This document shows positions 1 to 64,000 of a stretch of 64,000 nt of DNA, one piece after another. The stretch is taken from IMG/VR virus record IMGVR_UViG_3300031787_000001, positions 124,001 through 188,000 of that record, one strand, 5' to 3'. The position numbers and the translations under genes are program-made. How positions within the stretch are numbered: position 1 is the stretch's first letter; every line of letters begins with the position of its first letter. The notes under the pieces were generated by a model. That model did no database searches. It saw only the letters and a list, made by a program, of their open reading frames with translations, and was not told the origin of the DNA.

Positions 1-495
1 GTCTTTTACTCTACCATCTTTTAACATGTTAGGATGATAATATCCACCCTCAAGTTCTTGTACTACTTTTTGTACAATACCATCAAAATCTGTGGGTATA
101 TTTTTAAATTTTCCCGAACTAAGTTTTTGAGATCTTGATTTTATTCTCCAATCATCTTTCTCATTTATCTTCTCAATTTCTTCTTTAAGGTATTTTTTTA
201 TTATATTTTCTAATCTTAGCTCGTTCATTTTTTTTGAATTTTTTATTTTAATTGTACCTATTGATTTTGGAAAAAACTCAGTAGTATCCACGTCATCACC
301 ATATTTGTTAATTAAAAAAATACCAGTTTTTAATTCACCAATATCCTCTATCCTATAAATTTTATTTTCTTCAACATCAACACCTTCTTTTTGTGGGTAT
401 CCCACGTATTTTTCATCACCGTTTGAATATATTGGAATTTCATATCCTTTGTATGAAATTTTATCTATTTTTTTAAATTTTGGTTTAAAGAACAT
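1..495 (-). CDS. Partial ORF (runs off window), possible GH108-like lysozyme domain
   Basis: ATG at 495, open to position 1; ends ..QELEGGYYHPNMLKDGRVKD (EGGY motif). Confidence 0.5.
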   Translation of the reverse strand, partial: MFFKPKFKKIDKISYKGYEIPIYSNGDEKYVGYPQKEGVDVEENKIYRIEDIGELKTGIFLINKYGDDVDTTEFFPKSIGTIKIKNSKKMNELRLENIIKKYLKEEIEKINEKDDWRIKSRSQKLSSGKFKNIPTDFDGIVQKVVQELEGGYYHPNMLKDGRVKD

Positions 496-615
496 AATAA
501 TAAATATATAAAAAAATAGAACAAAAACAAAATAGGACAAGAGTAGCGAATTCTTGTCCTTGTCGCGGAATATAACCATCCCGGTCCTAATCCGAGTATC
601 TAAACTCGGTGTATC

Positions 616-945
616 TTACCTGTGTTTTATGAGTAACTCACCCAACACTTCTATTTTACCAACTAATTTTTGAAATTCAACTTGACCCAAACTCGGATCA
701 TCTGTTTTACATAATTTATCCAATAGTTCTTTATATTCTTTTTTGGATTTTTCAACATCAAATTTACCTTCAGATGCTTTCTTATAATAAGGTAATTTAA
801 CCACAAAATGATGATAAGTTAACATAGAAGAACCACCCTTTTCTTTTGCGGTATTCGCAATCTTTGTAGCACCTTTTAATCTTTTGCCAGAAAATTCCTC
901 AAACTGTTCTTCTTTGGATTCTTCTAATATCTCTAAAAATTTCAT
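616..945 (-). CDS. Hypothetical protein, MKFLEILEE leader
   Basis: ORF track; leader resembles those of 14068 and 61717 ORFs. Confidence 0.75.
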   Translation of the reverse strand: MKFLEILEESKEEQFEEFSGKRLKGATKIANTAKEKGGSSMLTYHHFVVKLPYYKKASEGKFDVEKSKKEYKELLDKLCKTDDPSLGQVEFQKLVGKIEVLGELLIKHR

Positions 946-946
946 A

Positions 947-1282
947 TTATTCTCTCCACATTGGATTTGCGATTATTAATTTATCACCTTCAACACGAGG
1001 AATCTCACCCATATCTTGATTATCGGCAAATTCTATTTGATCGGGATAAAATTTTTGACCATTAAAAACGGTATAATAAGTGTCTTCGTTGTCGTTAGAA
1101 TTGTCTTTACCCATATGACTATAACCTTGTGATCTTAATGCATCTTTAGCCGCATCCTGAGCTGTAGGTTTATTAAAAAATCTACCAAAACGACCGAAAA
1201 ACCCTTCACCTTCATTAATCAAATTATATTTTTTTCTTATTTCATTTTTTTCGGATTCTGTAATTGTAAAACGTTTTCCCAT
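947..1282 (-). CDS. Hypothetical protein, MGKRFTITESE leader
   Basis: Leader nearly identical to 8796..9320; TATTTAT upstream. Confidence 0.8.
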   Translation of the reverse strand: MGKRFTITESEKNEIRKKYNLINEGEGFFGRFGRFFNKPTAQDAAKDALRSQGYSHMGKDNSNDNEDTYYTVFNGQKFYPDQIEFADNQDMGEIPRVEGDKLIIANPMWRE

Positions 1283-1323
1283 TATATTTCTTTTTATATA
1301 AATATCTCTATTATATTTTTAAC

Positions 1324-2064
1324 TTACATCAAAGATTTTGCATGTCCTAAATCAATAACACCAAATTTTTGTGCTTGTTTTAAATAACCACCATTCACAA
1401 AATTATTTGGTGAATTTTTTATCATTCTCTTCCAACCATTATATTGAGTAGTGTAGTCCCATATTTTTTTTGTGTCACCCCATCCCTTTTTATATAACCA
1501 ACCACCAACATTACCACCAGTTCTATCAGCACCATGATGACAATGAATTAATGTATTTCCTTTATCCAACAATTCATTTACTTTATCTTGATCTTTTGTG
1601 GATGATAATTTATAAAATTTACACCCATTTTCTTCACAAACTCTTTTTTCTTCTTTTATGGATAATCCAGAACTATCTCCACCATCACCATTAAATCTTA
1701 CTACATTTTTTATTCCATATTTTAATATAACACCTTTTAGTGCATCTGCCGTAGGTTCTGCGGAACGATAATTGTTATCACCTAAAGGTATTTTATGGAA
1801 ATTTTTTATACTTTTATCGTTTATATCTTCCGAATCTGTCGAGAACGTAGGTCCAACGTATTCTTTACCATAAACCTCTTCATAGGCCTTTCTGGTCATT
1901 GGTCCCATAATACCATCAACACCATCTTTTTTAGGTCCATATTTACCGATATCTTTTTTATGGACATAAACTAATTCTTTTTGTATATCTTCTATACTTT
2001 TATCTTCAACATCGTCAGTTTCTAAAATTAATTTTAGTTGGCGTTCTGTAATTAAAATCTTCAT
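1324..2064 (-). CDS. Leader + peptidoglycan-binding motif + protein tyrosine/dual-specificity phosphatase
   Basis: DGVDGIMGPMT (PG_binding_1-like); IHCHHGADRTG = CX5R catalytic loop. Confidence 0.8.
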   Translation of the reverse strand: MKILITERQLKLILETDDVEDKSIEDIQKELVYVHKKDIGKYGPKKDGVDGIMGPMTRKAYEEVYGKEYVGPTFSTDSEDINDKSIKNFHKIPLGDNNYRSAEPTADALKGVILKYGIKNVVRFNGDGGDSSGLSIKEEKRVCEENGCKFYKLSSTKDQDKVNELLDKGNTLIHCHHGADRTGGNVGGWLYKKGWGDTKKIWDYTTQYNGWKRMIKNSPNNFVNGGYLKQAQKFGVIDLGHAKSLM

Positions 2065-2081
2065 AATATATATAAATATTA

Positions 2082-2603
2082 TTATAAATCTAAACCACCT
2101 TTATCTAATTTTTCAAAATTTTCTAAATCCCCAAAGTTTGGGTCTGATTTTATTTTTTCTTGTTTTGATAGTTTCATTTGATCCAATCTATGTGCATTCA
2201 TATGGTTTTTAACAATGTAATAAATAATTTCTGGATCTCCACCTTTTTCAACAATCCAATCAGAATATTTTTTTACTAATTCAGCAGACACATCTTCATG
2301 ACCATATGCAGTTGGAAAACCGGTTTTAGGGTTTATAGAATGAGTTTCATCCTTACCAATGTCATGAAACAATGCGGCTAAAATTATGTTCATGTTATTT
2401 GGGTAATTCTTAATTGCTCTTTTAACTACCATTATAACATGTTTTAACGTATTGCCTTCGGGATGATAATCAGGTCTTTGTGGTACTTTCCACAGACCAA
2501 AAAAACGATTTTTTATGTCGTCAGGTAACGAATAAATCAATTTTTTTGCATCAACATCACTTTTTATTTCTTCAAACTGTGATTCTGTTATTATAATTTT
2601 CAT
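2082..2603 (-). CDS. HD-domain phosphohydrolase resembling the C-terminal domain of multifunctional CCA enzymes
   Basis: VPQRPDYHPEG..KH, AALFHDIGK, GHE motifs. Confidence 0.8.
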   Translation of the reverse strand: MKIIITESQFEEIKSDVDAKKLIYSLPDDIKNRFFGLWKVPQRPDYHPEGNTLKHVIMVVKRAIKNYPNNMNIILAALFHDIGKDETHSINPKTGFPTAYGHEDVSAELVKKYSDWIVEKGGDPEIIYYIVKNHMNAHRLDQMKLSKQEKIKSDPNFGDLENFEKLDKGGLDL

Positions 2604-2611
2604 ACCAATAA

Positions 2612-3790
2612 TTATATTATTTTTTTGAAATTATCTAATTCAATTTTATTTATCATATCACCCACTTCTTTACCCGGTTTTAAATTCATTTTTTTCATAA
2701 CATCATCTCCACTAACGGTTAAATTAAAATTAACAAAGGCATTTAATAACTTTTTATCAATACCCTCTAAATTACCAAAAGTCATTATTTGATCGTCAGA
2801 TAAATTTGTGTTTTTTTGTATTCTTTTTAATTGAATTACATTATCTAATGACATATTTTTTAAATTAATTAAGAAAGTAATGTCCTTTATCTCATCAACA
2901 CTATATTTTAGATTATTCAATTTTTTTCCGATTGTAGATAGATCATTGTTTTTTAATAATCTTGATATAACTAAAATCGGATCTTTAATTTCTATAAAAT
3001 CTTTTGACACAGATAAACCTCTGAATATTGAATCAAATAAATTATACTTATCAATCAATTGTAAAAAATGTATTGTTGATTTAGATGATATAATTCCCTT
3101 TATAAATTCATCTCTAATCCTTTCTCCCGATATACCATCTATACTTGAATTTCTCTGTAATGATTGATCAACATTATTATCTAAATCTGAACCGAACCTA
3201 CCAGCAAATCTAATTGCTCTAAGTATTCTTAATCTATCTTCATTAAATCTATCGTCAGGGTTACCAACAGTTCTAACAATATCGTTTTTTAAATCCTCAA
3301 CACCGCCAACTAAATCAACAACTTCACCTGTGTCAATATCATAATAAAGAGCATTTATTGTGAAATCCCTTCTTTTCGCATCTGTTTCAATATCTGTAAA
3401 TTCAACTTTATCTGGTCTTCTTTTATCTGACTCTGAATAAGATTCAGATCTAAATGTTGCTATTTCATATTCATCGTTATCTGTAAAAACATTTATAACA
3501 CCGAACGCCTTTCCCGTCGGTAATGTTTTGTAACCTGAATTATTTAATATTGTTTCAACCTCATCGGGTGTTGCATCCGTGGTCAAATCATAATCTTTTG
3601 GTGTTTTACCCAATACCGCATCTCTAACCGCACCACCAACAACAAATAATTTATAGTTATTTTTTTTGAAAATATCTTTAATTTTAATAATGTCTTCAGG
3701 TATTGATATATTGAATTTTATTCTTTCTTCAACCAATAAATCTGAATACATTATTTTATTTAATTGTGATTCAGTTATAACAATTTTCAT
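2612..3790 (-). CDS. cca: Class II tRNA nucleotidyltransferase (CCA-adding enzyme)
   Basis: VGGAVRD, DYD, RRDFTINAL, EDRLRILRAIRF (EDxxR). Confidence 0.9.
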   Translation of the reverse strand: MKIVITESQLNKIMYSDLLVEERIKFNISIPEDIIKIKDIFKKNNYKLFVVGGAVRDAVLGKTPKDYDLTTDATPDEVETILNNSGYKTLPTGKAFGVINVFTDNDEYEIATFRSESYSESDKRRPDKVEFTDIETDAKRRDFTINALYYDIDTGEVVDLVGGVEDLKNDIVRTVGNPDDRFNEDRLRILRAIRFAGRFGSDLDNNVDQSLQRNSSIDGISGERIRDEFIKGIISSKSTIHFLQLIDKYNLFDSIFRGLSVSKDFIEIKDPILVISRLLKNNDLSTIGKKLNNLKYSVDEIKDITFLINLKNMSLDNVIQLKRIQKNTNLSDDQIMTFGNLEGIDKKLLNAFVNFNLTVSGDDVMKKMNLKPGKEVGDMINKIELDNFKKII

Positions 3791-3849
3791 AATATATAAA
3801 TATAAGAAACATTAACCCAACTATAAAATATTTATATAAAAAGGGGTTT

Positions 3850-4218
3850 ATGGAAAATTTATTACCCTTGACATGGTATATTGAATCTCCAATAGATTTT
3901 GAACATAAGGAATATGTTCTATATTCTTATCTACAAAAAGTCGACCACGATTTCCATAATAAAATGTTATCTCCACACCTTTTACATTTAGAAAAATTAA
4001 TAGATGAACTATTAAATTTTGATGCGTCTTTTAACATGATCAAAAAAGATTTTGACAAAAATAGATATGTCTTTTTTGAAAATGTGAAACTGGTGGGTGA
4101 AGACGACAAACTTATTTATGAAATAAGAAATATCGTGGAATTTGCAATCCCACAAGTAGAACCACGAATTAAATTGGGTTATTCAATCTTAAAAAGGAAC
4201 AATCAAATATTATATTAA
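3850..4218 (+). CDS. Hypothetical protein
   Basis: ORF; TATTTATA upstream. Confidence 0.7.
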   Translation: MENLLPLTWYIESPIDFEHKEYVLYSYLQKVDHDFHNKMLSPHLLHLEKLIDELLNFDASFNMIKKDFDKNRYVFFENVKLVGEDDKLIYEIRNIVEFAIPQVEPRIKLGYSILKRNNQILY

Positions 4219-4501
4219 AATAACCCTCTATTCCACTGTTTAGGTGGTATCATTTTACCCATCTCACCATACTGAAATAATAAACGATTAAAGAATTTAA
4301 TAATAGTTTTCATACCAATAAATAGAAAACTATTATTTGAAAAGTATGACAACTTTTGCTCTAAAATATGATGGCCAAACTTATTTTTTTATAAAGATTT
4401 TAATACTTTATTATTTTCTTTTATTCTTTTAGATGTCTTTAAAGTAGATTTTCTACTTTTCATCGGTTTTTGTTTTTTCTTTGCTCTTGCCATGATTTTA
4501 T

Positions 4502-5272
4502 CTATTTATTTAAATCAAAATCTTTTATAAATGAATCGTGTGATTTTTCATATGATTTTAACGTTTCATCTTTCTCATTACTTGTATATTGCCAATTCCA
4601 ATATAATTTATCATTTATTTTAAAACCGTAAAATTCATGAATTTTACGTTGTAAATCAATTACATTTGTTCCATTAAAATTTTGTCCTACACATATCATT
4701 CCACCCTCAATATTTTTTAACAAATTTGATTCACCTAAACTAGCGTGTCTATTTTCCAACCATGTTAATCTTTCAATTAAATTTTGATAAAACATATTTG
4801 CGGAACCCCATCTAACCGAACTTAAAAATATAACACAATCAGATTCAAATAATTCTTTACTTATTTTCCAAAGTTCATCTGATTTATTATTTATAGACGC
4901 CCAACATCTATGATGTCCCGATGGGTTTTTTTCATCATCTTTTAGAACAGATTTTTTAACACCACATGAATTACCATCAGATCTGGACACATTACCTTCA
5001 CATGGAAATATTTTTAATTCAGAAACATCTATAAGTTTTACATTATCCAATTCATCGGCCAAATATTCTGCAAGTATCTTTGATTTAGGTATGTCAATGT
5101 TACTTTTATCCCAATTGAATCTGTTCGAACAACTCAATAATAAAACCTTTTTCTTAGTTTTTAACACCTCCACCGTATCTTTTAGTTTATCTAATCCGTT
5201 TTTTCTGACGTTTTCTTCAGATAACATCATTTTACGAATTCGATTAATTTCCTCTTTTAAAATTTTTTCCAT
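4502..5272 (-). CDS. Flavodoxin-fold NAD(P)H-dependent FMN reductase / iron-sulfur flavoprotein-like protein
   Basis: IDVSELKIFPCEG..C..C, ESDCVIFLSSVRWG, LIERL motifs; EEINRIRKMM leader. Confidence 0.7.
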   Translation of the reverse strand: MEKILKEEINRIRKMMLSEENVRKNGLDKLKDTVEVLKTKKKVLLLSCSNRFNWDKSNIDIPKSKILAEYLADELDNVKLIDVSELKIFPCEGNVSRSDGNSCGVKKSVLKDDEKNPSGHHRCWASINNKSDELWKISKELFESDCVIFLSSVRWGSANMFYQNLIERLTWLENRHASLGESNLLKNIEGGMICVGQNFNGTNVIDLQRKIHEFYGFKINDKLYWNWQYTSNEKDETLKSYEKSHDSFIKDFDLNK

Positions 5273-5293
5273 ATAAATAAATATATCAAAATA

Positions 5294-5698
5294 ATGATAC
5301 TTATTGTTATGGTGTCTCTACTGTTGTTAGTTAAAAATAAAAAATTTTTATTGCTTAAAAGAAGTCCATCCGAGTACAAATATTCGGGATTTTGGGGATT
5401 ACCTGGTGGTTCTGTCGAAAAAAATGAAACCCCGACGGATGCTTTAATTAGAGAAATTGGAGAAGAACTTGGTATCAGTATCCCTAATTTTATATTATTG
5501 AATAAATACGATATGGGTAATAATTTAATAAATGTTTATGTTTATAATTCACCCGAATTTGATGAAAATAAAATTATATTAAATGATGAACACACCGAAT
5601 TTAAATTCTTCTCTTATTATGAAATTAATAATATGAAAGATATCATTCCAACAACAATCAATTTTGTAATTGATTATTTATCTAATCCAAACCTTTAA
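5294..5698 (+). CDS. NUDIX hydrolase
   Basis: Nudix box GGSVEKNETPTDALIREIGEELG. Confidence 0.9.
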   Translation: MILIVMVSLLLLVKNKKFLLLKRSPSEYKYSGFWGLPGGSVEKNETPTDALIREIGEELGISIPNFILLNKYDMGNNLINVYVYNSPEFDENKIILNDEHTEFKFFSYYEINNMKDIIPTTINFVIDYLSNPNL

Positions 5699-6092
5699 CT
5701 TCTTTATCGTACTTTTTAAATCTATTGGGATTTGACATCATTGCACTTTTTGGAAATAAACGTTTTTTACGTGTAAATGCAAAACTTCTACTACGTTCAT
5801 CGATTTCTTCTTCAGAATCCATCATCATTTCGTCCACCGCATTTGTAAATTTATAACACCTATCAGAAATTTTATTTTTATCGTGATCAAACATTGTAAC
5901 AATCACTTCATTGTATTTTACAATCATATCAGGGTGATGATTTTGTTCTTCCGCAATTTCACCTACTTTATTCACGAAATCTAACACATCTTTATAAGAA
6001 TCAAATTCAAATTTTTTACATAATTTACCTTTCACGACTTTCCAATCGGATTTAAGTTTATTCATTTGAGATTCTGTGATTATTATATTCAT
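5682..6092 (-). CDS. Pterin-4-alpha-carbinolamine dehydratase with leader and basic tail
   Basis: AEEQNHHPDM signature. Confidence 0.85.
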   Translation of the reverse strand: MNIIITESQMNKLKSDWKVVKGKLCKKFEFDSYKDVLDFVNKVGEIAEEQNHHPDMIVKYNEVIVTMFDHDKNKISDRCYKFTNAVDEMMMDSEEEIDERSRSFAFTRKKRLFPKSAMMSNPNRFKKYDKEVKGLD

Positions 6093-6122
6093 TCTTTGTT
6101 TTTTTCTATTTGATTTCTCCCC

Positions 6123-6620
6123 CTACGCTTGTATATCACTGTAACTAGATTTACTCGTTATAGTTATAAATGATTTTAATCCATCAACAATATTTCCCCA
6201 AGTTAACCCCCATTCACTATCTAATTCTTTAAATAAATCTTGTTTTTTTTGTTTACTGAATAATCTATCAACCGCACAAAATTCATTTTTGTTTTTTATT
6301 TGTTTTAGTACATTGACGGTATTTGTTGGTTTTGATAAACCTTGTATTTGATTATACAGATTATTAAATAATTGAATATTTCTATTATTATTTAAGTTAA
6401 GTTGATTGTCACCCATTCTTCTACATTCGGTAAACAAATTAAGAACATCTTTTTTATATTCAATATCACCTGTTGTACCATCATCAGAGCCAGGTACATT
6501 TAATCCGGTATTTGATGGGTCAGCTAAAACATCAGCAAGACCAAGTACAGGTTGTTCTTTTATTGTTAATGATTTAATCACTTTTTTTAATTGTGATTCT
6601 GTTATTATTATTTTTTTCAT
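6123..6620 (-). CDS. Leader + possible single annexin-like repeat
   Basis: LYNQIQGL..T..VL..I....F..V...F....DL..EL.SE pattern. Confidence 0.45.
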   Translation of the reverse strand: MKKIIITESQLKKVIKSLTIKEQPVLGLADVLADPSNTGLNVPGSDDGTTGDIEYKKDVLNLFTECRRMGDNQLNLNNNRNIQLFNNLYNQIQGLSKPTNTVNVLKQIKNKNEFCAVDRLFSKQKKQDLFKELDSEWGLTWGNIVDGLKSFITITSKSSYSDIQA

Positions 6621-6623
6621 ATA

Positions 6624-7271
6624 TTATCTCTTATAATAAGTGTCGTATACATCAGAAGTCAATCCGTAATCAATTAGGACTATTCTATTATTTCCAACTA
6701 ACCCATATGATGATAATCTACACAAATCACCCCAAGGTAATTCGTAATTAACCATAAAATCCATCATATTATAAACAAATTCATTTTCCCATATGTCATT
6801 ATAATTCTCTGGTTTTGATACAGTGAAACCAAAATCAACTGAAATACTATTACGATATTTTATTATGTGACAATAATTTTCAAATGTAACACCCACAATA
6901 TTTTTGAAAATTGACGGAGTCACTTTTTTGGCTAATTCCATTTCAACCCATAGGTTGTTTTCATCGTGATCAAATATTTTTGCAACAACATCATTCACAT
7001 AAGAATCATTACCAAAATCAATCTCAGTTTCATTTTGGGCAATACCCTTCTTGTTTTTGGCGAGCTTTAAGACCTTATTGTCATCGATTTTATACACTAT
7101 TCTACTACTACCCGAAGATAGTCTTTGGAGATGTTGATTACAATAATTAACTCTGGCAGAAAACGATGTTAATTTTTTAAATTCCTCAATACTCCAACTA
7201 GTTGGATAATCCTCATCCAAGTCTTTTTGTATTAGATTATTATATTGTGATTCAGTTATGATTATTTTCAT
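6624..7271 (-). CDS. Protein kinase-like fold protein
   Basis: SSGSSRIVY loop, VLK lysine, NETE, GDL, LIDYG. Confidence 0.7.
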   Translation of the reverse strand: MKIIITESQYNNLIQKDLDEDYPTSWSIEEFKKLTSFSARVNYCNQHLQRLSSGSSRIVYKIDDNKVLKLAKNKKGIAQNETEIDFGNDSYVNDVVAKIFDHDENNLWVEMELAKKVTPSIFKNIVGVTFENYCHIIKYRNSISVDFGFTVSKPENYNDIWENEFVYNMMDFMVNYELPWGDLCRLSSYGLVGNNRIVLIDYGLTSDVYDTYYKR

Positions 7272-7281
7272 ATTAAATTAA

Positions 7282-7869
7282 TTAAAAGTCCATACCACCC
7301 CATTCTTTAGCTCTTACATCATAATCATCTCTATCATCATAATCATCTGGTCCATCATAATCATCGTAATCTCTTTCAATTACACCTGATCCACCACAAG
7401 AACTACATCTTGATCCATCATACTGTCCTTCGCCAGTTCCATTACAATTAGAACACATATCATCACCATCTTCCTCATCATTATCGTCTTCGTCCTCATT
7501 TTTTTCATCATATAATTCAGGATTCGGAGCGAGCTCAACTTCACTTTCCATATATTCTTTCGGATATAAATCTATTCCTTCTGATTTCCAATCAATTAAA
7601 TAATATGTATCATTTGGATCATCATTTCCCAAATATTTAACCGTCAGATCGTATGAAGGTTGATCTTTTGCCGCCTCCAAATTTGGGAAAATATTCAAAA
7701 TCTTACCATAGTAACTTGGATCTTCCGATAACGATACGGGATTCATTACAATGTCTCCAACTTTAAAATTTTTATCACCAGATACATTATCTTCCTGAGA
7801 TTCATTTTCATTTAATCCCATCATTTTTTTTATACGGGAAACTTGTTCGTTTAAGTTTTGTTTTTTCAT
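7282..7869 (-). CDS. Acidic protein with DnaJ-type zinc-finger motifs
   Basis: CSNCNGTG and CSSCGGSG; EQVSRIKKMMGLNE leader. Confidence 0.75.
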   Translation of the reverse strand: MKKQNLNEQVSRIKKMMGLNENESQEDNVSGDKNFKVGDIVMNPVSLSEDPSYYGKILNIFPNLEAAKDQPSYDLTVKYLGNDDPNDTYYLIDWKSEGIDLYPKEYMESEVELAPNPELYDEKNEDEDDNDEEDGDDMCSNCNGTGEGQYDGSRCSSCGGSGVIERDYDDYDGPDDYDDRDDYDVRAKEWGGMDF

Positions 7870-7893
7870 CTTATTTGTTTTTAATAAATATTG

Positions 7894-8778
7894 TTAAGGA
7901 ATCATTATTATTGAGTAATCCCTCGTCCCTCCGTCAAATGTACCATCTTTGATTGATTTAGCACCAGGAAAATCATTTAATATTTTATCTCTTGATGGGA
8001 AGACACCTTTAGTTTTATCGTCTCTAACATTTAGTGCCAATCTTAAATAATTGATTTGTGTTTTACCTGGGCCTATTTTTAAAGAATAGTTATTTGTTTT
8101 AGTATCCAAAACAACTTGAACATTATTTAAATCAATTGAACTGCCTTTTGATTTTATTTGAATGTCTTTAATAAATTGACTTAAATCCGTACTTGTTATA
8201 TTAACACCACTATTTTGTTGTTGGTTTCCTTGTTGTGTTTGACCGCCACAATCACTTTGATAATCTCTGTGTTTCCATTGTATCCAATATTCTTCCAATC
8301 CTTCGGGTGTTTTTGTTAATTGACTAACATCCAATTCGTTATTTAATACTACATTTTCTTTTTTTCCTGATGGAATATAATTTAATATTTCACTTTTTCT
8401 TGCATTTAATTCAGGTGTATGATTCCAACCCCCAACATGGGCAAATCCCGTTCTTGCCTCACATTTATCAGAAACACCAACAAATGGAATAACAACAGTA
8501 TAGACAACATTTCCACTACCCATTCCTTTTGTTGTCATTTGTATACCTTTAAAGTCAACTTTGACATATGTTCCTGATCTATATAATTCTTTTAATTTTG
8601 CTGCAACGTATTGTGTGATCGTGTTAGAATACTTATGTGCAACATCACCCGTATTATCAAACTCAGGTCCAACGTATTTTCCCGAACAACCACCCGCACT
8701 ACATACAGGTGTTTCTGCTTGTTCAATCAATAGACCCATCATCTGTTTTATTCTATATGTTTGTTCTTGTAGGTTCAT
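7894..8778 (-). CDS. Hypothetical protein, MNLQEQ..RIKQMMGL leader
   Basis: ORF track. Confidence 0.8.
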   Translation of the reverse strand: MNLQEQTYRIKQMMGLLIEQAETPVCSAGGCSGKYVGPEFDNTGDVAHKYSNTITQYVAAKLKELYRSGTYVKVDFKGIQMTTKGMGSGNVVYTVVIPFVGVSDKCEARTGFAHVGGWNHTPELNARKSEILNYIPSGKKENVVLNNELDVSQLTKTPEGLEEYWIQWKHRDYQSDCGGQTQQGNQQQNSGVNITSTDLSQFIKDIQIKSKGSSIDLNNVQVVLDTKTNNYSLKIGPGKTQINYLRLALNVRDDKTKGVFPSRDKILNDFPGAKSIKDGTFDGGTRDYSIIMIP

Positions 8779-8795
8779 TTTTAACTATATGAAAA

Positions 8796-9320
8796 TTACA
8801 TTTCAAGATCTTTCATATTCATTTTTTTATCAAATGATGTTTGATTTGTTGGGTTACTATCAATTGCAAATAATTCTTCAAAAAATCTTTTTCCTGGTTT
8901 AGCGATATTACCTAAATCTATAACACCGAGAGATGATTTAAAATTTTTTAAATTTGGTATCTCATCTTTTCTAGTTGAAAAAATATTTTTTATTAATGGA
9001 TGATCCACTCTATATGATGCAAAATATGCATTATTGATTGATTTCAATAATTCTAATGGTTCATGTTGTGGACTGAAAGTTATTGTGTAATCTATATTAC
9101 CATTGTTTTTAACAATGTTAATTGTATACATTGCTCCGTTATATGTTACTTGTAACTTATCTGGTGATACACTAACTTTTCCACCCCATTCTTTAATCGA
9201 TTCTAAAAATGAATCCCAGTATCTCGGAGCATTTGTGGTGGATTCCTCTTCTTTAACTAAATTGTACTGTTTTCTGATTTCATTTCTTTCAGATTCAGTA
9301 ATTGTAAAACGTTGTCCCAT
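8796..9320 (-). CDS. Hypothetical protein, MGQRFTITESE leader
   Basis: ORF track. Confidence 0.8.
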   Translation of the reverse strand: MGQRFTITESERNEIRKQYNLVKEEESTTNAPRYWDSFLESIKEWGGKVSVSPDKLQVTYNGAMYTINIVKNNGNIDYTITFSPQHEPLELLKSINNAYFASYRVDHPLIKNIFSTRKDEIPNLKNFKSSLGVIDLGNIAKPGKRFFEELFAIDSNPTNQTSFDKKMNMKDLEM

Positions 9321-9362
9321 AATATTTTGTTTTTAATATAAATATCTTAAAAAAATGAAATA

Positions 9363-9389
9363 AAAAAAACCTCCCGGTTCCGGAGGTTT
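9363..9389 (-). terminator. Intrinsic terminator; related copies at ~10447-10471 and ~12286-12312
   Basis: A-run + CCTCCCGG..GGAGG hairpin. Confidence 0.7.
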
Positions 9390-9421
9390 AAAAAATAAAA
9401 TCGATTAATAATATTAATTTT

Positions 9422-9694
9422 TTAAGAATTTTCAACTTCGATCTCGGTATCTGTTCCCAAATCTTTTTCTCTGGTGATATCCATTTCCATAAGTTCATCA
9501 TACAAACTATCTGCCCAACTTTCGGATCCGGGTAATGGTTTCATATCTGAAATGTTTTCCTTAATATATTCAGATATTTCTTCATCATCCTTACCCGATA
9601 ATTCAGGATAATTGTCGGTATCAATTTCTACAGAGTCACGAACAACCATTGTTCGTTGATATTCGATTAGTCTTACATTAATTTTCTTTCCCAT
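9422..9694 (-). CDS. Acidic hypothetical protein (no leader)
   Basis: ORF with own terminator. Confidence 0.7.
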   Translation of the reverse strand: MGKKINVRLIEYQRTMVVRDSVEIDTDNYPELSGKDDEEISEYIKENISDMKPLPGSESWADSLYDELMEMDITREKDLGTDTEIEVENS

Positions 9695-9742
9695 AAAATG
9701 TTTTTTGTAAAATATACAAAAAATAATTTAAATAATAAAATT

Positions 9743-10429
9743 TTACAGTTTTGGTATGTTTTGTGGTTTTTTAACAAACGTTGATGATGAGGTATTTTGT
9801 GGTTTATCTAAAACATCATTTTTAACAAGTACTTTATTTTGTTTATTTAACGCTTCTTTATTAACATCGTCGTTAATTAAATTCAATAAAGATTTTAAGT
9901 GATCTCCCTTTGTTAAAAAGGTCATAAATTTATTAAAGTTTTCACGATCATCTTTATTGACAAAATTATCACTGGCCCATTTTAAAAACCCCGATTTTCC
10001 TTGTGAAGTTAAAACGGTAATACCTGATTTATGTATTTTACTTAAAACATTTGCAATATTGGGTTTGATACCCAAAAAATTCATTGCTCTTACCGTTCTT
10101 CCTAATGAAAGTGGACTTGTTAGTAAACCAATTATTCCTTCAGTGTATTTTCCTCTTTTTAAATCTCTATATGCCATCATTGATCCATAACCTGCCGCCA
10201 GAAAACTACCGGCCAAAGGAATTTTCCAAAGTCCAAATTGTACAATTGTATCGATAATTAATGGAAATTCATCTCTTATATCGGCCAAGGCGCCTATGGG
10301 ATCATGTGATCTACCGCCAAACATTGCCGGACCACCTAACATTATATTTTGTTCACCAATAATTGATTTAACATTACCTCTTTCGGACTCCAAAAGATAA
10401 TAAAATCTATTTTTATATTGATCGTTCAT
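9743..10429 (-). CDS. Hypothetical protein with hydrophobic segments
   Basis: ORF; TATTTATA upstream. Confidence 0.75.
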   Translation of the reverse strand: MNDQYKNRFYYLLESERGNVKSIIGEQNIMLGGPAMFGGRSHDPIGALADIRDEFPLIIDTIVQFGLWKIPLAGSFLAAGYGSMMAYRDLKRGKYTEGIIGLLTSPLSLGRTVRAMNFLGIKPNIANVLSKIHKSGITVLTSQGKSGFLKWASDNFVNKDDRENFNKFMTFLTKGDHLKSLLNLINDDVNKEALNKQNKVLVKNDVLDKPQNTSSSTFVKKPQNIPKL

Positions 10430-10495
10430 ATCATTATAAATATAACAAAAAAACCTCCCGGCGGGAGGTTTTAAAATTTAAATCGATTAAATGTG

Positions 10496-10828
10496 TTATC
10501 TAATAAAGAAAGATAATACAGATAATCCACCGATTAATAATGGAAACCATGTTTTCTTTCCACCCATAAGTGATAGGTGTAAAGCCACCGCACCACTCAT
10601 TACAGATACGATGATTAACAAACCGTAAAGGGATGTTGCGGGGAAAATAAATAACAATACTCCGAGTAATTCTAAGATACCGATAGGTACTCTGTAGTTT
10701 TGGAGTTTCATGAATTGAAAATTCTGAACCGATTCATTTGATTTAATAATTTTGTCTGTACCACTTTTAGATAGGGTCCAAACTGCGGGGATACTAAGAA
10801 TCCAACCGATAATTGATAATACTGTCAT
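10496..10828 (-). CDS. DoxX-like membrane protein
   Basis: About four TM helices; IGILELLGVLLFIFP, GAVALHL. Confidence 0.7.
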   Translation of the reverse strand: MTVLSIIGWILSIPAVWTLSKSGTDKIIKSNESVQNFQFMKLQNYRVPIGILELLGVLLFIFPATSLYGLLIIVSVMSGAVALHLSLMGGKKTWFPLLIGGLSVLSFFIR

Positions 10829-10912
10829 AATATATTTGTTTTATAAAGTACAATATAAACAAAATAATTGAAATAAAAAAAACCCCTCACATTGGAGGGG
10901 TTAATATTTTTT

Positions 10913-11854
10913 TTAGAAATTTATTTTAATAGGTTGACTTGATACAGTGTTTATTAATTGTGATGCCGCCTGTTGATCATTTGCAACACTTGCATTTTGT
11001 GTGTTGTAATATGTATCTCCGTTCTTGAAAACGTGTTTATTTTGTATATGTGCGTTTGCCCAATTAATTAAAAGATCATTATCTAAATTAATCATTTTTT
11101 GTCGATCCACCCCTTTATATTCTAAATAAACTAACGCCTTTACCCTATCGGTTATTTCAGGTGGTGCTTGTTGTGGTTGAGTTTGTTGAGTTTGAGTTTG
11201 TTGTGGTTTAGTTTGTTGTGTTTGTTGGCCACCCGAAGAGTTTTGACCTTTATATTTACCAAAAACCCATGCGGTGATTTTACCTCCTTCCCCATGGTAA
11301 CACCAATGTCCACACTTCCCTTTTTCATTAAAGATATCAGCGTGTCCCGATATTCCCGGCCATTTGGGGTTATTGGTTATGACAAAAATTCCTTTGTTAC
11401 CTTTTAGATATTTTTCAATATTTTCTGGAGTGTTATCTATTGAATCAATTGTAGGTTCCCCAAAAGTTCTTGTTAAATAAATTAAACTATTTTTAGCACC
11501 TGTTGTAATATCTTTACCTTTAGTGGGATACGTAATACCTTTAAACGTCCAATCTTTTTCACTTCTAAATGCACGACCACATTCTACACCCATTTTAATT
11601 AATGCCAAACATAATCTGGTTGCACATGCATTTTGGAATGTTTGTGGTGATTGTTTATATTGGTTTGGGAATATACCAGGAAAAATTTCTTCCTCATCCG
11701 CATTAGGAAAATTATTCCATAAGGCATTAAAATCCATACTTGTTACCACATTTTCAGGATTTACTGAAGCCTCGTTTAATACTTTCCTTGTTACTCCTTC
11801 GTATAGACCTCTTATTCTTGTTTTTTCTTCTTCTGTAATTATAAATTTTCCCAT
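10913..11854 (-). CDS. Leader + Tae4-family peptidoglycan amidase + Q/T-rich linker
   Basis: NACATRL (Cys) and GHADIFN (His); start reassigned to MGKFIITEEEK at 11854. Confidence 0.75.
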   Translation of the reverse strand: MGKFIITEEEKTRIRGLYEGVTRKVLNEASVNPENVVTSMDFNALWNNFPNADEEEIFPGIFPNQYKQSPQTFQNACATRLCLALIKMGVECGRAFRSEKDWTFKGITYPTKGKDITTGAKNSLIYLTRTFGEPTIDSIDNTPENIEKYLKGNKGIFVITNNPKWPGISGHADIFNEKGKCGHWCYHGEGGKITAWVFGKYKGQNSSGGQQTQQTKPQQTQTQQTQPQQAPPEITDRVKALVYLEYKGVDRQKMINLDNDLLINWANAHIQNKHVFKNGDTYYNTQNASVANDQQAASQLINTVSSQPIKINF

Positions 11855-11867
11855 ATTGAATTTTTTT

Positions 11868-12260
11868 TTAGGTTGGATAATTGGTTCTAATTTCACTAAA
11901 ATTATACAAAACCAATTTACCGTTTTCACATTTCCATCTACACAATTGATATTTCATTGATGCAGGAAGTAACCTTGCATTATATTTTCCTTCACTGTTA
12001 ACATAAACATCTGTTTTATATAACGTCACATCTTTACCATTATATTTTCCCGACCAACTATCAGGAACATTACGACCTCCTTTTAAAGGTGAGTAATGTC
12101 CTTTTTCAAATTGAAATCCTTTTAAACAAGATATATCATCTTTTTTAGGTACGATAGTAGGTTTTATAGTTGATGTGTCTCTACCCATATTTTGTTCACT
12201 GATCACATTTTTAATCAAGTCGATCAATTCACTTTCTGTTAATCTAACAACTTTCTTCAT
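11868..12260 (-). CDS. Hypothetical protein, MKKVVRLTESEL leader
   Basis: ORF track. Confidence 0.8.
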   Translation of the reverse strand: MKKVVRLTESELIDLIKNVISEQNMGRDTSTIKPTIVPKKDDISCLKGFQFEKGHYSPLKGGRNVPDSWSGKYNGKDVTLYKTDVYVNSEGKYNARLLPASMKYQLCRWKCENGKLVLYNFSEIRTNYPT

Positions 12261-12311
12261 ATTTTATTTTCTATATAAATATAACAAAAAAACACTCCCG
12301 GTTCCGGAGGT

Positions 12312-12554
12312 TTAACTTTTTCTCATCTCTCTATATTTTAGATATACACCGACAAAGAAACCCAATGATGAAGAATATTTTAAACATTCTTCCATAGTCG
12401 AACCCATCAACATAAGAATAATGAATGAGATGACAGTTGTACCGAAAACTTTCCAAAAGACACTAACCAATAAATAAAACAAACCGAATGGTAATAATAG
12501 AATAACAAAAAGAATACTGAGAATATAACCAAGTATTTTCGTTATTATTTTCAT
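12312..12554 (-). CDS. Small membrane protein
   Basis: Hydrophobic ORF followed by terminator. Confidence 0.65.
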   Translation of the reverse strand: MKIITKILGYILSILFVILLLPFGLFYLLVSVFWKVFGTTVISFIILMLMGSTMEECLKYSSSLGFFVGVYLKYREMRKS

Positions 12555-12622
12555 ATCATTATAAAATCATAATTTAATTTGATTATTTCTTTAATCCTTT
12601 GTATGTTTTCTTGTAGATTCAT
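12551..12622 (-). pseudogene. Leader-only mini-ORF MNLQENIQRIKEIIKLNYDFIMI
   Basis: First 13 residues identical to 12625..13503 leader; ATGA overlap with next gene. Confidence 0.7.
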
Positions 12623-12624
12623 TT

Positions 12625-13503
12625 TTATTTCACAATTTCTTTGAATTTATCCAAATAAACAGTTCTTTCGGAATCGACATTTATTAATTTAGTTGTTGGT
12701 GTCATATATTCGTCTTTGACTTTAATATAATATACACCATTGTCCACTACTCCGAGTTCATTCAAAAAGTAATTTATAAATTCATCATCTAAACCATTAC
12801 TTTTTAATAATCCAATCAATCCATCTTTTGTTAACTCAGTAGTTGGGTCTCCAATTGAAATATCAGGTTTTTGTTTTGTCACCTCATACTTAGTTAAATA
12901 TTGTTTCAAAACTTCTTTTGGGTCTCTTGGTTCCGTTAGTTTTCTAGTCTCAACATTTTTTAATAAAATATAAATTGGAGCGTGAAGTAAAACATTTTTA
13001 ATCTTTTCGTTTGGTATATATTGTAAAATACCATTTCCGATATCATCTATTATAATTTTTTTATGTCCACCATATTTTACTTCTTGAGCCATATACCAAT
13101 TTCTATAATCAAGTCCTTTTATTAAATCTTTATTATGTGGGTGCAAAGGGAAACCTACTGTTGTGTCTCCTCTTTTCTCTCCGAACCCTCCTTTTCTTTT
13201 TTCCGCCATTTGTTTATGAAATTCTTCACCTGATTGTGGATTAGGTCCATCACCAGAGTGGTCGTATTTGATTCTGTTTTGAATACATTGATCATCATCA
13301 CATCCAAACATATCACTATCAATTTGAACCCACTGATTGGGGTCTGTTGATTTAAAAAATGGAACCGCATTTAAAATTTTAGCAGTTTGTGATTTTCCCG
13401 CAGATGACGTTCCATCAATCAAAATGATTTCTTTTTCTTGGGTTTCTTCCGTAAGAAGTCCCATTATTTCTTTAATTCTTTGTATGTTTTCTTGTAGGTT
13501 CAT
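12625..13503 (-). CDS. P-loop kinase (chloramphenicol phosphotransferase-like)
   Basis: IILIDGTSSAGKS Walker A; IIIDD. Confidence 0.7.
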   Translation of the reverse strand: MNLQENIQRIKEIMGLLTEETQEKEIILIDGTSSAGKSQTAKILNAVPFFKSTDPNQWVQIDSDMFGCDDDQCIQNRIKYDHSGDGPNPQSGEEFHKQMAEKRKGGFGEKRGDTTVGFPLHPHNKDLIKGLDYRNWYMAQEVKYGGHKKIIIDDIGNGILQYIPNEKIKNVLLHAPIYILLKNVETRKLTEPRDPKEVLKQYLTKYEVTKQKPDISIGDPTTELTKDGLIGLLKSNGLDDEFINYFLNELGVVDNGVYYIKVKDEYMTPTTKLINVDSERTVYLDKFKEIVK

Positions 13504-14022
13504 TTAAGATTTATTAATTAACTCATTAATCAATTCATTGATTTTTTTTAAAGGTTCGTCAGTTCTTAAATCCAAATACATTTCATTTGGATTATCTTTA
13601 TTTGCATCAACAAAACCTAACTTTTTATAATACTCATGAAGTTTTGGTCCACTGAATTCGTCCCTTTTTAATGTAATGATGTTTATTTTATTTCTTTTTG
13701 AGTGTTCAAAAATATTTTTTAATAATATCAATCCAATACCTTTAATTGCATCATTTTTTCTATCTATTCTTTCTAAATAGAATTCTTTTGTTTTCCATGG
13801 AAGTTCAAGTTCGATACCCATTATTTCATCTTCACCGAAATATTTAACTTCCGCAGTTGCATCACCCAAAGAATAATATATGGTTGTCACATCACTTATT
13901 GCTCCTTTATTTACTTTTATATCTGCGGGAGTATTGTTCAATTCTTCTAATGTGGTACTTTCATTTTCTGAAATTAACCCCATCATTTCTTTAATCCTTT
14001 GTATGTTTTCTTGTAGGTTCAT
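13504..14022 (-). CDS. GNAT-like acetyltransferase
   Basis: KGIGLILL and YYKKLGF motifs. Confidence 0.7.
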   Translation of the reverse strand: MNLQENIQRIKEMMGLISENESTTLEELNNTPADIKVNKGAISDVTTIYYSLGDATAEVKYFGEDEIMGIELELPWKTKEFYLERIDRKNDAIKGIGLILLKNIFEHSKRNKINIITLKRDEFSGPKLHEYYKKLGFVDANKDNPNEMYLDLRTDEPLKKINELINELINKS

Positions 14023-14066
14023 ATTACTATGTTTATTTCTTGTTCGGTAATTATAAGTTTTCTCAT
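14019..14066 (-). pseudogene. Leader-only mini-ORF MRKLIITEQEINIVI
   Basis: Matches IITE leader; ATGA overlap with 14022 start. Confidence 0.6.
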
Positions 14067-14067
14067 A

Positions 14068-15117
14068 TTATATGTAATTATTTTCTCTCAACATAAAATG
14101 ACCTAATTCAAATGTTAAAATAGATTTAATATTTTTTTCTTCCCAGTATGGTATTCTTATTAATTGTATGTTGTTATCTTTACAATAATTTGTTTTAATT
14201 AAGTCTCTTTCTTGTAATGACTTAAATCCTTCTTCTCCACCAAAATACTCAATAGGTTCAAAATGTTGGATACCGTCATATTCTATACACACCTCAGTAC
14301 CATCATTTTTTATTACATGAGCATCAAATTTTAGTTTATCACAATATCTTTTACCACCATAACCAAAGCAACCATCGAAAGATTTTTGTTTATTTACTTT
14401 ATAACCTAATTCGTTTAATACACTTATCACCTGAGATTCGCCCTTACTTTCTTTTTTACCACATATAGGGCAACCTGTTTTTCCTTTTTTTAGGTTATGT
14501 ATGTTTATACCTTCTTGAGCAAAAACAAAAGGTGTTGTGTGTTTTGTACATATAACATCTTTAACAAATAAAGTTTTATTTTTTAAACCATCCGTCTTAT
14601 AAAAAAAATTTTCAGGTTTAAATGATAATCCTCTCTCCGCGGGAAAAGAATTAATCCAATCTCTCACATTTATTTTTACTGCAGATATAATTCTATCTTT
14701 ACCACATTTTCTACAACCGTTCCCCCTTATTTTTAAATCTTTTACATTGATGTTATTTGATATACCATGTTCCTCACCATTTTCATCTGTTTTATGACAT
14801 TTTATACCATCAATAAATCTTCTACCGTTTATTAATCTATATTTTACATTGGAAAAATCTAATTCAGGAAATTGTTTAATTAATTCTTGGGTTACCACAT
14901 CGTCATCTTTTTTTTTAGGGGAGATTCTTAACAAATATTTCGTAATATCACCCCATGTATTTGAATCGTAGTTTCTATAAATGTATGTTTTTATGCCTGA
15001 ATATTTAGGATCTTTTCTAAAATCATCCATAGACGAAAATTTAGAAACGTAATCTTTAACATCACTTAAAGTCCATATTTTTTTTTCAATTTCATATAAT
15101 ATTTCTAATAATTTCAT
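14068..15117 (-). CDS. Putative free-standing endonuclease (Zn-ribbon repeats + Vsr/DUF559-like PD-(D/E)xK domain)
   Basis: GCRKC, GCPICG, SKGE, KFD..IEYDGIQHF, IRIPYW. Confidence 0.75.
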   Translation of the reverse strand: MKLLEILYEIEKKIWTLSDVKDYVSKFSSMDDFRKDPKYSGIKTYIYRNYDSNTWGDITKYLLRISPKKKDDDVVTQELIKQFPELDFSNVKYRLINGRRFIDGIKCHKTDENGEEHGISNNINVKDLKIRGNGCRKCGKDRIISAVKINVRDWINSFPAERGLSFKPENFFYKTDGLKNKTLFVKDVICTKHTTPFVFAQEGINIHNLKKGKTGCPICGKKESKGESQVISVLNELGYKVNKQKSFDGCFGYGGKRYCDKLKFDAHVIKNDGTEVCIEYDGIQHFEPIEYFGGEEGFKSLQERDLIKTNYCKDNNIQLIRIPYWEEKNIKSILTFELGHFMLRENNYI

Positions 15118-15168
15118 ATTATCATAAATATTCTGAAAAATTTCCAGAAATTTTTTTTTTCAGTTTTA
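15112..15168. repeat. 57-bp direct repeat, copy 1
   Basis: Identical to 16603-16658 except for T-run length. Confidence 0.9.
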
Positions 15169-16608
15169 TCGATTAAAGTCCAATTTTAGGATTTTTAAGA
15201 ATTGATCAAGTTTATCATTAATGTTTTTTGTACCTATTTTTTCTAATTTTTGGTTTAAGTTATTTATTTTGGTATAGAGTGTTGGATTTGATAATCTTGC
15301 AAGACCTGATTTAAATTCTATAGAAGAGGTTATTTGACTTGGATTATGTTTATAGTTATTTATTTCTTTTTCATAATTTTTTATAATAATACTAACCACT
15401 GAGTTATTGTTTCTTTTTATAAAGTCTTTGATATTTTTAATGATTTCATTATTTTCTATTGGTTTTGTTACTATACCATATATAACATCCATTTTAGATA
15501 ATTCTGTTTCCATTAATTTTTGTATGTTATCATACATTGGGTCAATGATATCTTTAGGTAATTTTTTAAACACATTTATTCCGAATGTACTGATTAAGAT
15601 TGAAGTTAAAAAATCGGGGTCATATACCGATAAGAATTTTTTTAATACATCGTATCTTTTATTTATTACTGATCCCCTTATTATGAATTTAACTTCATCT
15701 AAATTATTTGAATTTGTCTTTATTAATTCTATTATTTCATCAGATGGTTTATTGAATATATTTTTATCTGATCTAATATTTTCTTTATTTGTTATTTTAC
15801 TATATTCTATCATCCATTCTCTAATAAAGTTTTTAAAGTCATTATTAAATTCACCATAAAAATGATAAGCATTTCCAAATTCACAAACACTTGATTCTAA
15901 AAATCTACTTATTGGGTCTTTTATGTTCCAGTCTCCCCTTTTTATAAGATAAAAGACTAATAGTCCATTTTGGACAGTATTAATTATTACTCGACCAGAA
16001 CCTTCACCGACATCACCAAATCCGGCTGATGGTATTCCCGTTTGTAATATATTGGTATATTGTGTTAAGTTTTCACAAGATGTTATTTTCGGTTTTGATG
16101 ACATTTCGGCAATATCATGTGAGTGTCTTGAAATTACAACATATAATTTATCCTCACCTTTATATTCTTTAGTTAGTGCACCTAAAAAATCAGTATAATT
16201 TTTTAAAAGTGTATTGTCATTATCATTTAATACTTTGGTTATTTTTATTTCTTGTCCGTTTCTTTTATTTTTTGCGGTATTTTTATTAAAATCAACAATT
16301 GAGTAACCTAATTCTTCTAAACTTGATGATATTTGATTTTTTAATTTATCATCTAATTTAATGTCTATTTTTAATTTTGGTGTATGTTTGGTTGGTGTAA
16401 TTTGTTCACCAGTTTGTAGATCATAGTATAAACGATAGACATTTTTACCAAATATTTCTGTTAATTTTTCTTCATAATCTGATTTTAATTGTTTTGATCT
16501 AATTTGTTTAGATAGGTTAAGTGAAATATATTCATTAATTAAATTAAAATTAGATAACGTATTTTTAATAATATTTTTAAGTTGCGATTCTTTAATTAAA
16601 ATTTTCAT
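15166..16608 (-). CDS. Hypothetical protein, MKILIKESQL leader
   Basis: 480-aa ORF. Confidence 0.8.
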   Translation of the reverse strand: MKILIKESQLKNIIKNTLSNFNLINEYISLNLSKQIRSKQLKSDYEEKLTEIFGKNVYRLYYDLQTGEQITPTKHTPKLKIDIKLDDKLKNQISSSLEELGYSIVDFNKNTAKNKRNGQEIKITKVLNDNDNTLLKNYTDFLGALTKEYKGEDKLYVVISRHSHDIAEMSSKPKITSCENLTQYTNILQTGIPSAGFGDVGEGSGRVIINTVQNGLLVFYLIKRGDWNIKDPISRFLESSVCEFGNAYHFYGEFNNDFKNFIREWMIEYSKITNKENIRSDKNIFNKPSDEIIELIKTNSNNLDEVKFIIRGSVINKRYDVLKKFLSVYDPDFLTSILISTFGINVFKKLPKDIIDPMYDNIQKLMETELSKMDVIYGIVTKPIENNEIIKNIKDFIKRNNNSVVSIIIKNYEKEINNYKHNPSQITSSIEFKSGLARLSNPTLYTKINNLNQKLEKIGTKNINDKLDQFLKILKLDFNR

Positions 16609-16658
16609 ATTATCATAAATATTCTGAAAAATTTCCAGAAATTTTTTTTTCAGTTTTA
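16603..16658. repeat. 56-bp direct repeat, copy 2
   Basis: tttcatattatcataaatattctgaaaaatttccagaaa-Tn-cagtttta. Confidence 0.9.
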
Positions 16659-16714
16659 CCCCTATTGATCCGATTTTCAGATTTTTTCCGGAAAAATTTC
16701 TGTTACGGCATTGT

Positions 16715-16867
16715 CCCCCCTTTCTAACCCCCCCTAAAAACCCCTATTTAAGGGGGGATACGGGAGGGGGGTGGTATAGGGGGGAGGGGTATGTAGGGAG
16801 ATAGGGGGGTCGCCAGAGAAATTTTGAATCGGGACGGGGGTGGTCGGTCTGTATCTTGGATAGGGGG
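16715..16867. other. C-run then G-run tract (G-quadruplex-capable) at the block boundary
   Basis: C6, C7, C4 followed by ten G3-G6 runs. Confidence 0.8.
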
Positions 16868-16870
16868 TAT

Positions 16871-16899
16871 AAAAAAAAGGTATCGTTTCCGATACCTTT
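16871..16899 (-). terminator. Intrinsic terminator
   Basis: A-run + AGGTATCG..CGATACCT. Confidence 0.75.
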
Positions 16900-16927
16900 G
16901 TGAACTCATTAGAGTCAATTTAAGACC

Positions 16928-17449
16928 TTATCTTTCTACAATGTAGTGAACACCACCCAAAGTAATTTCCTCAATAGAACTCAACTTAAATGATTGTACC
17001 AACACTCTCCTTTCTTGTGGTTGTCTTGAACTCTCACTCACTTTAACAAGGTAACTTTCAAACAATGTCTTTTCAACTTCGTTACCCTCAAAAATGTAAC
17101 TTACATTCGGTTTGATTTCGTCAAATCTTTCAACTTGTAAGTAGTGGGAATTGTGTTTCTCATTGAACAAAACACACTTTGAAATATGAACACCCACCTT
17201 ATTTTCCTCACTCACAAAATTACCCTCTCCACCCTCTTTTTTATCATTGGTATTCACTCTCGTTTCGTACTCATTTCCAATAAGGTAGTTACATTTGTTC
17301 ACTTTGAACACCTTATCATAATAAGGGTTATTTGTTTTGTTCATACGAACTTTTGTTTTGGAAACGATATTAACAAAGGTTGATTTATCAACATTCATTA
17401 AGATTTCCAATAATTCAGTTTGTCCGATTGTTTTTGTTTCTTTGTTCAT
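16928..17449 (-). CDS. Early hypothetical protein, paralog of 23462..23989; no Ala
   Basis: Shared IVSKTKVRMNK, SESSRQPQE; promoter at 17473-17504. Confidence 0.85.
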   Translation of the reverse strand: MNKETKTIGQTELLEILMNVDKSTFVNIVSKTKVRMNKTNNPYYDKVFKVNKCNYLIGNEYETRVNTNDKKEGGEGNFVSEENKVGVHISKCVLFNEKHNSHYLQVERFDEIKPNVSYIFEGNEVEKTLFESYLVKVSESSRQPQERRVLVQSFKLSSIEEITLGGVHYIVER

Positions 17450-17676
17450 AGTTTTAATTTTTAATTGTTTCACAAATATACACCCTCAAAATGTATATTT
17501 CCAAATTTTTTTTTCCCTTTAACAAAACTTTAACATTTCGGGGGTGAAGGTTCGGGGTGACTTTTTTCGTGGCGAGAACCTACAAAGATACAAAATTATT
17601 TGTTAATAAAAAGTTAAAGTTTTCGTTAACAAAATTTTAAGAAAAAAAATTTGGAGGTGAACCCGTGAAGGTTTGG

Positions 17677-17762
17677 ATTTTCTGTGGCGTGTAGGAAAAA
17701 AACCACAAAGGTACGAAATTATTTGTTAATAAAAAGTTAAAGTTATTATGAGCCAGAGAAAA
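17677..17762. repeat. TGGC inverted element (63-bp spacer); extra half-site 17564-17573
   Basis: ATTTTCTGTGGC..GCCAGAGAAAA; 40-bp direct repeats 17582-17621/17705-17744. Confidence 0.6.
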
Positions 17763-17888
17763 AGTTTTCCGGGTGATCCGGGGTTTACCCGTAAAATTCT
17801 TTAACATAACATTAACATTCGGGTTGATTGTTTTGGGGTGTATAAGGTGTATATTTGTATATCGTTCACAAGTTAAAACTCTACTACT

Positions 17889-18263
17889 ATGTTAAAAAGA
17901 ACTCTCACACTCGGACTTCATCATTGGACTGACAATGACTTAATCCTGAACTTTTATGTTACCAAATTCGGTACTCGGTACATTCATTTGAAAACCGAAG
18001 AAGAACTCTCCAAATTCATCGGTACAACTCCTTGTTCGTTTACCAAACAACAGATGAACTTCCGTTACCTTATGGGGTGTAAATCAAATGTCCTGACTGA
18101 CTACTCCAAACTTCAAAAGTTGGTGTTTGAAATGTTTGATGAAATCTCCTTCTACGAATTTCATCAAATCGTGAAAAAGATAGTTGGACAAGATGAATAC
18201 GAAAGAAATAAATTCTTTGTGGAAAATGGATATAACCCTGAACGAATGATAATGATAAGTTAA
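17889..18263 (+). CDS. Early hypothetical protein; no Ala
   Basis: Promoter upstream, terminator downstream. Confidence 0.8.
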   Translation: MLKRTLTLGLHHWTDNDLILNFYVTKFGTRYIHLKTEEELSKFIGTTPCSFTKQQMNFRYLMGCKSNVLTDYSKLQKLVFEMFDEISFYEFHQIVKKIVGQDEYERNKFFVENGYNPERMIMIS

Positions 18264-18414
18264 TCGGGTTGGAAACTGAAACGAAACCTCAACAGAAATG
18301 TTGGGGTTTTTTATTTCCCACAGAACTCCGTGTTCACCAGATTCGCTGGTGGTAAATTTCTTTGGCTTGTAGAACCAGTTAGAAGATGTGGTTGGGGACA
18401 CCGCATGCGAAAAT

Positions 18415-18475
18415 ATTTCTGTGGCGGTTGTCTTACATAATAGGGGTATTACAGGAGGTTACACGCCAAGGAAAT
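18415..18475. repeat. TGGC inverted element, spacer 39 (extra half-site 18356-18366)
   Basis: ATTTCTGTGGC/GCCAAGGAAAT. Confidence 0.85.
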
Positions 18476-18594
18476 TCCATAATCCCGGATCACCTGTCGT
18501 GTCATCGTATTACACATTCACAAAACTTTAACAAAATAAATTTGGATATAAGGGTATAAATTGGTTAACTTTGACGAAACAAACTTTCAAAGTT

Positions 18595-18876
18595 ATGTCT
18601 TACACAAAAGAAGAAATCAAAATGAACTTGTCAAGAAACCCTAAATGGATAGAAAGAGCGTTGGTTGTCTTACATAACCTCCAAACTACCGAAGAACAAA
18701 TCACAAACGAAACAATCAAAGAGAATGGGGTTGGTTTTAATTCATCGGATAGTCGGTATCTCTCCTATTGTGCGAAATGGATAAAGGGTGGTAATCACTT
18801 AAACGAGAAACACCTCACTAAATGTGGTCAGAAACTCCCAAAGTATTGGAAACAAATACACTCAATGATTAAGTAA
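18595..18876 (+). CDS. Early hypothetical protein
   Basis: ATG downstream of promoter. Confidence 0.8.
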   Translation: MSYTKEEIKMNLSRNPKWIERALVVLHNLQTTEEQITNETIKENGVGFNSSDSRYLSYCAKWIKGGNHLNEKHLTKCGQKLPKYWKQIHSMIK

Positions 18877-18964
18877 CTTCACACTCCACTCAAAACATTA
18901 AACCTCCGATAGTATCGGGGGTTTTTTGTTAGAACTCCGTGTTCACCAGATTCGCTGGTAGATA

Positions 18965-19010
18965 TTTTTTGTGGCGGATAGGTACAGATTAACCTACTCG
19001 CCATGGAAAA
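18965..19010. repeat. TGGC inverted element, spacer 24
   Basis: TTTTTTGTGGC/GCCATGGAAAA. Confidence 0.85.
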
Positions 19011-19128
19011 TTATCCTGATCGCAACAGCGGTTCACGGGGAAAATTCGTTAACAACATTTTAACAATAAAAATTTGGAAATATAAGGTATAATGTCGTAT
19101 ATTTGATAAACAATTAAAAACTACTACA

Positions 19129-19308
19129 ATGGACAAAATCACTCTCACACTCCTTCTCCTTACACTCGGACTAATGGGGTTAACAATGTTATTCTCTCAC
19201 TATATGAGGAATGACAAAATCTCAAACATTTTTCTTCGTGTTTTATTCGGTTTGACAATGATGACATTCACTCTCTTTATGATGGACATTTTTCTCTCAA
19301 ACATTTAA
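19129..19308 (+). CDS. 59-aa two-TM membrane protein (not in ORF track)
   Basis: MDKITLTLLLLTLGLMG.. directly after promoter. Confidence 0.7.
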   Translation: MDKITLTLLLLTLGLMGLTMLFSHYMRNDKISNIFLRVLFGLTMMTFTLFMMDIFLSNI

Positions 19309-19320
19309 TAACTACCAACT

Positions 19321-19659
19321 ATGACACACGAACAACTACACAACTTCGTATCGGAAAAAGGTGAAAGGGAATTTAACCCACAAGAAACCTTACAAGTATT
19401 AACCCACAACAGAACAACATATTGGTCTTGGGGTGTATCTAAACTCCTTAATATGTTTAATAAGGGGTTATGTTTGAAAGTATCAGGACATCACCACAAA
19501 GGTTGGGTAATCATCACACTCGGTTTTACAGACACTTACTCGGTGTTTTATGTATCAAACAATGGTAAAGTCAAAGATGAACAACACTTGGTCTATTTTG
19601 ACGAACTCACCGAAAGGATAGATGATAAAATCGAACGAATACCGATTTACAAACACTAA
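19321..19659 (+). CDS. Early hypothetical protein; no Ala
   Basis: ORF track. Confidence 0.8.
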   Translation: MTHEQLHNFVSEKGEREFNPQETLQVLTHNRTTYWSWGVSKLLNMFNKGLCLKVSGHHHKGWVIITLGFTDTYSVFYVSNNGKVKDEQHLVYFDELTERIDDKIERIPIYKH

Positions 19660-19751
19660 TCACGAAATCGTAATACAGAAACCCTCGACAAAAGTCGGGG
19701 GTTTTTTGTTTTTCCACAGAACTCCGTGTTCACCAGATTCGCTGGTGGTGA

Positions 19752-19805
19752 ATTTATGTGGCGGATCGTATTACAGATAAAGGTGGTATTACACGCCACA
19801 TAAAT
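19752..19805. repeat. TGGC inverted element, spacer 32
   Basis: ATTTATGTGGC/GCCACATAAAT (perfect). Confidence 0.9.
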
Positions 19806-19922
19806 TTTTTGGTTCAGATCCAGGTTTCCACCAGTGAAACTCTTTAACAATAGATTAACAAAATAAATTTGGAATATAAGGTTTAATGATGTATATTTGT
19901 TAAACAATTAAAACATACTACA

Positions 19923-20177
19923 ATGGACAAAAACAAACTAATTAACAGAATTGAAAACATTGGTTTTCTTCTCGGTTGTTTTATCGGTTTATTAACACTT
20001 ATGATGTTGGGGGCGGAACCTACTACTTGGGATGAGGATGGGTTGTACGATTATGAACACCTTTGGGATAAAGGAAATTCGGGTTGGTATGTTATGTGGA
20101 CTTGGGTTTGGTCAGTTGTTACTTTGATTGGGTTGATAGTGGTTAGGTCATTCATTAAGAAAAGTTTAACAAAATAA
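19923..20177 (+). CDS. Small membrane protein
   Basis: Two hydrophobic helices. Confidence 0.75.
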   Translation: MDKNKLINRIENIGFLLGCFIGLLTLMMLGAEPTTWDEDGLYDYEHLWDKGNSGWYVMWTWVWSVVTLIGLIVVRSFIKKSLTK

Positions 20178-20234
20178 ATTTGGTTTTACTCGGTATAAGT
20201 TGTATATTTGTATAAACAATTAAAAACAAAAATT

Positions 20235-20429
20235 ATGAAAAAGTTTTTCAGTTCTATTCTCGGTTTTCACTTGACAATTATGGTTGGGTTGGTTGTTATG
20301 TTTTACTTCAACAACTTGGAAGATAACTACCTAACAATCATTAACAACATTTTCTTGGTTATGATGTCTTTATCCGTTGTGTTATCGGTGGTCTTATGTT
20401 ACTTTGACAAACGAATTTCTAAAAGATAG
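20235..20429 (+). CDS. Small membrane protein
   Basis: Two TM helices; own promoter. Confidence 0.7.
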   Translation: MKKFFSSILGFHLTIMVGLVVMFYFNNLEDNYLTIINNIFLVMMSLSVVLSVVLCYFDKRISKR

Positions 20430-20530
20430 TTGTAGTTTTAATTGTGAACGAAACCACTCCGAAAGGGGTGGTTTTTTTATTTGTGGTATTACACAAAACT
20501 TGAATCGCGGTTCGAGCTGGGATTACACCT

Positions 20531-20576
20531 TTTTCTGTGGCGATCCGTATTACAGAAACCCACTCGCCATAAAAAA
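20531..20576. repeat. TGGC inverted element, spacer 24
   Basis: TTTTCTGTGGC/GCCATAAAAAA. Confidence 0.85.
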
Positions 20577-20683
20577 AGTTTACCAGGACGACAGGTATGA
20601 ATATGGTTTTGAAAAATAAATTTGGAATCAAAAAATATAAGTTGTATATTTGTGTATTATCTAACAAATTAAATTTATATCAA

Positions 20684-21025
20684 ATGAAAGAACAAAATGA
20701 ATGTAATGGAAAAATGTTTCCGAAAGGTTTTTGGTCAAAGAATGGTAAGCCCACACAAAACGCCTTAATGATGTATTTTGTGTATTTGACACATTTACCT
20801 GAAAGTTGGAAAAAGAAAGTAGTACACAAACCCTCACTCGAAAAAACACGACAATACTTTGATGTTGATTATGGTATTGAATGTATGTTAACTTGGGGGA
20901 TACAATTTGGTTGTAAAAATTCTAAAACGTCAGATGAAAGACACCACGCAATGTCTTTGGCTTATCACGACGCTTTGGGTATGATTGGTCAAGGTTACCG
21001 ATACACCGAATTGAAAATTAAGTAG
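20684..21025 (+). CDS. Early hypothetical protein
   Basis: Start reassigned downstream of promoter. Confidence 0.75.
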   Translation: MKEQNECNGKMFPKGFWSKNGKPTQNALMMYFVYLTHLPESWKKKVVHKPSLEKTRQYFDVDYGIECMLTWGIQFGCKNSKTSDERHHAMSLAYHDALGMIGQGYRYTELKIK

Positions 21026-21124
21026 TGTTTGGTTTTAATTGTGAACGAAAAGTCCTCAACGAAAGTTGGGGATTTTTTTTGTCAAGTCACAGACCTCCGT
21101 GTTCACCAGATTCGCTGGTGGACA

Positions 21125-21170
21125 TTTTTTGTGGCTGATCCTATTAGAGAAACCGACAAGCCATAGAAAT
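21125..21170. repeat. TGGC inverted element, spacer 24
   Basis: TTTTTTGTGGC/GCCATAGAAAT. Confidence 0.85.
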
Positions 21171-21278
21171 TTCAGGATGGAAGGTGATCCGAATTCACCT
21201 TCACAAAATTTTAACAAAAAAAATTTGGAATAAGTATGTATATGTTGTATATTTGTATAAATAATTAAAAAAAACATT

Positions 21279-21416
21279 ATGAAAAAGATTTATTCAGTTA
21301 TCGTAGTTATCGTTCTTGTATCATTAACAATGTCCTCTTGTAAAACAAGTGGGTATGGTTGTAAGGGGAAAGAAAGTTGGGGTGGATTGATGAAAAGAAT
21401 TAACAAACCTTATTAG
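21279..21416 (+). CDS. 45-aa lipoprotein (not in ORF track)
   Basis: MKKIYSVIVVIVLVSLTMSS-C lipobox; own promoter and terminator. Confidence 0.7.
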   Translation: MKKIYSVIVVIVLVSLTMSSCKTSGYGCKGKESWGGLMKRINKPY

Positions 21417-21532
21417 TAGTATGGTTGGTTTTAACCCGATGTTTTTACATCGGGTTTTTTATTTTTTTTAACATTTTAGATTTGAAATATAATATTTATT
21501 GTTGTATATTTGTTTAACTAAACCCACTCACT

Positions 21533-21736
21533 ATGAATTTACAATTAAGAACTGAACTAATCGGAAAAAGAATTATGATGATTTTTATGGATGACCCTCA
21601 ACCTATTGAACCAAACACAATGGGTACAATTATCGGAGTTGATGGGTTAAATCAATATCAAGTCAAATGGGATAACGGAAGAAGTTTATCGGTTATACCC
21701 GAAGAAGACCAATTCGTCATTATTGACACAGAGTAG
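21533..21736 (+). CDS. DUF4314-like protein
   Basis: MDDPQPI..GT...VD...QVKWDNGRSL.VIP.ED pattern. Confidence 0.75.
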   Translation: MNLQLRTELIGKRIMMIFMDDPQPIEPNTMGTIIGVDGLNQYQVKWDNGRSLSVIPEEDQFVIIDTE

Positions 21737-21832
21737 TCCGTTCGTTCCCTCATAAAGACAAACCTCAACAGAAATGTTGGGGTTTTTTGTTTCTCCACAG
21801 AACTCCGTGTTCACCATGCTCCCGGTATGTCA

Positions 21833-21878
21833 TTTTCTGTGGCTGATCGTATTACAGGAAGTTAGACGCCAAAGAAAT
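21833..21878. repeat. TGGC inverted element, spacer 24
   Basis: TTTTCTGTGGC/GCCAAAGAAAT. Confidence 0.85.
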
Positions 21879-22270
21879 TTCCAACGACCCGGATCAGGAA
21901 ATCGCCTGTCGGTTATCTTCACAAAGTTTTAACAAAATAAATTTGGAATATAAAGTATAATGATGTATATTTGTTAAACAATTAAAAACTACTACAATGA
22001 AACAAGACAATTCTGACCAATGGATTCAAGGATTAACATTAATAATCTGTTTTATTACACTTGTTATTGTAATCTCCTTAAAGTATTATCTAACGGGTGA
22101 AATCTAAAATAAATTTGGAATATAATAAATAATACCTTATATTTGTGTTATGAAACAGAAATACGAAAATAGATTTTACAAAATTTTACTTTTATTTTGG
22201 ATGATGGTATTCACCTTTGTTTACTTTCAAATAAAATATCAATTAGTTTTCCATTTCTAAAAAACGAAAT

Positions 22271-22423
22271 ATGAAAAATAATTATTTAAGTACAATTAAA
22301 AGAAAGGAACAAGTACAACAAGGAATGTACGATGGTCGTTTCCGTAGTCGTGTGGTGGTAGATAAGAAGAAGAAAGAAAGTAAAAACAAATGTCGTGTTA
22401 AACTTAAAATCAATTATGTATGA
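22271..22423 (+). CDS. 50-aa basic protein (not in ORF track)
   Basis: YDGRFRSRVVVDKKKK; ATGA-coupled to 22420. Confidence 0.6.
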   Translation: MKNNYLSTIKRKEQVQQGMYDGRFRSRVVVDKKKKESKNKCRVKLKINYV

Positions 22424-22629
22424 TACTTGAATTACATTCAGTCGGAAGTGTTATTGACACAGAAACACTATTCACATATCCAATGTTACTAAATGGTGGA
22501 TATGATAAAAATCAAAATGTCCATATTGACGATGTTGATATAGAGTGGTTTCATAGTTTGTCTGATGAAGATTTTGGAACAATAAATGAGTTAATCAATC
22601 AAAGAAACATTAAATCGGAAATAGTATGA
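22420..22629 (+). CDS. Hypothetical protein
   Basis: ORF track. Confidence 0.7.
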   Translation: MILELHSVGSVIDTETLFTYPMLLNGGYDKNQNVHIDDVDIEWFHSLSDEDFGTINELINQRNIKSEIV

Positions 22630-22851
22630 ACAGAGATAGACTAAATAAAATTGAAGAAATTGGTTTTCGTATTACAATGATATTGGTGTTTAGTGTTTTC
22701 ACTATTTGGTTGATTGGAACGATTGTCAAGTTAATAATGATATTGTCGTCATAGTTTAGGTTTGGTTTTAATTGTGAAGAAATCCCTCAACGAAAGTTGG
22801 GGGATTTTCTTTTGGAGGAACTTGAGTCGTGGTTCACCGTGTCTTCAGGGA

Positions 22852-22899
22852 TTTTTTGTGGCTGATCGTATTCAGGTCAACCTCACAAGCCACGGAAAT
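22852..22899. repeat. TGGC inverted element, spacer 26
   Basis: TTTTTTGTGGC/GCCACGGAAAT. Confidence 0.85.
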
Positions 22900-23023
22900 T
22901 TGGTAATCCGAATCACCTGTTTTCCTTCAGGAAATCCTTTCACAAATTTTTAACAAATTATTTTTGGAATAAAAATTTATATGGTGTATATTTGTTATAT
23001 CATTAACAATTAAAACAAACATT

Positions 23024-23191
23024 ATGAAAAAGTTACTTGGTCTTATCGTTATCGTGGTTTTATTTTCTTCTTGTAGTCATTATGTAAACGGAGGTGGTGG
23101 AGGTTGTGGGGTATGGTATCCTCGTAAATTTGAAAAAACAAAGGTGTTCCCTACTCGAAATCATCCAATGTATCGACACTTCGGAGGATAG
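23024..23191 (+). CDS. 55-aa lipoprotein, paralog of 24551 (not in ORF track)
   Basis: MKKLLGLIVIVVLFSS-C..GGGCGVWYPRKFE. Confidence 0.75.
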   Translation: MKKLLGLIVIVVLFSSCSHYVNGGGGGCGVWYPRKFEKTKVFPTRNHPMYRHFGG

Positions 23192-23288
23192 TGTTCTAAA
23201 TAAACCTATCAATAAAAATCCCTGACAATAGTCGGGGATTTTTTTTTCAAACACAAGAAGATGTGATCCGGATCAGCTCGACCGTGGA

Positions 23289-23326
23289 TTTTCTCTGGCT
23301 CAGGTCAACCTACAAGCCAAAGAAAA
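23289..23326. repeat. TGGC inverted element, spacer 16
   Basis: TTTTCTCTGGC/GCCAAAGAAAA. Confidence 0.85.
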
Positions 23327-23461
23327 TTAATAATCCAGATCCCGTCCCTGAAATTTTAACAAAACTTTAACACAAAATCCTTTAACAACATTTTAACAAT
23401 AAAAATTTGGAAATAGGTAGTAATAAGTTGTATATTTGTATAAACAATTAAAACAAATTTT

Positions 23462-23989
23462 ATGAAACAGAAACAAAGAGTATTTGTAACAGAAAGAGAG
23501 TTGTTAATTATCTTAATGAGTATTGACAAACCTACATTCACTCACATTGTATCTAAAACCAAAGTGAGAATGAATAAAGGTGGTAATCCGTATTTTGATA
23601 AAGTTACCAAACACTCAAAAGGTAACTACTTCATCGGTGGTAGTTATGAGGATATGGTAAACACTCGTTGTGTGAAAGAGGGTATTGAACCTAATTTTGA
23701 AAGTCAAGAATGTTCAGTCGGAGAACATATTACCAAGTGTGTTCAGTATAATGAGAACTTACAGAGGTACTATCTTCAATACTTCATCTTCCCTACAAGT
23801 AACATCAAGAGTGAATTTACCTATGAGGGAGATAGTATTGAGAGAGAGTTGTTCCGTAGTTATGAGGTAAAGAGGTCGGAGAGTTCAAGACAACCACAAG
23901 AGAACAAACACAAACCACAATCGTTTATGGTATCTTCCATTGAGGAAATGACACTAAACGGAACGGAATATGTGGTGGTAGGTAGATAA
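23462..23989 (+). CDS. Early hypothetical protein, paralog of 16928..17449; no Ala
   Basis: Full-length similarity. Confidence 0.85.
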   Translation: MKQKQRVFVTERELLIILMSIDKPTFTHIVSKTKVRMNKGGNPYFDKVTKHSKGNYFIGGSYEDMVNTRCVKEGIEPNFESQECSVGEHITKCVQYNENLQRYYLQYFIFPTSNIKSEFTYEGDSIERELFRSYEVKRSESSRQPQENKHKPQSFMVSSIEEMTLNGTEYVVVGR

Positions 23990-24083
23990 GGTATTACACA
24001 ACCGAAATATAAGGTAGTCATTTGACTACCTTTTTTTATGTCCATACCTATCCACGAGTCGTAGACAGAAGACGCGTCCGAAA

Positions 24084-24128
24084 ATTTCTCTGGCGGATCG
24101 GTATTCGTATTACAGGAGCCACGGAAAT
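24084..24128. repeat. TGGC inverted element, spacer 23
   Basis: ATTTCTCTGGC/GCCACGGAAAT. Confidence 0.85.
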
Positions 24129-24250
24129 TTCAACATCTCAGTAGACATCTCCTCGTCATCGTTAAATTCATTATGAAAACATTAACAGAGATTTTTTGGA
24201 GATATAAGGTATTACATAGTATATTTGATAAACAATTAAAAACATATACT

Positions 24251-24472
24251 ATGAACAAAGAAACAATCAAAGTGGTGGTGTGTTATTGTAACTCACTTCC
24301 CAAAGGTTTTATGACACTTCGGAATTTCTTAAACTTTACAAATCGTTCGTGGTGGGATAGTACCAAAACTATTGAGATACCAAAAGAGTATTGGGAGAAT
24401 GTCCACATTGGGAACATAGATAGGTATGTTGAAATGTATGAGAATAACCCTAAGTGGTGGAATGTTGTATAA
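24251..24472 (+). CDS. Hypothetical protein
   Basis: Start downstream of promoter. Confidence 0.7.
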   Translation: MNKETIKVVVCYCNSLPKGFMTLRNFLNFTNRSWWDSTKTIEIPKEYWENVHIGNIDRYVEMYENNPKWWNVV

Positions 24473-24550
24473 ATTTTAACAAATTAAATTTGGAATATAA
24501 ATTTATTTGTTGTATATTTGTTCTATCATTAACAATTAAAACAATACATT

Positions 24551-24745
24551 ATGAAAAAGTTACTCGGTCTTATCGTTGTGGTTATCATCTTTTCAAGTTG
24601 TGGAACAACTTATTACGGAACAAGTGGTGGGAATGGTTGTGGTGTGTGGTTTCCCAAAAAATTTGAAAGGGATAGAAGTCATCAAAGAAGAATGAATTGG
24701 ATAAACAATCCAAATTCGGGTAGGTATCGTAGTGGTGTTCATTAA
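24551..24745 (+). CDS. Small lipoprotein
   Basis: IIFSS-C lipobox; GCGVWFPKKFE. Confidence 0.75.
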   Translation: MKKLLGLIVVVIIFSSCGTTYYGTSGGNGCGVWFPKKFERDRSHQRRMNWINNPNSGRYRSGVH

Positions 24746-24785
24746 AAAAAAATTCTTATCTTCGTTAAACCTTAAATCAATTTTT

Positions 24786-24968
24786 ATGAAACAATTACTT
24801 TTTATCTTGTTCGGTATTAAACCTCAACAAAAATTCAGAGAGTTGAAATTTGAAAAGAAACAATATCCTTTAAGGGAGTTCAATCAAACTGACTTTGAAA
24901 AGTGGTGTAACGAATTTAGAGTTGGTTGTATGGATGGAAAAAGGATAGTTCATTTTGAAATTGGGTAA
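24786..24968 (+). CDS. Hypothetical protein
   Basis: ORF before terminator. Confidence 0.65.
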   Translation: MKQLLFILFGIKPQQKFRELKFEKKQYPLREFNQTDFEKWCNEFRVGCMDGKRIVHFEIG

Positions 24969-25063
24969 TCACTTACCTTTGATAACAAAGTCCTCAACGA
25001 AAGTTGGGGATTTTTTTTGTCCAAAACCCAAGAAGATGTGATCCGGATCAGCTCCATCCGGGA

Positions 25064-25108
25064 TTTTACGTGGCAGATCGGTATTCGTATTACAGAAGCC
25101 ACAAAAAT
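25064..25108. repeat. TGGC inverted element, spacer 23
   Basis: TTTTACGTGGC/GCCACAAAAAT. Confidence 0.85.
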
Positions 25109-25231
25109 TCCACTTCAGGACGACAGGTATGATTCTGATTTTTATTTTAACACTTTTTAACAAAAATAAATTTGGAGTGGAATTGTATATGTTGTATATT
25201 CGTGTATTGTTAAACAATTAAAACTAAACGT

Positions 25232-25456
25232 ATGACAAACTTACAAAGAATTGGTAATTGGTATTCAGTTACAATTAATGATACTAACTACAATGTCCTT
25301 ATTCAAAAAGATGATAATAAGGTTACTTGTGAACCTTCCTCAATTATTGTATTTGACGAAGATTTCAAAGAGGTTGACAAACCAAGTGTGTATGATGATA
25401 TGATAAGTATATTTGAAAAAGTTGACTTCAAATACGATATGATTGATGATGATTAA
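25232..25456 (+). CDS. Hypothetical protein
   Basis: ORF track, promoter upstream. Confidence 0.7.
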   Translation: MTNLQRIGNWYSVTINDTNYNVLIQKDDNKVTCEPSSIIVFDEDFKEVDKPSVYDDMISIFEKVDFKYDMIDDD

Positions 25457-25539
25457 CTAATCTTTAACAAAATAAATTTGGAATGAAAGTTTATATCGTG
25501 TATATTTGTGTATTGTTAAACAATTAAAATTAAAAACAA

Positions 25540-25881
25540 ATGAACTTTGTAATCACACACTACGGAAAAAATGTTGATGAACTCAACGAAAAAGAAAAAG
25601 CATTATTAATGGTTGATACCCTTATGACTACTCTTTTTATGAAAAAGAAAGAAGATGGTCTTGAACCGATTGAGGATATTATGTGTAACTCTTTGAGTAA
25701 CAAAAGAAACGGAATTGTCCTTGACATTATGGGTTGGGAACAAGGGGAAACTCGTGAGGAAAAATTGGAACTCCTTGAAAGAATGGAACAGACAAAGTAT
25801 AGTTATACTAAATTCTTAAAGGATATGAGAATTAATGTTAAGAAACACGATGAAATGGAAAGAGTATCATCATTGAATTAA
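25540..25881 (+). CDS. Hypothetical protein
   Basis: ORF track, promoter upstream. Confidence 0.75.
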   Translation: MNFVITHYGKNVDELNEKEKALLMVDTLMTTLFMKKKEDGLEPIEDIMCNSLSNKRNGIVLDIMGWEQGETREEKLELLERMEQTKYSYTKFLKDMRINVKKHDEMERVSSLN

Positions 25882-25974
25882 TTTTGGATTATCGTTTCAT
25901 ATTTACCCCCGATGTTTTTACATTGGGGGTTTTTGTTTCCCCGAACTCACCTTCACAGACAGCTCCATCGGGGA

Positions 25975-26012
25975 ATTTATCTGGCGGATCGGTTTATGGA
26001 CGCCACGGAAAT
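25975..26012. repeat. TGGC inverted element, spacer 16
   Basis: ATTTATCTGGC/GCCACGGAAAT. Confidence 0.85.
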
Positions 26013-26190
26013 TTCTGGATGGAAGGATGCTCCTTCAGAAAATAAAATTTGTTAATAGTTTTTAACAAAATAAATTTGGAATAGGGGTGTATAAGTTGTA
26101 TATTTGTGTTATGAAGAAACTAAAACCTTACATATTTCCGATTATATTGGTTATGTATGTTTTAATTAAAACATTCTTCAAACATTAATT

Positions 26191-26736
26191 ATGAAAACTT
26201 TAATTATTCACCCGAAAGACAGAACGACTGATTTTTTAAGTGTATTTTACCAAAACATACCCGATAAGGTTGTTATTAGTGGTGGGTACTCAAAAGATGA
26301 AGTTAGGGAAATGATAAAGGACTTTGATAGGGTTATTATGTGTGGACACGGAACTCCCAATGGGTTGATGTCCGTAGGTCAATTCAAAAGTAGTTGGGGG
26401 TTTATCATTGACGAAACCTTTGTTGATGTGTTGAGTGAGAAAACTGAAAATATCTTTATATGGTGTAACGCGGACAAGTTTGTTCGTAAACATAACCTCA
26501 AAGGGTTTTTCAGTGGTATGTTTATTTCCGAAGTCGGAGAAAGTGAGTATTGTGGTGTACCCTCTCCACAAGATATTGTAACGGAAAGTAATGATACATT
26601 CTCAAACATTCTCTCAAAGTATATCAATGACAATGTTTCGGTAATTCACAAAAAAGTTACAAAGGAATATGGTAAATTTTCCGAAACTAACCCGATAGGG
26701 TATTACAATAATAATAGGTTGTACCTTACACAATAG
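26191..26736 (+). CDS. Hypothetical protein, possible caspase/CHAT-like His-Cys fold
   Basis: VIMCGHG..GL and IFIWCNA. Confidence 0.5.
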   Translation: MKTLIIHPKDRTTDFLSVFYQNIPDKVVISGGYSKDEVREMIKDFDRVIMCGHGTPNGLMSVGQFKSSWGFIIDETFVDVLSEKTENIFIWCNADKFVRKHNLKGFFSGMFISEVGESEYCGVPSPQDIVTESNDTFSNILSKYINDNVSVIHKKVTKEYGKFSETNPIGYYNNNRLYLTQ

Positions 26737-26838
26737 TTTTTTGTCATAAATAAAATAACCCCCGATGTTTCTACATTGGGGGTTTTTGTTTTTGGGGTAT
26801 TACAACAAGATGTGTTGGGACGGTGAGCAGATCAGGGA

Positions 26839-26876
26839 ATTTCTGTGGCTGATCGTATTACACTCGCCATAAAAAA
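26839..26876. repeat. TGGC inverted element, spacer 16
   Basis: ATTTCTGTGGC/GCCATAAAAAA. Confidence 0.85.
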
Positions 26877-27096
26877 AGTGGAAGACCAGAGCACCAGTCT
26901 TCAGGAAAAACTTGACTAATTAAAAAAAATGTATTACCTTTGTTTTGGTTTTTCACAGGATATTGGATTAATAACCCCCTTATGTTTCTACATTGAGGGG
27001 TTTTTTGTTTTAACAAAGGTTTAACAATAAATATTTGGAAATATAAGATTTTATTTCGTATATTTGTTCTATCAATAACAATTAAAAATTATTTTT

Positions 27097-27315
27097 ATGA
27101 AAACAAAAATTAAGAACATTGTACTCGCAGTAGTTACTTACTTTATTGGTTTATTCATTGTATCGGTGTTTTTAAGTACATTTCAAACTCCCGATAATCT
27201 TAACCTACCGACTTTTGGTTATGTGTTATTTTACCTTTATTTCTTCGGGGGAATGTATTTGGTGTATCGTATTTTCTTAAAGAAAAAGAAAGAAATTAAA
27301 CCCGAAACATTTTAA
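27097..27315 (+). CDS. Two-TM membrane protein
   Basis: Hydrophobicity. Confidence 0.7.
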   Translation: MKTKIKNIVLAVVTYFIGLFIVSVFLSTFQTPDNLNLPTFGYVLFYLYFFGGMYLVYRIFLKKKKEIKPETF

Positions 27316-27441
27316 TCAAAAAGTAACTTAACCCCCGATATTTCGGGGGTTTTTGTTTTAACAAAATTTTAAGAAAATAAATTTGGATTGTGTTTGTATA
27401 ATTTGTATATTTGATTATCATTAACAATTAAATTTACAATT

Positions 27442-27729
27442 ATGAAAAAGTTATTTGTAATATCATTTGTTGTTTTTCTTTTCAGTTGTTCAGTTCAAAA
27501 AGAGTGTAATGTGAAATTTAACCTTTCAAATTTAGATATTGACTTAAAAGATAGTGTTAATATAAAAGTAGAAAGAATTGTTTATACATATCTCGGAAAT
27601 TTTGTTAGGGGTACTAATAATGTTTGGTATCGTCATCGTGGAATAGTTGATTTTAAGGTTGGTGATAGTGTTGTAGTTTTTAATGAGTTCAAAACTTTAC
27701 CTCCTTGTCCTCGTGAGTGGGGGTTTTAA
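27442..27729 (+). CDS. Lipoprotein
   Basis: FLFS-C lipobox. Confidence 0.7.
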   Translation: MKKLFVISFVVFLFSCSVQKECNVKFNLSNLDIDLKDSVNIKVERIVYTYLGNFVRGTNNVWYRHRGIVDFKVGDSVVVFNEFKTLPPCPREWGF

Positions 27730-27810
27730 GAAAACATTAACAAAATAAATTTGGAATATAAAATTTATTGTTGTATATTTGTGTAACATTAACAATTAAA
27801 ACAAAACACA

Positions 27811-28413
27811 ATGGAAGCGATTAACACAATTACCAAAGGAAACTACAAATTAGAAATTTTTCAAGAGGATAGTCCCGAAAGTCCAAGAAGTTGGGATAAT
27901 TTGGGAACAATGATTTGTTTTCACGGAAGATACAATTTAGGGGATAAACACGACTATAATCATAGAGATTATTCGGGTTGGGAAGAACAGAAAAAAGAAA
28001 TTTCTAAACAAGAGAATGTGTGTGTTATCTTACCCTTGTATCTTTACGACCATAGTGGGATAACAATGAACACAACAGGTTTCAGTTGTGGTTGGGATAG
28101 TGGTCAGGTTGGTTGGATAGTAGTATCAAAGGAAAAAGTGAAAAGTGAATACGGAGTAAAAAGAATTACCAAAGATATTATTGAGAAAGTTACCAATGTG
28201 TTGAAAGGTGAAGTGGAAACATACGACCAATATCTTACGGGTGATGTTTACGGGTATAGAGTATCAAAGATTGAAGTGTGTGATAAGGGTTGTGAACACG
28301 ATGAAGAAGTAGATAGTTGTTGGGGTTATTATGGAGAGGAAAGTGTGGAGGCGGAAGGTAAAAGGATATTGGAGTATTACATTAAGGAAGAAGAAAAGAG
28401 TGTTTGTTCATAG
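27811..28413 (+). CDS. Hypothetical protein
   Basis: 200-aa ORF; PLYLYDHSG, WDSGQVG, DSCWGYYG motifs. Confidence 0.8.
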   Translation: MEAINTITKGNYKLEIFQEDSPESPRSWDNLGTMICFHGRYNLGDKHDYNHRDYSGWEEQKKEISKQENVCVILPLYLYDHSGITMNTTGFSCGWDSGQVGWIVVSKEKVKSEYGVKRITKDIIEKVTNVLKGEVETYDQYLTGDVYGYRVSKIEVCDKGCEHDEEVDSCWGYYGEESVEAEGKRILEYYIKEEEKSVCS

Positions 28414-28514
28414 TTTAGTTTTAGTTGTTAAAGGGAAAAGGGTATCAGAAATGATACCTTTTTTTATTGCCCGAATTTGCGCTTAAGCTCGAACCAGTGC
28501 GCAACAGCTCGTGA

Positions 28515-28551
28515 TTTTCCGTGGCAGATCCGTATTACATGCCACAAAAAA
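28515..28551. repeat. TGGC inverted element, spacer 15
   Basis: TTTTCCGTGGC/GCCACAAAAAA. Confidence 0.85.
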
Positions 28552-28814
28552 ATTACCATCCTGAGTCAGCATTTTCCTTCAGAAAAACATTAACAAATTT
28601 TAACAAATTAAATTTGGAATAAAACTATATTAGTTGTATATTTGTATAAATTAAATTGTATGGAACAAACAATTAAAAAAGAAAAGAAAAAAAGTGAACC
28701 GAAGTATTTTACGGATGAAGATGCGAAAAATGTATTTGTTTTTCAAGAACCATATAAAACAAGTGTAAAAGGTAAACCTATTCAAAAATCAATATCATTA
28801 AAATTTCGTAAACG

Positions 28815-29051
28815 ATGAAAAAAAATCTTACTTATTTGTTATTTAGTTTTGTTATCTTTACTACTATCGGTTGTTCAGTTAGTAGGTGTGGATATAAGAA
28901 TAAGGTATCAAAAAGACAATTAAAAGAAAGTATGAAGTATTCCGATTGGAGATATTATTATCCAACTAAATCAATTACTCAAACATATCAAAATAATCAT
29001 TACAATGTATATGATTACAATACTCAAAGAAAAACTGAAAAAGACAATTAA
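28815..29051 (+). CDS. Putative lipoprotein
   Basis: TTIG-C lipobox. Confidence 0.6.
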   Translation: MKKNLTYLLFSFVIFTTIGCSVSRCGYKNKVSKRQLKESMKYSDWRYYYPTKSITQTYQNNHYNVYDYNTQRKTEKDN

Positions 29052-29244
29052 TAATTGTTTTGTTAATGATACTGGATTGGTTGCGAAAGGTATTATCTAT
29101 CAGTACGAGGGTAAACCTTTCGCGGGTTATGTCATTTATCAAACATACAAATTCTTTTGGATTACTCAATATAAGACCATTGACCACATTGATAGTTTGG
29201 AAACATTAAAAGAAGAATATCCAAACATTAAAGTAATATATTAA
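29005..29244 (+). CDS. Hypothetical protein
   Basis: ORF track. Confidence 0.6.
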   Translation: MYMITILKEKLKKTINNCFVNDTGLVAKGIIYQYEGKPFAGYVIYQTYKFFWITQYKTIDHIDSLETLKEEYPNIKVIY

Positions 29245-29351
29245 AGATTAAGACAAGCAATCAAGTGAAAATTCCCTGATGTTTCTACATCGGGGTTTTT
29301 TGTTTTATGACTGTAAATAGATTACAGTCTGGTCCAGTGCGATCAGGTTGA

Positions 29352-29390
29352 TTTTCTGTGGCAAATCCGTACTATTGTTGCCACAAAATA
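29352..29390. repeat. TGGC inverted element, spacer 17
   Basis: TTTTCTGTGGC/GCCACAAAATA. Confidence 0.85.
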
Positions 29391-29520
29391 TTTTCCTGAT
29401 CCGGATCACCTCCTCCTTCAGTAAATTCATTAAGAAAACTTTAACATAAATTATTTGGAAATATAAACAAAATAGATTTATATTTGTGTACTATCTCACT
29501 AACTATTAAACTCAAAAAAA

Positions 29521-30213
29521 ATGAAAACAAAAACAATTAAAATCCAGACAAAAAGTAAAAGAAAATCAACTTATTCAAACCACGATGGAATGTATAAGAA
29601 TAGGGCTAGAATGAAGATAGTTAATACAATTAAGGAGAGTAACTTAAAAAATAGAAGAATACTATCTTTACCGGCTGATAATTGTATTATTGAAAAACAA
29701 CTTTTTACGAATGTATCTAAACTGATTAAATTTGTTTTATGTGAAAACAATGAACAAGTGTATAAAAAATTGTTAATGAATATCGTTACTAGTAAAACTA
29801 GAATCCCACATTCAATCCTTTCTGGTTCAATCGGTGATGAAATTTACAGAAGTCGGGAGAATGATTATACTGATTTAATACTTGACTATTGTGGTCAAAT
29901 CGGAACATACCATAAAGAAATTGAACACGCAATTAAAAATAATATTGTGTGTGTCGGTGGAACAATATCTATGACATTCAATAAAAGAATTTCGGGAGAT
30001 ACTAATATGAAATTCATTGAAGAAATGGAACGACTTAACCCGAATTTTGATAAGAAAGAGGGTGAGAACAGAACAGAACCAGCCGTTATGACTTTTCTCA
30101 ATCGTGTGTGTGGTATGAATTATCAAATTGTTGAAAGGTATTCGTATAGGGATGATGGGGATGATAAAAAAAGATCACCAATGATGTTGGTTATAGTTCG
30201 TAGAGTATCTTAA
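29521..30213 (+). CDS. Hypothetical protein, possible degenerate class I SAM-methyltransferase fold
   Basis: RILSLP, FVLCEN, LILDYCG, GGTISMTF strand pattern. Confidence 0.45.
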   Translation: MKTKTIKIQTKSKRKSTYSNHDGMYKNRARMKIVNTIKESNLKNRRILSLPADNCIIEKQLFTNVSKLIKFVLCENNEQVYKKLLMNIVTSKTRIPHSILSGSIGDEIYRSRENDYTDLILDYCGQIGTYHKEIEHAIKNNIVCVGGTISMTFNKRISGDTNMKFIEEMERLNPNFDKKEGENRTEPAVMTFLNRVCGMNYQIVERYSYRDDGDDKKRSPMMLVIVRRVS

Positions 30214-30304
30214 CATTATCGTATTACATTTAAGGGGTATCAGAAATGATACCCTTTTTTGTTGCTGTCATCATAGCTCGATCGCAGCGCGCAACAGCTC
30301 GTGA

Positions 30305-30351
30305 TTTTCTGTGGCAAAATCGTATGACACAAAGTGACTTGCCACATAATA
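30305..30351. repeat. TGGC inverted element, spacer 25
   Basis: TTTTCTGTGGC/GCCACATAATA. Confidence 0.85.
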
Positions 30352-30468
30352 TTTTACAGTATTTGGGCTGGGGTCGTGATCCGATCCTTTAACAAAAGAT
30401 TAACGTAAATTATTTGGAAATAAAACTATAATAGTTGTATATTTGTGAAACAATTAAAAACAAATATT

Positions 30469-30759
30469 ATGAACCTTTATTTAGAATTTTCAATGGACTA
30501 TTCAGGGGAGTGTGAAGATTATACACTATTCCTTAACGATGAAGATAAAACCTACGATTATGATTTTGAAGATATTACCAACTACATTAAGAAGTTGGAG
30601 GATAATGTTGAAGGGTTTTTCTTATCAGAACACAGAACATCGGGAACTATTACTATCATTGATGATGTAATGACTATTGAATTTAGAACATTCAACGAAC
30701 CCGATTGGGATGAATTTGATGACCACACAATTACCACAACCCCTATTGATTTTAATTAA
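30469..30759 (+). CDS. Highly acidic hypothetical protein
   Basis: D/E-rich; own promoter. Confidence 0.7.
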   Translation: MNLYLEFSMDYSGECEDYTLFLNDEDKTYDYDFEDITNYIKKLEDNVEGFFLSEHRTSGTITIIDDVMTIEFRTFNEPDWDEFDDHTITTTPIDFN

Positions 30760-30834
30760 TAGGGGATAAAAATAAATTTGGTTTTTAATTAAAATAGTTT
30801 TATCTTTGTTCTTTAATCATTAAAATTTATAATT

Positions 30835-31668
30835 ATGAAATTCGCGTCAACCGACAATCTTAATTGGACAGTTCGTCAGGAGCCTGTTCAAACCGAAAGT
30901 GGTATCGTAATTCCTGGACAACTTGCGATAGTTCGTAACGATACGAATGTTCCTTTGTCAATTATGGCTGATGGTTATCAACCGTATCAAAATCACGAAT
31001 TGGTTGAACTACTTGAAAGGGTATCAAACCAAACCGGTATGGAAATTAAAAAATCGGGGTTATTCGGGGACGGAGAGAAGGTGTTTATTCAGTTGAAGTC
31101 AAACGACCTTAAACTCGGTAATGATAGGGTTGAAGGATATTTGACAGGTATCAATTCCTTTGATGGTTCAACATCACTCGCATTCGGACCCAGTAATGTT
31201 ACTATCAGTTGTACCAACTCGTTCTTCGCCGCGTTTCGTGGTCTTAACACAAAGGTTCGTCATACAAAAAATATGGTTGTTCGTATTGACGACATTTGTA
31301 GAAGTTTAATGGGTGTAGTTGAGGAAGAAAAGAAAATGTTTGATAACATTGTGAAGTTGTCGGAAACTCGTGTCGGAACAAAAAATGTTGATGATGTATT
31401 ACGGACATTATTCAACATTGATAAAAGTGTTAATCTCAAAGATATTGAGGCGATATCAACCGTAACTCAAAATAAAATATCTCGTTTCTATGTTGATTTG
31501 AACGGAGAAATGAAGGAGAAGGGAGATAATCTTTGGGGGTTGTTTAGTGGAGTAACTAAATACACAACTCACTCAATGAGTAAGGAAGACAATACCGAAA
31601 AGAAAATGTTTGGTGTGTACGGAAATCGTGAAAGGAAAATCTTTAACGACTTGGTTGAATTGGTATAA
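30835..31668 (+). CDS. DUF932-family protein
   Basis: YQPYQN, NSFDGS, ISCTN, RHT, NLWGLF..VT.Y motifs. Confidence 0.8.
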   Translation: MKFASTDNLNWTVRQEPVQTESGIVIPGQLAIVRNDTNVPLSIMADGYQPYQNHELVELLERVSNQTGMEIKKSGLFGDGEKVFIQLKSNDLKLGNDRVEGYLTGINSFDGSTSLAFGPSNVTISCTNSFFAAFRGLNTKVRHTKNMVVRIDDICRSLMGVVEEEKKMFDNIVKLSETRVGTKNVDDVLRTLFNIDKSVNLKDIEAISTVTQNKISRFYVDLNGEMKEKGDNLWGLFSGVTKYTTHSMSKEDNTEKKMFGVYGNRERKIFNDLVELV

Positions 31669-31758
31669 CCCTATAAGTGAATCGTGTATAACCCCAGCAA
31701 AAAGCTGGGGTTTTTTGTTGCTTTTCACCAGCCGATCGCAACAGCGCAACAGGTGGGA

Positions 31759-31805
31759 TTTTCTGTGGCAAGAAAATTACAGGGGAAACGACTCGCCACA
31801 GAAAT
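31759..31805. repeat. TGGC inverted element, spacer 25
   Basis: TTTTCTGTGGC/GCCACAGAAAT. Confidence 0.9.
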
Positions 31806-31927
31806 TTCAGATGACGCCGGGCTAAAAAGTTCGTAGCCCAGATCATAAAACACATTAACAAAAGATTAGCACAAATTATTTGGAAATAGAACTATAATAG
31901 TTGTATATTTGTATAAATTAAAACATT

Positions 31928-32113
31928 ATGAAAAAAGTAATCACACTATTATCAGTTGTTGTCTTATTGACAAGTTGTTCAACACAATATCAAACAACAA
32001 GTTACAATTCGGAAAAAAGTTATACCTTTAAGAGAGGTGGTGTTCGGTATAAAATAACCGACACTTACACAAGAAAAGTTGAAACCGATACATTAACAAT
32101 TAAAAAGAAATAA
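31928..32113 (+). CDS. Small lipoprotein
   Basis: LLTS-C lipobox. Confidence 0.7.
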   Translation: MKKVITLLSVVVLLTSCSTQYQTTSYNSEKSYTFKRGGVRYKITDTYTRKVETDTLTIKKK

Positions 32114-32114
32114 T

Positions 32115-32309
32115 ATGAAGTTTGATGTAATTTCCCCCGATGGTTTTTCAATTCATTTTTCCGACACTTATAGTAATAAGAAAGAAGCAAAAAAAGCTTT
32201 TGAGAAGTGGAAGAAGAATTACGAAAGACAAGGATATTATAGTTCGGTAAACTATGGTAGAATACCTTTGAACGAATTACACAACTACATTAAAATTGTT
32301 AAACTATGA
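32115..32309 (+). CDS. Hypothetical protein
   Basis: ORF track. Confidence 0.7.
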   Translation: MKFDVISPDGFSIHFSDTYSNKKEAKKAFEKWKKNYERQGYYSSVNYGRIPLNELHNYIKIVKL

Positions 32310-32767
32310 ATTTAGACAAAGCTGAGAAACTCACACTATCTTTGATGCACAAACACAATTTACGTGGTTGGAGTTTTAAGTGGGATAATTCATTGAGGAG
32401 GTTCGGTTGTTGTAGTCAAGGTAGAAAGTATATTGGGTTGTCAAGGAAATTGGTTGAGGTAAATAATGTGGAACAAGTTAAGGACACAATACTGCACGAA
32501 ATTGCACACGCACTTGCGGGACCTGGTGTAGGACACGGGCAAAAGTGGAAAGATATTTGTGTTCAGATTGGTGCAAAACCCGAAAGATGTTATGATAGTG
32601 ACGACACAAACACACCCGAAATGAAGTATTACGCGGTATGTGGTGCTTGTGGTAGAAAACACGAAAAGGCAAGATTAAAACTAAAGCATGTTCGTAGGTC
32701 GTGTTTATGTCAAAGTGGTAAGGATTGGAACAATAGAGTTTTATTAGAATTTCAAACAAGATATTAA
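32306..32767 (+). CDS. SprT-like zinc metalloprotease
   Basis: TILHEIAHA, GHG..WK, C-terminal CxxC. Confidence 0.85.
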   Translation: MNLDKAEKLTLSLMHKHNLRGWSFKWDNSLRRFGCCSQGRKYIGLSRKLVEVNNVEQVKDTILHEIAHALAGPGVGHGQKWKDICVQIGAKPERCYDSDDTNTPEMKYYAVCGACGRKHEKARLKLKHVRRSCLCQSGKDWNNRVLLEFQTRY

Positions 32768-32772
32768 TTCGT

Positions 32773-32973
32773 ATGACACCAGAACAACAAGTAAAAGAAA
32801 TTCAGTTGAAGGCACAATATAGTGTACTATCGGAACTATCGGAATGTTTTGGTAAAGGTAGTAGACACGAAGCGGCAGTTAAGATTAATAAAACGATGAA
32901 TGAAATTTTATACAAGTTAGAACTATTAAATTATGAGTACACACAACAGGCGAGGTCATACACGAAAGGTTAA
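32773..32973 (+). CDS. Hypothetical protein
   Basis: ORF track. Confidence 0.6.
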   Translation: MTPEQQVKEIQLKAQYSVLSELSECFGKGSRHEAAVKINKTMNEILYKLELLNYEYTQQARSYTKG

Positions 32974-33098
32974 AGTTAAAGGAGCCGTTAAGTGTATAAA
33001 GATTAAACCGACAAAAGTTAAAAAGAAAAAGTAACCCAGAGAAATCTGGGTTTTTTGTTGCTTTTCACCAGCTGATCGCAGCGCAAACGCAGCTCGGA

Positions 33099-33135
33099 TT
33101 TTCTGTGGCAGGATCGACACACTTGCCACAGAATA
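33099..33135. repeat. TGGC inverted element, spacer 15
   Basis: TTTTCTGTGGC/GCCACAGAATA. Confidence 0.9.
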
Positions 33136-33251
33136 TTTTCCTGATCCCGGACATCTTTTTCTTCAGAAATCCTTTAACAAAAGATTAGCACAAATTATTT
33201 GGAAATAGAACTATAATAGTTGTATATTTGTCTAAACAAAAACAAATCACA

Positions 33252-33473
33252 ATGGCTATCAAAAGTAAAAACTCAAAGAAATCAAAACTTGAAATTGACT
33301 TAACTGGTCCAGATGGTAACGCCTTCGTTCTTATCGGTATCGCGGGTAACTTATCAAAACAATTAGGTTTGGATAAAAGTAAAATACAATCCGAAATGAT
33401 GAAAGGTGATTATGAAAACTTGATAAAAGTTTTTGACAAACATTTTGGAAAATTCGTAACTTTATATCGTTAA
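33252..33473 (+). CDS. Hypothetical protein
   Basis: IDLTGPDGNAF motif; start after promoter. Confidence 0.75.
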   Translation: MAIKSKNSKKSKLEIDLTGPDGNAFVLIGIAGNLSKQLGLDKSKIQSEMMKGDYENLIKVFDKHFGKFVTLYR

Positions 33474-33487
33474 TAAAACTATTTCAA

Positions 33488-33814
33488 ATGAGAGTAACAA
33501 ATTTAACAGGGGCTATTGTCCTAATAAAAATACAACACAAGGTTGATGTTGTTCCTTCAAATATCAAAGGGTTTAAGTGGCATATTCCAGAAATGGATGA
33601 TGATGGTGGTGTCCATATTGAAACTGATGAAGACCTTATTAAATTATCAAATGAAATTTGTGATTTTGATAAATTGATTGATGAAGTCATTGAACAAATT
33701 AAACACGACATCAATGTAAGTGAGGATTTTACCGCAATTGACGAACTATTAAGAACGGTTCCAGTTATCAACTTAATAAATTATTTACCCGAAACAATAC
33801 AACAAGGAAAATGA
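33488..33814 (+). CDS. Hypothetical protein
   Basis: ORF track. Confidence 0.65.
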   Translation: MRVTNLTGAIVLIKIQHKVDVVPSNIKGFKWHIPEMDDDGGVHIETDEDLIKLSNEICDFDKLIDEVIEQIKHDINVSEDFTAIDELLRTVPVINLINYLPETIQQGK

Positions 33815-34023
33815 GAACAATAACAATTCATATCATTGATAGAGATAGTTCACGAACTATGAGTGAAAGTATCAGGGTTGATGGTGTTAAACCGATAGAC
33901 CTTGAAAACAATATTGTTAAATTACTTTCCGATGTTCCTTTCCGTAAATACTATATGGAAACTGAAACAAGTGATGAATTAACAAAGGAAGAATTGGAAG
34001 TTATTGAAAGGATCATTAACTAA
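33811..34023 (+). CDS. Hypothetical protein
   Basis: ATGA-coupled ORF. Confidence 0.65.
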   Translation: MRTITIHIIDRDSSRTMSESIRVDGVKPIDLENNIVKLLSDVPFRKYYMETETSDELTKEELEVIERIIN

Positions 34024-34218
34024 ATTTTAACAAAAATTATTTGGAAATAGAAAGTATTACATTGTATATTTGTAAAAAAATCGTATGACACTACAAGAAT
34101 TAAAAGAACAACTACAAGAAGATTTAATCTCACACTTGGAGGAATTAATCTCACAAGAAGATTTAGACATCGTTTGTAATATAGTAATCAATAATGTTAA
34201 TCAATTAAAACAATAACA

Positions 34219-34767
34219 ATGGGAGCAACAGATTTCAGAACAACAAAAAGAGGTTGGTCAATGTCCGAAGCGTATGACACCGCAGTTGAATATGCGAGAG
34301 ACGAATATGGAAACGATGGTTACAACGGAACAATATCCACAACTCGTGGGGTTATTGATAAGACCTCAATGTTTAAGTCATCAAAACTTTCTATTGATGA
34401 ATTTATTAACAAACATATTGATAGTTGTCAGAAGTGGGGTTCGGCTTGGGGAGTATGTATTGAAGAACCGACACAAAATAAATCTAAGATAAAATCTAAG
34501 GTTACAAACATTGTAAGTAAGGGAACGAAGAAATGGGAGTTGGTTTATGATGTGATTGTTCGTGGAGATAGTGTTAAGTCATTCAATAGTAAGAACGATG
34601 CGGTTAAACATGGTCGTGATTTGGTTGAGAAGAGTAAAGGAAGAGTATCAATAGAAATGAGGAAGAAACTTGTTAATGGTAACACAAGGGTTGCGGAGAT
34701 CGAATATAAAACCGATGGAAAAGAAAAAGAGGGTAAGTATGTTTTCTTCGGAATTGCAGCATGTTAA
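34219..34767 (+). CDS. Hypothetical protein
   Basis: YGNDGYNGTIST motif. Confidence 0.75.
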   Translation: MGATDFRTTKRGWSMSEAYDTAVEYARDEYGNDGYNGTISTTRGVIDKTSMFKSSKLSIDEFINKHIDSCQKWGSAWGVCIEEPTQNKSKIKSKVTNIVSKGTKKWELVYDVIVRGDSVKSFNSKNDAVKHGRDLVEKSKGRVSIEMRKKLVNGNTRVAEIEYKTDGKEKEGKYVFFGIAAC

Positions 34768-34870
34768 CAAAACTTTAAGAAAATAAATTTGGAAAACTAA
34801 TATAATAGTTATATCTTTGTTACTCATTACTAATCTAACTCGGGGACAGGAGTTCTGAACAAATTATCTT

Positions 34871-35614
34871 ATGAATAAGTTTCATGGAAAAAAAGTAGGA
34901 GAAATCTTTGAGACAAAAGATTATTCAATTTTCAAATTCAGAGAGGACAATCGTCCAATCATTCCAAACCATGTTAAGAAGTTAGCGAAGAGAATGTCTG
35001 AACGTGGTTGGTTACCAACATCAGTTGTCACTATTAATGGAAGTGGTGATATTATTGATGGACAAAATCGTGTGACCGCAGCGATGAGTGTTGGTTGTCC
35101 GATTCGTTACAAAGTAGTGAAAGGAGCAGGAAGTGATGAAATGACGGAAATGAATACACTACAAAAGAATTGGTCTCCGTTTGACCACTTACACAAGTTC
35201 GTTGTGAAGGGTAATAAGAATTATGTTGTATTCAATAATTTCATTACCGACTATCCAATGTATAAGTACACCGAAGTCGCGATGTTTCTCAACAACTCAA
35301 TGTCAAGTGTGAAGAGAGATACTTTTGAAAGTGGTGAATATGTTGTAAAGAACGAGAAGAAAGCTCGTGAGTGGGCTAACAACATTCTTGAACTCAAACC
35401 TTACTTTGAGAAGTATTACAACAAGTCAATCTTTGTGAGGGCGATGGTGAAGATTATGTCAAATAAGAAAGACTTTGTTTTTGAAGAGTTTTTACACAAA
35501 GTAAAGTTGAGACCAATGAAGTTAGTTCCGTGTGGAACGGTGGAACAATATGTGGAAATGATTGAGGGTATCTACAACTACATGAGAAAGGATAAAGTGA
35601 ATTTAAGGTTTTGA
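34871..35614 (+). CDS. ParB/Srx N-terminal-domain protein
   Basis: NR..HVKKL, IIDGQNRVTAA. Confidence 0.75.
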   Translation: MNKFHGKKVGEIFETKDYSIFKFREDNRPIIPNHVKKLAKRMSERGWLPTSVVTINGSGDIIDGQNRVTAAMSVGCPIRYKVVKGAGSDEMTEMNTLQKNWSPFDHLHKFVVKGNKNYVVFNNFITDYPMYKYTEVAMFLNNSMSSVKRDTFESGEYVVKNEKKAREWANNILELKPYFEKYYNKSIFVRAMVKIMSNKKDFVFEEFLHKVKLRPMKLVPCGTVEQYVEMIEGIYNYMRKDKVNLRF

Positions 35615-35707
35615 GTTAGATAGTAAGTGTGAACAAAGACCACTCCGAAAGGGGTGGTTTTTTTTGTTACGAACTCAGAATCTGCGGTCCTGAAGACGAC
35701 GGGGAAA

Positions 35708-35718
35708 TTTTCTGTGGC
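35708..35718 (+). repeat. Unpaired TGGC half-site
   Basis: TTTTCTGTGGC between terminator and promoter of the wHTH gene. Confidence 0.7.
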
Positions 35719-35800
35719 AGGATCAAACTCTTTAACAAAACATTATGAAAATAAATTTGGAAATAGAAAGTATTATATTGTATATTTGAAAAAAAACATT

Positions 35801-36211
35801 ATGATTGAAATGATTAAATCGGAATTGAAGTGGAGAGGAAAAGAAACCTACTCAATAGAAGAAATTATTGAAGTCATTGAGAAGTATAATAAAAAAGAAG
35901 AAACTCATAGAGTTGAAAGTTGTGGGTTTGTTGCCGATATGGAAACCAGACAAATAACTATTGACGATAAAAAACACAACCTACCAAAAAAAGAATTTTT
36001 GATTATTCATTACCTTATGGAAAATAAAAACAAGGTATTGAATAGAGATAAGATACTAAATAAAATTTGGGAAGATGATGTGATTGTAATAAACAGAACT
36101 ATTGATGTTCACATCAGGAGAATTAGAAATAAATTTCCAACAATTCCAATTAGAACAATTAAGGGAGTTGGATATACTTGGAGTGATAGAGAGACTTTAA
36201 CAAATGTTTAA
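35801..36211 (+). CDS. OmpR/PhoB-type winged-helix DNA-binding protein without receiver domain
   Basis: LPKKEF..L, RDKILNKIW, RTIDVHIRRIR.K, IRTIKGVGY; start reassigned to 35801. Confidence 0.9.
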   Translation: MIEMIKSELKWRGKETYSIEEIIEVIEKYNKKEETHRVESCGFVADMETRQITIDDKKHNLPKKEFLIIHYLMENKNKVLNRDKILNKIWEDDVIVINRTIDVHIRRIRNKFPTIPIRTIKGVGYTWSDRETLTNV

Positions 36212-36267
36212 CATAAATTATTTGGAGGTATAATGTTTTAAGTTGTATATTTGTAAAAATTAAAATT

Positions 36268-38256
36268 ATGGTAACTTTACACGAAGAAAAATTTATGGAC
36301 TATAAAATCGGTTTAGCCGGTTCGTTCAAACAATCACTTTACGAAACCTTTTTCAAAGGAGATACGGAGAACAGAAAGAAGTTAATGTCTGTTTTTCCCG
36401 AACTTGAAGTCGCTCAAAGATACGCCTCCGAAAGTGGTTATTGGAAAGGACTTGTGGAGAGATATAATAAACAATACAACACAAACTATAACCCATAAAA
36501 TAATATGCCAACAAGAGAACAAACAGACAAAGTTTTCACTGAATTGATAAGTTTATATGACATCGCCGATGAACTTGAAAACAATGGCGAAGAAGAAAAA
36601 TCAATCGAAATGAGAATTAAACTCAACATTATCGGACAATTTATTCAATCATTAATAAAATAAAATGAAATCACAACAAGTTTTTATTGTAATGTACAAT
36701 GACCGATATGGTAACGGAGACCAGAAGAAAATAGAGGTGGTATTAAAAGATGAAAAAGATTTTAAGAAGTGGTTGAAGAACCATAACTACGATAGGGATG
36801 CAGAACCCGAAACAAAAGAAGAATTTGATTTAATTCCAGTTAACCTTTTAACTTTTGATTAACGATTATTATATTATCTTTACAAATAAAAAAAATTGTA
36901 TGACAACACAACAATTCAACGAGAAGTACAAAGATTACTTGGAGGAAGGACACTATGGTTTAGCCATAGGTGCTGGAGAATTTGTAGAATGGTTAGATAA
37001 AAAGTTTGAGGACTTTGTTAAGAAACCCGGTTTTAGATTTACACAGATTAAAGCGAAATTCGGTTATGGTAGATTTTACGCCGAAGGTTTAACAAGTGAT
37101 GAAGTTCGTGAAGTGGAACAGAGAATTACAGATTTACATTCAGGTACAAAATTAGAATTTTAATTATGGCAAGAGTATCAAAATTAGCACAAAGACAAAC
37201 CTATTCAAACGGACATCAAATTTGTGTTGGATTGACTGGTGATATTGGTTATATATCTATTGAAGATAATAACCTTTATCCCGAAGGTGATAGTCGAGCA
37301 GATAGAAGGGATATGAATTTTAATAGGATAATGGTTCCCGTTATGACAAGGGAAGACCTTAAAGATTTACAGACCGCTATTGGTGAAGTATTAAAAAACT
37401 CAAAATAATGTCATACACAATAGATAAAATAATTCCAGTCAAATACGAATGGGATGATAAATGGACGGTAACCGCAGATCTTCGTGGACTTGAAACCTTT
37501 GAGAACTGCGAAAGTAATTATGATGTGGTTGAAAGATTAAAAGATAATAATGTCCTTTCAAGTAAAACTAGTGAGGATAGTGAATATTGTCAATTCTTTG
37601 CATATTTCAGTACAAAGAAAGCGGCAGAGAACTTTATCAAAAGATTAGGAACTTATATTGAAAAAAGAAAAAAATTAATATCATCTTTGTAATATGGAAA
37701 TTTTAACATTTAGAGAATGGAGTGAGAACTTTGTAAAAGTTATCTTTGATTTAGAGGGTGGAGTAGAAATCAAATCATTTAACAAAACAATTCTTAAAGT
37801 AAAAACCCCAAAGATTGTTAATGGTTTGTTAGAAGAACAAAGTAAAATGTTGTTGAAACATTACACCGATAACTTTGATAAAATACAAAGTCAGTATCAA
37901 GAATTATTAAACGAAGTTATATGACCGCACACCACATAGCAAAAGTTGTTCAAAGTCAATTCGATAAAGTAGATTTCGACGCCATCATTGATAAGTGGAA
38001 ACACATTAAAAGAGAGGATTGTGGTAGAGTATCAGATGAATGGGTTAATACAAGGATTGATGATAAACAATACTATAAGTGGATGAGGGCGTGTTCCTTA
38101 TTAGAGGAACATATTAAAAGGAACTTTGAAACCTTTGAAGAAACTGAATTGGTTTATACTTGGGCGAAAGACCTTTGTATTCAAAAGAACAATGAATTAA
38201 ATAGGTGGCGTCAGTTTGGTGCGTATCAAACATTTTCTCAATTTAGAAAGAGATAA
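36268..38256 (+). CDS. Operon of small hypothetical ORFs (36268, 36665, 36855, 37166, 37408, 37694, 37921)
   Basis: Tightly packed co-directional ORFs between promoter and terminator. Confidence 0.7.
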
Positions 38257-38350
38257 TATGAGAAACCTAATCTGTACCTTTTTAACCCCGACATAATGTT
38301 GGGGTTTTTTGTTGCTTGAACTTTGCTGGTCCTGTGCGCAACAGGTGAGA

Positions 38351-38387
38351 TATTCTGTGGCAGACTAAACACACTCGCCACAGAAAT
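38351..38387. repeat. TGGC inverted element, spacer 15
   Basis: TATTCTGTGGC/GCCACAGAAAT. Confidence 0.85.
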
Positions 38388-38530
38388 TTCAGATGACCGG
38401 GGTCAGGACAGTTTCAGGGTAAAACTATTTATATCTGTTAAGAAAATTTTAACAAAATAAATTTGGAAATACAAAGAAATAAGTTGTATATTTGTAATGT
38501 CATTTAATTATTAACTCAAAACTTTTTCAA

Positions 38531-38800
38531 ATGAAAAGTAAAGTAAAAAAACAAAAACACACCCTACTCAAAGGAGAGGGAGCAAACCAACACACTCTTT
38601 ACGGAGAGTTTAAGATTGATGAAGAAAAGTCCTTTGCAACATTGGAAGTAACAAAGGATAGTGTATTAAAACACGAACAACCTGACGGAAGTTTCTCAAA
38701 CGAACATCAAGCCTTAAAGATTGACAAAGGTAATTGGGTTATGGGAAAACAAGTTGAGTACAATCCGTTTTCTCGTTCAGTAAGTCAAGTTTGGGACTAA
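38531..38800 (+). CDS. Small His-containing hypothetical protein
   Basis: L.GEG..H, LKHE, EH..L.I..G.W....Q.EY.P. Confidence 0.7.
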   Translation: MKSKVKKQKHTLLKGEGANQHTLYGEFKIDEEKSFATLEVTKDSVLKHEQPDGSFSNEHQALKIDKGNWVMGKQVEYNPFSRSVSQVWD

Positions 38801-38826
38801 TTTATTCACACACTAAATCAACTCAA

Positions 38827-39231
38827 ATGGCAAATCCGTTAATTCATTCTAAATCCAGTGTTAAACGCTGGGGTGGAAAGGTAGAAGATTATTTACCTAT
38901 TCACGAACTTATTGATAGTCCAAAAATGACTATGAATAATAATAGTGCGAGGTTACTTACTCACAATACCTGGTTCGCATACCACATTGTTCCGAAAATC
39001 TTTGGTTACAACATTGTTAATTCTGACGGAAAGTCCGTTGATGTTGTAGATATTGCGATGTTACATATTGCAGAAGATTTCCGAATGAAGTTTGTACCGA
39101 CACCACAGGACTATCTTAAACATTTAGAAGTCCAACCCTGGATGAATAATGGAGTTAAGCCCGTTGATAATCCCGAAGCGTACGAAATTGTTAAAAACTT
39201 AAATCAAAAATTACACGATTATGCAAACTAA
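38827..39231 (+). CDS. DUF6915-like protein
   Basis: P..H..SS.KRWGG..EDY..IH; HIAEDF. Confidence 0.7.
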   Translation: MANPLIHSKSSVKRWGGKVEDYLPIHELIDSPKMTMNNNSARLLTHNTWFAYHIVPKIFGYNIVNSDGKSVDVVDIAMLHIAEDFRMKFVPTPQDYLKHLEVQPWMNNGVKPVDNPEAYEIVKNLNQKLHDYAN

Positions 39232-39901
39232 TGAAGCAGTAAAACTCTGGAAGGAGTTAGGTATTACACACGCAAATATGGAGTTCAGTTGTGGTGGAGA
39301 TAGTATGAATGACTACCACTTTACTTTCTACAAGAAAAACGATAGTAAGAAAAAGAATGTCCCCGAAGAAATTGAGGTTAATAGTCCCGAATTGGAAAGT
39401 TACTTTGACAAAGAAGTGTTTGATGAAGTTGAGTTTTATGTAAACTCTGACGGACACTACATTGGGGAGCACGGAAATGTTTATATTGAATTAGATGATA
39501 GTGATGAAGATGAAGAAGAACATACTTTCATTTATTCAAAAAGTGCCAAAAGTGAGTGGTCGGAGAGAATTGAAGAAACAATGGAAATCAAATTATCAAA
39601 GAAGATGTCTAAATTTGTTTCGGAGTATGTTAGTAACATTAACGGAGAAGAAGGGAATTGTACTATCAATTTCAAAAAAGATTTCATAATGTCTGACGAA
39701 CAAGAAAAGTTGGTGGGAGAATTGGAAGAAATTGTATTACAAGAAACCGCAGACTTTGAGCCTTCCTATGATGAAGGGGAGAAAGAAGATTACTATACTT
39801 TCACAACAAATGACGGAGATGATAGAGAAGAATTAACTATCAAAGATGATAAGTTGTTGGTATCTGTTGGAACTTCGTTTATCATTTACAAAGAAGATTA
39901 A
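39221..39901 (+). CDS. Acidic DUF6878-like protein
   Basis: FSCGGDS motif. Confidence 0.55.
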   Translation: MQTNEAVKLWKELGITHANMEFSCGGDSMNDYHFTFYKKNDSKKKNVPEEIEVNSPELESYFDKEVFDEVEFYVNSDGHYIGEHGNVYIELDDSDEDEEEHTFIYSKSAKSEWSERIEETMEIKLSKKMSKFVSEYVSNINGEEGNCTINFKKDFIMSDEQEKLVGELEEIVLQETADFEPSYDEGEKEDYYTFTTNDGDDREELTIKDDKLLVSVGTSFIIYKED

Positions 39902-39929
39902 ATTATTAACAAATTAAATTAAATCAGTT

Positions 39930-40601
39930 ATGCAAATCGTTATCAATAATTTACAATTTCCGTATGACATTGGTTGTCGTATTTTGAAAGTGAAACACAA
40001 AGATTGTCCTTTCAGTCAGTTGGAAGATATTTGGGAAGATATTACCCCGATTACTTTCAAAGAGATAGCCCAATTAGAGAACTTGGAACAACGCCGTGTG
40101 GCTATGTTGAACTATGGGTTAGATAGATTGGTCAAAGAGATTAAACCCGAATTGATTGATAAGAAAACATTGAAGAAAACAACAACTTGGGTTAGTCAAG
40201 ACGGACAACTTGTTACCAAAAAATTCAATGACACTTATGAACTTTACAAAGTTAATGGGGAAGTTTTCGGTAAGGCTCGTAATTCTTGGTCAAAACCTGA
40301 TGATTGTTACTATGTAAAGTGTAAGGACACAAGTACCGACAGAGAGTATTTCATTTGGGTTGATATGAAAAGTGTGGCAAACACAAATGGTCAGGGTTGG
40401 AATTGGGATATTAAAAAGGTCAATGCAATTCAGGCAATTGCTTGGACTATTCAAACGGACATTCCCGAAGGTTGTATTGAGAAGATTGTAAGACAGGGAG
40501 ATTGTGTGTTGATTAAACCGATAGGGAAGAAAGTAAAGTCGGAAAGTACAAGACACTTAACGGAAAGTGAGTACAAAAATCTGTTGGTCGCTGAGAGTTA
40601 G
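39930..40601 (+). CDS. DUF6745-like protein
   Basis: NLEQRRV, C.DTSTDREY..WV, AIAWT, RQGD. Confidence 0.6.
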   Translation: MQIVINNLQFPYDIGCRILKVKHKDCPFSQLEDIWEDITPITFKEIAQLENLEQRRVAMLNYGLDRLVKEIKPELIDKKTLKKTTTWVSQDGQLVTKKFNDTYELYKVNGEVFGKARNSWSKPDDCYYVKCKDTSTDREYFIWVDMKSVANTNGQGWNWDIKKVNAIQAIAWTIQTDIPEGCIEKIVRQGDCVLIKPIGKKVKSESTRHLTESEYKNLLVAES

Positions 40602-40689
40602 TAGTTTTTGACAAATGAAAGGGGGTACAATTAGTACCCCTTTTTTTATGCACTTTTTGTGCACTCGATCTGCATATTAACAGGTGAGA

Positions 40690-40726
40690 TTTTCTGTGGC
40701 GGATCAACTATACTCGCCACAGAAAA
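40690..40726. repeat. TGGC inverted element, spacer 15
   Basis: TTTTCTGTGGC/GCCACAGAAAA. Confidence 0.9.
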
Positions 40727-40835
40727 TTCTTGGTTCAGATCCTGAAATTTTTAGATATAATATCTTAACTAAACTTTAACGAAAATAAATTTGGAATCAA
40801 AATATATAAGTTGTATATTTGTAAAAATTAAAATT

Positions 40836-41600
40836 ATGATTTACACAACTAAAGCTCAAGCAAAAAAATTAACGGGTATCGGTTACCTGGGGTCGGTTAA
40901 CTTAACTACCAAACATCAGAAGGCGTACAAGTACAATGAACTTACTTATAGTTTATACCTCGCACCCGCAAAGTCAAGTGGTTATGAGGTTTGTCCTATG
41001 AGAAGTGAAGAATGTACATTGCTATGTTTGAACGAATCGGGAATGAATAAAATGACACAGAAGGTAAAGGGTGATGTTATTAATGAATCTAGAATTAAAA
41101 AAACGAAATTATTCTTTGAACACAGGGAATTTTTTGTTAATTGGATGATAGATGAAATATACACCGCAAAGAAAAAGGCAGATAAACTCGGTCACAAGTT
41201 CAGTGTTCGTTTAAACAATACATCAGATATAACCCCCGAAAGTTTTTATGTGACATATAAAGGAGAAGTGAGAAATGTATTACAGATTTTCCCCGATGTT
41301 AAATTTTACGATTACACGAAAGTTCCGAAACGAATTGAATTGTTAAAGAAGTACAATAACTACGATTTAACATTTTCATTTAGTGGATATAACTTTCCCG
41401 ATTGTATTAGTATGTTGAATAATGATGTTAGAGTGGCGGTCGTATTTAGAAAAGAATTACCCGAAACTTTCTGGGGTCGTAAAGTTATTGACGGGGATGA
41501 ATACGATATGAGATACTACGATGAAAAAAATGTTATTGTAGGTTTGAAATATAAAAGTGTTAGAAACAAGTTAAAGGATGATTACAAGTTCGTTGTTTAG
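40836..41600 (+). CDS. Phage GP88-like protein
   Basis: LYLAPA, VCP..C..CL, VRLN.TSDI, FYDYTK, IDGD..D.R. Confidence 0.7.
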   Translation: MIYTTKAQAKKLTGIGYLGSVNLTTKHQKAYKYNELTYSLYLAPAKSSGYEVCPMRSEECTLLCLNESGMNKMTQKVKGDVINESRIKKTKLFFEHREFFVNWMIDEIYTAKKKADKLGHKFSVRLNNTSDITPESFYVTYKGEVRNVLQIFPDVKFYDYTKVPKRIELLKKYNNYDLTFSFSGYNFPDCISMLNNDVRVAVVFRKELPETFWGRKVIDGDEYDMRYYDEKNVIVGLKYKSVRNKLKDDYKFVV

Positions 41601-41690
41601 TAGTTTTTGTTTTGATAGAGAACCCACCAGTAAAATGGTGGGTTTTTTATTGCTGTTACCAGAGCAGATCGCAGCGCAAAGCACAGTGGA

Positions 41691-41835
41691 ATTTCTGTGG
41701 CAGAATAGTTTTATTGATTATCAATGAGTTATGAAAATAGCAAAAGTTGCAAAAGTTGCAGCAACACCAGAGCAAGTTGCCAGATTCAGAGCTATGGATT
41801 TTCTGTGGCAGACATTTGTATTACGCCACAGAATA
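41691..41835. repeat. Expanded element: half-site 41691-41701 plus pair 41799-41835 (spacer 15)
   Basis: TTTTCTGTGGC/GCCACAGAATA. Confidence 0.85.
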
Positions 41836-41967
41836 TTTTTACCGTGCCGGGCTGGGGTCGTGATCAAAAATATTTTTGCAAAATTTTAACAAAATATATT
41901 TGGATTATAACTTTATCCGTTGTATATTTGTGATGTCATTAATTATTAAACTCTAAATTTTATTAAC

Positions 41968-42423
41968 ATGGGAACTAGATCTCTCACAACATTCATTGAA
42001 AGATGGAACGATGAAAAGACAGGTAAAAAGAAACAAGTTAAGATTGTAACAATGTATCGTCAAATGGACGGTTACCCCGAAGGACACGGACTTGACCTCG
42101 CAGATTTTTTGGCTGGTGGTACTGTTGTTAATGGTTTGCCGATAGGTGTAATTACAGGTGAAGACAAGACACTTTACTTTAATGGAATGGGTTGTTTGTC
42201 CGCACAGGTAATCGGACATTTCAAAACCAATTCTGGAGGAATTTATTTACACAGGGGAGGAATTACCAACTGTTGGGAACAGTATCGATATGAGGTTATT
42301 GTAGATGAAGACAACCCGAAAGAAATCTTACTCCGTTGTTATGATGTGTATGACCGTAAATGGATATTCGAGGGAAACCCTAAAGATTTTGTTAAAAAAT
42401 ACAAAGAAAAAGAAAAAGTATAA
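41968..42423 (+). CDS. Hypothetical protein
   Basis: MGTRS, YRQ.DGYP.GHG motifs. Confidence 0.75.
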   Translation: MGTRSLTTFIERWNDEKTGKKKQVKIVTMYRQMDGYPEGHGLDLADFLAGGTVVNGLPIGVITGEDKTLYFNGMGCLSAQVIGHFKTNSGGIYLHRGGITNCWEQYRYEVIVDEDNPKEILLRCYDVYDRKWIFEGNPKDFVKKYKEKEKV

Positions 42424-42496
42424 AAAATATTTTTGTATTATAATTTAAAACTCCGTATATTTGTATCACATTATCTAACAATTTAAATTTTATTTT

Positions 42497-43039
42497 ATGG
42501 GATTAGACCAGTATCTCTCCAAGAAAACTTATGTTAAAAATTGGAGCTTCCACACTAAGGAACAAAAACACACTGTCACCGTTAAGAAGGGTGGTAAGAA
42601 AAGAACCGACATTAACCCTGAAAAAATCTCCTACATTGTTGAGGAAGTAATGTATTGGAGAAAAGCAAATCAAATTCATAATTGGTTTGTACAGAATGTT
42701 CAGGATGGTGAAGATAATTGTCGGGAACATTATGTGGAGAAAGAAAAACTGAAAGAACTTGTTGACACCTGTAAGAAAGTTCGTGACAGTTTATTGAAGT
42801 CCGAAATCAAATTGGTTCAAGCTGAGGTTGGTTGGGCTAATGGTGAGAAGATGTATGACAATATCGAAGTTTACACCGACACGGAAGTCGCGGAGGAATT
42901 GTTACCACCGAGTCCAGGTTTCTTCTTTGGTTCATATGAGTTCGATAAATGGTATCTTCAGGATATTGAAAATACTATTAACGCGATCGAACCACTATTA
43001 GACAGTGACGGTGAATTTTATTACGACTCGTCTTGGTAA
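42497..43039 (+). CDS. Hypothetical protein
   Basis: MGLD.YL, YWRKANQIH.WF, GFFFG motifs. Confidence 0.8.
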   Translation: MGLDQYLSKKTYVKNWSFHTKEQKHTVTVKKGGKKRTDINPEKISYIVEEVMYWRKANQIHNWFVQNVQDGEDNCREHYVEKEKLKELVDTCKKVRDSLLKSEIKLVQAEVGWANGEKMYDNIEVYTDTEVAEELLPPSPGFFFGSYEFDKWYLQDIENTINAIEPLLDSDGEFYYDSSW

Positions 43040-43113
43040 AAAAATATTGGGGATATTGTTTGGTAAAACGATATCCCCTTTATATCTTTGTATCACATTT
43101 TAAAATAAATCTT

Positions 43114-43982
43114 ATGACAAAAGAATTGTTACAAACTTGGACAACCAAAGCGAAAGAAGTATTAGAGGGACGAACTATTATATCAGTCCGTTATCTTAAT
43201 GATAAAGAAATGGAAATGATGGGTTGGTATAAACGACCTGTCGTGTTCTTCCTCGACAACGGAACATCCTGTATTCTCTCTATGGACGACGAGGGTAATG
43301 ATGGTGGTGTTTTATTCTATGGTAAAGATGGTGTATTACCTACACTTTAAAATAAATCTATATGAGAAGTTTTTTAGAATTAAAAACAGCAATAACAAAC
43401 GGTGTTCCATTAGTATGGAATGACCCTGACCCAATCAAAGGTACTGATTATACAATCACATACATTGAACCACTAGATGAAATTGATGATGATGAAGACC
43501 CAATGGGTTATCCAATTCTAATTCAATATGGGGGTTCAGAAGCTCAGGTTTATTTACATGAAATCATTTTAAAATAAATCTATATGAAAAAACGAATTAA
43601 AGTTAGGTTCAATCTCGGTAGAGGTAAGAACTATCTAAAATGGAAAATCGAATATCCATCAGGTGAGGTAGAGTATCATTATCCTATCAATGTACAACTC
43701 GTAATGAAGAACTGTCAGCTTAAGAACAACAGGAATGCCGCTGAGAAGATTTATAAAAATCAATCACACAAAGTCGTTTGTGCTTGGGTACTCTGTGAGG
43801 ATATCGATGTGAAGTTCGATAAATTTAAGGCGTATGACACGATGGATCTGGATCGATTAACATACAATCCAAGAAGATTACCATATTGGGTGAAAGATGA
43901 TGGTTATCTAATGTGTATGGATGGAGTAACAGTAAATGAAATTGGAACAGTGGATTATAAATTATTCATAACTAAAAATTAA
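43114..43982 (+). CDS. Three hypothetical ORFs (43114-43350, 43362-43577, 43584-43982)
   Basis: Each preceded by aaataaatct. Confidence 0.7.
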
Positions 43983-43986
43983 AACT

Positions 43987-44583
43987 ATGCCAAATTGGTG
44001 TTCAAACTCAATCACCATAACAGGTGATGAGGAAAAAATTAAATTCTTAAAGAATGTAATTGAGAATGGTATCCCCACTGAAAAACGACAGGAAGCGAAT
44101 GTTTTCATGACTCTCGTCGGAATTCCTCCTGACATGAATCTGTATGAATATGAACAGAAGTGGTATGGAACCAACATAGATAATTGGGGGACCAAATGGG
44201 ATGTGGCATATAATGAATCTTATTTCTCTTTTGAGGATACTGAAATAACCATGTCACCTGATACAGCTTGGTCACCACCAATTGGATTTGCTCAAAGTTT
44301 GGCAAGGAACTATGGGGTAAAGGTGGAGATGTACTATGAGGAACCAGGTTCCGACTTCTGTGGTAAAACTATAATCACTGAAGATGGTACGTTGACGGAG
44401 GAGGATTATGATTTTGTACATGGGAAATATGTCTTTGATAAAGAAGGTTTTTGGAATGAAATTATAAATAATATAGAGTTTGCAAAAGAAGATGATGTAT
44501 CTTTGGAAAACTTCATATTGGATTATGGTTATGTGAATGAAGAAGACAAAAAAGAGATTGAGAAATTATATAATGAATCATAG
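43987..44583 (+). CDS. DUF1281/YubB ferredoxin-like domain protein
   Basis: MPNWC.N, NWGTKWD, TAWSPP, Y.EPG. Confidence 0.75.
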   Translation: MPNWCSNSITITGDEEKIKFLKNVIENGIPTEKRQEANVFMTLVGIPPDMNLYEYEQKWYGTNIDNWGTKWDVAYNESYFSFEDTEITMSPDTAWSPPIGFAQSLARNYGVKVEMYYEEPGSDFCGKTIITEDGTLTEEDYDFVHGKYVFDKEGFWNEIINNIEFAKEDDVSLENFILDYGYVNEEDKKEIEKLYNES

Positions 44584-44628
44584 TTTTTATTTTTAACCAG
44601 CTGTTTATACAGCACAAATCAAACAAGT

Positions 44629-45108
44629 ATGGGTAGAGTTAACAAACTTACAGAGGGTGTGTTCACCAGTATCGTAGGTAATCAAACAATCATTCCTTCG
44701 TATGACAAATTCTTAAATGTTCAGGACGATTTAAAAAAACCGAGTCAGGAACTTAAGAAATTAATCACACAATACAAGAAAGAAATAACATCAAATAAAA
44801 CAATATTTGAGAAGTTAGCAAAGCTTGAGGATGTGATTATGCAGATCCGTACACGGGACAACCTGTCCAATGATATGATCAAATTGAACATTGTCCGTGA
44901 GTACATCTACGCTCGTATTCCTTTCCATCGTAACGATAAGGAATCAAACGACATCCGTGTCATCGTTGGATTAACTGAATTCAATGGTGTGGAAGTGGAC
45001 AAGATGTATGACAACAAAGAGTTTATGGACAAAGCCAAGAATAAATTGGTTGAGGCTATGAACGAGATTATTAACCAAAATTTGGAAACTGTAAATAAAA
45101 TAGATTAA
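44629..45108 (+). CDS. Hypothetical protein
   Basis: ORF track. Confidence 0.75.
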   Translation: MGRVNKLTEGVFTSIVGNQTIIPSYDKFLNVQDDLKKPSQELKKLITQYKKEITSNKTIFEKLAKLEDVIMQIRTRDNLSNDMIKLNIVREYIYARIPFHRNDKESNDIRVIVGLTEFNGVEVDKMYDNKEFMDKAKNKLVEAMNEIINQNLETVNKID

Positions 45109-45109
45109 T

Positions 45110-46027
45110 ATGAAAAAGATTAACAATGTATTATCATTATGTGACGGTATCTCAATGTTCCAATACGCATTGAAAAAATCAGGAATTGAGTACAAGAATT
45201 ATTTTTCAGGTGAGATCAGTGAAACTGCTATGAGTATAGCAATGAAGAATTTCCCGAAAACAAAACAACTTGGTGATATCCGTAACATCAAAGGAAAAAA
45301 TTTACCTGAGATCGATATTATGGTTGCGGGATTTCCTTGTCAACAATTCTCAAGAGCAGGTAATGAAGATGGATTAACAGATATTCACGGAAATGTTCTC
45401 GACACATACAAGAAGTATCGTGAAGCCGATAAAAAGGGATGGATTAGAGAAGGATCTCAATCACACATTTTTTGGGAAGTATATAGGATCTTCAAAGAAG
45501 TTAAACCGAAGTATTTCATTTTTGAGAATGTTAAAATGGATCCAAAGTGGATGTACATCATATCAACATCTTTCGGTGTTAGTCCCATCTTAATAGATTC
45601 AAAATTGGTTTCCGCTCAACATCGTGAGAGATACTATTGGACAAATATTCCTGGTGCTATAATTCCAAAAGATAAAGGAATTCATCTTTCAAGTATTATT
45701 CCTGATGCGATCGGTGGACACGGTGTTAGAAACATTGATACAGGTAAGAAAACTCCTGAAGGTAAAAAAGTTTGGCGTAAGAACGCTACAACAAGAAAAG
45801 ATGGTAAGGCCAACTGTTTAACAACAAGAAAGGGTAACTGTTCCAAAGTGGAATTAAAGGACGGAACCATTAGACAAATCACCATCGAGGAAGCTGAACA
45901 ACTTCAAAATCTCCCGAAGAACTATACCAAAGTTCCTGGTGTTGCTGAAGGTAAGAGGTGGCACGCCATCGGTAATGGGTTCACCGTCAATGTATTTGTT
46001 CACCTATTAAAAGGTCTTAAAAAATAA
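45110..46027 (+). CDS. DNA (cytosine-5)-methyltransferase
   Basis: GFPCQ (motif IV), FENV (VI), Q.RER (VIII), IGNG (X). Confidence 0.9.
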   Translation: MKKINNVLSLCDGISMFQYALKKSGIEYKNYFSGEISETAMSIAMKNFPKTKQLGDIRNIKGKNLPEIDIMVAGFPCQQFSRAGNEDGLTDIHGNVLDTYKKYREADKKGWIREGSQSHIFWEVYRIFKEVKPKYFIFENVKMDPKWMYIISTSFGVSPILIDSKLVSAQHRERYYWTNIPGAIIPKDKGIHLSSIIPDAIGGHGVRNIDTGKKTPEGKKVWRKNATTRKDGKANCLTTRKGNCSKVELKDGTIRQITIEEAEQLQNLPKNYTKVPGVAEGKRWHAIGNGFTVNVFVHLLKGLKK

Positions 46028-46078
46028 ATTTTGTGGAAAACATTTCACATATTATATTTGTAATCTAAATCCAAGTGT

Positions 46079-46426
46079 ATGACAAATAGCAATAGAATGT
46101 TAGTTCAGGATCTACAGAAACAACTGATCAATAAGGTTCTTTCCTTTATGGATGAGAATGATTTAAATATGGTGGAATTAAAAACCCCACTCAGGATCTT
46201 TGTTGAAGAACCATCATTTGATGATTATGTTATGGTTCCAATTGTGGCGAGGTCATTGTATGCTGATGGTTCCATCGGAGCTTATGATGAAGAAATAAAG
46301 ATCGAGAACTGTAGTATCTACGAGATCGCATACATAATGGATGTTCTCGAGAGTGGGGACTACACGGTAGATGAAGACGACTTTATCGATCCCGCTGGTG
46401 GACGAGGATTACATTCTCACATTTAA
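46079..46426 (+). CDS. Hypothetical protein
   Basis: ORF track. Confidence 0.7.
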   Translation: MTNSNRMLVQDLQKQLINKVLSFMDENDLNMVELKTPLRIFVEEPSFDDYVMVPIVARSLYADGSIGAYDEEIKIENCSIYEIAYIMDVLESGDYTVDEDDFIDPAGGRGLHSHI

Positions 46427-46451
46427 ATTTCGTAACTCAAAACTCAAGTAT

Positions 46452-47024
46452 ATGCACACTATCAATCTCGGAAAAAAAGTGGTCGTATCCGACCCTTGTT
46501 ACACCATCCCAACTTGGTGTCAAGCTGTAATCGAAAATGTAAAACCCGGCGTGTATCACACGACAGTCAGGAAACACGACGCTGGTGATTGGGGAAATCG
46601 TTGTTCAATGGTCTTTGCAATCCACGAGGAGTATGTTAACTTTGATCACCTGTTACACGGGAAATGGGAAGAACACCCAGCATCCATCGGAGTTGACTCG
46701 GGTCAATGTGGGATCTTTTCTTTTGAATCCTACAGGAATGACGAAGTTAAGTTCGATTTCGAACCATATGACTTCGGTAATGATTACCTTAGTAATAATG
46801 AGGGTGGTGACCTGTGGTATCGTCATATGTGTAAACACACATTGAGTGATCAATCTTGGGGAGTGTATGACAGTGGGATTGTTTCCAGTTCAGGATTCGG
46901 AGATGGAGCTTATCAATTGTATGTTGTTAAGAAACGAAACAAGATCGTGGCCTTCGCCATTGACTTTGGAGTTGAGGAGGGTAAGTACATCGACTTCGAT
47001 TACAGGAAGAAAGAATTAGTTTAA
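46452..47024 (+). CDS. DUF4241-like protein
   Basis: VSDPCY, GVDSGQ, SGFGDG.Y. Confidence 0.65.
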   Translation: MHTINLGKKVVVSDPCYTIPTWCQAVIENVKPGVYHTTVRKHDAGDWGNRCSMVFAIHEEYVNFDHLLHGKWEEHPASIGVDSGQCGIFSFESYRNDEVKFDFEPYDFGNDYLSNNEGGDLWYRHMCKHTLSDQSWGVYDSGIVSSSGFGDGAYQLYVVKKRNKIVAFAIDFGVEEGKYIDFDYRKKELV

Positions 47025-47090
47025 GAACTTGGTGGTCAAATGACCACCATTTTCATTTAAACCCTATTATAAAAATATAAATCTAATATT

Positions 47091-47519
47091 ATGTACTCAG
47101 ATAACTTGATCAGAATCATCAGACCATCTCAGTGGATTAATTTAATCTATATCGTTCTTGGTATTGCTTTGATCCAAACTATCTTTGTTCCCCTTCTTGC
47201 TGTCATCAAGATGTTGGATGTATATTTTTGGAGATATGAATTCAGGGAGAGGACCATCATTGAAAGAAGGGGAATATTATCCGTGACAAGGAAGGAGGTT
47301 CACTTCTACAGGATTAAATCCATCAGAATCGACGAACCACTGTGGATGAGAATCTTCGGACTGTCCAAAGTATCCATAATCACCTCCGATCAATATCATC
47401 CTGAATTGGTTTTATACGCTGTATCCGACGGACATTACCTCCGTGAGTACATTAGATCTAACACCGATCAGTGGAGAAAGCTCGAAGGAGTTAAAGAATT
47501 TGACCTATATAACCTATAA
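47091..47519 (+). CDS. Membrane protein with bacterial PH (bPH_2) domain
   Basis: TM pair; RGIL...EV..YRI......PL..RIFGL. Confidence 0.75.
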   Translation: MYSDNLIRIIRPSQWINLIYIVLGIALIQTIFVPLLAVIKMLDVYFWRYEFRERTIIERRGILSVTRKEVHFYRIKSIRIDEPLWMRIFGLSKVSIITSDQYHPELVLYAVSDGHYLREYIRSNTDQWRKLEGVKEFDLYNL

Positions 47520-47672
47520 TTTATGATAAGTAAGATTGCTTGGTTCTTTGATTACTACATCTTGTACTTCCTGTACAATGAGAGAAAGATCAACAGGTAC
47601 CATCGTAATATGATCAACAAGTACGGGGACAAATACAGAATACGAATCGACAGGTGAGATATGACCCCTCGA

Positions 47673-47683
47673 TTTTCTGTGGC
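47673..47683 (+). repeat. Unpaired TGGC half-site (another at 48160-48170)
   Basis: TTTTCTGTGGC. Confidence 0.55.
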
Positions 47684-47807
47684 AAATCCATATGGGAGAG
47701 GTATGCCCCGACAATAAGTTCTTTGAAATCCTTACTGGGATAAAGTTTTGTTAAAAAAAGTTACGGCAAGATTTTGTTTTCTACCATTCATTTTGTATGT
47801 TTATGAT

Positions 47808-48020
47808 ATGAAGAAAACAACAACCAAGGCTACTCGTGGAACAGGTTCCAAGACAGCCAACAAGACCCGCCGCACCACTTATGTTGCGGTAACGAACAAT
47901 GTTTACCATGACGGTACTAGTTACCGTGTACGTGTAAGTGTTGACGGTATCAAGTACAGCAAGAACTTCACTTCGAAGAAGAATGCTATTGCTTACCGCA
48001 ACCAGTTGTTGTCCGCTTAA
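47808..48020 (+). CDS. Small basic protein, AP2-like DNA-binding fold
   Basis: NVY....YRVRV..DG..YSKNF...A..YR. Confidence 0.55.
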   Translation: MKKTTTKATRGTGSKTANKTRRTTYVAVTNNVYHDGTSYRVRVSVDGIKYSKNFTSKKNAIAYRNQLLSA

Positions 48021-48112
48021 TTCGGACACAACCTCACACAGGTAAACAATCTCAGTAAGACCTTCGTGGATAAATCCTATACAGGTGTATGGGACCCACG
48101 GGGTCTTTTTAC

Positions 48113-48142
48113 ATTACGGACCTCCCTTCGGTCGGTCCTTCA
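48113..48142. repeat. 30-bp hairpin repeat, copy 1 (copy 2 at 49034-49063)
   Basis: attacggRcctcccttcggtcggYccttca. Confidence 0.85.
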
Positions 48143-48203
48143 GGAAAATGAACATCAGATTTTCCGTGGCATAACTATGCTCATTAATTAACCAAATATA
48201 TTT

Positions 48204-49034
48204 ATGTGTATGACAAGACTTAAGATGTATGACATACTGAGAGAATCAGAAAAAAGGGAAGAGATAGAAAATAAACTTGATAAGTATATAAAATATGAAT
48301 TAAGTTATGAAGACCAAGACCGAACTTATGAACCCATTGTAATGATGTATAAATCAATGTCCGATGGTGATAAGGTCCATGTCACTTTTGAAAACGTACC
48401 ATTGAATATAAAATCAAATACAATTGATCCAAATATATTCAACACCGCCCTGAACAAACTAGTTGAAAAGTTAAAAGGTAGCGGGTACACAAGTGAAGAT
48501 TTTGGTGACCGTAAATTTAGAGTTATCGGTTTTCATGTTATCGTACCAAATCCAGATTATAAATATAGTATTGACTTAGGTGCACTTAGTTTTAATTTTC
48601 TTAAGTTTGATCTAACCGATTACCTATCCACTTCTCTTAACAATATCGTATACCGTCAGGAATATTCTTTTAAAGATTTATATTCAGGTGACCTACTTAA
48701 AGATGTTGGACCGTTACCAAAGGTAGATGTGGACCTAAAAAAATGGAACGATATTGAATATAAAAAGATATTAACCGCAACAAAACACCTTCTTAAAGGT
48801 AAGGTTGATGATACCACGTATGACATAAATAATTCACACGTACATATGTTTATTCAGTTGGATCGTAAACTATACAGGGAATCGGAAAACTATATTCACC
48901 CGGTTTTCAAAAGTATGTTAAAGATAAACCTAAGTAAATATTTTTATGAGGATACCGACGAATATGATAAAGTAAAAAATCACATCGAGAATAGACTTAA
49001 AAAGTTCGGTATAGACAATGTAGAGTTTAATTAA
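48204..49034 (+). CDS. Hypothetical protein of late type
   Basis: TATTTAT upstream; YDILRESE leader-like start. Confidence 0.75.
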   Translation: MCMTRLKMYDILRESEKREEIENKLDKYIKYELSYEDQDRTYEPIVMMYKSMSDGDKVHVTFENVPLNIKSNTIDPNIFNTALNKLVEKLKGSGYTSEDFGDRKFRVIGFHVIVPNPDYKYSIDLGALSFNFLKFDLTDYLSTSLNNIVYRQEYSFKDLYSGDLLKDVGPLPKVDVDLKKWNDIEYKKILTATKHLLKGKVDDTTYDINNSHVHMFIQLDRKLYRESENYIHPVFKSMLKINLSKYFYEDTDEYDKVKNHIENRLKKFGIDNVEFN

Positions 49035-49483
49035 TTACGGGCCTCCCTTCGGTCGGCCCTTCATCCCCGAATATAGTGACCCATATGTATGACAAATATA
49101 TATGGGTTTTTTTGTGACCGTTCCCCCTGAAGTCCGACCATCGTGAAACGAGGGAGGACGATAATCTATTCCACATATACATATATAAAACGTATACTGA
49201 AGACGTATAAATGTATGACGTTTATAAATTTTTCAGAAAGTGGGTCGTGATTCGGACAAGGGACAATCCTACACTATCTCCCACAAAGTTACACTTTTCC
49301 CCACTTTTCCACTCTGTCATACATAGAACCAAAAAAATGTGGGTTACAGGTATCTGTAGAAGGGAAAAAATAGGTACGACAAAAAAGGTGACAAAATGTC
49401 TGGTTTTTATAGGTTATTTTAATAGAAATTTGTAATACACTCGGTCCCCCATAAAGTGGGTGACCTCGTTTACTGGTACCCAA

Positions 49484-49882
49484 TTAGTTATGTATATAAT
49501 ACCTAAACTTATACTCAACCTTCCCCAAGAGTCCCATGGGTAGAACATTAATGAACATATAGAACCTTACCTTATAGACATTCTCTTCCAGTAACTTCTT
49601 TACGATCTGACGAGCAACTCTGTGGAACTCATATGGACCACTTAGATAAGACTCCCCCTTTAATGTGACGACCACCTCATCTGTGTGAGGGAGTGAATAA
49701 GGGTCCGTCTTAACCGTTCCTTGTATATCTAATTTACCCAATGTTTCCATTAGACTCTTCTCACATTTCCTTTCAAACTCTTCTATCTTCTCTACATACT
49801 TTTCCTGTGTATGAACTTTCTTACTGTGTCCGAGTAGAGGAAATAGTATGGAGAGGTTCAGATCTACTTCTGGTCGTTCCAT
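49484..49882 (-). CDS. Hypothetical protein
   Basis: ORF track. Confidence 0.7.
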   Translation of the reverse strand: MERPEVDLNLSILFPLLGHSKKVHTQEKYVEKIEEFERKCEKSLMETLGKLDIQGTVKTDPYSLPHTDEVVVTLKGESYLSGPYEFHRVARQIVKKLLEENVYKVRFYMFINVLPMGLLGKVEYKFRYYIHN

Positions 49883-50678
49883 TGTTTTAATTCTTCAATT
49901 ATATTATTATTCATCTCTGTACAGAAATCTCGTTCAAGTATATTCTTTAGTGCTTGTTCTGCATCAACACCTGTTTCACTTGTGGCCATTTCAATACACT
50001 CATCATCTGTTTTATTATGCCAAAATGTTAAGTGTTTCAATAACTGATTTCCGTCTATTTTATTCATAAACTTCTTCGATTTTAAGTATTTTACAATCTT
50101 TCACATTTACACATTCCAACATTTCTTTTTTCCATTCTTTAAGTTTTTCTAAGTTGGATGTTTCTCTATAACCCATTTTATAGTAGTCATCAAATTCATT
50201 TTTAAATAATCCAATGTATTTTTGTTCGTTATTCATAAACTTCTATTGTTTTATCTTTGTATGTTACTGTAATTAGTTGAGTTGGGATGTTTATACCTTG
50301 ATTTGACTGAATGCCTTCGTATTGTTCTTGAATATACTTTTCCCATTCATGTCCATAAATTATCCTATCATTCTCAATATCATTTATACAATTAGTTTTT
50401 TCCAATTGCCATTCTTTTTCTTCCAAACTCAACTCTCTTTCTTCAATCTTTAATCTCCACTTTTCAGAGAACTCTGTGTCGGTTTTGATTTTGTTGATGA
50501 ATTCTTCTTTGGTTAAATGACGAGTTGGATGTGGAGATACCATAGAACGACCATTCAACATACACCAACCTTTACCTATATTTTGATAAAGAAGATTTGT
50601 ACGATGGTCGTGTATTGTTGCTAATGGATAGTTTTGGTAATTCTCATAAGCCTCATCAATGATCTGTTCTTTATTCAT
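49864..50678 (-). CDS. Hypothetical ORFs 49864-50067, ~50060-50236, 50229-50678
   Basis: Junctions share AGAAGTTTATGAATAA. Confidence 0.65.
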
Positions 50679-50684
50679 AAACTT

Positions 50685-51680
50685 CTATTGTTTTGATTTT
50701 ATTTGTTCCCTATACCATTTGGCTCCTTCTTCGAATGCTATTGAAGATACTCCATGAATTCTATTTGATTCTTTTAATATCTCCTCATCTGATATTTCTG
50801 TTTGATCCTTCTCCATTTGTTTGGCTTGTTCTTCCTTTTCAGCTAAAACCCAAGCAGGTATTTTGATAATATAGTTTTCATTATCTTTTATATCGGCAAA
50901 ATCGTATTCTTTTAATTGTTCAACCAACCATTCTACTGCTGTCATAGTTATTTCTTTTTAAATTGTTCAATAAAATGCACTAATGTTTGTACATCTATAC
51001 AAGAATTTCCTAATTCTCCTTCTGTGTGGTTATCTTCATCAAGAATAAATTTTAACATTCTTTCTTGTTGCCATTTAACAATGTGAATAAACATTGATTT
51101 TATCCAAGTTTTTTCATGAGGATCTATTGTTTTTGCTTCCAACAATTCTAAGCTATACTTTTCAGCAGCTTCTTCAAGTTCATTTTCCATTTCTATTGCT
51201 TGTAATTTAGGAGAATTATATATCCTCATTGGTCTACCATCCTTATATCTTAATTCAGGTAAACCTTTCCCATAAGTTTCTTTATAGTATCCTTCCCCCG
51301 TACTATATTCTAATAACACATGACCATTCCTTCCGAGAAGATTACCATCATTCCAAGATTCTTTTATCTGATCCTTAAACATTTGTTTAACCTGTTCTTG
51401 TATATCTAATGGAATATCTCCCATGTTATCTTGTACTTGGTTTATTAACCATTCTACTGCTGTCATGTTTTTATTTTCCATATCCTTTATTTACTAAGTT
51501 TATACCATCTAATCTTGCAATATTTAGTTGTTTCTTCTCCATTTGTTTGGATTGTTCTTCAAGTTCATCAATCATACCTTGTGTAACTCTCACATCACCC
51601 ATTCCTATATGTGTGGTTGGATCATGTGCAAGTTGACGTAATTGATTTATAATCCACTCTACCGCCGTTTGTTGTGACAT
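50685..51680 (-). CDS. Three TAVEW-family ORFs (50685-50945, 50948-51481, 51471-51680)
   Basis: Shared TAVEW(L/I)..Q and Q.KQM.K.Q. Confidence 0.75.
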
Positions 51681-52206
51681 TATTTATATATTTTATCGTA
51701 ATTGATATCGTACATTTGATCGTAGAACTCGATCAGTTCTTTATACTTTTCCTTATCCTGGTAAATCTTTTCCATTAAAATATTGTTCATCTTATACCCG
51801 AATTTTAAATCTTTCAAATAAGTTTGACAATAAGAACCCTCGGAACTTTGTTCACATCTTAATGGACTACAACACCCCTCTTCACCACATCCATCACATA
51901 TAGGACAATATGGATTATGTATATCTTCTGTTGTTTTCATATCAATTCGACTTTTTCTTTATTATACTCCATAATCTCCTCGGTTTGATCGGGTATCTCA
52001 AGGAACCTAATATGATGATGTTTACCTTCCACCTCCAAGAATTCATACCAAGGACCGGGTGCAAAGTTAATACCCGTTTCCTCCCTCATTTCCTCACCAC
52101 TGATCACATCAATAACATGATATATCGATCCTTTATGGGTATAGACTTTACCCTTGTCTTCACCCTCATCAACACATAACGAATTCTCAATACAAATCAC
52201 TCTCAT
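51680..52206 (-). CDS. Two hypothetical ORFs (51680-51940 Cys-rich; 51937-52206)
   Basis: ORF track; CPICDGCGEEGCC. Confidence 0.65.
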
Positions 52207-53167
52207 GTTCTTTTAATAATTTATTTGGATTAACACAATAGGATTCACTCCAATTTGGAACCGTATAATGACAATTCCATGGTAATTTTTTATGAACCTC
52301 CTTAAACTCATTACACCCAATCATTAAAGAAAAACAATAATCTATTTCATCTAAAAGATGTTGAATTGTATCAGGTGGATTACCATAAAGTTTTTCAGAT
52401 TCTTGTACATAACACTTAAACCCACCAAATCCAATGTAATCTATAAAAAAGTTAGATGTTAAAACATTGATCGGTGTGACAATATACTTCTTATGTTTAT
52501 TATAGGTAGTATAATTTATTTGAGTATCACCAATCTTTTCAATATTCCATTTTATCATTTGTTCATAGTTCACCGGTTCGTGAAAGATAAGAAGATTGGC
52601 GAACTTTCTAACATTATGTGTACATAGATAATTTGCAAAATGTATAAAAGACATTTTGTTCTTACCACAGAAAGATTTTAAATTACGTTCACTGGTGAGA
52701 ACCACCTCATTGATAAAACACATATCCTCAAAAGTGATTTCCGTCTTATATCTCATATACATTAATCTCGAATGTTTATCTTCGTTCCAATACCCATATT
52801 CTTTAATATCATAAATAATATTATCAATCTCCCTGAGTATCAATTGAACAAAGATTTTAGATAGAACATTACTGTACTTCACATGATAAAAGATACCATT
52901 CATTCCATCCAAATATTTTTCAACCTCACATGTCTTTTGGTCAAAATACATAACCGGATCATATAGAAGAAAATCTCCCCTGTTTTTGTGTACCCCTTCA
53001 GTTGGATGTAAATGTTTAAACATTGACATAGATATCTCCTCCGCGAAACTCGTTGTTAAATCCATTTTATCAACAAATTCCTTCCCATAAAAAGATTCAA
53101 TAGAATAAAATTTACCGAACTCAGGTCTCCATTCAAACCTATTTGATCTTGGAATAAATTGTGACAT
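52187..53167 (-). CDS. Hypothetical protein
   Basis: 326-aa ORF. Confidence 0.75.
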   Translation of the reverse strand: MSQFIPRSNRFEWRPEFGKFYSIESFYGKEFVDKMDLTTSFAEEISMSMFKHLHPTEGVHKNRGDFLLYDPVMYFDQKTCEVEKYLDGMNGIFYHVKYSNVLSKIFVQLILREIDNIIYDIKEYGYWNEDKHSRLMYMRYKTEITFEDMCFINEVVLTSERNLKSFCGKNKMSFIHFANYLCTHNVRKFANLLIFHEPVNYEQMIKWNIEKIGDTQINYTTYNKHKKYIVTPINVLTSNFFIDYIGFGGFKCYVQESEKLYGNPPDTIQHLLDEIDYCFSLMIGCNEFKEVHKKLPWNCHYTVPNWSESYCVNPNKLLKEHESDLY

Positions 53168-53172
53168 AACTA

Positions 53173-53421
53173 TTAATTGTTGTTTATAAATGTATCATTA
53201 CACCATATCGGTGTTTTCTCTCCAACGTAACTACCAGCAACATTATACCAAAAGTATTCTATCGCATCATCTTCCGTCATTCCCTCCTTAACCAATATAT
53301 CAATACATTTGGTGACAGAATATATAAGACGATAGGTCGATTCCTCAATACCAATTATTGCGTCATCAAACCCATCGGCTTTTAGAATGTCCTCATCAAT
53401 TGTATAATGTGATAAATCCAT
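53173..53421 (-). CDS. Hypothetical protein
   Basis: ADGFDDAIIG..EYF.YN..GSYVGE.TP. Confidence 0.75.
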   Translation of the reverse strand: MDLSHYTIDEDILKADGFDDAIIGIEESTYRLIYSVTKCIDILVKEGMTEDDAIEYFWYNVAGSYVGEKTPIWCNDTFINNN

Positions 53422-53537
53422 ATCAATATTTTCAACAAATATAAGAGAAATAATTTTAAAACAAAAAAAATATTTATTAAAGGTCCGATATCCGCGTTTT
53501 CATCTCACTCGGACCAACATGAGCTTCCGACGGGTTG

Positions 53538-53681
53538 TGGTCAGGACAGGATTCGAACCTGTTTTGTAATAAAGGGTCTCACGACAGTTATTTCTAACCT
53601 ACATTTCTGTAGCGTGGTTTGAGTAGTCCCTAAACTGTTCTCTTTTATATTACAATGGCGTACCAATTCCGCCACCTGACT
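53538..53681 (-). ncRNA. tRNA-like RNA with ~90-nt structured insert in place of the anticodon/variable arms
   Basis: 5' AGTCAGGTGGCGGAATTGGTACGC; 3' ACAGGTTCGAATCCTGT-CCTGACCA; acceptor and T stems pair. Confidence 0.75.
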
Positions 53682-53856
53682 ATTTTAGTTAATATAATTT
53701 TATTTTTTCAACTGAACAATCCAACCCATAATTTTCTTTAATTAAAGACACAAAACTATCCTTTTCTTGCTCACTAAATCTGGTGATAGTTTGACCATTC
53801 CAAGTACCACCAATAATCGTAATAATAAATTTGTATGCTGGCATATTTTTTAATTT

Positions 53857-54326
53857 TTAGTAGTCTACTACAAACCATTTAATGTCAGGTCTAGTTTCAT
53901 TTAACCTTTTTTTCCATGGGTTAAGAAACTCAATGGCTTCTTTCTCATTATTAAATTTCTTTGCATGTTCCAAATTTTTCGGTCTCAAATATGGATCTTT
54001 ATGTGAGGCGTAAAAGTATTTTTCACAAAAGAAATAGTGCATGGATTTGTTTATCTCACTTTTCCCAACTATCATTTTCATACTCTCTTCTTTAATGTTA
54101 TGTTACCATTTACACTTAATATCACCCTACCGTCACTGAATACCGCTGGTCCCTCTCCTTCATATGCAACAATATCTTGATTAATTGTTACAGTGGGAGG
54201 TTTATTAAATGTTTTTAACCAATACCATTTATCTTTAATCCAATCTTTGATACTCATAAATAAGTTTTTATTTGGGTTTTCAGTTGTAAAATATGTTGTC
54301 CCGTCTTCTCTTTTTATTTGAAACAT
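53857..54326 (-). CDS. Two hypothetical ORFs (53857-54081, 54078-54326)
   Basis: ORF track. Confidence 0.6.
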
Positions 54327-54475
54327 TTGAGTTTATTTTTTTATATAAGGTTTCTTTGGTGAATACTTGTTCTGTGACATATTAAACTTTCTCATAAACA
54401 TTCCATTCAAATGTAGTCCAGGTGAACAGGATGTTATAAACATAACAAATATAATAAAAAATACTAATAACTTTC

Positions 54476-54712
54476 TCATTTTCCATATGTTTTGTTATAG
54501 TATTTTATTGAACTTTTATCGATCATTTCGTCAGTACATCCGGCATGTTTCATATATGGTGATTCTCTTTTGTATGCCTCAATTATCTGATCCTTCTCAA
54601 TTTGTTTGGCTATTTTTTTCAATTCATATAACCTTTGGGTTGTTAATATTTTCTCTATTTTAGCATGATTAATTCTTTCAACTAACCAATCTACTGCTGT
54701 TTCCTGTGACAT
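54476..54712 (-). CDS. TAVEW-family protein
   Basis: QETAVDWL..AKQIEKDQIIEAY. Confidence 0.7.
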   Translation of the reverse strand: MSQETAVDWLVERINHAKIEKILTTQRLYELKKIAKQIEKDQIIEAYKRESPYMKHAGCTDEMIDKSSIKYYNKTYGK

Positions 54713-54915
54713 AAAATTTTTATATTTGTTTCTTAAAATATGTTAAAGGTAATTTAACATCGTTAGATTTAACATAATATGAATTGATGTTCATCCATCT
54801 TTCCTGTTTATTGTTTTCACAAATGAAATATAATTTTGAAAGTGTGTGAAACACAATGTCACCTACGATTATCATTTTTATTTTTACTTTATGGTATTAT
54901 ACCTTTTAGTATAAA

Positions 54916-55179
54916 TTATTGTTTGGGATACGTTTTCGCATCTGAAAATGATTCTATTGAAACGAATTCGGAATGAAGATGTTCAATAATTTCTTTCATT
55001 AATTCATGATCGGGTTTACCGTCATCTTTTTCAGAAAGTTTAACCAATAAAGATATTCCCGATACAAGTATATGAGACATTTCACTAAAACTTAATTTTG
55101 GTTGAGTTGGTGGTAACTTAATAAAAACATTTGATTTACCATCTAAAATTTCAGTCTCAACAATTACACTTAAATTCAT
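54916..55179 (-). CDS. Hypothetical protein
   Basis: ORF track. Confidence 0.65.
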   Translation of the reverse strand: MNLSVIVETEILDGKSNVFIKLPPTQPKLSFSEMSHILVSGISLLVKLSEKDDGKPDHELMKEIIEHLHSEFVSIESFSDAKTYPKQ

Positions 55180-55700
55180 TAGTCTTCATTTTTTAAAATT
55201 TTTATTAATTTTTCTTTAATTCCACTTTGTTTAATACCTTCACTTTCTTTGGGTGTTAAAACAAAATTGTCACCAAGAAATAAACTCATATCTAAATCAT
55301 CAACACTAACCCAACTTGTGATATCATTTTTATCTTCCAACCATTTTTTTATTTCTAATGATCTAAGAAGTTCTAATGTACCTGATTGATTGATTATGGG
55401 TGTGAAGTCTATTGGTTTTTTTATTACACCCATAAGTTCATAATACTTACCAATATCTTCTAATGATCCGTGAAGTTTCCAATCTGAACTAACAACTATC
55501 TCAGCATCGGTTTCAGTTAAAACTTCATTTAAAACTTTAACTGCCTTCTTATCAAAATTATCAAATCTAAATTCAATCGGAACTTCTCTTAATGTCATAG
55601 ACATTTTCATTCTACCCCACTTCTTTTGTTTCTTATAACGAGAACCAAAATTATTTGATAGACAAATTACACCATCGTGATCCAAGAATAGAATCTTCAT
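55179..55700 (-). CDS. HAD-superfamily phosphatase (Swiss-Army-Knife RNA-repair-like)
   Basis: FLDHDGVI, IVVSSDWK, VSVDDL. Confidence 0.8.
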   Translation of the reverse strand: MKILFLDHDGVICLSNNFGSRYKKQKKWGRMKMSMTLREVPIEFRFDNFDKKAVKVLNEVLTETDAEIVVSSDWKLHGSLEDIGKYYELMGVIKKPIDFTPIINQSGTLELLRSLEIKKWLEDKNDITSWVSVDDLDMSLFLGDNFVLTPKESEGIKQSGIKEKLIKILKNED

Positions 55701-57283
55701 TTATTAAAATTAGTTTTGGATTCAAATAAATCACAAGTGTGATTTTTACTTGGTATTGATTCCAGTTTAATTTCTTTTTTTGGATTACAACATTTTAAAC
55801 CTTGCCCTACACCAACCAACCAAGCAATATACTTACAGTTATAACAAACTTTATCTTCTGATTTTATTTCATTTGTTGTTTCCATTTATAACATTATTTA
55901 AATTATATTTCTCTTTAATATTATTTAACTGTGGACATTCTTTATTTACAAGAGTTTCGTCTGAATCTATCGAACCATACATATGATGACCACACTCATA
56001 TTCCCTATCCCATGCATGGAGTGAACTACCTTCTCTTTTAAGTTTGGATCCACACACACTACATATTGTCTTATCAAATACTTCAACTTTTCTTGGAATG
56101 ACACTATCAATCATTCTATTTACAATTGCTTCAGACATAGAAACATTTTCTTTTTTCAAATTTTTAAGTTCTTCCGTAGTCATTACAACAACTTCACCAT
56201 AACTTGTTATTGAATGATTTGGGTTGTTTGTATAAACATCAACAATTCCATTATCCCCATAATATTCGTCACAAAGTTCCTGAACGGAAAAACAATTGTA
56301 GTGTATATCCCAATTTATAGAACCATAGCACCTAAGTTTAGTCAAATATACAAATCCGTCAGAATATTCTCTAATCTGTCCTCTAACTTCATGAAGTTCA
56401 TCCTGCAACTTATTCATCTTATCTAGTAGATCTTGTATTTTCATTTTACACTTTTTAAAAGTTTTACTTTACATATTTTTATAAAAAAAATCACCAACTT
56501 TCGTAGTCTGTTAAATTAATATCTAATTCAGGTACATCATCTCTACCTGCCAATACAATATCTCCTATTCCAGTTGGAATAAACTTAAACCAATAACCAC
56601 CACCCGCCGCACCGAACTTACCCTCATCTACTTTAGGTAAATTCTTTTTCCACTTATTATACTTTTTAATTTGTTTATCGGTAAGTTCAAATATCATAGT
56701 ATATGAATTTAATATAAAATCATTTATCTAATTTAACTTTTATTTTATTACAATCTTTACTTCTTAAATGTACAGACGAATCAACAGTAATTGAACTTCT
56801 GTCGGGATCCGATTTCCAAAATTCATGTCTTATTACCTGATGAATATCATAGGCGACCCTACAACTTTCATCTACATCTGGACTATATATGCCGTAACTT
56901 CCGTTATTGGGGATTTCTTCTTGGAGAAGCACATTTCTTCCTTGATTAAGAATTCTTTCTGCCTTGTCTCTTATATCGTGATATAAACCATAATCAATAG
57001 ATAATTTAATATTCTCAACATCAGTCCATTCTCTAATCTCTTCTCCATTTCCCCAACTTCCCTTTGTTTTAATATACCCATCACCAATTTCAACAACATC
57101 ACCTCTTTCTGTTCTATCACCGACTTCTAATTTCTTTTTTGGTCTGAGTTTGTCGGCCAATATTCTTTCGTATGTGGGATGTTCTTTGATTGCCCACATT
57201 TGTCCGATACCAACTCTTGAATAAAAATCAAGCGCTTTTTGTATGAGTTGTAATTGTTCGTTGGTTACAGTTAATGTTGCCAT
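55697..57283 (-). CDS. Hypothetical ORFs 55697-55885, 55869-56444, 56491-56697, 56720-57283
   Basis: ORF track, co-directional. Confidence 0.7.
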
Positions 57284-57312
57284 GGTTTATTTTTTGCCTT
57301 CTGATTTTTCTT

Positions 57313-58212
57313 TTATTTTTTTATATTTTCATAATTTTTAACAAAAAAATCTATTGTTTCGTTCAATCCATCTTCTATATTAGTGAACTTAAAATCTTTT
57401 AATATTTTTTTTAGTTTTGTGTTATCAGATGGTTTTCTAAACTGACCGCTAGGTTTTGTTTTATCCCATCTTATTTCTTTTTTATATCCCATTATCTTTG
57501 TCACCAAATTTGCAACTTCTTTTATTGATATTTCTTCAGAGTTAGATAATATTATCGGTTCTGTTTTATTATATTCGTTTAATAACCTATCACATATATT
57601 GGATACATCTCTAGAAAATATGAACTCTCTTAAAGATTTACCGTCTCCCCATAATTCTAAAATTGTATCGTATTTTATAGATAAATAACATTTATGAATT
57701 ATTGCAGGTAAAACATGACCATTTTCTAAATTATAATTGTCTTTTGGTCCATAAACATTTGTTGGGATTACACAAAAATATTTTGTACCATATTGTTGAT
57801 TATATGACTTTATTTGAATATCTGACATTCTTTTTGAATACGCATATGCGTCATTTGAATGATGTGGTGGACCAAAATGTATTTTTTCCTCAATCAATGG
57901 ATATTCAATATCATCGGGGAAAACACAAGTTGACAAAAAAGCAATTAACTTTTTAACGTTAAATTCTTTTGCGTAATGAATAACATTTGTATTCATTATT
58001 ATATTTTGATAGAAAAAATCGCCTTTATGTCTCATATTAGAAAGAACTCCTCCGACTTTAGCCGCAGTATGAATAACATAATCTGGTGTATGTTTTTCGT
58101 ACATTAATTTCACTTGGTTAGAATCGGTAAGATCGAATTCTTTTCTACTTATTTTTGTTCCTTCTTTGAATTCACTGGCAATCAAACCATTTCCTGTTAT
58201 TAATTTTTTCAT
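57313..58212 (-). CDS. fcl: GDP-L-fucose synthase
   Basis: AAKVGG, LSTCVFP, YAYSKR, PTNVYGP.DN, HVLPA, WGDG..LREF. Confidence 0.9.
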   Translation of the reverse strand: MKKLITGNGLIASEFKEGTKISRKEFDLTDSNQVKLMYEKHTPDYVIHTAAKVGGVLSNMRHKGDFFYQNIIMNTNVIHYAKEFNVKKLIAFLSTCVFPDDIEYPLIEEKIHFGPPHHSNDAYAYSKRMSDIQIKSYNQQYGTKYFCVIPTNVYGPKDNYNLENGHVLPAIIHKCYLSIKYDTILELWGDGKSLREFIFSRDVSNICDRLLNEYNKTEPIILSNSEEISIKEVANLVTKIMGYKKEIRWDKTKPSGQFRKPSDNTKLKKILKDFKFTNIEDGLNETIDFFVKNYENIKK

Positions 58213-59177
58213 TTATAATAATTTAACCAATAGTCTATCATCTCGTCGAGCATTGTTTCAAAAGTGTATTCATTATCCCATTTAGTTATATCTCTAAGTT
58301 TTGTTGAATCTCCTTTAAGGTCCTCTAATTCTTCTGGTCTAAAATATTTCTGATCTTGTTCCACATATTTCTTCCAATCTAAACCTAATTTTGAAAATAC
58401 ATATTCACATAGATCCCTAACTGAATGTGATATACCTGTTGAGCAAACAAAATCATCTGATTTATCTAATTGTAAAATCATCCACATTGCTTTAACATAA
58501 TCTTTAGCGTGGCCCCAATCTCTTGTTGCCTCTAAATTACCTAATTTTAATTTATTAGATAATCCAAGTTTTATTTTAACCGCTTCTTTACAAACTTTGT
58601 TTGTTACAAAATTGGTTCCCCTTCTTGGTGATTCGTGATTAAATAAAATCCCATTTGATATGAACATGTTATATGAGTTCCTATAATTCCTTGAAATATT
58701 ATAAGAAAAAACTTTTGCACATCCATATGGTGAAACGGGATTCATTGGTGTTGTTTCTCTTTGAAAACCATCGGAATCAATACTATTGCCGAACATCTCC
58801 GAAGAAGAGGCTTGGTATATTTTTGTGTCAGGTTTAATTAACCTAACCGCTTCAAGTAGATTTAACGTTCCTAAACCCGTGACTTGTGATGTATATATTG
58901 GTTGATCAAAAGATATTCTGACATGTGATTGTGCCGCCAAATTATATATTTCATCTGGTTGTATTTTTTGAATCACATAAATCAAAGATGATAAATCGGT
59001 CATGTCCGCATAGAATAACGTAATCTTATCGTAAATGTTATCTAATCTATACGTTTGATTTTCAGCAACAGAATTTCTTTTTAATATCCCATAAACTTTA
59101 TATTTTTTTTGAATTAAAAATTCCGATAAATAAGATCCGTCTTGCCCATTTATTCCGGTTATTAGTGCTTTCTTCAT
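58209..59177 (-). CDS. gmd: GDP-mannose 4,6-dehydratase
   Basis: ITGINGQDGSYL, NLAAQSHV, YQASSSE, NGILFNHESPRRG, RDWGHAKDYV. Confidence 0.95.
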   Translation of the reverse strand: MKKALITGINGQDGSYLSEFLIQKKYKVYGILKRNSVAENQTYRLDNIYDKITLFYADMTDLSSLIYVIQKIQPDEIYNLAAQSHVRISFDQPIYTSQVTGLGTLNLLEAVRLIKPDTKIYQASSSEMFGNSIDSDGFQRETTPMNPVSPYGCAKVFSYNISRNYRNSYNMFISNGILFNHESPRRGTNFVTNKVCKEAVKIKLGLSNKLKLGNLEATRDWGHAKDYVKAMWMILQLDKSDDFVCSTGISHSVRDLCEYVFSKLGLDWKKYVEQDQKYFRPEELEDLKGDSTKLRDITKWDNEYTFETMLDEMIDYWLNYYK

Positions 59178-59188
59178 TTATTTTATTT

Positions 59189-59716
59189 TTATGCTTCATT
59201 AGTTGAAATTATACCATTACTTGCTAACATTATTCTACGAATATTTGTTGGTTGTAGTTTGTATTCTGGTCTTCTTGCTTGTGATAATCTAGATTTTGCA
59301 ATTCTTGAAACACAAACTTTGTTTCCTTGATTACCACCAAGAACATGATATGCAGTTTCATCTTCTCCAACGTAGAAACCAACATGACCACCACTTTTTC
59401 TTGTGAATGTTAAGATGTCCCCTAACATAGGTGTTTGTACTCTAACACCAAACTTATTCCAATTTAAAGCCCATAGTGGACCTTCGACAACAGGTCTAGC
59501 GGCCCTGTGGATAACAATTGCAACATATAATCCACACCATGGAATTTCATCTGATTTATAGACGTTATCTAATCCAACTTCTTTTGCCCATCCCATGATG
59601 ACCGGATTGTGTTTAGGACCAACAATTTCTGTTACACCATACAATTCAACTGCCTTTAATAAATGTCTTGGTGCAGGTTCCTGTACTAACCAACGATAAG
59701 ATTTTGAAATATTCAT
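59189..59716 (-). CDS. TIGR02594-like NlpC/P60-CHAP peptidoglycan hydrolase
   Basis: DEIPWCG, GHVGF, LGGNQ. Confidence 0.85.
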   Translation of the reverse strand: MNISKSYRWLVQEPAPRHLLKAVELYGVTEIVGPKHNPVIMGWAKEVGLDNVYKSDEIPWCGLYVAIVIHRAARPVVEGPLWALNWNKFGVRVQTPMLGDILTFTRKSGGHVGFYVGEDETAYHVLGGNQGNKVCVSRIAKSRLSQARRPEYKLQPTNIRRIMLASNGIISTNEA

Positions 59717-59765
59717 ATTAAATGTTTTGTTTTAAAATAATGAAAAATTTCTAATTAAACAAATT

Positions 59766-60479
59766 TTAATCAACATTTGATATAATTTCCTTTATTTTTT
59801 TAAGACCCTTGTATTCTAAAATCGAATCGGACATTGAATTAATACTTTCTCTTATTATTTCTTTATGTTCCACCCATATCTGATTCAATGGTGTCATTTC
59901 AACTCTAACAAAAAATAAACTAATGTTATTACCCATACCAACTGTGGTTTGAACTTCTGTTCTAAAGTATATATCATCAATACTTTCCGGTATGGGTCTT
60001 TCGTATCTTGGGTGTTGACTTAATGAAGATAAGGATGAAAGTGTCCAAACATATCTCCTATATTTTGATCCCTCCCTTGACATTGCTGTCGTTATATTAT
60101 CACTAGACTTTCTTAATCTTTCAGATTCGGGTACTGGTTCATGAATTTGATAAAAGGATTTACCGACAATTTCATCAGGTGAGAACCCACTTGGAAAACA
60201 AAAACATATTGCAGATAATTTACCATCCTTCATAACCGCAACATCTTCCTCTAACCTAAGTCCAATATCTTTTATATTAAATGAGTTAACACCACAATAG
60301 TCACCAAGAATACGAACAACACTTTCGTCTTCTTGTTTACATAGATACTTTTCAAGTCTAAATAATTCTTTTTCTTTTTCTCTAATATAACTTTCACTAA
60401 TAACGGGACTAAAAACTTCACCATCGTACTTAACAATATCGGGACCGATGGTGTATTTTGGTTTTACCGGAAATACCAT
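59766..60479 (-). CDS. DUF3445 (heme-dependent oxidative N-demethylase alpha-like) protein
   Basis: EDVAVM, CFPSG, IHEPVP, RYVW, FRTEVQT. Confidence 0.7.
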   Translation of the reverse strand: MVFPVKPKYTIGPDIVKYDGEVFSPVISESYIREKEKELFRLEKYLCKQEDESVVRILGDYCGVNSFNIKDIGLRLEEDVAVMKDGKLSAICFCFPSGFSPDEIVGKSFYQIHEPVPESERLRKSSDNITTAMSREGSKYRRYVWTLSSLSSLSQHPRYERPIPESIDDIYFRTEVQTTVGMGNNISLFFVRVEMTPLNQIWVEHKEIIRESINSMSDSILEYKGLKKIKEIISNVD

Positions 60480-60489
60480 GTAAATTATT

Positions 60490-60612
60490 TTATCTTAAAC
60501 GATTCTTACCACATTTCATTCCACCTTTCTGTGATGCTTGATATGGTGTAAGATTCCTACCACAAGAAATTAATAATGTGGTTATGAGAAGGGTTAATAA
60601 TATTTTTTTCAT
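60490..60612 (-). CDS. 40-aa lipoprotein (not in ORF track)
   Basis: MKKILLTLLITTLLIS-C. Confidence 0.6.
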   Translation of the reverse strand: MKKILLTLLITTLLISCGRNLTPYQASQKGGMKCGKNRLR

Positions 60613-60791
60613 TTTTTACTAATTTTTATAATTTGGATCTCTTTCACGTTGGATCCAATATTACCTGTTGCCCTGATTTTTCTTTCCGCTTCGGAACTTG
60701 AATCAGATTCCATAATTAATGTTGTTCCTTGTGATAATTTACTATTGTTCGCATAAACTAAATAGTAAGTAACTTCATAATGATTTGCCAT
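60609..60791 (-). CDS. Hypothetical protein
   Basis: ORF track. Confidence 0.6.
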   Translation of the reverse strand: MANHYEVTYYLVYANNSKLSQGTTLIMESDSSSEAERKIRATGNIGSNVKEIQIIKISKK

Positions 60792-60826
60792 AATTTCTTA
60801 TTTATTTCAACAAAGATAAGGTTATT

Positions 60827-61459
60827 TTATTTAATAATCTTAAATAAATGATAATCGTATGTTTTATTTTCTATATATACAGAAATAAAATTCATTCCCC
60901 TTACTAAGAAATCATTTAAATTAATTTCATATTGTTTTTTAACCCAACATCTGTGTTTAAACAATATTCTACCGACACCATCATAAATGATTGTTATTTG
61001 ATTATCAGATAAATTACCAAAATCACTTTTTAGTATACCACCGACAAACGATACTTTGTATGTACTTGATGATCTAATTGGTTTTATCACATTAGTTTCA
61101 TTAAGAGATAGGACAACTAAACTCGTGTTAATTTCTAACCAACCCATATCTGGTCTAGTTATACAAGCTGTTTCGGCTTTAGCTCTAAATAATATGTTTA
61201 TATTAGTTGGTCGTGCAACATATACTGTTTCACATTCTAATGCTCTAACTATTATATCAATAGCAGAATCTTGATCAGCTTTTGTTCTAATTCTTGCTTC
61301 ACAATCTTGTTTGTTACACACTATAAAAGTGTGTTGTTCATTAGAATATCCTAAATAGTTTATTCTAATTACATTATTTTCAAAAAACTGACCTCCGTTT
61401 TGGGAGAAAGAAAAATTTGATATTAATAGTAATAAAAATGTAATTAAATGTGTTTTCAT
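60827..61459 (-). CDS. Secreted protein, possible T9SS C-terminal-domain-like end
   Basis: Signal peptide; IYDGVGRIL, G..FI.V, KIIK terminus. Confidence 0.5.
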   Translation of the reverse strand: MKTHLITFLLLLISNFSFSQNGGQFFENNVIRINYLGYSNEQHTFIVCNKQDCEARIRTKADQDSAIDIIVRALECETVYVARPTNINILFRAKAETACITRPDMGWLEINTSLVVLSLNETNVIKPIRSSSTYKVSFVGGILKSDFGNLSDNQITIIYDGVGRILFKHRCWVKKQYEINLNDFLVRGMNFISVYIENKTYDYHLFKIIK

Positions 61460-61716
61460 ATTAAAGGTATATACTATATATATATCTTAATTATTCATTT
61501 TCGTAAGGATCGGGTGCACAAATATACTTTCTCCACCACCTACCAAATTTCGTGTCTTCATTGTTAGCAACATATACCTCACCAACAATCAAACCAAATA
61601 AAAAAATGAATGAAATTACACATAAAATGAAAAAAATGACAAGACTTTTTAACATAAAAATAATTTTAATCCGAAGTTAATAAATATTTTCAATAAAAAA
61701 AAATATTTATTTAGAT

Positions 61717-62541
61717 ATGAAACTATTAAAAACGGTATACGATATATTATTATTAGAATATAGTGAAAAATTAATTGGGGGTCTTGTAAATAAATTTACA
61801 GAGGAAAAACCCGATTTATCAAGTGAAATTGCTAGATTTTATATAAAAAGATTTAAAGAACTTAAGGATTCCCCAAATATTGGAGAAAAGGACATAACAA
61901 GGTATTCTTGGAATGAATTGGAAAAAGTGGTCGATAGTAACCAAAAAAGAAAAATAAAAACAGGTAAAATTGATTTAACATCAGATGACCCAAATTTAAT
62001 CTACAATAATAATGGTATTAGATTATATAAGTCAAATACATTAGAATCATGTGTAAAATATGGTGCGGGTTATAGATTTTGTATATCATCAAGAGGTTTA
62101 AAGAATCAATATCATGAATATAGGGTACATAAAGGAGGTACGATATATTTCATTTTCAACGATAATTTACCAAAAGAAATGGATGATCAAAGTAATTTTG
62201 GTGATCCGAGACATGTAATGGTTATTATTGTTTATAAAAACAAATACACAGTAACCGACGCCACAAATAGACAGGAAGAAGAATATTATAATTTAGAGGA
62301 TATGGTTAAAAAATATCCTTGGATTGGTGAGATAAAAAATTATCTTGTTGAGGTTAAACCAAAAAACTTCGACACCGAATTAATGAATTTAAAAAGAAAT
62401 TACGAAAAAGATAAAAGAGAAATCGAATCTCAGTTACAAAATGATCCGACCAACAACGAACTAATTTTTAAATTAGATGACTTAACAAAAAACTTTAGAT
62501 CTGAAGTTCAAAAATTAAGAATTGAATTTAATAAATTTTAA
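61717..62541 (+). CDS. Late-type hypothetical protein, MKLL..ILLLE leader
   Basis: TATTTAT upstream; opposite strand to neighbours. Confidence 0.8.
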   Translation: MKLLKTVYDILLLEYSEKLIGGLVNKFTEEKPDLSSEIARFYIKRFKELKDSPNIGEKDITRYSWNELEKVVDSNQKRKIKTGKIDLTSDDPNLIYNNNGIRLYKSNTLESCVKYGAGYRFCISSRGLKNQYHEYRVHKGGTIYFIFNDNLPKEMDDQSNFGDPRHVMVIIVYKNKYTVTDATNRQEEEYYNLEDMVKKYPWIGEIKNYLVEVKPKNFDTELMNLKRNYEKDKREIESQLQNDPTNNELIFKLDDLTKNFRSEVQKLRIEFNKF

Positions 62542-63551
62542 TTTTTTCTTTTCGGTGGATTAAAGTTTCTTCTTAACCATTCAATCAATGGAATTGCGTC
62601 TGTAAATGGGCCACCGAATGGTGGGTAATTTTCATTAGAATATTCCTCATAAATTTCATCCCATTTTTCATTTGATATCATATTTTCATATGATTCTCTA
62701 AGATTTGAATTTGGGTCTTCCGGATTTTCCAAAGAATCCATAAAAATAGACATATCTCTCTCAAGTAATTCTAACATACCAATTCTTTGTAATATTTTCG
62801 CCCTGTATAAAGTTTGATCACTTAAATAAATTTTAATGATGTCGAAAATAACATTGGAACCTATATCTGATTCTAAACAATAAAGTTCATCTTCTGGATG
62901 AAGTTGTATTTCATTTTTTGTTTTGTCTTTAATTGATTCGTATTTTACAAACCAATTTTGATCTTTTTTAATTAACAAACCGACCATATTATTTATATAT
63001 TTTTACCGCATACATTTGACCTCTTCTATGATAATGAGTTATTGATATGGCATATATCTCAGGTTGATCAACAATGTAAATCATATTATCAACCCTATCA
63101 TTACTTAAAATATGGTAATTTTCGTTTATTTCTTTATAGTATCCAATTTCATTATCACCCGTAATATCTAAACTATCTTTACTTAATTCCTGATAAGTTT
63201 GAATGTTATCTAAATTAGGTTTAAATATGTCTTCGGGTAAATAGGAAAACACCTCTTGTATTGTCATATTTTTGCTTTTTTATAAACAAGTTTTATTGTG
63301 TCACCAATTTTATAAATATCTCTTCTTGTTGTTGTAAACTTGAAATCACAATCTGTGATATACACATATTTTGGTTCGATGTCCATTACAGATACTTGTG
63401 GTAATCTATAAAACGTATCTATAATACAATTCTCCACACGGTCACCCTCTTCAATTTTTGGTGGATCAACACATCCAACAAATAATATTGCGAATATTAA
63501 AACTGCGATAAACCAAATAATAACAATGTAAGTAAATAAATTCTTTTTCAT
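62538..63551 (-). CDS. Hypothetical ORFs 62538-62987, 62989-63267, 63264-63551 (last lipoprotein-like)
   Basis: ORF track. Confidence 0.7.
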
Positions 63552-63552
63552 T

Positions 63553-63894
63553 TTATAAAAATATTTGAGTTAAAATTATTAACAGACCCAAGAATAAACA
63601 TATATAACTTTTTAATGTTAGAGGTTCGTTAAATATTAAAACACTTAACCATGTGAAAACTATCACACCAATACCAAAACCAATAAGTCTAGATGGCCAT
63701 ATTTGTCCATCATAACCATCAATGAGATAATTGGTTGATTTTATAAAAAACCAACCTATCGGGATACTTGACAACAGGACTAACCAAAAATACTTTTTAT
63801 TCCAATCATATTTGTAGGAACATTGTAACTGTAAAAATGTTGCAACTTGCCCGAGTATCCCGTAAAATACACCAAGTATTATTTTATAATTCAT
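63553..63894 (-). CDS. Small multi-TM membrane protein (DMT/SMR-like)
   Basis: Four hydrophobic helices; F.EPL motif. Confidence 0.6.
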   Translation of the reverse strand: MNYKIILGVFYGILGQVATFLQLQCSYKYDWNKKYFWLVLLSSIPIGWFFIKSTNYLIDGYDGQIWPSRLIGFGIGVIVFTWLSVLIFNEPLTLKSYICLFLGLLIILTQIFL

Positions 63895-64000
63895 TTGTTA
63901 TTTTTTCTAACTCTTGGTATGTTTTATTTGTTTCTTCTTTAAGAAAATGTAATTTAGAATGAGATAGATTTTTATATTGCGATAACATATATAAAATTGA

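What the first reader, a model, noticed from the sequence alone, without database searches (positions are those of the whole stretch)
616..16608. Leader-tagged array of unrelated enzymes: candidate capsid-targeted cargo system
Seen: about 20 ORFs start with one of a few related 15-30 aa leaders, followed by wholly unrelated domains. The leaders are MK(I/K)IITE(S/R)Q, MG.(R)F.ITE(S/E)E, MNLQE.I.RIK..MGL, MKKVVRLTESEL and MK.LEIL.E, and most end in L/I-x-E (LINE, ILE, LVEE, LTEE, ISE). The fused domains are CCA enzyme, HD, PTP, kinase, PCD, flavodoxin, Tae4, P-loop kinase, GNAT and endonuclease. Isolated genes at 48204 and 61717 look alike. Known: T4 internal proteins use a short N-terminal capsid-targeting sequence that prohead protease gp21 removes after (L/I)-x-E. 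Inference: a portable tag that loads arbitrary enzymes into the head for injection with the DNA.
Basis: partly seen in the sequence, partly recalled or inferred. Interest (0 to 1): 0.85.

Follow-up and report, generated by a model that had tools for sequence, protein, structure and literature searches.

The report
Leader-tagged enzyme array, likely capsid cargo
A 287-kb T4-related phage that probably infects Bacteroidota carries a 16-kb block of late genes whose unrelated enzymes all start with one short leader ending in the cut-site motif of the T4-type head protease, so they are most likely loaded into the capsid and injected with the DNA, though no virion data exist yet.

Summary
Sixteen minus-strand genes in 947-16608 share one N-terminal motif of about 20 aa. 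Two more carry a second leader type (MKxLEILxE).

The tag is portable. The exact MK(I/V)IITESQ start heads at least 54 unrelated protein families in IMG/VR contigs. The MNLQE..RIK..MG start heads 36 more. CCA-enzyme orthologues carry interchangeable leaders or none.

At the leader/cargo junction, [LIVM]-x-E is nearly invariant:
- 34 of 36 class-C families
- 46 of 48 CCA leaders
- 20 of 22 array genes

This is the cleavage motif of T4 gp21. The same phage genome encodes a Peptidase_S77 (gp21-family) prohead protease, plus a T4-type portal, terminase and scaffold.

Array genes, head genes, tail-fibre genes and lysis genes share a TATTTATA promoter-like box. The early block uses a different, Bacteroidota-type box.

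AlphaFold2 models the CCA enzyme confidently from residue 21 on. The leader is a floppy appendage.

Best reading (confidence about 0.6): a T4-CTS-like capsid-loading propeptide, used here on a far larger scale. Packaging, cleavage and injection are inferred, not shown.

Novelty: a new variant of a known kind.

The parts
947..1282 (-). Tagged gene: leader MGKRFTITESEKNEIRKKYNLINE plus a 111-aa cargo with no known domain
   Evidence: HMM E=2e-7 at residues 3-22. Late-type box at 1304. 105-nt repeat with 9243-9347.
1324..2064 (-). Tagged gene: leader MKILITERQLKLILE plus a PTP-like phosphatase (HCHHGADRTG)
   Evidence: HMM hit. Y_phosphatase3 0.007. Late-type box at 2078.
2082..2603 (-). Tagged gene: leader MKIIITESQFEEIK plus an HD phosphohydrolase
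   Evidence: HMM hit. Pfam HD 9.4e-10.
2612..3790 (-). Tagged gene: leader MKIVITESQLNKIMYSDLLVEE plus a CCA-adding enzyme
   Evidence: PolyA_pol 2e-40. AF2 pLDDT 90.6, with residues 1-20 of low confidence. Orthologues carry other leaders or none. Late-type box at 3802.
4502..5272 (-). Tagged gene: leader MEKILKEEINRIRKMMLSEE plus a flavodoxin-like/FMN_red domain (weak)
   Evidence: HMM hit. FMN_red 8.5e-4. Late-type box at 5279.
5682..6092 (-). Tagged gene: leader MNIIITESQ merged with the start of a pterin-4a-carbinolamine dehydratase domain
   Evidence: Pterin_4a 2.5e-18, starting at residue 8. The same fusion occurs in another phage, L101.
6123..6620 (-). Tagged gene: leader MKKIIITESQLKKVIKSLTIKE plus an unknown cargo
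   Evidence: HMM hit.
6624..7271 (-). Tagged gene: leader MKIIITESQYNNLIQKDLDED plus a kinase-like domain
   Evidence: phrog_4301. Homologues in cultured jumbo phages align only from residue 23 or 48 on.
7282..7869 (-). Tagged gene: leader MKKQNLNEQVSRIKKMMGLNEN plus an acidic, Cys-rich cargo
   Evidence: HMM hit. TATTTAT upstream.
7894..8778 (-). Tagged gene: class-C leader MNLQEQTYRIKQMMGLLIEQ plus an unknown 294-aa cargo
   Evidence: HMM hit. Member of the class-C scan.
8796..9320 (-). Tagged gene: leader MGQRFTITESERNEIRKQYNLVKEEE plus an unknown cargo
   Evidence: HMM hit. Late-type box at 9344, with a terminator at 9389-9367 just upstream.
10913..11854 (-). Tagged gene: leader MGKFIITEEEKTRIRGLYEG plus a Tae4-type peptidoglycan amidase, a Q-rich linker and a C-terminal domain
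   Evidence: Tae4 2e-12. HMM hit.
11868..12260 (-). Tagged gene: leader MKKVVRLTESELIDLIKNVISEQ plus a 130-aa cargo
   Evidence: HMM hit. Late-type box at 12281.
12625..13503 (-). Tagged gene: class-C leader MNLQENIQRIKEIMGLLTEE plus a P-loop kinase-like domain (GTSSAGKS)
   Evidence: Domain score 12.4 at residues 1-17. CPT 0.0097. Orthologue family.
13504..14022 (-). Tagged gene: class-C leader MNLQENIQRIKEMMGLISEN plus a GNAT-like domain (weak)
   Evidence: HMM hit. Acetyltransf_7 0.03.
15166..16608 (-). Tagged gene: leader MKILIKESQLKNIIKN plus a 480-aa unknown cargo. First gene of the array.
   Evidence: HMM hit. Late-type box at 16621 within a repeated promoter cassette.
616..945 (-). Second leader type: MKFLEILEESKEEQ plus a small cargo
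   Evidence: The orthologue in L036 carries MKIIITESQLKKLNLEE instead, so the two leader types are interchangeable.
14068..15117 (-). Second leader type: MKLLEILYE plus a 349-aa Cys-rich cargo (the 'endonuclease' label is not supported)
   Evidence: Late-type box at 15130. No Pfam hit.
12555..12623 (-). Leader-only mini-ORF (MNLQENIQRIKEIIKLNYDFIMI, then a stop). A recombination scar upstream of the membrane-protein gene 12312-12554.
   Evidence: Read. It is the third DNA copy of the class-C leader, repeat family D2.
9367..12315 (-). Terminator-promoter composites between cassettes. Hairpins at 9389-9367, 10472-10450, 10902-10881 and about 12315-12290, each followed by a late-type box.
   Evidence: family D3.
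9422..10828 (-). Array genes outside the HMM leader family: 9422-9694, 9743-10429 and the membrane protein 10496-10828. The membrane protein 12312-12554 is a fourth.
   Evidence: No HMM hit. The hydrophobic N-termini are visible.
61717..62541 (+). Isolated candidate of the second leader type (MKLLKTVYDILLLEY)
   Evidence: TATTTAT box upstream and an N-terminal [LI]-x-E. No HMM hit.
48204..49034 (+). Isolated weak candidate (MCMTRLKMYDILRESE)
   Evidence: TATTTATG overlaps the start codon. No HMM hit. No Pfam hit.

Best explanation
The array is a hyperplastic block of late genes in a 287-kb phage of the T4 superfamily whose host is probably a Bacteroidota bacterium. Each cassette encodes an otherwise ordinary enzyme or small protein fused to a 13-22-aa N-terminal leader.

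Proposed mechanism, step by step:
1. The cassettes carry the same TATTTATA box as head, tail-fibre and lysis genes. The shared motif is shown. Late timing is inferred.
2. The leader is a flexible amphipathic helix. It works like the T4 capsid targeting sequence and binds the scaffolding core of the assembling prohead (inferred by analogy).
3. The phage's gp21-family Peptidase_S77 protease cuts after the [LIVM]-x-E at the leader/cargo junction and frees the mature enzyme inside the head. The conserved motif and the protease gene are shown. Cleavage is inferred.
4. The cargo is ejected with the DNA into the next host, where it can act before any phage gene is expressed. Candidate roles are tRNA repair (CCA enzyme, HD), cell-wall cutting (Tae4) and modification of host proteins (phosphatase, kinase-like, GNAT-like). 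This step is inferred.
5. New cargo is acquired by recombination at the conserved leader DNA and at terminator-promoter composites. Repeats, a leader-only scar and leader swapping among orthologues are shown.
For: Portability
- Sixteen genes carry one N-terminal motif.
- The MK(I/V)IITESQ start heads 125 complete ORFs in 54 unrelated cargo clusters. MNLQE..RIK..MG heads 94 ORFs in 36 clusters.
- Synonymous codons in the leader follow the usage of the gene bodies, so selection acts on the peptide.

Junction motif
- [LIV]-x-E ends at residue 18-20 in 34 of 36 class-C families, against about 7% expected by chance.
- Among CCA orthologues of 60-100% identity there are 54 distinct N-terminal extensions. 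Forty-six are leaders ending in [LIVM]-x-E zero or one residue before the conserved domain start, with a variable middle residue. Six are leaderless.
- Twenty of 22 array genes have an N-terminal [LI]-x-E, against 100 of 257 genes overall.
- L/I-x-E is the gp21 cleavage motif, and the T4 CTS is a 10-aa N-terminal propeptide (PMC9026906).

Protease and head module in the same contig (L312)
- Peptidase_S77 1.4e-22, Portal_T4 3e-76, a T4-type terminase and a scaffold.
- PDB 5JBL (T4 gp21) matches at 1.7e-12.
- An aligned His (in ELNHP) and Ser residues (in SSRG) are invariant across the four proteases; my reading that these are the catalytic residues was not checked against the structure. An 'ILIE' aligns with the LIE-9 site of T4 gp21.
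- Head-module proteins in 80 relatives keep an N-terminal [LI]-x-E, including K-L-T-E-S, which matches the leader's ITES/LTES.

Timing
- The TATTTATA box precedes the terminase, portal, protease, scaffold, tail-fibre genes, the lysis cassette and the array cassettes.
- The early-type box GTATATTTG occurs 29 times on the plus strand between 17.8 and 42.5 kb and never in the array.

Structure
- In the AF2 model of the CCA enzyme the leader (residues 1-20) has pLDDT of about 50-58. The fold is confident from residue 21 on.

Comparison with T4
- N-termini read from NC_000866: Alt MELITE, IPI ..STITE|A, IPII and IPIII MKTYQEFIAE|A.
Against: - No virion proteomics, no observed cleavage and no expression data exist. 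Every mechanistic step after transcription rests on analogy.
- There is no statistically detectable homology between these leaders and the T4 CTS.
- In class A the invariant stretch (MKIIITESQ-h-x-x-L) runs past the first I-T-E. Only 15 of 54 families have a second [LI]-x-E at residues 13-15, and some continue straight into R-R-R helices. The actual cut site is therefore uncertain.
- The [LI]-x-E enrichment in the scaffold is modest: 15 observed against 9.9 expected, p about 0.05. T4 gp22 has 16 against 5.7.
- Cargo such as PCD, a flavodoxin-like protein and the CCA enzyme has no precedent as packaged protein. Cargo pI shows no bias.
- The phage also encodes a ClpP-like and a ClpC-like protein, which could read N-terminal tags.
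- The closest cultured relative, Flavobacterium phage immuto, has the S77 head module but no ITESQ leader.
Confidence: 0.62

Rival explanations
1. The leader is a docking helix for some other common partner, not a capsid signal. The partner could be a host factor, the membrane, a chaperone or the late transcription/translation machinery. The leader is not removed.
For: The leader is predicted as a short free helix. Class-A conservation extends beyond any single cut site, and many leaders run directly into further helices. There is no sequence homology to the T4 CTS.
Against: This does not explain why [LIVM]-x-E, with a free middle residue, is almost invariant exactly at the leader/cargo junction across dialects. 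It does not explain why head-module proteins carry the same N-terminal motif. It does not explain why leaderless orthologues start right at that junction.
Confidence: 0.12
2. The shared 5' end is a by-product of cassette shuffling. A promoter, start region and first codons are kept because recombination happens there and because they give good translation initiation in a host without Shine-Dalgarno pairing. The peptide itself has no targeting role.
For: - Near-identical DNA copies of leaders and promoter cassettes.
- A leader-only scar at 12555-12623.
- Terminator-promoter composites between cassettes, as in the PeSL-mediated shuffling of T4-like phages (PMC4122927).
Against: - Synonymous sites in the leader vary freely and follow background codon usage, while the amino acids stay fixed across at least 54 families and many phages.
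- Genes with the same promoter box but no leader, such as tail-fibre and lysis genes, evidently manage without it.
- The conserved junction Glu lies 15-20 codons downstream of the start.
Confidence: 0.08
3. The leader is an N-terminal degron or adaptor tag. It hands these enzymes to the phage's own ClpC/ClpP-like protease, so that their activity is limited in time.
For: The same genome encodes a ClpP-family protein (L307 1925-2599, CLP_protease) and a two-AAA Clp ATPase. My reading that a VGF tripeptide at residue 535 of that ATPase is a ClpP-docking loop rests on memory and was not tested.
Against: - The Clp genes sit among recombination and transcription genes and lack the late box.
- The junction motif matches gp21 specificity, not any known Clp tag.
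- The leader also occurs in a 64-kb-contig lineage (L139), where the 22 kb read around it holds a T4-type head module. The rest of that contig was not read, so Clp genes there cannot be excluded.
- Late co-expression with head genes fits loading better than disposal.
Confidence: 0.06

Closest known systems
T4 capsid targeting sequence (CTS) on internal proteins IPI-III and Alt, and the polymorphic IP loci of T-even phages
   Same: - A short N-terminal propeptide on otherwise unrelated proteins.
- It ends in L/I-x-E, which the gp21 protease cuts.
- The genome has the gp20/gp21/gp22-type head module.
- The cargo set is hypervariable, with only the leader conserved.
Sources: PMC3012670; PMC9026906. 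T4 N-termini were read.
   Different: - No detectable sequence homology to MKTYQEFIAE.
- The leaders are longer (13-22 aa) and come in several dialects.
- There are at least 18 tagged genes in one 16-kb array and more elsewhere, against about 4-8 in T4.
- The cargo consists of recognisable enzymes rather than small basic proteins.
- The hosts are probably Bacteroidota and the phages are uncultured, some with contigs of 200-320 kb.
- Packaging is untested.
Propeptides of phiKZ, 201phi2-1 and SPN3US head and ejection proteins
   Same: Giant phages load many proteins into the head. A gp21-related protease removes N-terminal propeptides after Glu, and identical N-termini on diverged paralogues have been noted (PMC5694885).
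   Different: Those propeptides are mostly longer than 100 aa and the motif is S/A/G-x-E. Here the leaders are T4-sized, the motif is L/I/V/M-x-E, and the protease scores directly as Peptidase_S77.
PeSL-mediated hyperplastic regions of T4-like phages
   Same: Variable cassettes are separated by composite terminator/promoter elements that act as recombination points (PMC4122927). Here hairpin-plus-box composites and repeated promoter cassettes flank the array genes.
   Different: PeSLs carry early promoters. Here the box is the one shared with head and tail genes, and the conserved leader coding DNA adds a second recombination target.
Encapsulin cargo-loading peptides (functional analogue only; recalled from memory, not tested)
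   Same: A short terminal peptide directs unrelated enzymes into an HK97-fold shell.
   Different: Those peptides are usually C-terminal, are not cleaved, and the shell carries no DNA. No encapsulin-type shell gene was seen or searched for here.

Membership tests
T4-type CTS / internal-protein system | A short N-terminal leader shared by otherwise unrelated proteins | tested here: met
   Sixteen array genes, 54 plus 36 unrelated cargo clusters, and leaderless domain homologues.
T4-type CTS / internal-protein system | The leader ends in the gp21 cleavage motif L/I-x-E at the boundary with the mature protein | tested here: met
   34 of 36 class-C families, 46 of 48 CCA leaders and 20 of 22 array genes. 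Motif definition from PMC9026906. For class A the exact site is ambiguous.
T4-type CTS / internal-protein system | The same genome encodes a gp21-family prohead protease with a T4-type portal and scaffold | tested here: met
   L312, same contig at 60-70 kb: Peptidase_S77 1.4e-22, Portal_T4 3e-76, scaffold homologue. PDB 5JBL 1.7e-12. An aligned His and Ser residues invariant with T4 gp21.
T4-type CTS / internal-protein system | Sequence homology of the leader to the T4 CTS (MKTYQEFIAE) | tested here: not met
   Only pattern-level likeness (M-K-x-h...E, [LI]-x-E) to the T4 N-termini read. The peptides are too short and too different for any score. Membership is therefore functional and analogous, not a matter of sequence family.
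T4-type CTS / internal-protein system | Synthesis together with prohead proteins | tested here: inconclusive
   The TATTTATA box is shared with terminase, portal, protease, scaffold, tail-fibre and lysis genes and is absent from the early block. No expression data exist.
T4-type CTS / internal-protein system | Cargo present in virions with a processed N-terminus; leader sufficient to package a foreign protein | not testable with these tools
   Needs virion proteomics and a packaging assay.
phiKZ/SPN3US-type ejection-protein propeptides | Long (over 100 aa) propeptides cut at S/A/G-x-E | tested here: not met
   The leaders are 13-22 aa and the position two residues before the Glu is L/I/V/M. 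Definition from PMC5694885 and PMC9026906.
PeSL hyperplastic region | Composite terminator plus early promoter between swapped cassettes | tested here: inconclusive
   Terminator-plus-box composites and repeats are present, but the box is of the late type.
Secretion signal peptide (Sec, lipoprotein) | A hydrophobic core of 10 or more residues after a basic N-terminus | tested here: not met
   The leaders are amphipathic and charged. True lipoprotein signals elsewhere in the window look different, for example at 27442 and 28815.

The most novel reading that the evidence does not exclude
A large clade of uncultured T4-superfamily phages, including ones with contigs over 200 kb and probably infecting Bacteroidota, uses a modular and evolvable capsid-loading code: leader dialects plus an S77 cut site. 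With it they co-inject dozens of different ready-made enzymes, including tRNA-repair enzymes, kinase-like proteins and phosphatases, wall hydrolases and even sigma factors. This would be an effector-delivery system comparable in breadth to bacterial secretion-system effector repertoires, and its cargo could be read directly from sequence.
Probability: 0.45. Interest if true: 0.85.

Novelty: new variant of a known kind. Interest (0 to 1): 0.7.

Why it matters
If the leader is a capsid-loading propeptide, it gives a simple sequence rule: an N-terminal amphipathic leader followed by [LIVM]-x-E, in a genome with an S77 protease.

That rule would list the co-injected proteome of phages that have never been cultured. 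It would point to about a hundred new candidate host-takeover or anti-defence effectors, most without any known domain.

It would extend the T4 CTS principle from a few small internal proteins in coliphages to a general delivery system in environmental phages, probably of Bacteroidota.

It would also offer natural leader/protease pairs for loading foreign proteins into capsids of phages of such hosts.

The orthologue series with swapped leaders (CCA enzyme) is a ready-made test set for how leader, scaffold and protease co-evolve.

Tried and rejected
- A word-seeded protein search restricted to leader residues 1-40 found only the query itself. It was useless for so short a motif.
- No DNA-level match in GenBank phages. 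No tRNA genes and no Rfam family in the window.
- No paper prints these leader strings. No paper describing such a leader family turned up.
- A scan with a T4-like sheath from leader-bearing contigs gave 80 tail-module loci but not the window's contig. Those loci share no protein with the roughly 150 kb of this phage then in hand.
- Walking the contig by exact-protein look-ups used all 12 look-ups and met tail-fibre, lysis, sugar-modification, replication and Clp genes. The head module came only with the next step, a viral-contig scan.
- I first suspected the ClpP-like gene of being the head protease. I rejected this because it sits next to SbcC and a sigma factor without the late box, a Clp ATPase is encoded elsewhere, and a true S77 protease exists.
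- Flavobacterium phage immuto, the closest cultured relative, was scanned over its first 150 kb of 160 kb. It has no ITESQ-type leader.
- Cargo pI shows no bias.

Full report
WHAT IS THERE

The window is the middle of a 286,785-bp contig present in both IMG/VR and JGI (IMGVR_UViG_3300031787_000001). Window position 1 is contig position 124001. It has no DNA match among GenBank phages.

Positions 616-16608 hold 22 closely packed genes on the minus strand.

A 21-column HMM built from these leaders matches 16 proteins, always at residues 1-23, and nothing else in the 64 kb. In 191 kb of the same genome it adds one further clear hit and one weak hit. So this is a genuine local array.

Two more genes (616-945 and 14068-15117) carry a second leader type, MKxLEILxE. 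The orthologue of 616-945 in another phage carries MKIIITESQLKKLNLEE instead, so the two types are interchangeable.

The four remaining minus-strand genes lack these leaders, and two of them are membrane proteins.

Cargo domains:
- CCA-adding enzyme, HD, pterin-4a dehydratase and Tae4 amidase are significant.
- PTP is weak by Pfam, but the catalytic signature is visible.
- FMN_red, P-loop kinase and GNAT are sub-threshold.
- 'Kinase' rests on annotated homologues.
- 'Endonuclease' is unsupported.

THE TAG IS PORTABLE AND SELECTED AS A PEPTIDE

All 142 matches open reading frames. The 125 complete ones fall into 54 cargo clusters with no mutual similarity.

The pattern for MNLQE..RIK..MG gave 81 stretches and 94 complete ORFs in 36 clusters, often in tandem and often in the same contigs as the first type.

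Pfam recognises few of the cargoes: a sigma-70 factor, a lysozyme, SET, RNase_T, DHH, PCD, HD and the CCA enzyme.

In the leader, all synonymous codons are used in about the same proportions as in the gene bodies. The constraint is therefore on the amino acids, not on DNA or RNA.

Domain homologues in cultured phages start after the leader.

The AlphaFold2 model of the CCA enzyme has mean pLDDT 90.6. It is confident from residue 21 on, while residues 1-20 score about 50-58 and contain only a short helix.

THE JUNCTION CARRIES A PROTEASE-TYPE MOTIF

In class C, 34 of 36 cargo families have [LIV]-x-E with the Glu at residue 18-20. That is exactly where conservation ends, and chance would give about 7%.

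The clearest case is the CCA enzyme. Its 120 closest homologues (60-100% identity) show 54 distinct N-terminal extensions:
- Forty-six are leaders of several dialects, for example MKIIITESQ..LLVEE, MIIKEYIKRKLRTMLTE, MKNEIKQILREGLMME, MKTFIKEQLRRFILME and a class-C leader.
- All 46 end in [LIVM]-x-E zero or one residue before the conserved domain start R-I-K/P-F. The middle residue varies freely.
- Six are leaderless and start within a few residues of that junction.

In the window's phage an N-terminal [LI]-x-E is present in 20 of 22 array genes. The figures for comparison are 34 of 50 genes with the late box, 7 of 27 with the early box, and 100 of 257 overall.

L/I-x-E, cut after the Glu, is the published specificity of the T4 prohead protease gp21. 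The T4 capsid targeting sequence is the 10-residue N-terminal propeptide of the internal proteins (PMC9026906; PMC3012670).

T4 N-termini read from NC_000866 show the same layout: IPII and IPIII MKTYQEFIAE|A, IPI ..STITE|A, Alt MELITE.., gp21 ..LLIE.

THE SAME GENOME HAS THE MATCHING MACHINERY

After walking the contig, I found the head module at contig 60-70 kb (locus L312). It contains:
- a T4-type large terminase
- a portal (Portal_T4, 3e-76)
- a prohead protease (Peptidase_S77, 1.4e-22; PDB 5JBL, T4 gp21, 1.7e-12)
- an acidic scaffold

An aligned His (in ELNHP) and Ser residues (in SSRG) are invariant across the four proteases compared. I take these to be the catalytic residues, but did not check this against the structure. 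The protease's own N-terminal 'ILIE' aligns with the LIE-9 site of gp21.

Across 80 related head modules, the protease, the scaffold, the protein upstream of the terminase, the post-portal protein and two further proteins all keep an N-terminal [LI]-x-E. In the protein upstream of the terminase the middle residue varies (..N[LI]xE|MAMDFD), and some phages start the gene at MAM. The post-portal protein carries K-L-T-E-S, the same LTES/ITES as the leaders.

A second leader-bearing lineage (L139) also has Peptidase_S77 and a Gp23-type capsid protein. Leader-bearing contigs of over 200 kb have T4-like sheath and tube genes.

The [LI]-x-E enrichment in the scaffold is only modest: 15 observed against 9.9 expected. 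T4 gp22 has 16 against 5.7.

TIMING

A box (A)TATTTAT(A/G) lies 7-24 nt upstream of many array cassettes. The same box precedes the terminase, portal, protease, scaffold, three tail-fibre-like operons and the holin-endolysin cassette. It also precedes the terminase and portal genes in Flavobacterium phage immuto, the closest cultured relative.

The plus-strand block at 17.8-47 kb uses a different element, GTATATTTG followed by AACAATTAAAA. By my recollection this fits the Bacteroidota TAnnTTTG -7 box. It occurs 29 times on the plus strand there and never in the array.

The phage encodes its own sigma-70-family factor.

The array therefore belongs to the structural/lysis promoter class. True timing remains an inference.

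HOW THE ARRAY EVOLVES

Cassettes are separated by hairpin terminators that are directly followed by the late box. Promoter cassettes and leader DNA recur as 55-105-nt repeats. A leader-only 23-codon ORF at 12555-12623 marks a replaced cargo.

In related phages, one conserved slot next to the sheath gene holds a different leader-tagged gene in each genome.

This resembles the hyperplastic regions of T4-like phages, where terminator/promoter composites mediate cassette exchange (PMC4122927).

VERDICT

The most economical reading is a T4-CTS-like loading propeptide, used on a much larger scale and with enzymatic cargo.

Shown:
- the motif
- its portability
- the junction site
- the protease gene in the same genome
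- the shared promoter box
- the detachable structure of the leader

Inferred:
- binding to the prohead core
- cleavage at the junction
- retention of the cargo in the head
- ejection into the host

Points against:
- No proteomics exist.
- There is no homology to the T4 CTS.
- The cut site in class A is ambiguous.
- The cargo types are unprecedented as packaged proteins.
- A phage ClpC/ClpP pair could in principle read N-terminal tags.

Rivals are kept at low probability: a non-capsid docking helix, a shuffling or translation by-product, and a Clp degron.

I found no paper describing this leader family.

I rate it a new variant of a known kind. It is of real interest because it would make the injected proteome of uncultured phages readable from sequence.

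Noticed in passing
window 17800-47000, + strand (for example 19097, 19891, 20202, 23430, 30437): At least 29 copies of an early-type promoter and leader element, (TT)GTATATTTG followed by AACAATTAAAA, lie just upstream of small genes. By my recollection it fits the Bacteroidota -7 box TAnnTTTG, which points to a Bacteroidota host.
   Followed up: partly
window 16928-17473 (-) and 23462-23989 (+): Two paralogous proteins of about 175 aa share ..ELL(E/I)ILM..DK(S/P)TF..IVSKTKVRMNK..NPY.DKV. Both sit behind early-type boxes, one on each strand flanking the start of the early block.
   Followed up: no
L307 3331-4146, L307 1925-2599, L309 4368-6383, L309 6813-8308 (same contig, outside the window): The phage encodes a sigma-70-family factor, a ClpP-like protease, a ClpC-like ATPase, and a T4 Rnl1-type RNA ligase next to an AAA_33 kinase. 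Together with the tagged CCA and HD genes this looks like a tRNA-repair set.
   Followed up: partly
L306 12462-13697 (same contig, about 220 kb): A 411-aa virion structural protein is 60-67% identical to proteins of marine T4-like cyanophages and of Puniceispirillum podophage HMO-2011. This suggests horizontal transfer across phages of different host phyla.
   Followed up: no
L222 3596-6331, L237 4630-6171, L103 9134-10672: In related leader-bearing phages, a protein whose sequence after the leader looks, by eye and from memory, like a superoxide-dismutase start (not tested) sits in the tail/neck module. It has an N-terminal extension that ends in L-L-T-E just before that region, so it is another candidate packaged enzyme.
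   Followed up: no
L390 17631-18931 (Flavobacterium phage immuto, NC_055915 117631-118931): Two adjacent proteins directly upstream of the terminase share their own N-terminal motif, M..NF(N/D)L(R/K).FL(T/V)ENKL. This may be a different leader dialect in a cultivable phage.
   Followed up: partly
window 57313-59177 (-) and contig 208-217 kb (L304, L305): Genes like GDP-mannose 4,6-dehydratase and GDP-fucose synthase lie in the window. Elsewhere in the genome there is a large island of glycosyl- and methyltransferases, possibly for modifying the virion or host surface sugars.
   Followed up: no
window 16640-16920: A non-coding stretch richer in GC, with two terminator-like hairpins (16899-16876 and 16755-16741), separates the last early-type gene from the first array cassette. 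It matches no Rfam family and holds no tRNA.
   Followed up: partly
L110, L093, L137, L103 (slot between the 170-aa and 345-aa genes upstream of the sheath): One conserved intergenic slot in the tail module holds a different MKIIITESQ-tagged gene in each phage (90, 137, 148 plus 101, and 501 aa).
   Followed up: partly

What the first reader, a model, noticed from the sequence alone, without database searches (positions are those of the whole stretch)
2082..3790. Split CCA-adding enzyme plus HD phosphatase, each with its own leader
Seen: adjacent class II nucleotidyltransferase and HD-domain genes, both starting MKI(V/I)ITESQ. Known: E. coli Cca fuses these domains; HD removes 2',3'-cyclic phosphate and the NTase rebuilds CCA. 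Inference: a virion-delivered tRNA 3'-end repair kit against host RNases. A HAD RNA-repair-like gene (55179) and a tRNA-like RNA (53538) fit the theme.
Basis: partly seen in the sequence, partly recalled or inferred. Interest (0 to 1): 0.7.

Follow-up and report, generated by a model that had tools for sequence, protein, structure and literature searches.

The report
Phage CCA-adding enzyme, HD partner, shared leader
A large T4-like freshwater phage carries a complete tRNA CCA-adding enzyme next to a small HD phosphatase, an ordinary tRNA end-maturation and repair pair; their shared N-terminal "leader" sits on about twenty unrelated genes of this phage and hundreds elsewhere, and may be a capsid-targeting tag.

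Summary
Window 2612-3790(-) encodes a 392-aa class II nucleotidyltransferase and 2082-2603(-) a 173-aa HD protein, 8 nt apart. Both start MKI(V/I)ITESQ.

"Split Cca" is only half right. The transferase is a complete CCA-adding enzyme with its own body and tail. The HD protein is a free-standing relative of the HD domain of E. coli Cca.

The window lies in a 287-kb T4-like phage contig (gp21 protease, gp23 capsid). That contig has 23 tRNA genes, 21 without an encoded CCA, plus a Pnk-type kinase, an Rnl1 RNA ligase and a HAD "Swiss Army Knife" phosphatase. The most likely role is CCA addition to the phage's own tRNAs and 3'-end healing.

The leader is not special to this pair:
- It heads about 15 genes here; a second leader type heads 5 more.
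- It heads about 30 genes in a related 322-kb phage.
- It occurs at 119 or more IMG/VR loci, fused to lysozymes, sigma factors and other domains.
- Orthologues of both genes carry the other leader type.

A T4-type capsid-targeting propeptide fits the anatomy but is unproven. No packaging evidence exists. The enzymes are a modest variant of a known kind; the leader system is the interesting part.

The parts
2612..3790 (-). Full-length class II CCA-adding tRNA nucleotidyltransferase, 392 aa. Residues 1-21 are the leader (MKIVITESQ...LLVE). The catalytic core starts near R23.
   Evidence: Pfam PF01743, PF12627 and PF13735. Best NCBIfam match NF009814, a Bacillus-type CCA enzyme, 216 bits, below its cut-off of 290. 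Invariant in 46 homologues: GG.VRD, D66/D68, R124-P126, RRD 140-142, ED..R 184-188. AF2 pLDDT 91; Foldseek top hits are CCA-adding enzymes 4x4w, 6qy6 and 1miv.
2082..2603 (-). Free-standing Cca-type HD phosphohydrolase, 173 aa, with the same leader MKIIITESQ.
   Evidence: PF01966. NF008137 positions 213-317, E 2e-13. Invariant H47, H80-D81, H102, H134; D167 nearly invariant, in 82 homologues. AF2 pLDDT 96, HD fold.
3791..3849 (-). Upstream region of the transferase, carrying the recurrent motif ATATTTAT 5 nt before the ATG.
   Evidence: The motif lies within 45 nt upstream of 52 genes, including the tail tube gene. It has 108 occurrences genome-wide; its reverse complement lies upstream of only 7 genes.
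1324..2064 (-). Next gene in the same array, 246 aa, leader MKILITERQ. It carries an HCHHGADRTG (CX5R) cysteine-phosphatase-like motif. Function open.
   Evidence: Weak PF13350 match, E 0.007. The motif was read from the translation. It lies 17 nt downstream of the HD gene.
5294..5698 (+). Divergently oriented NUDIX hydrolase. It is conserved beside the transferase-HD pair in a distant relative.
   Evidence: PF00293, E 6e-16. L182 shows the same NUDIX(-)/transferase/HD order; the NUDIX proteins are 63% identical.
5682..7271 (-). Three more leader-bearing genes: a pterin-4a-carbinolamine dehydratase-like protein of 136 aa, and proteins of 165 aa and 215 aa.
   Evidence: Together they show the leader is shared by unrelated proteins.
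55179..55700 (-). HAD_SAK_2 phosphatase, an RNA-repair type HAD domain. It has no leader.
   Evidence: PF18143, E 1.7e-19.
53538..53681 (-). tRNA-like element with canonical acceptor and T arms, interrupted by about 71 nt.
   Evidence: Rfam RF00005 at 26.5 bits, cut-off 29. ARAGORN finds it only in intron mode and gives an implausible anticodon. Default ARAGORN and Rfam at gathering score find nothing.

Best explanation
The pair is a phage-encoded tRNA 3'-end maturation and repair module. It is made in the infected cell of a distant T4-like freshwater jumbo phage.

The 392-aa protein is a complete class II CCA-adding enzyme. Its first job is probably to add CCA to the phage's own tRNAs, since 21 of the 23 tRNA genes lack an encoded CCA. 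It would also rebuild trimmed 3' ends.

The 173-aa HD protein is a free-standing version of the phosphohydrolase domain that E. coli Cca carries in cis. It most likely removes 2',3'-cyclic or 3'-phosphates from damaged RNA ends. The healed ends could then be extended by the transferase or sealed by the phage's kinase plus Rnl1 ligase.

The shared MKI(I/V)ITESQ start is not a feature of this pair. It is one of two interchangeable N-terminal leader modules that this phage clade places on many unrelated proteins.

Shown here: domain identities, catalytic residues, full-length architecture, tRNA genes without CCA, the repair-gene context, and the modularity of the leader. Inferred: all enzyme activities, the substrates, and what the leader does.
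For: Transferase:
- Family and motif evidence.
- The fold matches whole CCA-adding enzymes better than E. coli poly(A) polymerase, TM 0.67-0.69 against 0.54.

HD protein:
- All metal-ligand residues are invariant.
- The nearest curated family is the Cca HD region.
- Phage relatives sit inside fused Cca genes.

Genome context:
- 23 tRNA genes; only tRNA-Leu(taa) and tRNA-His encode CCA.
- An AAA_33 kinase and an RNA_lig_T4_1 ligase lie directly upstream of the tRNA array; a HAD_SAK_2 gene lies in the window.

Gene neighbourhood elsewhere:
- The transferase-HD-NUDIX order recurs in a 310-kb contig where the HD protein is only 49% identical.
- In another contig the HD gene lies 1.5 kb from a kinase plus Rnl1.

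Precedent:
- Homologous transferases occur in 398 phage records.
- Jumbo phage XacN1 combines 56 tRNA genes with a CCA transferase and a PNKP (PMC5852040).
- An HD domain supplies the 3'-phosphatase of the phage RM378 polynucleotide kinase (PMC1997131). RM378 is the closest cultured relative by capsid protein.
Against: - No activity has been measured.
- The transferase scores below the trusted cut-off of every NCBIfam equivalog, 216 against 290. CCA-adding, as opposed to A-adding or tailing, is therefore inferred from motifs and fold.
- The pair is not stably linked. Transferase orthologues at 52-66% identity have no HD gene within 6 kb.
- Two complete related genomes lack the HD gene altogether.
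- An 80%-identical HD gene sits without a transferase nearby.
- A host CCA-adding enzyme would probably serve the phage tRNAs as well, so need is not shown.
- RNA-library contigs touch the HD gene but not the transferase, and do not prove transcription.
Confidence: 0.62

Rival explanations
1. The leader is a T4-type capsid-targeting propeptide. Leader-bearing proteins, including the transferase and the HD protein, would be loaded into the prohead core. The gp21-type protease would trim them at hydrophobic-x-Glu sites, and they would be injected with the DNA. Repair enzymes would then already be present when host tRNA-cleaving defences fire.
For: - The phage has the T4 head module in T4 gene order: portal, two small genes, an S77 protease, a scaffold and a gp23-type capsid protein.
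- T4 internal proteins are diverse cargo sharing only a 10-19-residue N-terminal targeting propeptide, which gp21 cleaves (PMC3012670; PMC9026906; PMC5694885).
- Here the leader is strictly N-terminal and heads unrelated proteins.
- It contains I-T-E and is usually followed by a second hydrophobic-x-E within residues 11-28: 16 of 19 leader proteins against 95 of 275 others, p = 2.5e-5.
- E21 and R23 at the leader-core junction are conserved in 90% or more of 46 transferase homologues, whatever leader they carry.
- AF2 gives residues 1-20 a pLDDT of 54 and the core from residue 21 a pLDDT above 90.
- Orthologues swap leader type, or lack a leader.
- 9 of 19 leader genes carry the upstream motif ATATTTAT, which the tail tube gene also has, against 52 of 373 genes overall.
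- Cargo includes cell-wall hydrolases without signal peptides, namely lysozyme, LysM and Tae4 domains, beside nucleic-acid enzymes. Delivery by the virion would suit both kinds.
Against: - There are no virion proteomics, no cleavage data and no cultured relative.
- Hydrophobic-x-E is common in Glu/Lys/Ile-rich helices.
- Roughly 20 to 36 leader proteins per genome, among them sigma-factor-like proteins, is far more than the handful known for T4.
- In the HD model the segment after the leader packs as a confident helix.
- The upstream motif has not been shown to be a late promoter.
Confidence: 0.3
2. The leader is a tag for something other than the capsid. It could be a recognition signal for a Clp-type unfoldase or protease that sets protein lifetime, a docking helix for a shared partner, or an N-terminus selected for efficient translation in a host that makes little use of Shine-Dalgarno sites.
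For: - The phage encodes a two-ring Clp/Hsp100 AAA+ protein.
- The leader is short, starts Met-Lys followed by hydrophobic residues, and is followed by an amphipathic helix.
- The cargo range is very broad.
- Upstream regions lack obvious ribosome-binding sites.
Against: - Synonymous sites vary while the peptide is kept, so a purely RNA-level role is unlikely.
- Two unrelated leader sequences are interchangeable on the same cargo. That fits an address label better than a translation effect.
- Nothing links the Clp-like protein to the leader.
Confidence: 0.3
3. The HD protein works mainly with the kinase and the Rnl1 ligase to heal anticodon-loop breaks, as in the T4 Pnkp/Rnl1 pathway. Its position next to the transferase would then be incidental.
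For: - The kinase here is a bare 141-aa AAA_33 domain with no phosphatase domain, so a separate 3'-phosphatase is needed.
- In L180 a 70%-identical HD gene lies 1.5 kb from a kinase plus Rnl1.
- The RM378 polynucleotide kinase uses an HD domain as its 3'-phosphatase.
Against: - Transferase-HD adjacency recurs in a lineage with only 49% HD identity.
- HAD_SAK_2 proteins could fill the phosphatase role; a related phage has two of them and no HD gene.
- The two roles are not mutually exclusive.
Confidence: 0.3
4. The 392-aa enzyme is not a CCA-adding enzyme. It would be a poly(A) polymerase or other RNA-tailing enzyme that marks host RNA for decay.
For: - TIGR01942 (pcnB) scores 197 bits over residues 32-258, and E. 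coli poly(A) polymerase structures match at E 2e-39.
- Some phage homologues are annotated as poly(A) polymerase.
Against: - The best matches over the full length are CCA-adding enzymes.
- The loop motif RRP between motifs A and B is intact, and a Bacillus-type tail domain is present.
- The poly(A) polymerase fold match is poorer, TM 0.54.
- 21 CCA-less tRNA genes supply an obvious substrate.
Confidence: 0.07

Closest known systems
E. coli multifunctional Cca (CCA addition/repair protein, NF008137)
   Same: It combines a class II head with an HD phosphohydrolase. The HD domain has 2',3'-cyclic phosphodiesterase, 2'-nucleotidase and phosphatase activity (Yakunin et al. 2004, cited). The phage HD protein matches its HD region at E 2e-13.
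   Different: In Cca the HD domain is part of the C-terminal half of a single 412-aa chain. Here the transferase has its own non-HD body and tail, and the HD domain is a separate 173-aa protein. The transferase matches NF008137 only over the head, positions 2-199.
Bacillus/Planococcus-type CCA-adding enzymes (NF009814; PDB 1miv, 6qy6)
   Same: Same four-part architecture and catalytic motifs. These are the best sequence and fold matches over the whole length.
   Different: About 28% identity. The score is below the family's trusted cut-off. The phage protein has an extra 21-residue N-terminal leader that cellular enzymes lack.
Phage-encoded tRNA nucleotidyltransferases of tRNA-rich jumbo phages (for example XacN1, Atu_ph07, Brevundimonas phages)
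   Same: A transferase encoded together with a large tRNA gene set and RNA-repair genes.
   Different: At most 34% identity. Several of those carry the HD domain fused. None is reported with a shared leader.
Phage RM378 polynucleotide kinase/3'-phosphatase
   Same: In this phage RNA end-healing enzyme the 3'-phosphatase is an HD domain. RM378 is also the nearest cultured relative by capsid protein.
   Different: In RM378 the HD domain is fused to the kinase. Here the kinase (141 aa) and the HD protein (173 aa) are separate genes about 50 kb apart. No close sequence match to RM378 appeared at E 1e-5 or better.
T4 internal proteins and Alt with their capsid-targeting sequence
   Same: A short N-terminal peptide shared by otherwise unrelated, fast-evolving, clustered genes in a phage with a gp21-type protease. 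Hydrophobic-x-Glu motifs are present.
   Different: There is no sequence similarity to the T4 targeting sequence. There are far more carriers, about 20-36 per genome, in two interchangeable leader families. The cargo includes enzymes not known to be packaged. Packaging and cleavage are untested.

Membership tests
Class II CCA-adding tRNA nucleotidyltransferase | Motif A (GGxVRD followed by the DxD carboxylates) | tested here: met
   G52, G53, R56, D57, D66 and D68 are invariant in 46 homologues. PF01743 E 2e-40.
Class II CCA-adding tRNA nucleotidyltransferase | Motif B (RRD) and motif D (EDxxR nucleotide template) | tested here: met
   R140, R141, D142 and E184, D185, R188 are invariant.
Class II CCA-adding tRNA nucleotidyltransferase | Intact flexible loop between motifs A and B (lost in CC-adding enzymes) | tested here: met
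   The loop ESYSESDKRRPD is present; R124 and P126 are invariant and R125 is conserved in 90% or more. That the loop matters for A-addition is from my own knowledge of the literature.
Class II CCA-adding tRNA nucleotidyltransferase | Neck, body and tail domains for tRNA binding (full-length enzyme) | tested here: met
   NF009814 positions 16-372 of 396 are covered. The AF2 model aligns over 373-398 columns to 4x4w, 6qy6 and 1miv, TM 0.67-0.69.
Class II CCA-adding tRNA nucleotidyltransferase | Score above a curated equivalog cut-off | tested here: not met
   The best is NF009814 at 215.9 bits against a cut-off of 290. It is a divergent phage clade.
Class II CCA-adding tRNA nucleotidyltransferase | Adds C, C, A to tRNA without a template | not testable with these tools
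   Needs an enzyme assay.
HD-domain phosphohydrolase, Cca type | The His...His-Asp...His...His...Asp metal ligands | tested here: met
   H47, H80, D81, H102 and H134 are invariant and D167 is conserved in 90% or more, in 82 homologues. PF01966 scores 39.2 bits against a cut-off of 22.
HD-domain phosphohydrolase, Cca type | Specific kinship to the HD domain of tRNA nucleotidyltransferases | tested here: inconclusive
   The best NCBIfam hit is the Cca HD region, E 2e-13. PDB sequence hits go only to the HD part of 3wfo-3wfs, E about 1e-3. Foldseek gives generic HD folds with no hit at E 0.001 or better, and 3wfr has the highest TM at 0.57.
HD-domain phosphohydrolase, Cca type | 2',3'-cyclic phosphodiesterase or phosphatase activity on RNA ends | not testable with these tools
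   Needs an enzyme assay.
Split Cca (one enzyme divided into two genes) | The transferase gene lacks the C-terminal half that the HD gene would supply | tested here: not met
   The transferase is full length with its own body and tail. The HD gene is absent beside most orthologues.
T4-type capsid-targeting propeptide | Phage has the gp21-type (S77) prohead protease and a T4-type head module | tested here: met
   PF03420 at 80 bits and PF07068 at 215 bits in the same genome. The protease is also present in both complete relatives examined.
T4-type capsid-targeting propeptide | Short N-terminal peptide shared by otherwise unrelated proteins | tested here: met
T4-type capsid-targeting propeptide | Ends in a protease site (hydrophobic-x-Glu) | tested here: inconclusive
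   The motif is present and enriched, p = 2.5e-5, and E21 at the junction is conserved. The motif is short, however, and the proteins are Glu-rich.
T4-type capsid-targeting propeptide | Protein found in virions with the leader removed | not testable with these tools
   There is no cultured relative and no proteome. The protease-leader co-fold gave no verdict.

The most novel reading that the evidence does not exclude
The two interchangeable leaders (MKIIITESQ... and MNLQENIxRIKxMMGL...) would be capsid-targeting propeptides of a large, uncultured clade of distant T4-like freshwater jumbo phages. These phages would then pack and inject dozens of different enzymes: a CCA-adding enzyme, an RNA-end phosphatase, cell-wall hydrolases, sigma-like factors, nucleases and methyltransferases. 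That is a far wider injected arsenal than is known for any T4-type phage. The tRNA repair pair would be delivered ready-made against tRNA-cutting defences.
Probability: 0.3. Interest if true: 0.8.

Novelty: new variant of a known kind. Interest (0 to 1): 0.5.

Why it matters
The enzyme pair adds little on its own. Phage CCA-adding enzymes beside large tRNA sets and RNA-repair genes are already known, and an HD end-healing domain as a separate gene is a small variation.

The broader value lies in the leader. It is a strictly N-terminal, peptide-level conserved, modular tag. It is exchangeable between two unrelated sequence types on the same cargo. It is carried by 5-10% of the genes of abundant lake phages.

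If it is a capsid address label, it offers a sequence-only way to list the injected proteins of uncultured phages. It would also show that tRNA repair can be delivered with the genome. If it is another kind of tag, it is still an undescribed sorting or control signal in phage biology. No paper in the searched library contains the motif.

Tried and rejected
- Co-folding the prohead protease with residues 1-40 of the transferase gave no verdict, score 0.00. This counts neither for nor against binding.
- The DNA of the region (blastn) has no match in the phage collection.
- tblastn with 25-residue leader queries against cultured phages found nothing, probably because the queries are too short.
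- The T4 late-promoter word TATAAATA is not enriched, 110 found against about 121 expected. It was dropped in favour of the empirically found ATATTTAT.
- ARAGORN and Rfam at gathering score find no tRNA in the window. Only the relaxed search finds the interrupted tRNA-like element.
- Foldseek of the HD model gave only generic HD folds.
- Metatranscriptome contigs cover parts of 196-1671 and 2314-2567 at low depth. The tool warns that this does not show transcription.
- A literal 'split Cca' was considered and rejected, because the transferase is complete.
- A signal peptide was considered and rejected: the leader has five hydrophobic residues followed by Glu, which is too short, and its cargo includes cytoplasmic enzymes.
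Full report
**What is at the coordinates.** Two minus-strand ORFs fill 2082-3790.

The upstream ORF (2612-3790, 392 aa) has several family matches:
- a PolyA_pol head domain at E 2e-40;
- the RNA-binding neck domain PF12627;
- a weak match to the Bacillus-type tail domain PF13735.

Its best curated family is the Bacillus-type CCA tRNA nucleotidyltransferase NF009814. The match covers profile positions 16-372 of 396 at 216 bits, below the trusted cut-off of 290. The best solved relative is the Planococcus CCA-adding enzyme, E 4e-42.

The downstream ORF (2082-2603, 173 aa) is an HD domain protein: PF01966, 39 bits against a cut-off of 22. Its best curated match is the HD region of the E. coli multifunctional Cca, NF008137 positions 213-317, E 2e-13.

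The genes are 8 nt apart. Three more co-directional genes follow at gaps of 17, 41 and 1 nt, with no terminator-like site on that strand until position 700-683. Both proteins begin MKI(V/I)ITESQ.

**Is it a split Cca?** Only in a loose sense.

An alignment of 46 homologues keeps every catalytic element of a class II CCA-adding enzyme:
- GGxVRD and the DxD carboxylates (D66, D68);
- the RRP loop motif;
- RRD;
- EDxxR;
- the RxxRF motif.

The AlphaFold2 model (pLDDT 91) aligns over about 380-400 columns to whole CCA-adding enzymes: human mitochondrial 4x4w, Planococcus 6qy6 and Bacillus 1miv, TM 0.67-0.69. E. coli poly(A) polymerase fits worse, at TM 0.54. The transferase is therefore complete, with its own body and tail, and has not lost a half to the neighbouring gene.

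The HD protein belongs to a large family of free-standing 160-300-aa proteins on long, phage-like metagenomic contigs. H47, H80-D81, H102 and H134 are invariant in it, and its model is a confident HD fold (pLDDT 96). In cultured phages its relatives lie mostly inside genes annotated as tRNA nucleotidyltransferase or Cca. Kinship with the Cca HD domain is thus plausible, although fold search returns only generic HD folds.

The window is bases 124,001-188,000 of a 286,785-bp IMG/VR contig with 30.5% G+C. The contig is found in freshwater lake metagenomes from several studies.

The phage is a distant T4 relative:
- It has an S77 (gp21-type) prohead protease and a gp23-type capsid protein, in the T4 order portal, two small genes, protease, scaffold, capsid.
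- The nearest cultured relative by capsid protein is Rhodothermus phage RM378, at 29% identity.

The genome holds 23 tRNA genes at 81.7-89.0 kb. All encode C74, but only tRNA-Leu(taa) and tRNA-His continue with CA. The other 21 therefore need CCA completion after transcription.

Directly upstream of the tRNA array lie a 141-aa AAA_33 kinase with no phosphatase domain and an Rnl1-family RNA ligase. The window gene at 55179-55700 is a HAD_SAK_2 'Swiss Army Knife RNA repair' phosphatase.

The phage thus carries a full RNA end-healing and sealing set plus a CCA-adding enzyme. Jumbo phages with many tRNA genes are already known to do this, for example XacN1, and homologous transferases occur in 398 phage records.

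**How stable is the pair?** Not very.
- Transferase orthologues at 52-66% identity on seven other viral contigs have no HD gene within 6 kb.
- A complete 340-kb relative has the transferase but no HD gene.
- A complete 322-kb relative has the kinase, the ligase and two HAD genes, only a distant transferase, and no HD gene.
- An 80%-identical HD gene sits in a leader-gene cluster without a transferase.
- A 70%-identical HD gene sits 1.5 kb from a kinase plus Rnl1.
- In contrast, a 310-kb contig whose HD protein is only 49% identical repeats the order NUDIX (opposite strand), transferase, HD.

The HD gene therefore travels with RNA-end enzymes of either kind. That fits a general 3'-end healing role. 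An HD domain is the 3'-phosphatase of the RM378 polynucleotide kinase.

**The leader.** This is the unexpected part.
- *N-terminal only.* In this genome the motif is almost exclusively N-terminal, 8 of 9 occurrences in 87,137 residues.
- *Two types.* About 15 genes carry it, mostly at genome 96-140 kb. A second leader, MNLQENIxRIKxMMGL, heads five more.
- *Peptide-level conservation.* Codon third positions differ between copies.
- *Relatives.* A related complete phage of 322 kb has about 30 genes of the first type and 6 of the second.
The proteins behind it are unrelated. They include 7 phage lysozymes, 3 LysM proteins, 3 sigma-70-like proteins, 2 SET domains, an RNase T-type exonuclease, a DHH phosphoesterase and a pterin dehydratase.
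- *In the window.* A leader variant also heads a Tae4-type cell-wall amidase.
- *Interchangeable.* In the 310-kb contig both the transferase and the HD orthologues carry the second leader type instead of the first.
- *Other starts.* Other orthologues carry further amphipathic leaders such as MKNEIKQILREGL, a zinc ribbon between leader and enzyme, or no leader.

The leader is therefore a modular label attached to cargo, not an ancestral part of these enzymes.

**What the leader might be.** The closest known analogue is the T4 capsid-targeting sequence. T4 internal proteins are diverse and share only a 10-19-residue N-terminal propeptide. It directs them into the prohead core and is then cut off by gp21.

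Points that fit:
- The same protease family is present.
- The leader contains I-T-E.
- A second hydrophobic-x-Glu follows within residues 11-28 in 16 of 19 leader proteins, against 95 of 275 others (p = 2.5e-5), with a similar result in the relative.
- In the transferase family the junction Glu21 and Arg23 are conserved whatever the leader.
- AlphaFold2 leaves residues 1-20 at pLDDT 54 and starts the confident core at residue 21.
- Nine of 19 leader genes have the strand-specific upstream word ATATTTAT, which also precedes the tail tube and a head-tail adaptor gene.
- Cell-wall hydrolases without signal peptides share the tag with nucleic-acid enzymes.

Points against:
- There are no proteomic or cleavage data.
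- The motif is short and the proteins are Glu-rich.
- There are many more carriers than in T4.
- The co-fold of protease and leader gave no verdict.
- A phage Clp/Hsp100-type ATPase offers an alternative reader of N-terminal tags.

I put capsid targeting at about 0.3.

- *HAD gene.* The claim holds.
- *tRNA-like RNA.* It is real as a sequence resemblance. Rfam's tRNA model spans its full length at 53538-53681(-), but at 26.5 bits against a cut-off of 29, with about 71 extra bases. ARAGORN calls it only in intron mode, with an implausible anticodon. Whether it is an intron-bearing tRNA, a decayed gene or a mimic is open.

**Verdict.** The enzymes are an ordinary, if neatly arranged, phage tRNA 3'-end maturation and repair pair. 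It is a new variant of a known kind, with activities inferred and not shown. 'Virion-delivered' is a reasonable but unproven extension. The finding's real interest lies in the clade-wide leader system that it happened to touch.

Noticed in passing
window 7282-7869, 7894-8778, 12625-13503, 13504-14022 (all minus strand); weaker at 4502-5272: A second shared N-terminal leader, MNLQENIxRIKxMMGL, heads five otherwise unrelated genes. In other contigs it replaces the MKIIITESQ leader on the transferase and HD orthologues.
   Followed up: partly
window 3796-3803 and upstream of 51 other genes of the contig: The strand-specific upstream word ATATTTAT lies 4-37 nt before start codons. 52 of its 108 occurrences are within 45 nt upstream of genes, against 7 genes for the reverse complement. 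It precedes the tail tube and an adaptor-like gene and 9 of 19 leader genes, so it may be a late promoter or a start-site element.
   Followed up: partly
window 10913-11854 (-): A 313-aa protein with a leader variant (MGKFIITEEE) carries a Tae4-type peptidoglycan amidase domain (PF14113, E 2e-12) and no signal peptide.
   Followed up: no
window 1324-2064 (-): A leader-bearing 246-aa protein just downstream of the HD gene has a cysteine-phosphatase signature (HCHHGADRTG) and a peptidoglycan-binding-like stretch. Its role is unknown; RNA or protein phosphatase are both possible.
   Followed up: no
window 53538-53681 (-): A tRNA-like element with canonical acceptor and T arms is interrupted by about 71 nt. 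It scores below Rfam's gathering score and is not called by default ARAGORN.
   Followed up: partly
genome C1:81744-88990 (outside the window; locus L137): All 23 tRNA genes encode C74, but 21 continue with A, G or C rather than CA. The spacers between genes are only 3-8 nt in places. This uniform 'N-C-A' trailer may reflect a particular 3'-processing route.
   Followed up: partly
genome C1:74632-78572 (locus L137:632-4572): A two-ring Clp/Hsp100-type AAA+ ATPase of 671 aa lies next to the bare kinase (141 aa) and the Rnl1 RNA ligase (356 aa), just upstream of the tRNA array.
   Followed up: partly
L133 and L136, 4690-6834: In two viral contigs the transferase orthologue is divided into a 122-aa head piece and a 294-aa remainder. 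A GIY-YIG-type endonuclease gene and a small ORF lie between them.
   Followed up: no
proteins P0010, P0016, P0078, P0080, P0099; also L093 and L123: Some transferase orthologues and other leader proteins carry a CxxC...CxxC zinc-ribbon module (CKKCGWSWK...CHKC) between the leader and the enzyme domain. It is another mobile N-terminal module.
   Followed up: no
genome C1:68038-69357 (locus L139:12038-13357, minus strand): A 439-aa protein inside the head and packaging module, next to the large terminase gene, starts with a leader-like MKIVISKKNLLSLVKENIEE. It is conserved in both complete relatives and has no family match.
   Followed up: no

What the first reader, a model, noticed from the sequence alone, without database searches (positions are those of the whole stretch)
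16715..16867. C-run/G-run tract at the late/early boundary: candidate genome end, pac site or origin
Seen: C6, C7, C4 then ten G-runs in ~150 bp of a ~30% GC genome. Promoter class and oligonucleotide composition change abruptly here, and a TGGC arm (16812-16822) lies inside. The tract could form a G-quadruplex or fold back. Inference: the physical terminus, with the right-hand side entering the cell first.
Basis: partly seen in the sequence, partly recalled or inferred. Interest (0 to 1): 0.6.

Follow-up and report, generated by a model that had tools for sequence, protein, structure and literature searches.

The report
Conserved G-run element heading early genes
The C-run/G-run tract is real and is part of a single-copy DNA element, conserved in over 100 related uncultured freshwater jumbo phages, that always sits at the head of the early-gene block; it looks most like a transcription-primed (R-loop/G-quadruplex) replication origin, and a genome end is neither supported nor excluded.

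Summary
Window 16715-16867 holds C6, C7, C4 and then ten G-runs. It is the densest G/C-run cluster and the only canonical quadruplex motif in the 286,785-bp, 30.5% GC phage genome.

The tract is the right part of a larger element (about 16679-16867). On its left is a promoter-like motif (T6CCGGA5TTT-N10-ATTGT) that faces the tract. It is followed by C6, a fixed 30-31-nt spacer, the near-invariant block TAAGGGGGGATAC-GGGAGGGGGG, and a variable array with G-runs on one strand only.

The element occurs once per genome. It is conserved in 108 distinct variants from related AT-rich jumbo-phage contigs. It marks the left edge of the early block, where host (Bacteroidota-type) promoter matches jump from 0.06 to 0.93 per kb.

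In 32 of 108 relatives, but not in this genome, DnaA-box-like sites follow the G array. Homing-endonuclease genes have copied the left motif as their upstream region.

Best reading (about 0.4): a promoter firing into a G-rich non-template strand, acting as an R-loop/G4 origin in the manner of T4 oriF/oriG, ColE1 or mitochondrial CSB II.

The genome-end reading is not supported by contigs or by the T4-like terminase. It could not be tested with reads. A long terminal repeat that starts at the tract remains a live rival.

The parts
16609..16641 (-). Upstream region of the leftward 480-aa gene: TTTCTGGAAATTTTTCAG followed by TATTTATG (the non-early promoter word), ending 3 nt before the ATG at 16608
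   Evidence: The same ~50 nt is duplicated in front of the HNH gene (15118-15165). TATTTAT is enriched 8.8-fold upstream of non-early genes.
16679..16714 (+). Rightward promoter-like motif: T6-CCGG-A5-TTT, 10 nt, ATTGT. It can be read as TTCCGG-N17-CATTGT and faces the tract.
   Evidence: Invariant or nearly so in 59 aligned variants, including positions not fixed by the search pattern. It occurs once in the genome. In relatives, duplicated copies cut off at or just after the C-run sit 80-116 nt upstream of rightward homing-endonuclease genes. Promoter activity is inferred, not shown.
16715..16720 (+). C6 run, the first conserved G:C homopolymer block
   Evidence: Present in 33 of 36 variants fished independently with the right-hand pattern, and replaced by G5 in 2.
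16721..16744 (+). Variable part of the 30-31-nt spacer between C6 and G6. In this genome it holds C7, A5 and C4; only an A-run (AAAA) is conserved across relatives. The TATTTAA that completes the spacer belongs to the next part.
   Evidence: Alignment A2: the spacer length is constant and the C7 and C4 runs are not conserved.
16745..16771 (+). Near-invariant block TAT(A/T)TAA-GGGGGG-ATAC-GGGAGGGGGG
   Evidence: T84, G90-92, A93, T94, A95 and C96 are invariant, and A85-G89 are at least 90% conserved, in A2. None of these positions was part of the fishing pattern. Used as a pattern, this block finds about 48 further AT-rich large phage contigs.
16752..16867 (+). G-run array (ten runs of G3-G6). 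It contains direct repeats CGGGA(G/C)GGGGGTGGT (16761, 16830) and (G/T)ATAGGGGG (three copies).
   Evidence: In relatives the length and sequence vary, but G-runs always lie on this strand: a quadruplex motif is on the G strand in 62 of 99 variants and on the C strand in 0.
16868..16899 (-). Intrinsic terminator (10-bp stem, T8) of the leftward early gene
   Evidence: sequence.
16928..17473 (-). 181-aa early gene. Its homologues are the most conserved neighbour of the element; it is inverted here.
   Evidence: Homologues occur in 39 variants, on the + strand as the first gene right of the element in 37. The AF2 model has pLDDT 90 but gives only weak Sm/WYL/YaeO-like matches, Z <= 6.7.
17475..17504 (-). 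Host-type promoter of the 181-aa gene
17828..17860 (+). First of 43 rightward host-type promoter matches; start of the early block that runs to about 49034
   Evidence: ORF map.
15166..16608 (-). 480-aa gene of unknown function, left neighbour of the element; not a conserved neighbour
   Evidence: No Pfam or PHROG family. Only distant homologues, in other positions, in relatives.

Best explanation
The tract is the transcribed part of a single-copy cis-element that most likely serves as an origin of DNA replication of the transcription-primed (R-loop) kind.

Proposed steps, all inferred unless marked otherwise:
1. A special promoter-like motif at 16679-16714, found nowhere else in the genome in this form, fires rightward and starts near the C6 run.
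2. The RNA polymerase then copies a template whose non-template strand is a dense array of G-runs. This is shown: it is the only quadruplex-prone sequence in the genome, and its strand bias is conserved.
3. G-rich RNA on a C-rich template, together with a displaced G-rich strand that can fold into a quadruplex, gives a persistent RNA-DNA hybrid and stalls or ends transcription.
4. The hybrid RNA is trimmed to a primer. The phage encodes a T4 RNase H-type 5'-3' exonuclease. Leading-strand synthesis then starts towards the early genes.
5. The displaced strand is the loading platform for the phage DnaB-type helicase. In about 30% of related phages, host DnaA boxes just beyond the G array would assist this, as in pBR322.

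The invariant words (T6CCGGA5TTT, ATTGT-C6, TAAGGGGGGATAC) at fixed spacing are read as protein contacts on duplex DNA, not as a hairpin.
For: - Uniqueness. There is one copy per genome (profile search; pattern searches). It is the only quadruplex motif in 287 kb.
- Deep conservation at nucleotide level. 14 invariant and 18 nearly invariant columns lie outside the fishing pattern in 59 sequences, while neighbouring proteins are only 25-59% identical. Fishing with the right half recovers the left half and vice versa.
- Direction. Copies of the left motif truncated at or just after the C-run sit 80-116 nt upstream of rightward HNH/EndoVII homing-endonuclease genes, in three distinct sequence variants. 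This is what a portable promoter would do.
- Strand asymmetry. The G array is conserved on the non-template strand of that direction (62 of 99 against 0; G 36% against C 19%).
- DnaA boxes. TGT(G/T)GATAA-type boxes lie within 400 nt to the right of the G6 block in 32 of 108 variants, in at least seven different sequence contexts. That is 42 boxes in 39.5 kb, against 2 variants on the left and a background of 0.14 per kb.
- Location. The element lies where transcription changes strand and class, as the T4 review notes for oriE, oriF and oriG (PMC3016281).
- Phage replication genes. The phage has a DnaB-family helicase and a T4 RNase H-family exonuclease.
- RNA. In one metatranscriptome, exact contigs cover 16796-17038. 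They run across the leftward terminator, which fits a rightward transcript better than a leftward one. This is weak, because the contigs carry no strand and DNA carry-over is possible.
- Precedents. T4 oriF/oriG are a promoter plus an R-loop (PMC3016281). Mitochondrial CSB II forms a hybrid G-quadruplex that ends transcription and primes replication (PMC3488243 and PMC4176368).
Against: - No replication data of any kind exist for this phage, and there is no cultured host.
- The window's own element has no DnaA box within one mismatch, and 70% of relatives have none.
- T4 R-loop origins use an A+T-rich unwinding element rather than a G array, and they are not conserved in sequence between relatives. 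The strong sequence conservation here fits a protein-recognised site such as a packaging signal at least as well.
- GC skew is uninformative. It follows gene orientation, and coding-strand GC3 skew shows no flip.
- The transcription start is inferred. No sigma factor or polymerase was matched to the motif.
- In this genome and some relatives, the genes just right of the element point leftward, so a rightward transcript would be antisense to them.
Confidence: 0.4

Rival explanations
1. Packaging signal or physical end. The early block (genome 141.8-173.0 kb, 11% of the genome) would be a long direct terminal repeat like those of T5, SPO1 or XacN1. The conserved words would be the terminase recognition and cutting site at its left boundary, so the early genes would enter the cell first. 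A weaker form of the same idea is a pac site for headful series.
For: - The element is single-copy and deeply conserved in sequence, with fixed spacing and an inverted C6/G6 pair. This is typical of a site read by a conserved protein such as a small terminase.
- It always lies at the upstream edge of the early block, with early transcription running away from it. This matches the layout of the leading end of T7, T5 and N4 (own knowledge).
- An early block of about a tenth of the genome is the size relation seen for the T5 and SPO1 terminal repeats (own knowledge).
- Circular-looking assemblies are equally expected for a collapsed terminal repeat.
- Summed contig depth in run X19 is roughly twofold higher to the right of the tract. 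That table sums other strains and repeated promoter cassettes and is explicitly not a copy number.
- Many metagenome contigs break in or next to the element.
Against: - The large terminase is of the T4 gp17 type. Its hits are dominated by hosts of T4-like phages (Escherichia, Synechococcus, Klebsiella, Vibrio and others). The closest named hits are a Flavobacterium and a Microcystis phage at 28% identity. It lies 73 kb from the element.
- Contig breaks are scattered over about 300 nt rather than piled at one base, as expected from homopolymer and quadruplex sequencing trouble.
- All eight large contigs examined pass through the element.
- DnaA boxes next to a packaging site have no obvious role.
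- The right edge of the early block (49035-49500) shows nothing comparable.
Confidence: 0.2
2. Promoter-proximal regulatory leader or small RNA. The special promoter would make a short G-rich RNA, or would modify RNA polymerase at a pause caused by the -10-like TATATAA plus G-run about 30 nt downstream. This would be comparable to lambda PR'/Q or HK022 put. The purpose would be to control read-through of the terminator-rich early block or to act in trans.
For: - The arrangement is a promoter-like motif, a fixed spacer, a -10-like word and then a G-rich stretch.
- It sits at the head of a 31-kb block of about 40 promoter-terminator cassettes.
- RNA contigs overlap the tract.
- Homing endonucleases use the left motif as their upstream region.
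Against: - No covariation supports an RNA structure, and the C6 to G5 swaps argue for DNA-level reading.
- There is no Rfam match. Folding is no better than shuffled sequence (z -1.1 to -1.9 as RNA).
- In this genome, in G001 and in a whole sub-clade, the next genes point the other way, which is awkward for a processive antitermination leader.
- This reading does not explain the DnaA boxes.
Confidence: 0.2
3. Transcriptional insulator for leftward transcription. On the minus strand, the tract is a 118-nt C-rich, G-poor RNA directly after an intrinsic terminator. That is an ideal Rho loading site, followed by a second small terminator-like hairpin (16755-16741). It would stop early transcripts from entering the next gene block.
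For:: terminator, then C-runs, then CCCCTTAAATAGGGG-T5. C far exceeds G on the minus strand (62 against 27).
Against: In most relatives the genes right of the element point rightward, so no leftward transcript arrives there. The conserved words and the promoter-like motif are not explained.
Confidence: 0.05
4. No function of its own: a slippage-prone low-complexity remnant, or merely a homing-endonuclease target.
For: G-run lengths differ between close relatives (G8 to G12). Homing endonuclease genes are inserted there.
Against: Invariant non-homopolymer words at fixed spacing persist across more than 100 variants whose flanking proteins have diverged to 25-59% identity.
Confidence: 0.03

Closest known systems
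Bacteriophage T4 origins oriF (uvsY) and oriG (gene 34)
   Same: Both are a minimal element of about 100 bp made of a phage-specific promoter plus a downstream region in which the transcript stays hybridised and primes leading-strand synthesis. Both lie where transcription switches strand (PMC3016281). The phage here has T4-like terminase, helicase and RNase H-family genes.
   Different: T4 uses an A+T-rich unwinding element that can be swapped for others, and its origins share no sequence motif, even within T4. Here the downstream part is a G-run array with invariant words, and the element is single-copy and conserved across a large clade.
ColE1/pBR322 plasmid origin
   Same: A promoter-driven RNA forms a persistent hybrid helped by a G-run in the RNA pairing with a C-run in the template. 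In pBR322 a DnaA box downstream helps load DnaB on the displaced strand (own knowledge; ColE1 R-loop role cited in PMC5333043). DnaA-box-like sites follow the G array in 32 of 108 relatives.
   Different: There is no long folded preprimer RNA and no antisense RNA control. The window's own element lacks a DnaA box.
[quoted passage not shown]
   Same: G-runs on the non-template strand just downstream of a promoter. A hybrid RNA-DNA quadruplex ends transcription and leaves the primer (PMC3488243 and PMC4176368). The local sequence type (G6 A G6-8) resembles GGGAGGGGGGAGGGGG here.
   Different: The systems are unrelated (organelle, single-subunit polymerase). The phage array is longer, with 4 to 10 runs.
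Leading-end organisation of T5, SPO1 and T7 (early genes next to, or inside, the terminal repeat) and the T5 injection-stop signal
   Same: A block of host-takeover genes with strong host-type promoters starts at a special non-coding site. The T5 stop signal is reported to carry repeats, inverted repeats and DnaA boxes (own knowledge, not checked here).
   Different: No terminal repeat or end has been shown here, and the terminase is of the T4 type rather than the T5, SPO1 or T7 type.
Lambda PR'/qut and HK022 put antitermination leaders
   Same: A promoter followed at fixed distance by a -10-like word or RNA element, at the head of a long terminator-containing transcription unit.
   Different: There is no Q- or N-like gene, no supported RNA structure, and the adjacent genes are often in the opposite orientation.

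Membership tests
R-loop origin of the T4 oriF/oriG type | A promoter within the minimal origin, firing into the element | tested here: inconclusive
   The conserved motif TTCCGG-N17-(C/T)ATTGT faces the tract, and truncated duplicates precede rightward homing-endonuclease genes. No transcription start was mapped. RNA contigs overlap 16796-17038 but carry no strand.
R-loop origin of the T4 oriF/oriG type | Downstream A+T-rich unwinding element in which the R-loop persists | tested here: not met
   The downstream part is 58% GC and G-rich. A different route to a stable hybrid (G-rich RNA, quadruplex) is proposed instead.
R-loop origin of the T4 oriF/oriG type | Supports autonomous replication during infection | not testable with these tools
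   Uncultured phage; the host is unknown.
ColE1/pBR322-type origin | G-run in the RNA opposite a C-run in the template that stabilises the hybrid | tested here: met
   Ten G-runs lie on the non-template strand of the inferred transcript. The strand bias is conserved.
ColE1/pBR322-type origin | DnaA box downstream of the hybrid region | tested here: not met
   The window has no box within one mismatch in or next to the tract. Boxes are present in 32 of 108 relatives and are strongly one-sided.
CSB II-like quadruplex priming site | At least four G-tracts with short loops on the non-template strand, close to a promoter | tested here: met
   A canonical motif lies at genome 140752-140784. Apart from a C-run motif in the same tract, it is the only one in the genome, and G4Hunter reaches 2.72. 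62 of 99 relatives keep one.
CSB II-like quadruplex priming site | Transcription ends in the G-tract and the RNA primes DNA synthesis | not testable with these tools
   Needs RNA 3' end mapping and RNA-DNA junction mapping.
cos or pac site / physical genome end | Molecule ends map to the site (read-start pile-up, contigs ending at one position) | tested here: inconclusive
   Raw-read runs X21 and X22 gave 1 and 5 partial reads. Contig ends near the site are scattered. Eight large contigs cross it.
cos or pac site / physical genome end | Terminase of a type that makes fixed ends, usually encoded next to the site | tested here: not met
   The large terminase matches Terminase_6N and is gp17-like, 73 kb away. 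This is a prediction from homology at 24-28% identity, not a measurement.
Fold-back hairpin / cruciform end | Arms kept complementary by compensatory change | tested here: not met
   Changes in C6 or G6 are not compensated (L266, L283, L291). L332 and L336 have G5 in place of C6. DNA folding energy is no better than shuffles (z +1.07).
Known RNA families (Rfam 15) | Covariance-model match at gathering score | tested here: not met
   Only sub-threshold chance hits in the window and in ten relatives.
'Moraphages' (aquatic Bacteroidota jumbo phages, PMC12619734) | Shared core genes such as a sigma factor, T4-like structural genes and lysine-tRNA ligase | tested here: inconclusive
   A sigma factor is present. 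No class II lysyl-tRNA synthetase domain was found. No marker-gene phylogeny was done.

The most novel reading that the evidence does not exclude
A whole clade of uncultured freshwater jumbo phages, with hosts probably in Bacteroidota, starts replication from one conserved site. There a dedicated promoter transcribes into a G-run array, so that a hybrid RNA-DNA quadruplex or R-loop makes the primer. This would be the mitochondrial CSB II trick in a phage, with host DnaA recruited in some lineages. It would be the first sequence-defined, clade-wide origin in T4-like large phages and a natural case of quadruplex-dependent priming in a bacterial virus.
Probability: 0.35. Interest if true: 0.75.

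Novelty: new variant of a known kind. Interest (0 to 1): 0.6.

Why it matters
Origins and packaging signals of large uncultured phages are essentially unknown. T4's own origins share no motif, so nothing can be predicted from sequence.

This element is a roughly 120-190-bp single-copy site with invariant words. It can be found by pattern in more than 100 related contigs and always marks where the early programme begins. It gives three things:
- a landmark for orienting and comparing these genomes;
- a testable candidate for quadruplex/R-loop-primed replication in a bacterial virus;
- a defined site for building replicating or packageable vectors once a host is found.

If it instead proves to be the end of a 31-kb terminal repeat, it would show that T4-type terminases can make fixed ends. 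That would also be worth knowing.

Tried and rejected
- **Near-identical DNA in GenBank phages:** none found.
- **Pfam and PHROG on the neighbours:** no family for the 480-aa or 181-aa proteins.
- **Short repeat CGGGANGGGGGTGGT across IMG/VR:** the scan gave almost only chance hits in GC-rich phages, plus the same phage again.
- **Relatives via the 480-aa protein:** only identical copies and one non-syntenic 37% homologue.
- **Reads:** the two raw-read runs held no usable reads of this phage. The contig runs cannot show ends. The depth difference left and right of the tract in X19 is not interpretable, because it sums strains and repeated cassettes.
- **Apparent contig ends at L213, L214 and L207:** for L213 and L214 the record coordinates show the element deep inside the contig, so the cuts are storage boundaries. 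L207 was not checked.
- **Hairpin or fold-back:** rejected.
- **Rfam:** nothing.
- **Structured RNA downstream of the G array in one sub-clade:** rejected. The conserved sequence there is the 3' end of a leftward 137-aa gene.
- **GC3 skew as an origin test:** uninformative.
- **T7-like RNA polymerase search:** no hit, but the control genomes were silent too, so this says nothing.
- **Fold search for the 181-aa neighbour:** only weak small-barrel matches (YaeO, Hfq, WYL; Z <= 6.7), below the level that means anything.
- **Coverage from contig names via the look-up of encoding contigs:** one place, with no coverage information.

Full report
**What the window is.** The window is bases 124,001-188,000 of a single 286,785-bp contig with 30.5% GC. 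IMG/VR lists it as a virus record, and CheckV estimates 86% completeness. The contig ends overlap by about 126-134 nt with one mismatch, so the assembly closes on itself far from the tract. At least 16 freshwater or lake studies hold the stretch.

The genome has a T4 gp17-type large terminase (Terminase_6N) at genome 67 kb. The best named relatives are a Flavobacterium phage and a Microcystis phage at 28% identity. It also has one clear sigma-70-family factor and a second hit below the curated cut-off, a DnaB-family helicase and a T4 RNase H-family exonuclease. Intrinsic terminators and Bacteroidota-type promoters point to a host in that phylum; this is inference.

More than 240 IMG/VR contigs encode a terminase related to this one; the best 80 kept are 83-100% identical. 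This is therefore one member of a large clade of uncultured freshwater jumbo phages. It may overlap the recently named 'moraphages' (PMC12619734), but I did not establish that. A sigma factor is present and a lysyl-tRNA synthetase is absent.

**The observation.** The runs are exactly as described: C6, C7, C4 and then ten G-runs between 16715 and 16867. The cluster is unique in the genome by three measures:
- run density;
- G4Hunter score, 2.72 over 105 nt, with nothing else reaching 2;
- canonical quadruplex motifs, of which the only ones in 287 kb are here.

The other GC-rich peaks in the genome are coding.

**Anatomy and surroundings.** Matches to the Bacteroidota promoter TTG-N17-21-TAnnTTTG are concentrated on the + strand from 17828 to 47158, with 43 of 73 genome-wide matches there. 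This 31-kb block of small genes is built of repeated promoter-terminator cassettes. It contains a ParB-like protein and a DNA methyltransferase among many unknowns. I take it to be the early, host-polymerase-dependent block.

Outside the block, a different word, ATATTTATA, is enriched 8.8-fold upstream of genes, and none of the instances examined lies inside the block.

One early gene (181 aa, 17473 to 16928) points leftward. It has its own host-type promoter at 17504 and a strong terminator at 16899-16868. The tract begins one base after that terminator's T-run.

To the left of the tract are about 105 nt of non-coding DNA, followed by the ATG (16608) of a leftward 480-aa gene of unknown function. 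So the tract lies at the edge of the early block, but not at the point of divergence. The left side is 'non-early' rather than demonstrably late.

**Conservation.** Identical copies of the locus occur in several metagenomes. A simple three-G-run pattern finds exactly one site in each of two related contigs of 234 and 269 kb, and those sites are homologous to the tract.

The left flank is conserved as well. The pattern TTCCGGAAAAA-N13-ATTGTCCCCC finds 18 IMG/VR loci and 88 metagenome loci. In every large contig checked it occurs once.

An alignment of 59 distinct sequences (A2) shows 14 invariant and 18 nearly invariant columns that were not fixed by the fishing pattern. These include:
- the T-run and TTT that flank CCGGAAAAA;
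- CT after the C-run;
- an A-run in the spacer;
- TAAGGGGGGATAC at a constant 30-31 nt from C6;
- the following GG(G/C)AGGGGGG.

Fishing instead with the right-hand block recovers 36 further distinct AT-rich variants. Of these, 33 have the C-run at the right distance and about half have a recognisable left motif. Altogether there are 108 distinct variants. A profile of the core finds a single site in the window's genome, E = 6e-27, with nothing else significant. By contrast, neighbouring proteins are only 25-59% identical between the same contigs.

**Position in relatives.** Across the variants, host-type promoter matches on the + strand number 0.93 per kb in the 5 kb to the right of the element and 0.06 per kb to the left. 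Homologues of the window's early genes lie to the right, on the + strand. The most conserved neighbour is the 181-aa protein family. It is the first rightward gene after the element in 37 of 40 copies and is inverted in the window.

**What the parts look like.** The left motif can be read as TTCCGG-N17-(C/T)ATTGT, with a start near the C-run. A related word (TTTCTGGAAATTTTTCAG) precedes the two leftward genes next door, and the family occurs nowhere else in the genome.

In three distinct relatives, a copy of the left motif cut off at or just after the C-run sits 80-116 nt upstream of a rightward HNH/EndoVII homing-endonuclease gene. A complete element follows 1.7-2.4 kb downstream. This is the behaviour of a portable rightward promoter. 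It is my main, indirect, reason for the direction of transcription.

The C6/G6 pair is not a hairpin requirement. Single changes are never compensated. Two variants have G5 in place of C6. Folding energies are ordinary for the composition. The constant spacing and invariant non-homopolymer words point to recognition of duplex DNA by proteins.

The G array varies in length and sequence, but its G-runs always lie on the non-template strand of the inferred transcript.

**DnaA boxes.** In 32 of 108 variants, one or two TGT(G/T)GATAA-type DnaA boxes lie within 400 nt to the right of the G6 block, in at least seven different contexts; many are the perfect consensus TGTGGATAA. Only two variants have one on the left, and the background is 0.14 per kb. 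The window's own element has none.

**Ends.** The only raw-read runs offered contained essentially no reads of this phage, so no direct end mapping was possible.

Indirect evidence is against a fixed end at the tract. All eight large contigs cross it, at varying distances from their ends. Contig breaks near it are frequent but scattered over about 300 nt, as expected for homopolymers and quadruplex-prone DNA in short-read assembly. The terminase is T4-like.

None of this excludes a long terminal repeat that collapses in assembly. The early block is 11% of the genome, which is the proportion seen for the T5 and SPO1 repeats (own knowledge). I therefore keep this rival at 0.2.

**RNA.** In a small metatranscriptome, the only exact contigs on the 5.9-kb stretch are 16796-16949 plus 16920-17038, and 19545-19724. 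The first pair crosses the leftward terminator. A rightward transcript from the element explains that more simply than read-through. However, contigs carry no strand and DNA carry-over cannot be excluded.

**Interpretation.** The features are: a unique promoter-like motif; a G-rich non-template strand with the genome's only quadruplex motif; one-sided DnaA boxes in many relatives; a position at a strand and class switch of transcription; and a T4-like replication gene set.

Together these fit best a transcription-primed origin. The logic is that of T4 oriF/oriG (PMC3016281) and ColE1. The hybrid would be stabilised as at mitochondrial CSB II (PMC3488243, PMC4176368). Every step beyond the sequence features is inferred.

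The main weaknesses are threefold. There are no replication data at all. This genome lacks a DnaA box. Strong sequence conservation is just as typical of a packaging signal.

I give the origin 0.4, a packaging signal or terminal-repeat boundary 0.2, a promoter-proximal regulatory leader or small RNA 0.2, a Rho-type insulator 0.05, and no function 0.03. The rest is left for something not yet thought of.

**Novelty.** I found no description of this element. The literature searches returned only the general precedents and the moraphage survey, which does not discuss origins or ends. If it is an origin, it is a new variant of a known kind. If it is the boundary of a terminal repeat made by a T4-type terminase, it is also a new variant.

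Noticed in passing
window 14068-15165: A free-standing HNH homing-endonuclease gene (349 aa; phrog_559 and phrog_9084) sits directly behind the 480-aa gene. It carries a near-exact duplicate of that gene's ~50-nt upstream region (15118-15165 compared with 16609-16656).
   Followed up: partly
L224:1722-2699, L246:2637-3593, L293:1330-2319: In relatives, an HNH/EndoVII-type homing-endonuclease gene (phrog_3322) is inserted just left of the element, behind a duplicated and truncated copy of the element's left motif. The element is therefore an insertion hotspot for mobile endonuclease genes.
   Followed up: yes
window 17400-42000: The early block is built from dispersed 60-280-nt repeats (70-90% identical) that carry terminator plus host-type promoter. 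Dozens of copies flank small genes, giving a cassette architecture prone to rearrangement.
   Followed up: partly
window 16928-17473: The 181-aa early gene is inverted relative to 37 of 40 homologous copies in relatives, where it is the first rightward gene after the element. The AF2 model is confident (pLDDT 90) but has only weak small beta-barrel matches (YaeO/Rof, Hfq, WYL; Z <= 6.7).
   Followed up: partly
L228, L233, L236, L262, L274, L275, L295 (element region): Closely related variants differ only in the length of one G homopolymer (about G8 to G12) inside the conserved block. This may be slippage or assembly noise, and could mean the element's activity is variable.
   Followed up: no
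whole genome G000, outside 141.8-173.1 kb: The word ATATTTATA is enriched 8.8-fold upstream of non-early genes. In the instances examined it lies mostly 27-59 nt before start codons, and none is in the early block. It is reminiscent of the single-element T4 late promoter TATAAATA and probably belongs to a phage sigma factor.
   Followed up: partly
G000:C1:239783-239989 (-) and 50191-50376 (+): There are two sigma-70 region 2 matches: one clear (65 bits, 278-aa frame) and one below the curated cut-off (23 bits, 234-aa frame).
   Followed up: no
L231, L279, L260, L245, L283, L296, L278, L301 (+107 to +520 from the motif): One sub-clade has a conserved leftward 136-160-aa gene whose stop codon abuts the G array, so there the array is only about 45 nt long.
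   Followed up: partly
window 10913-11929 and 2612-3790: A Tae4-like amidase domain (type VI effector family, probably a lysin here) and a CCA-adding tRNA nucleotidyltransferase lie in the block to the left. No tRNA gene was found in the window.
   Followed up: no
window 34871-35614 and 45110-46027: A ParB-like protein and a DNA methyltransferase are encoded inside the early block.
   Followed up: no
G000 contig ends (1-134 and 286652-286785): The contig ends repeat each other over about 126-134 nt with one mismatch. IMG/VR therefore calls the record linear although the assembly is circular.
   Followed up: yes
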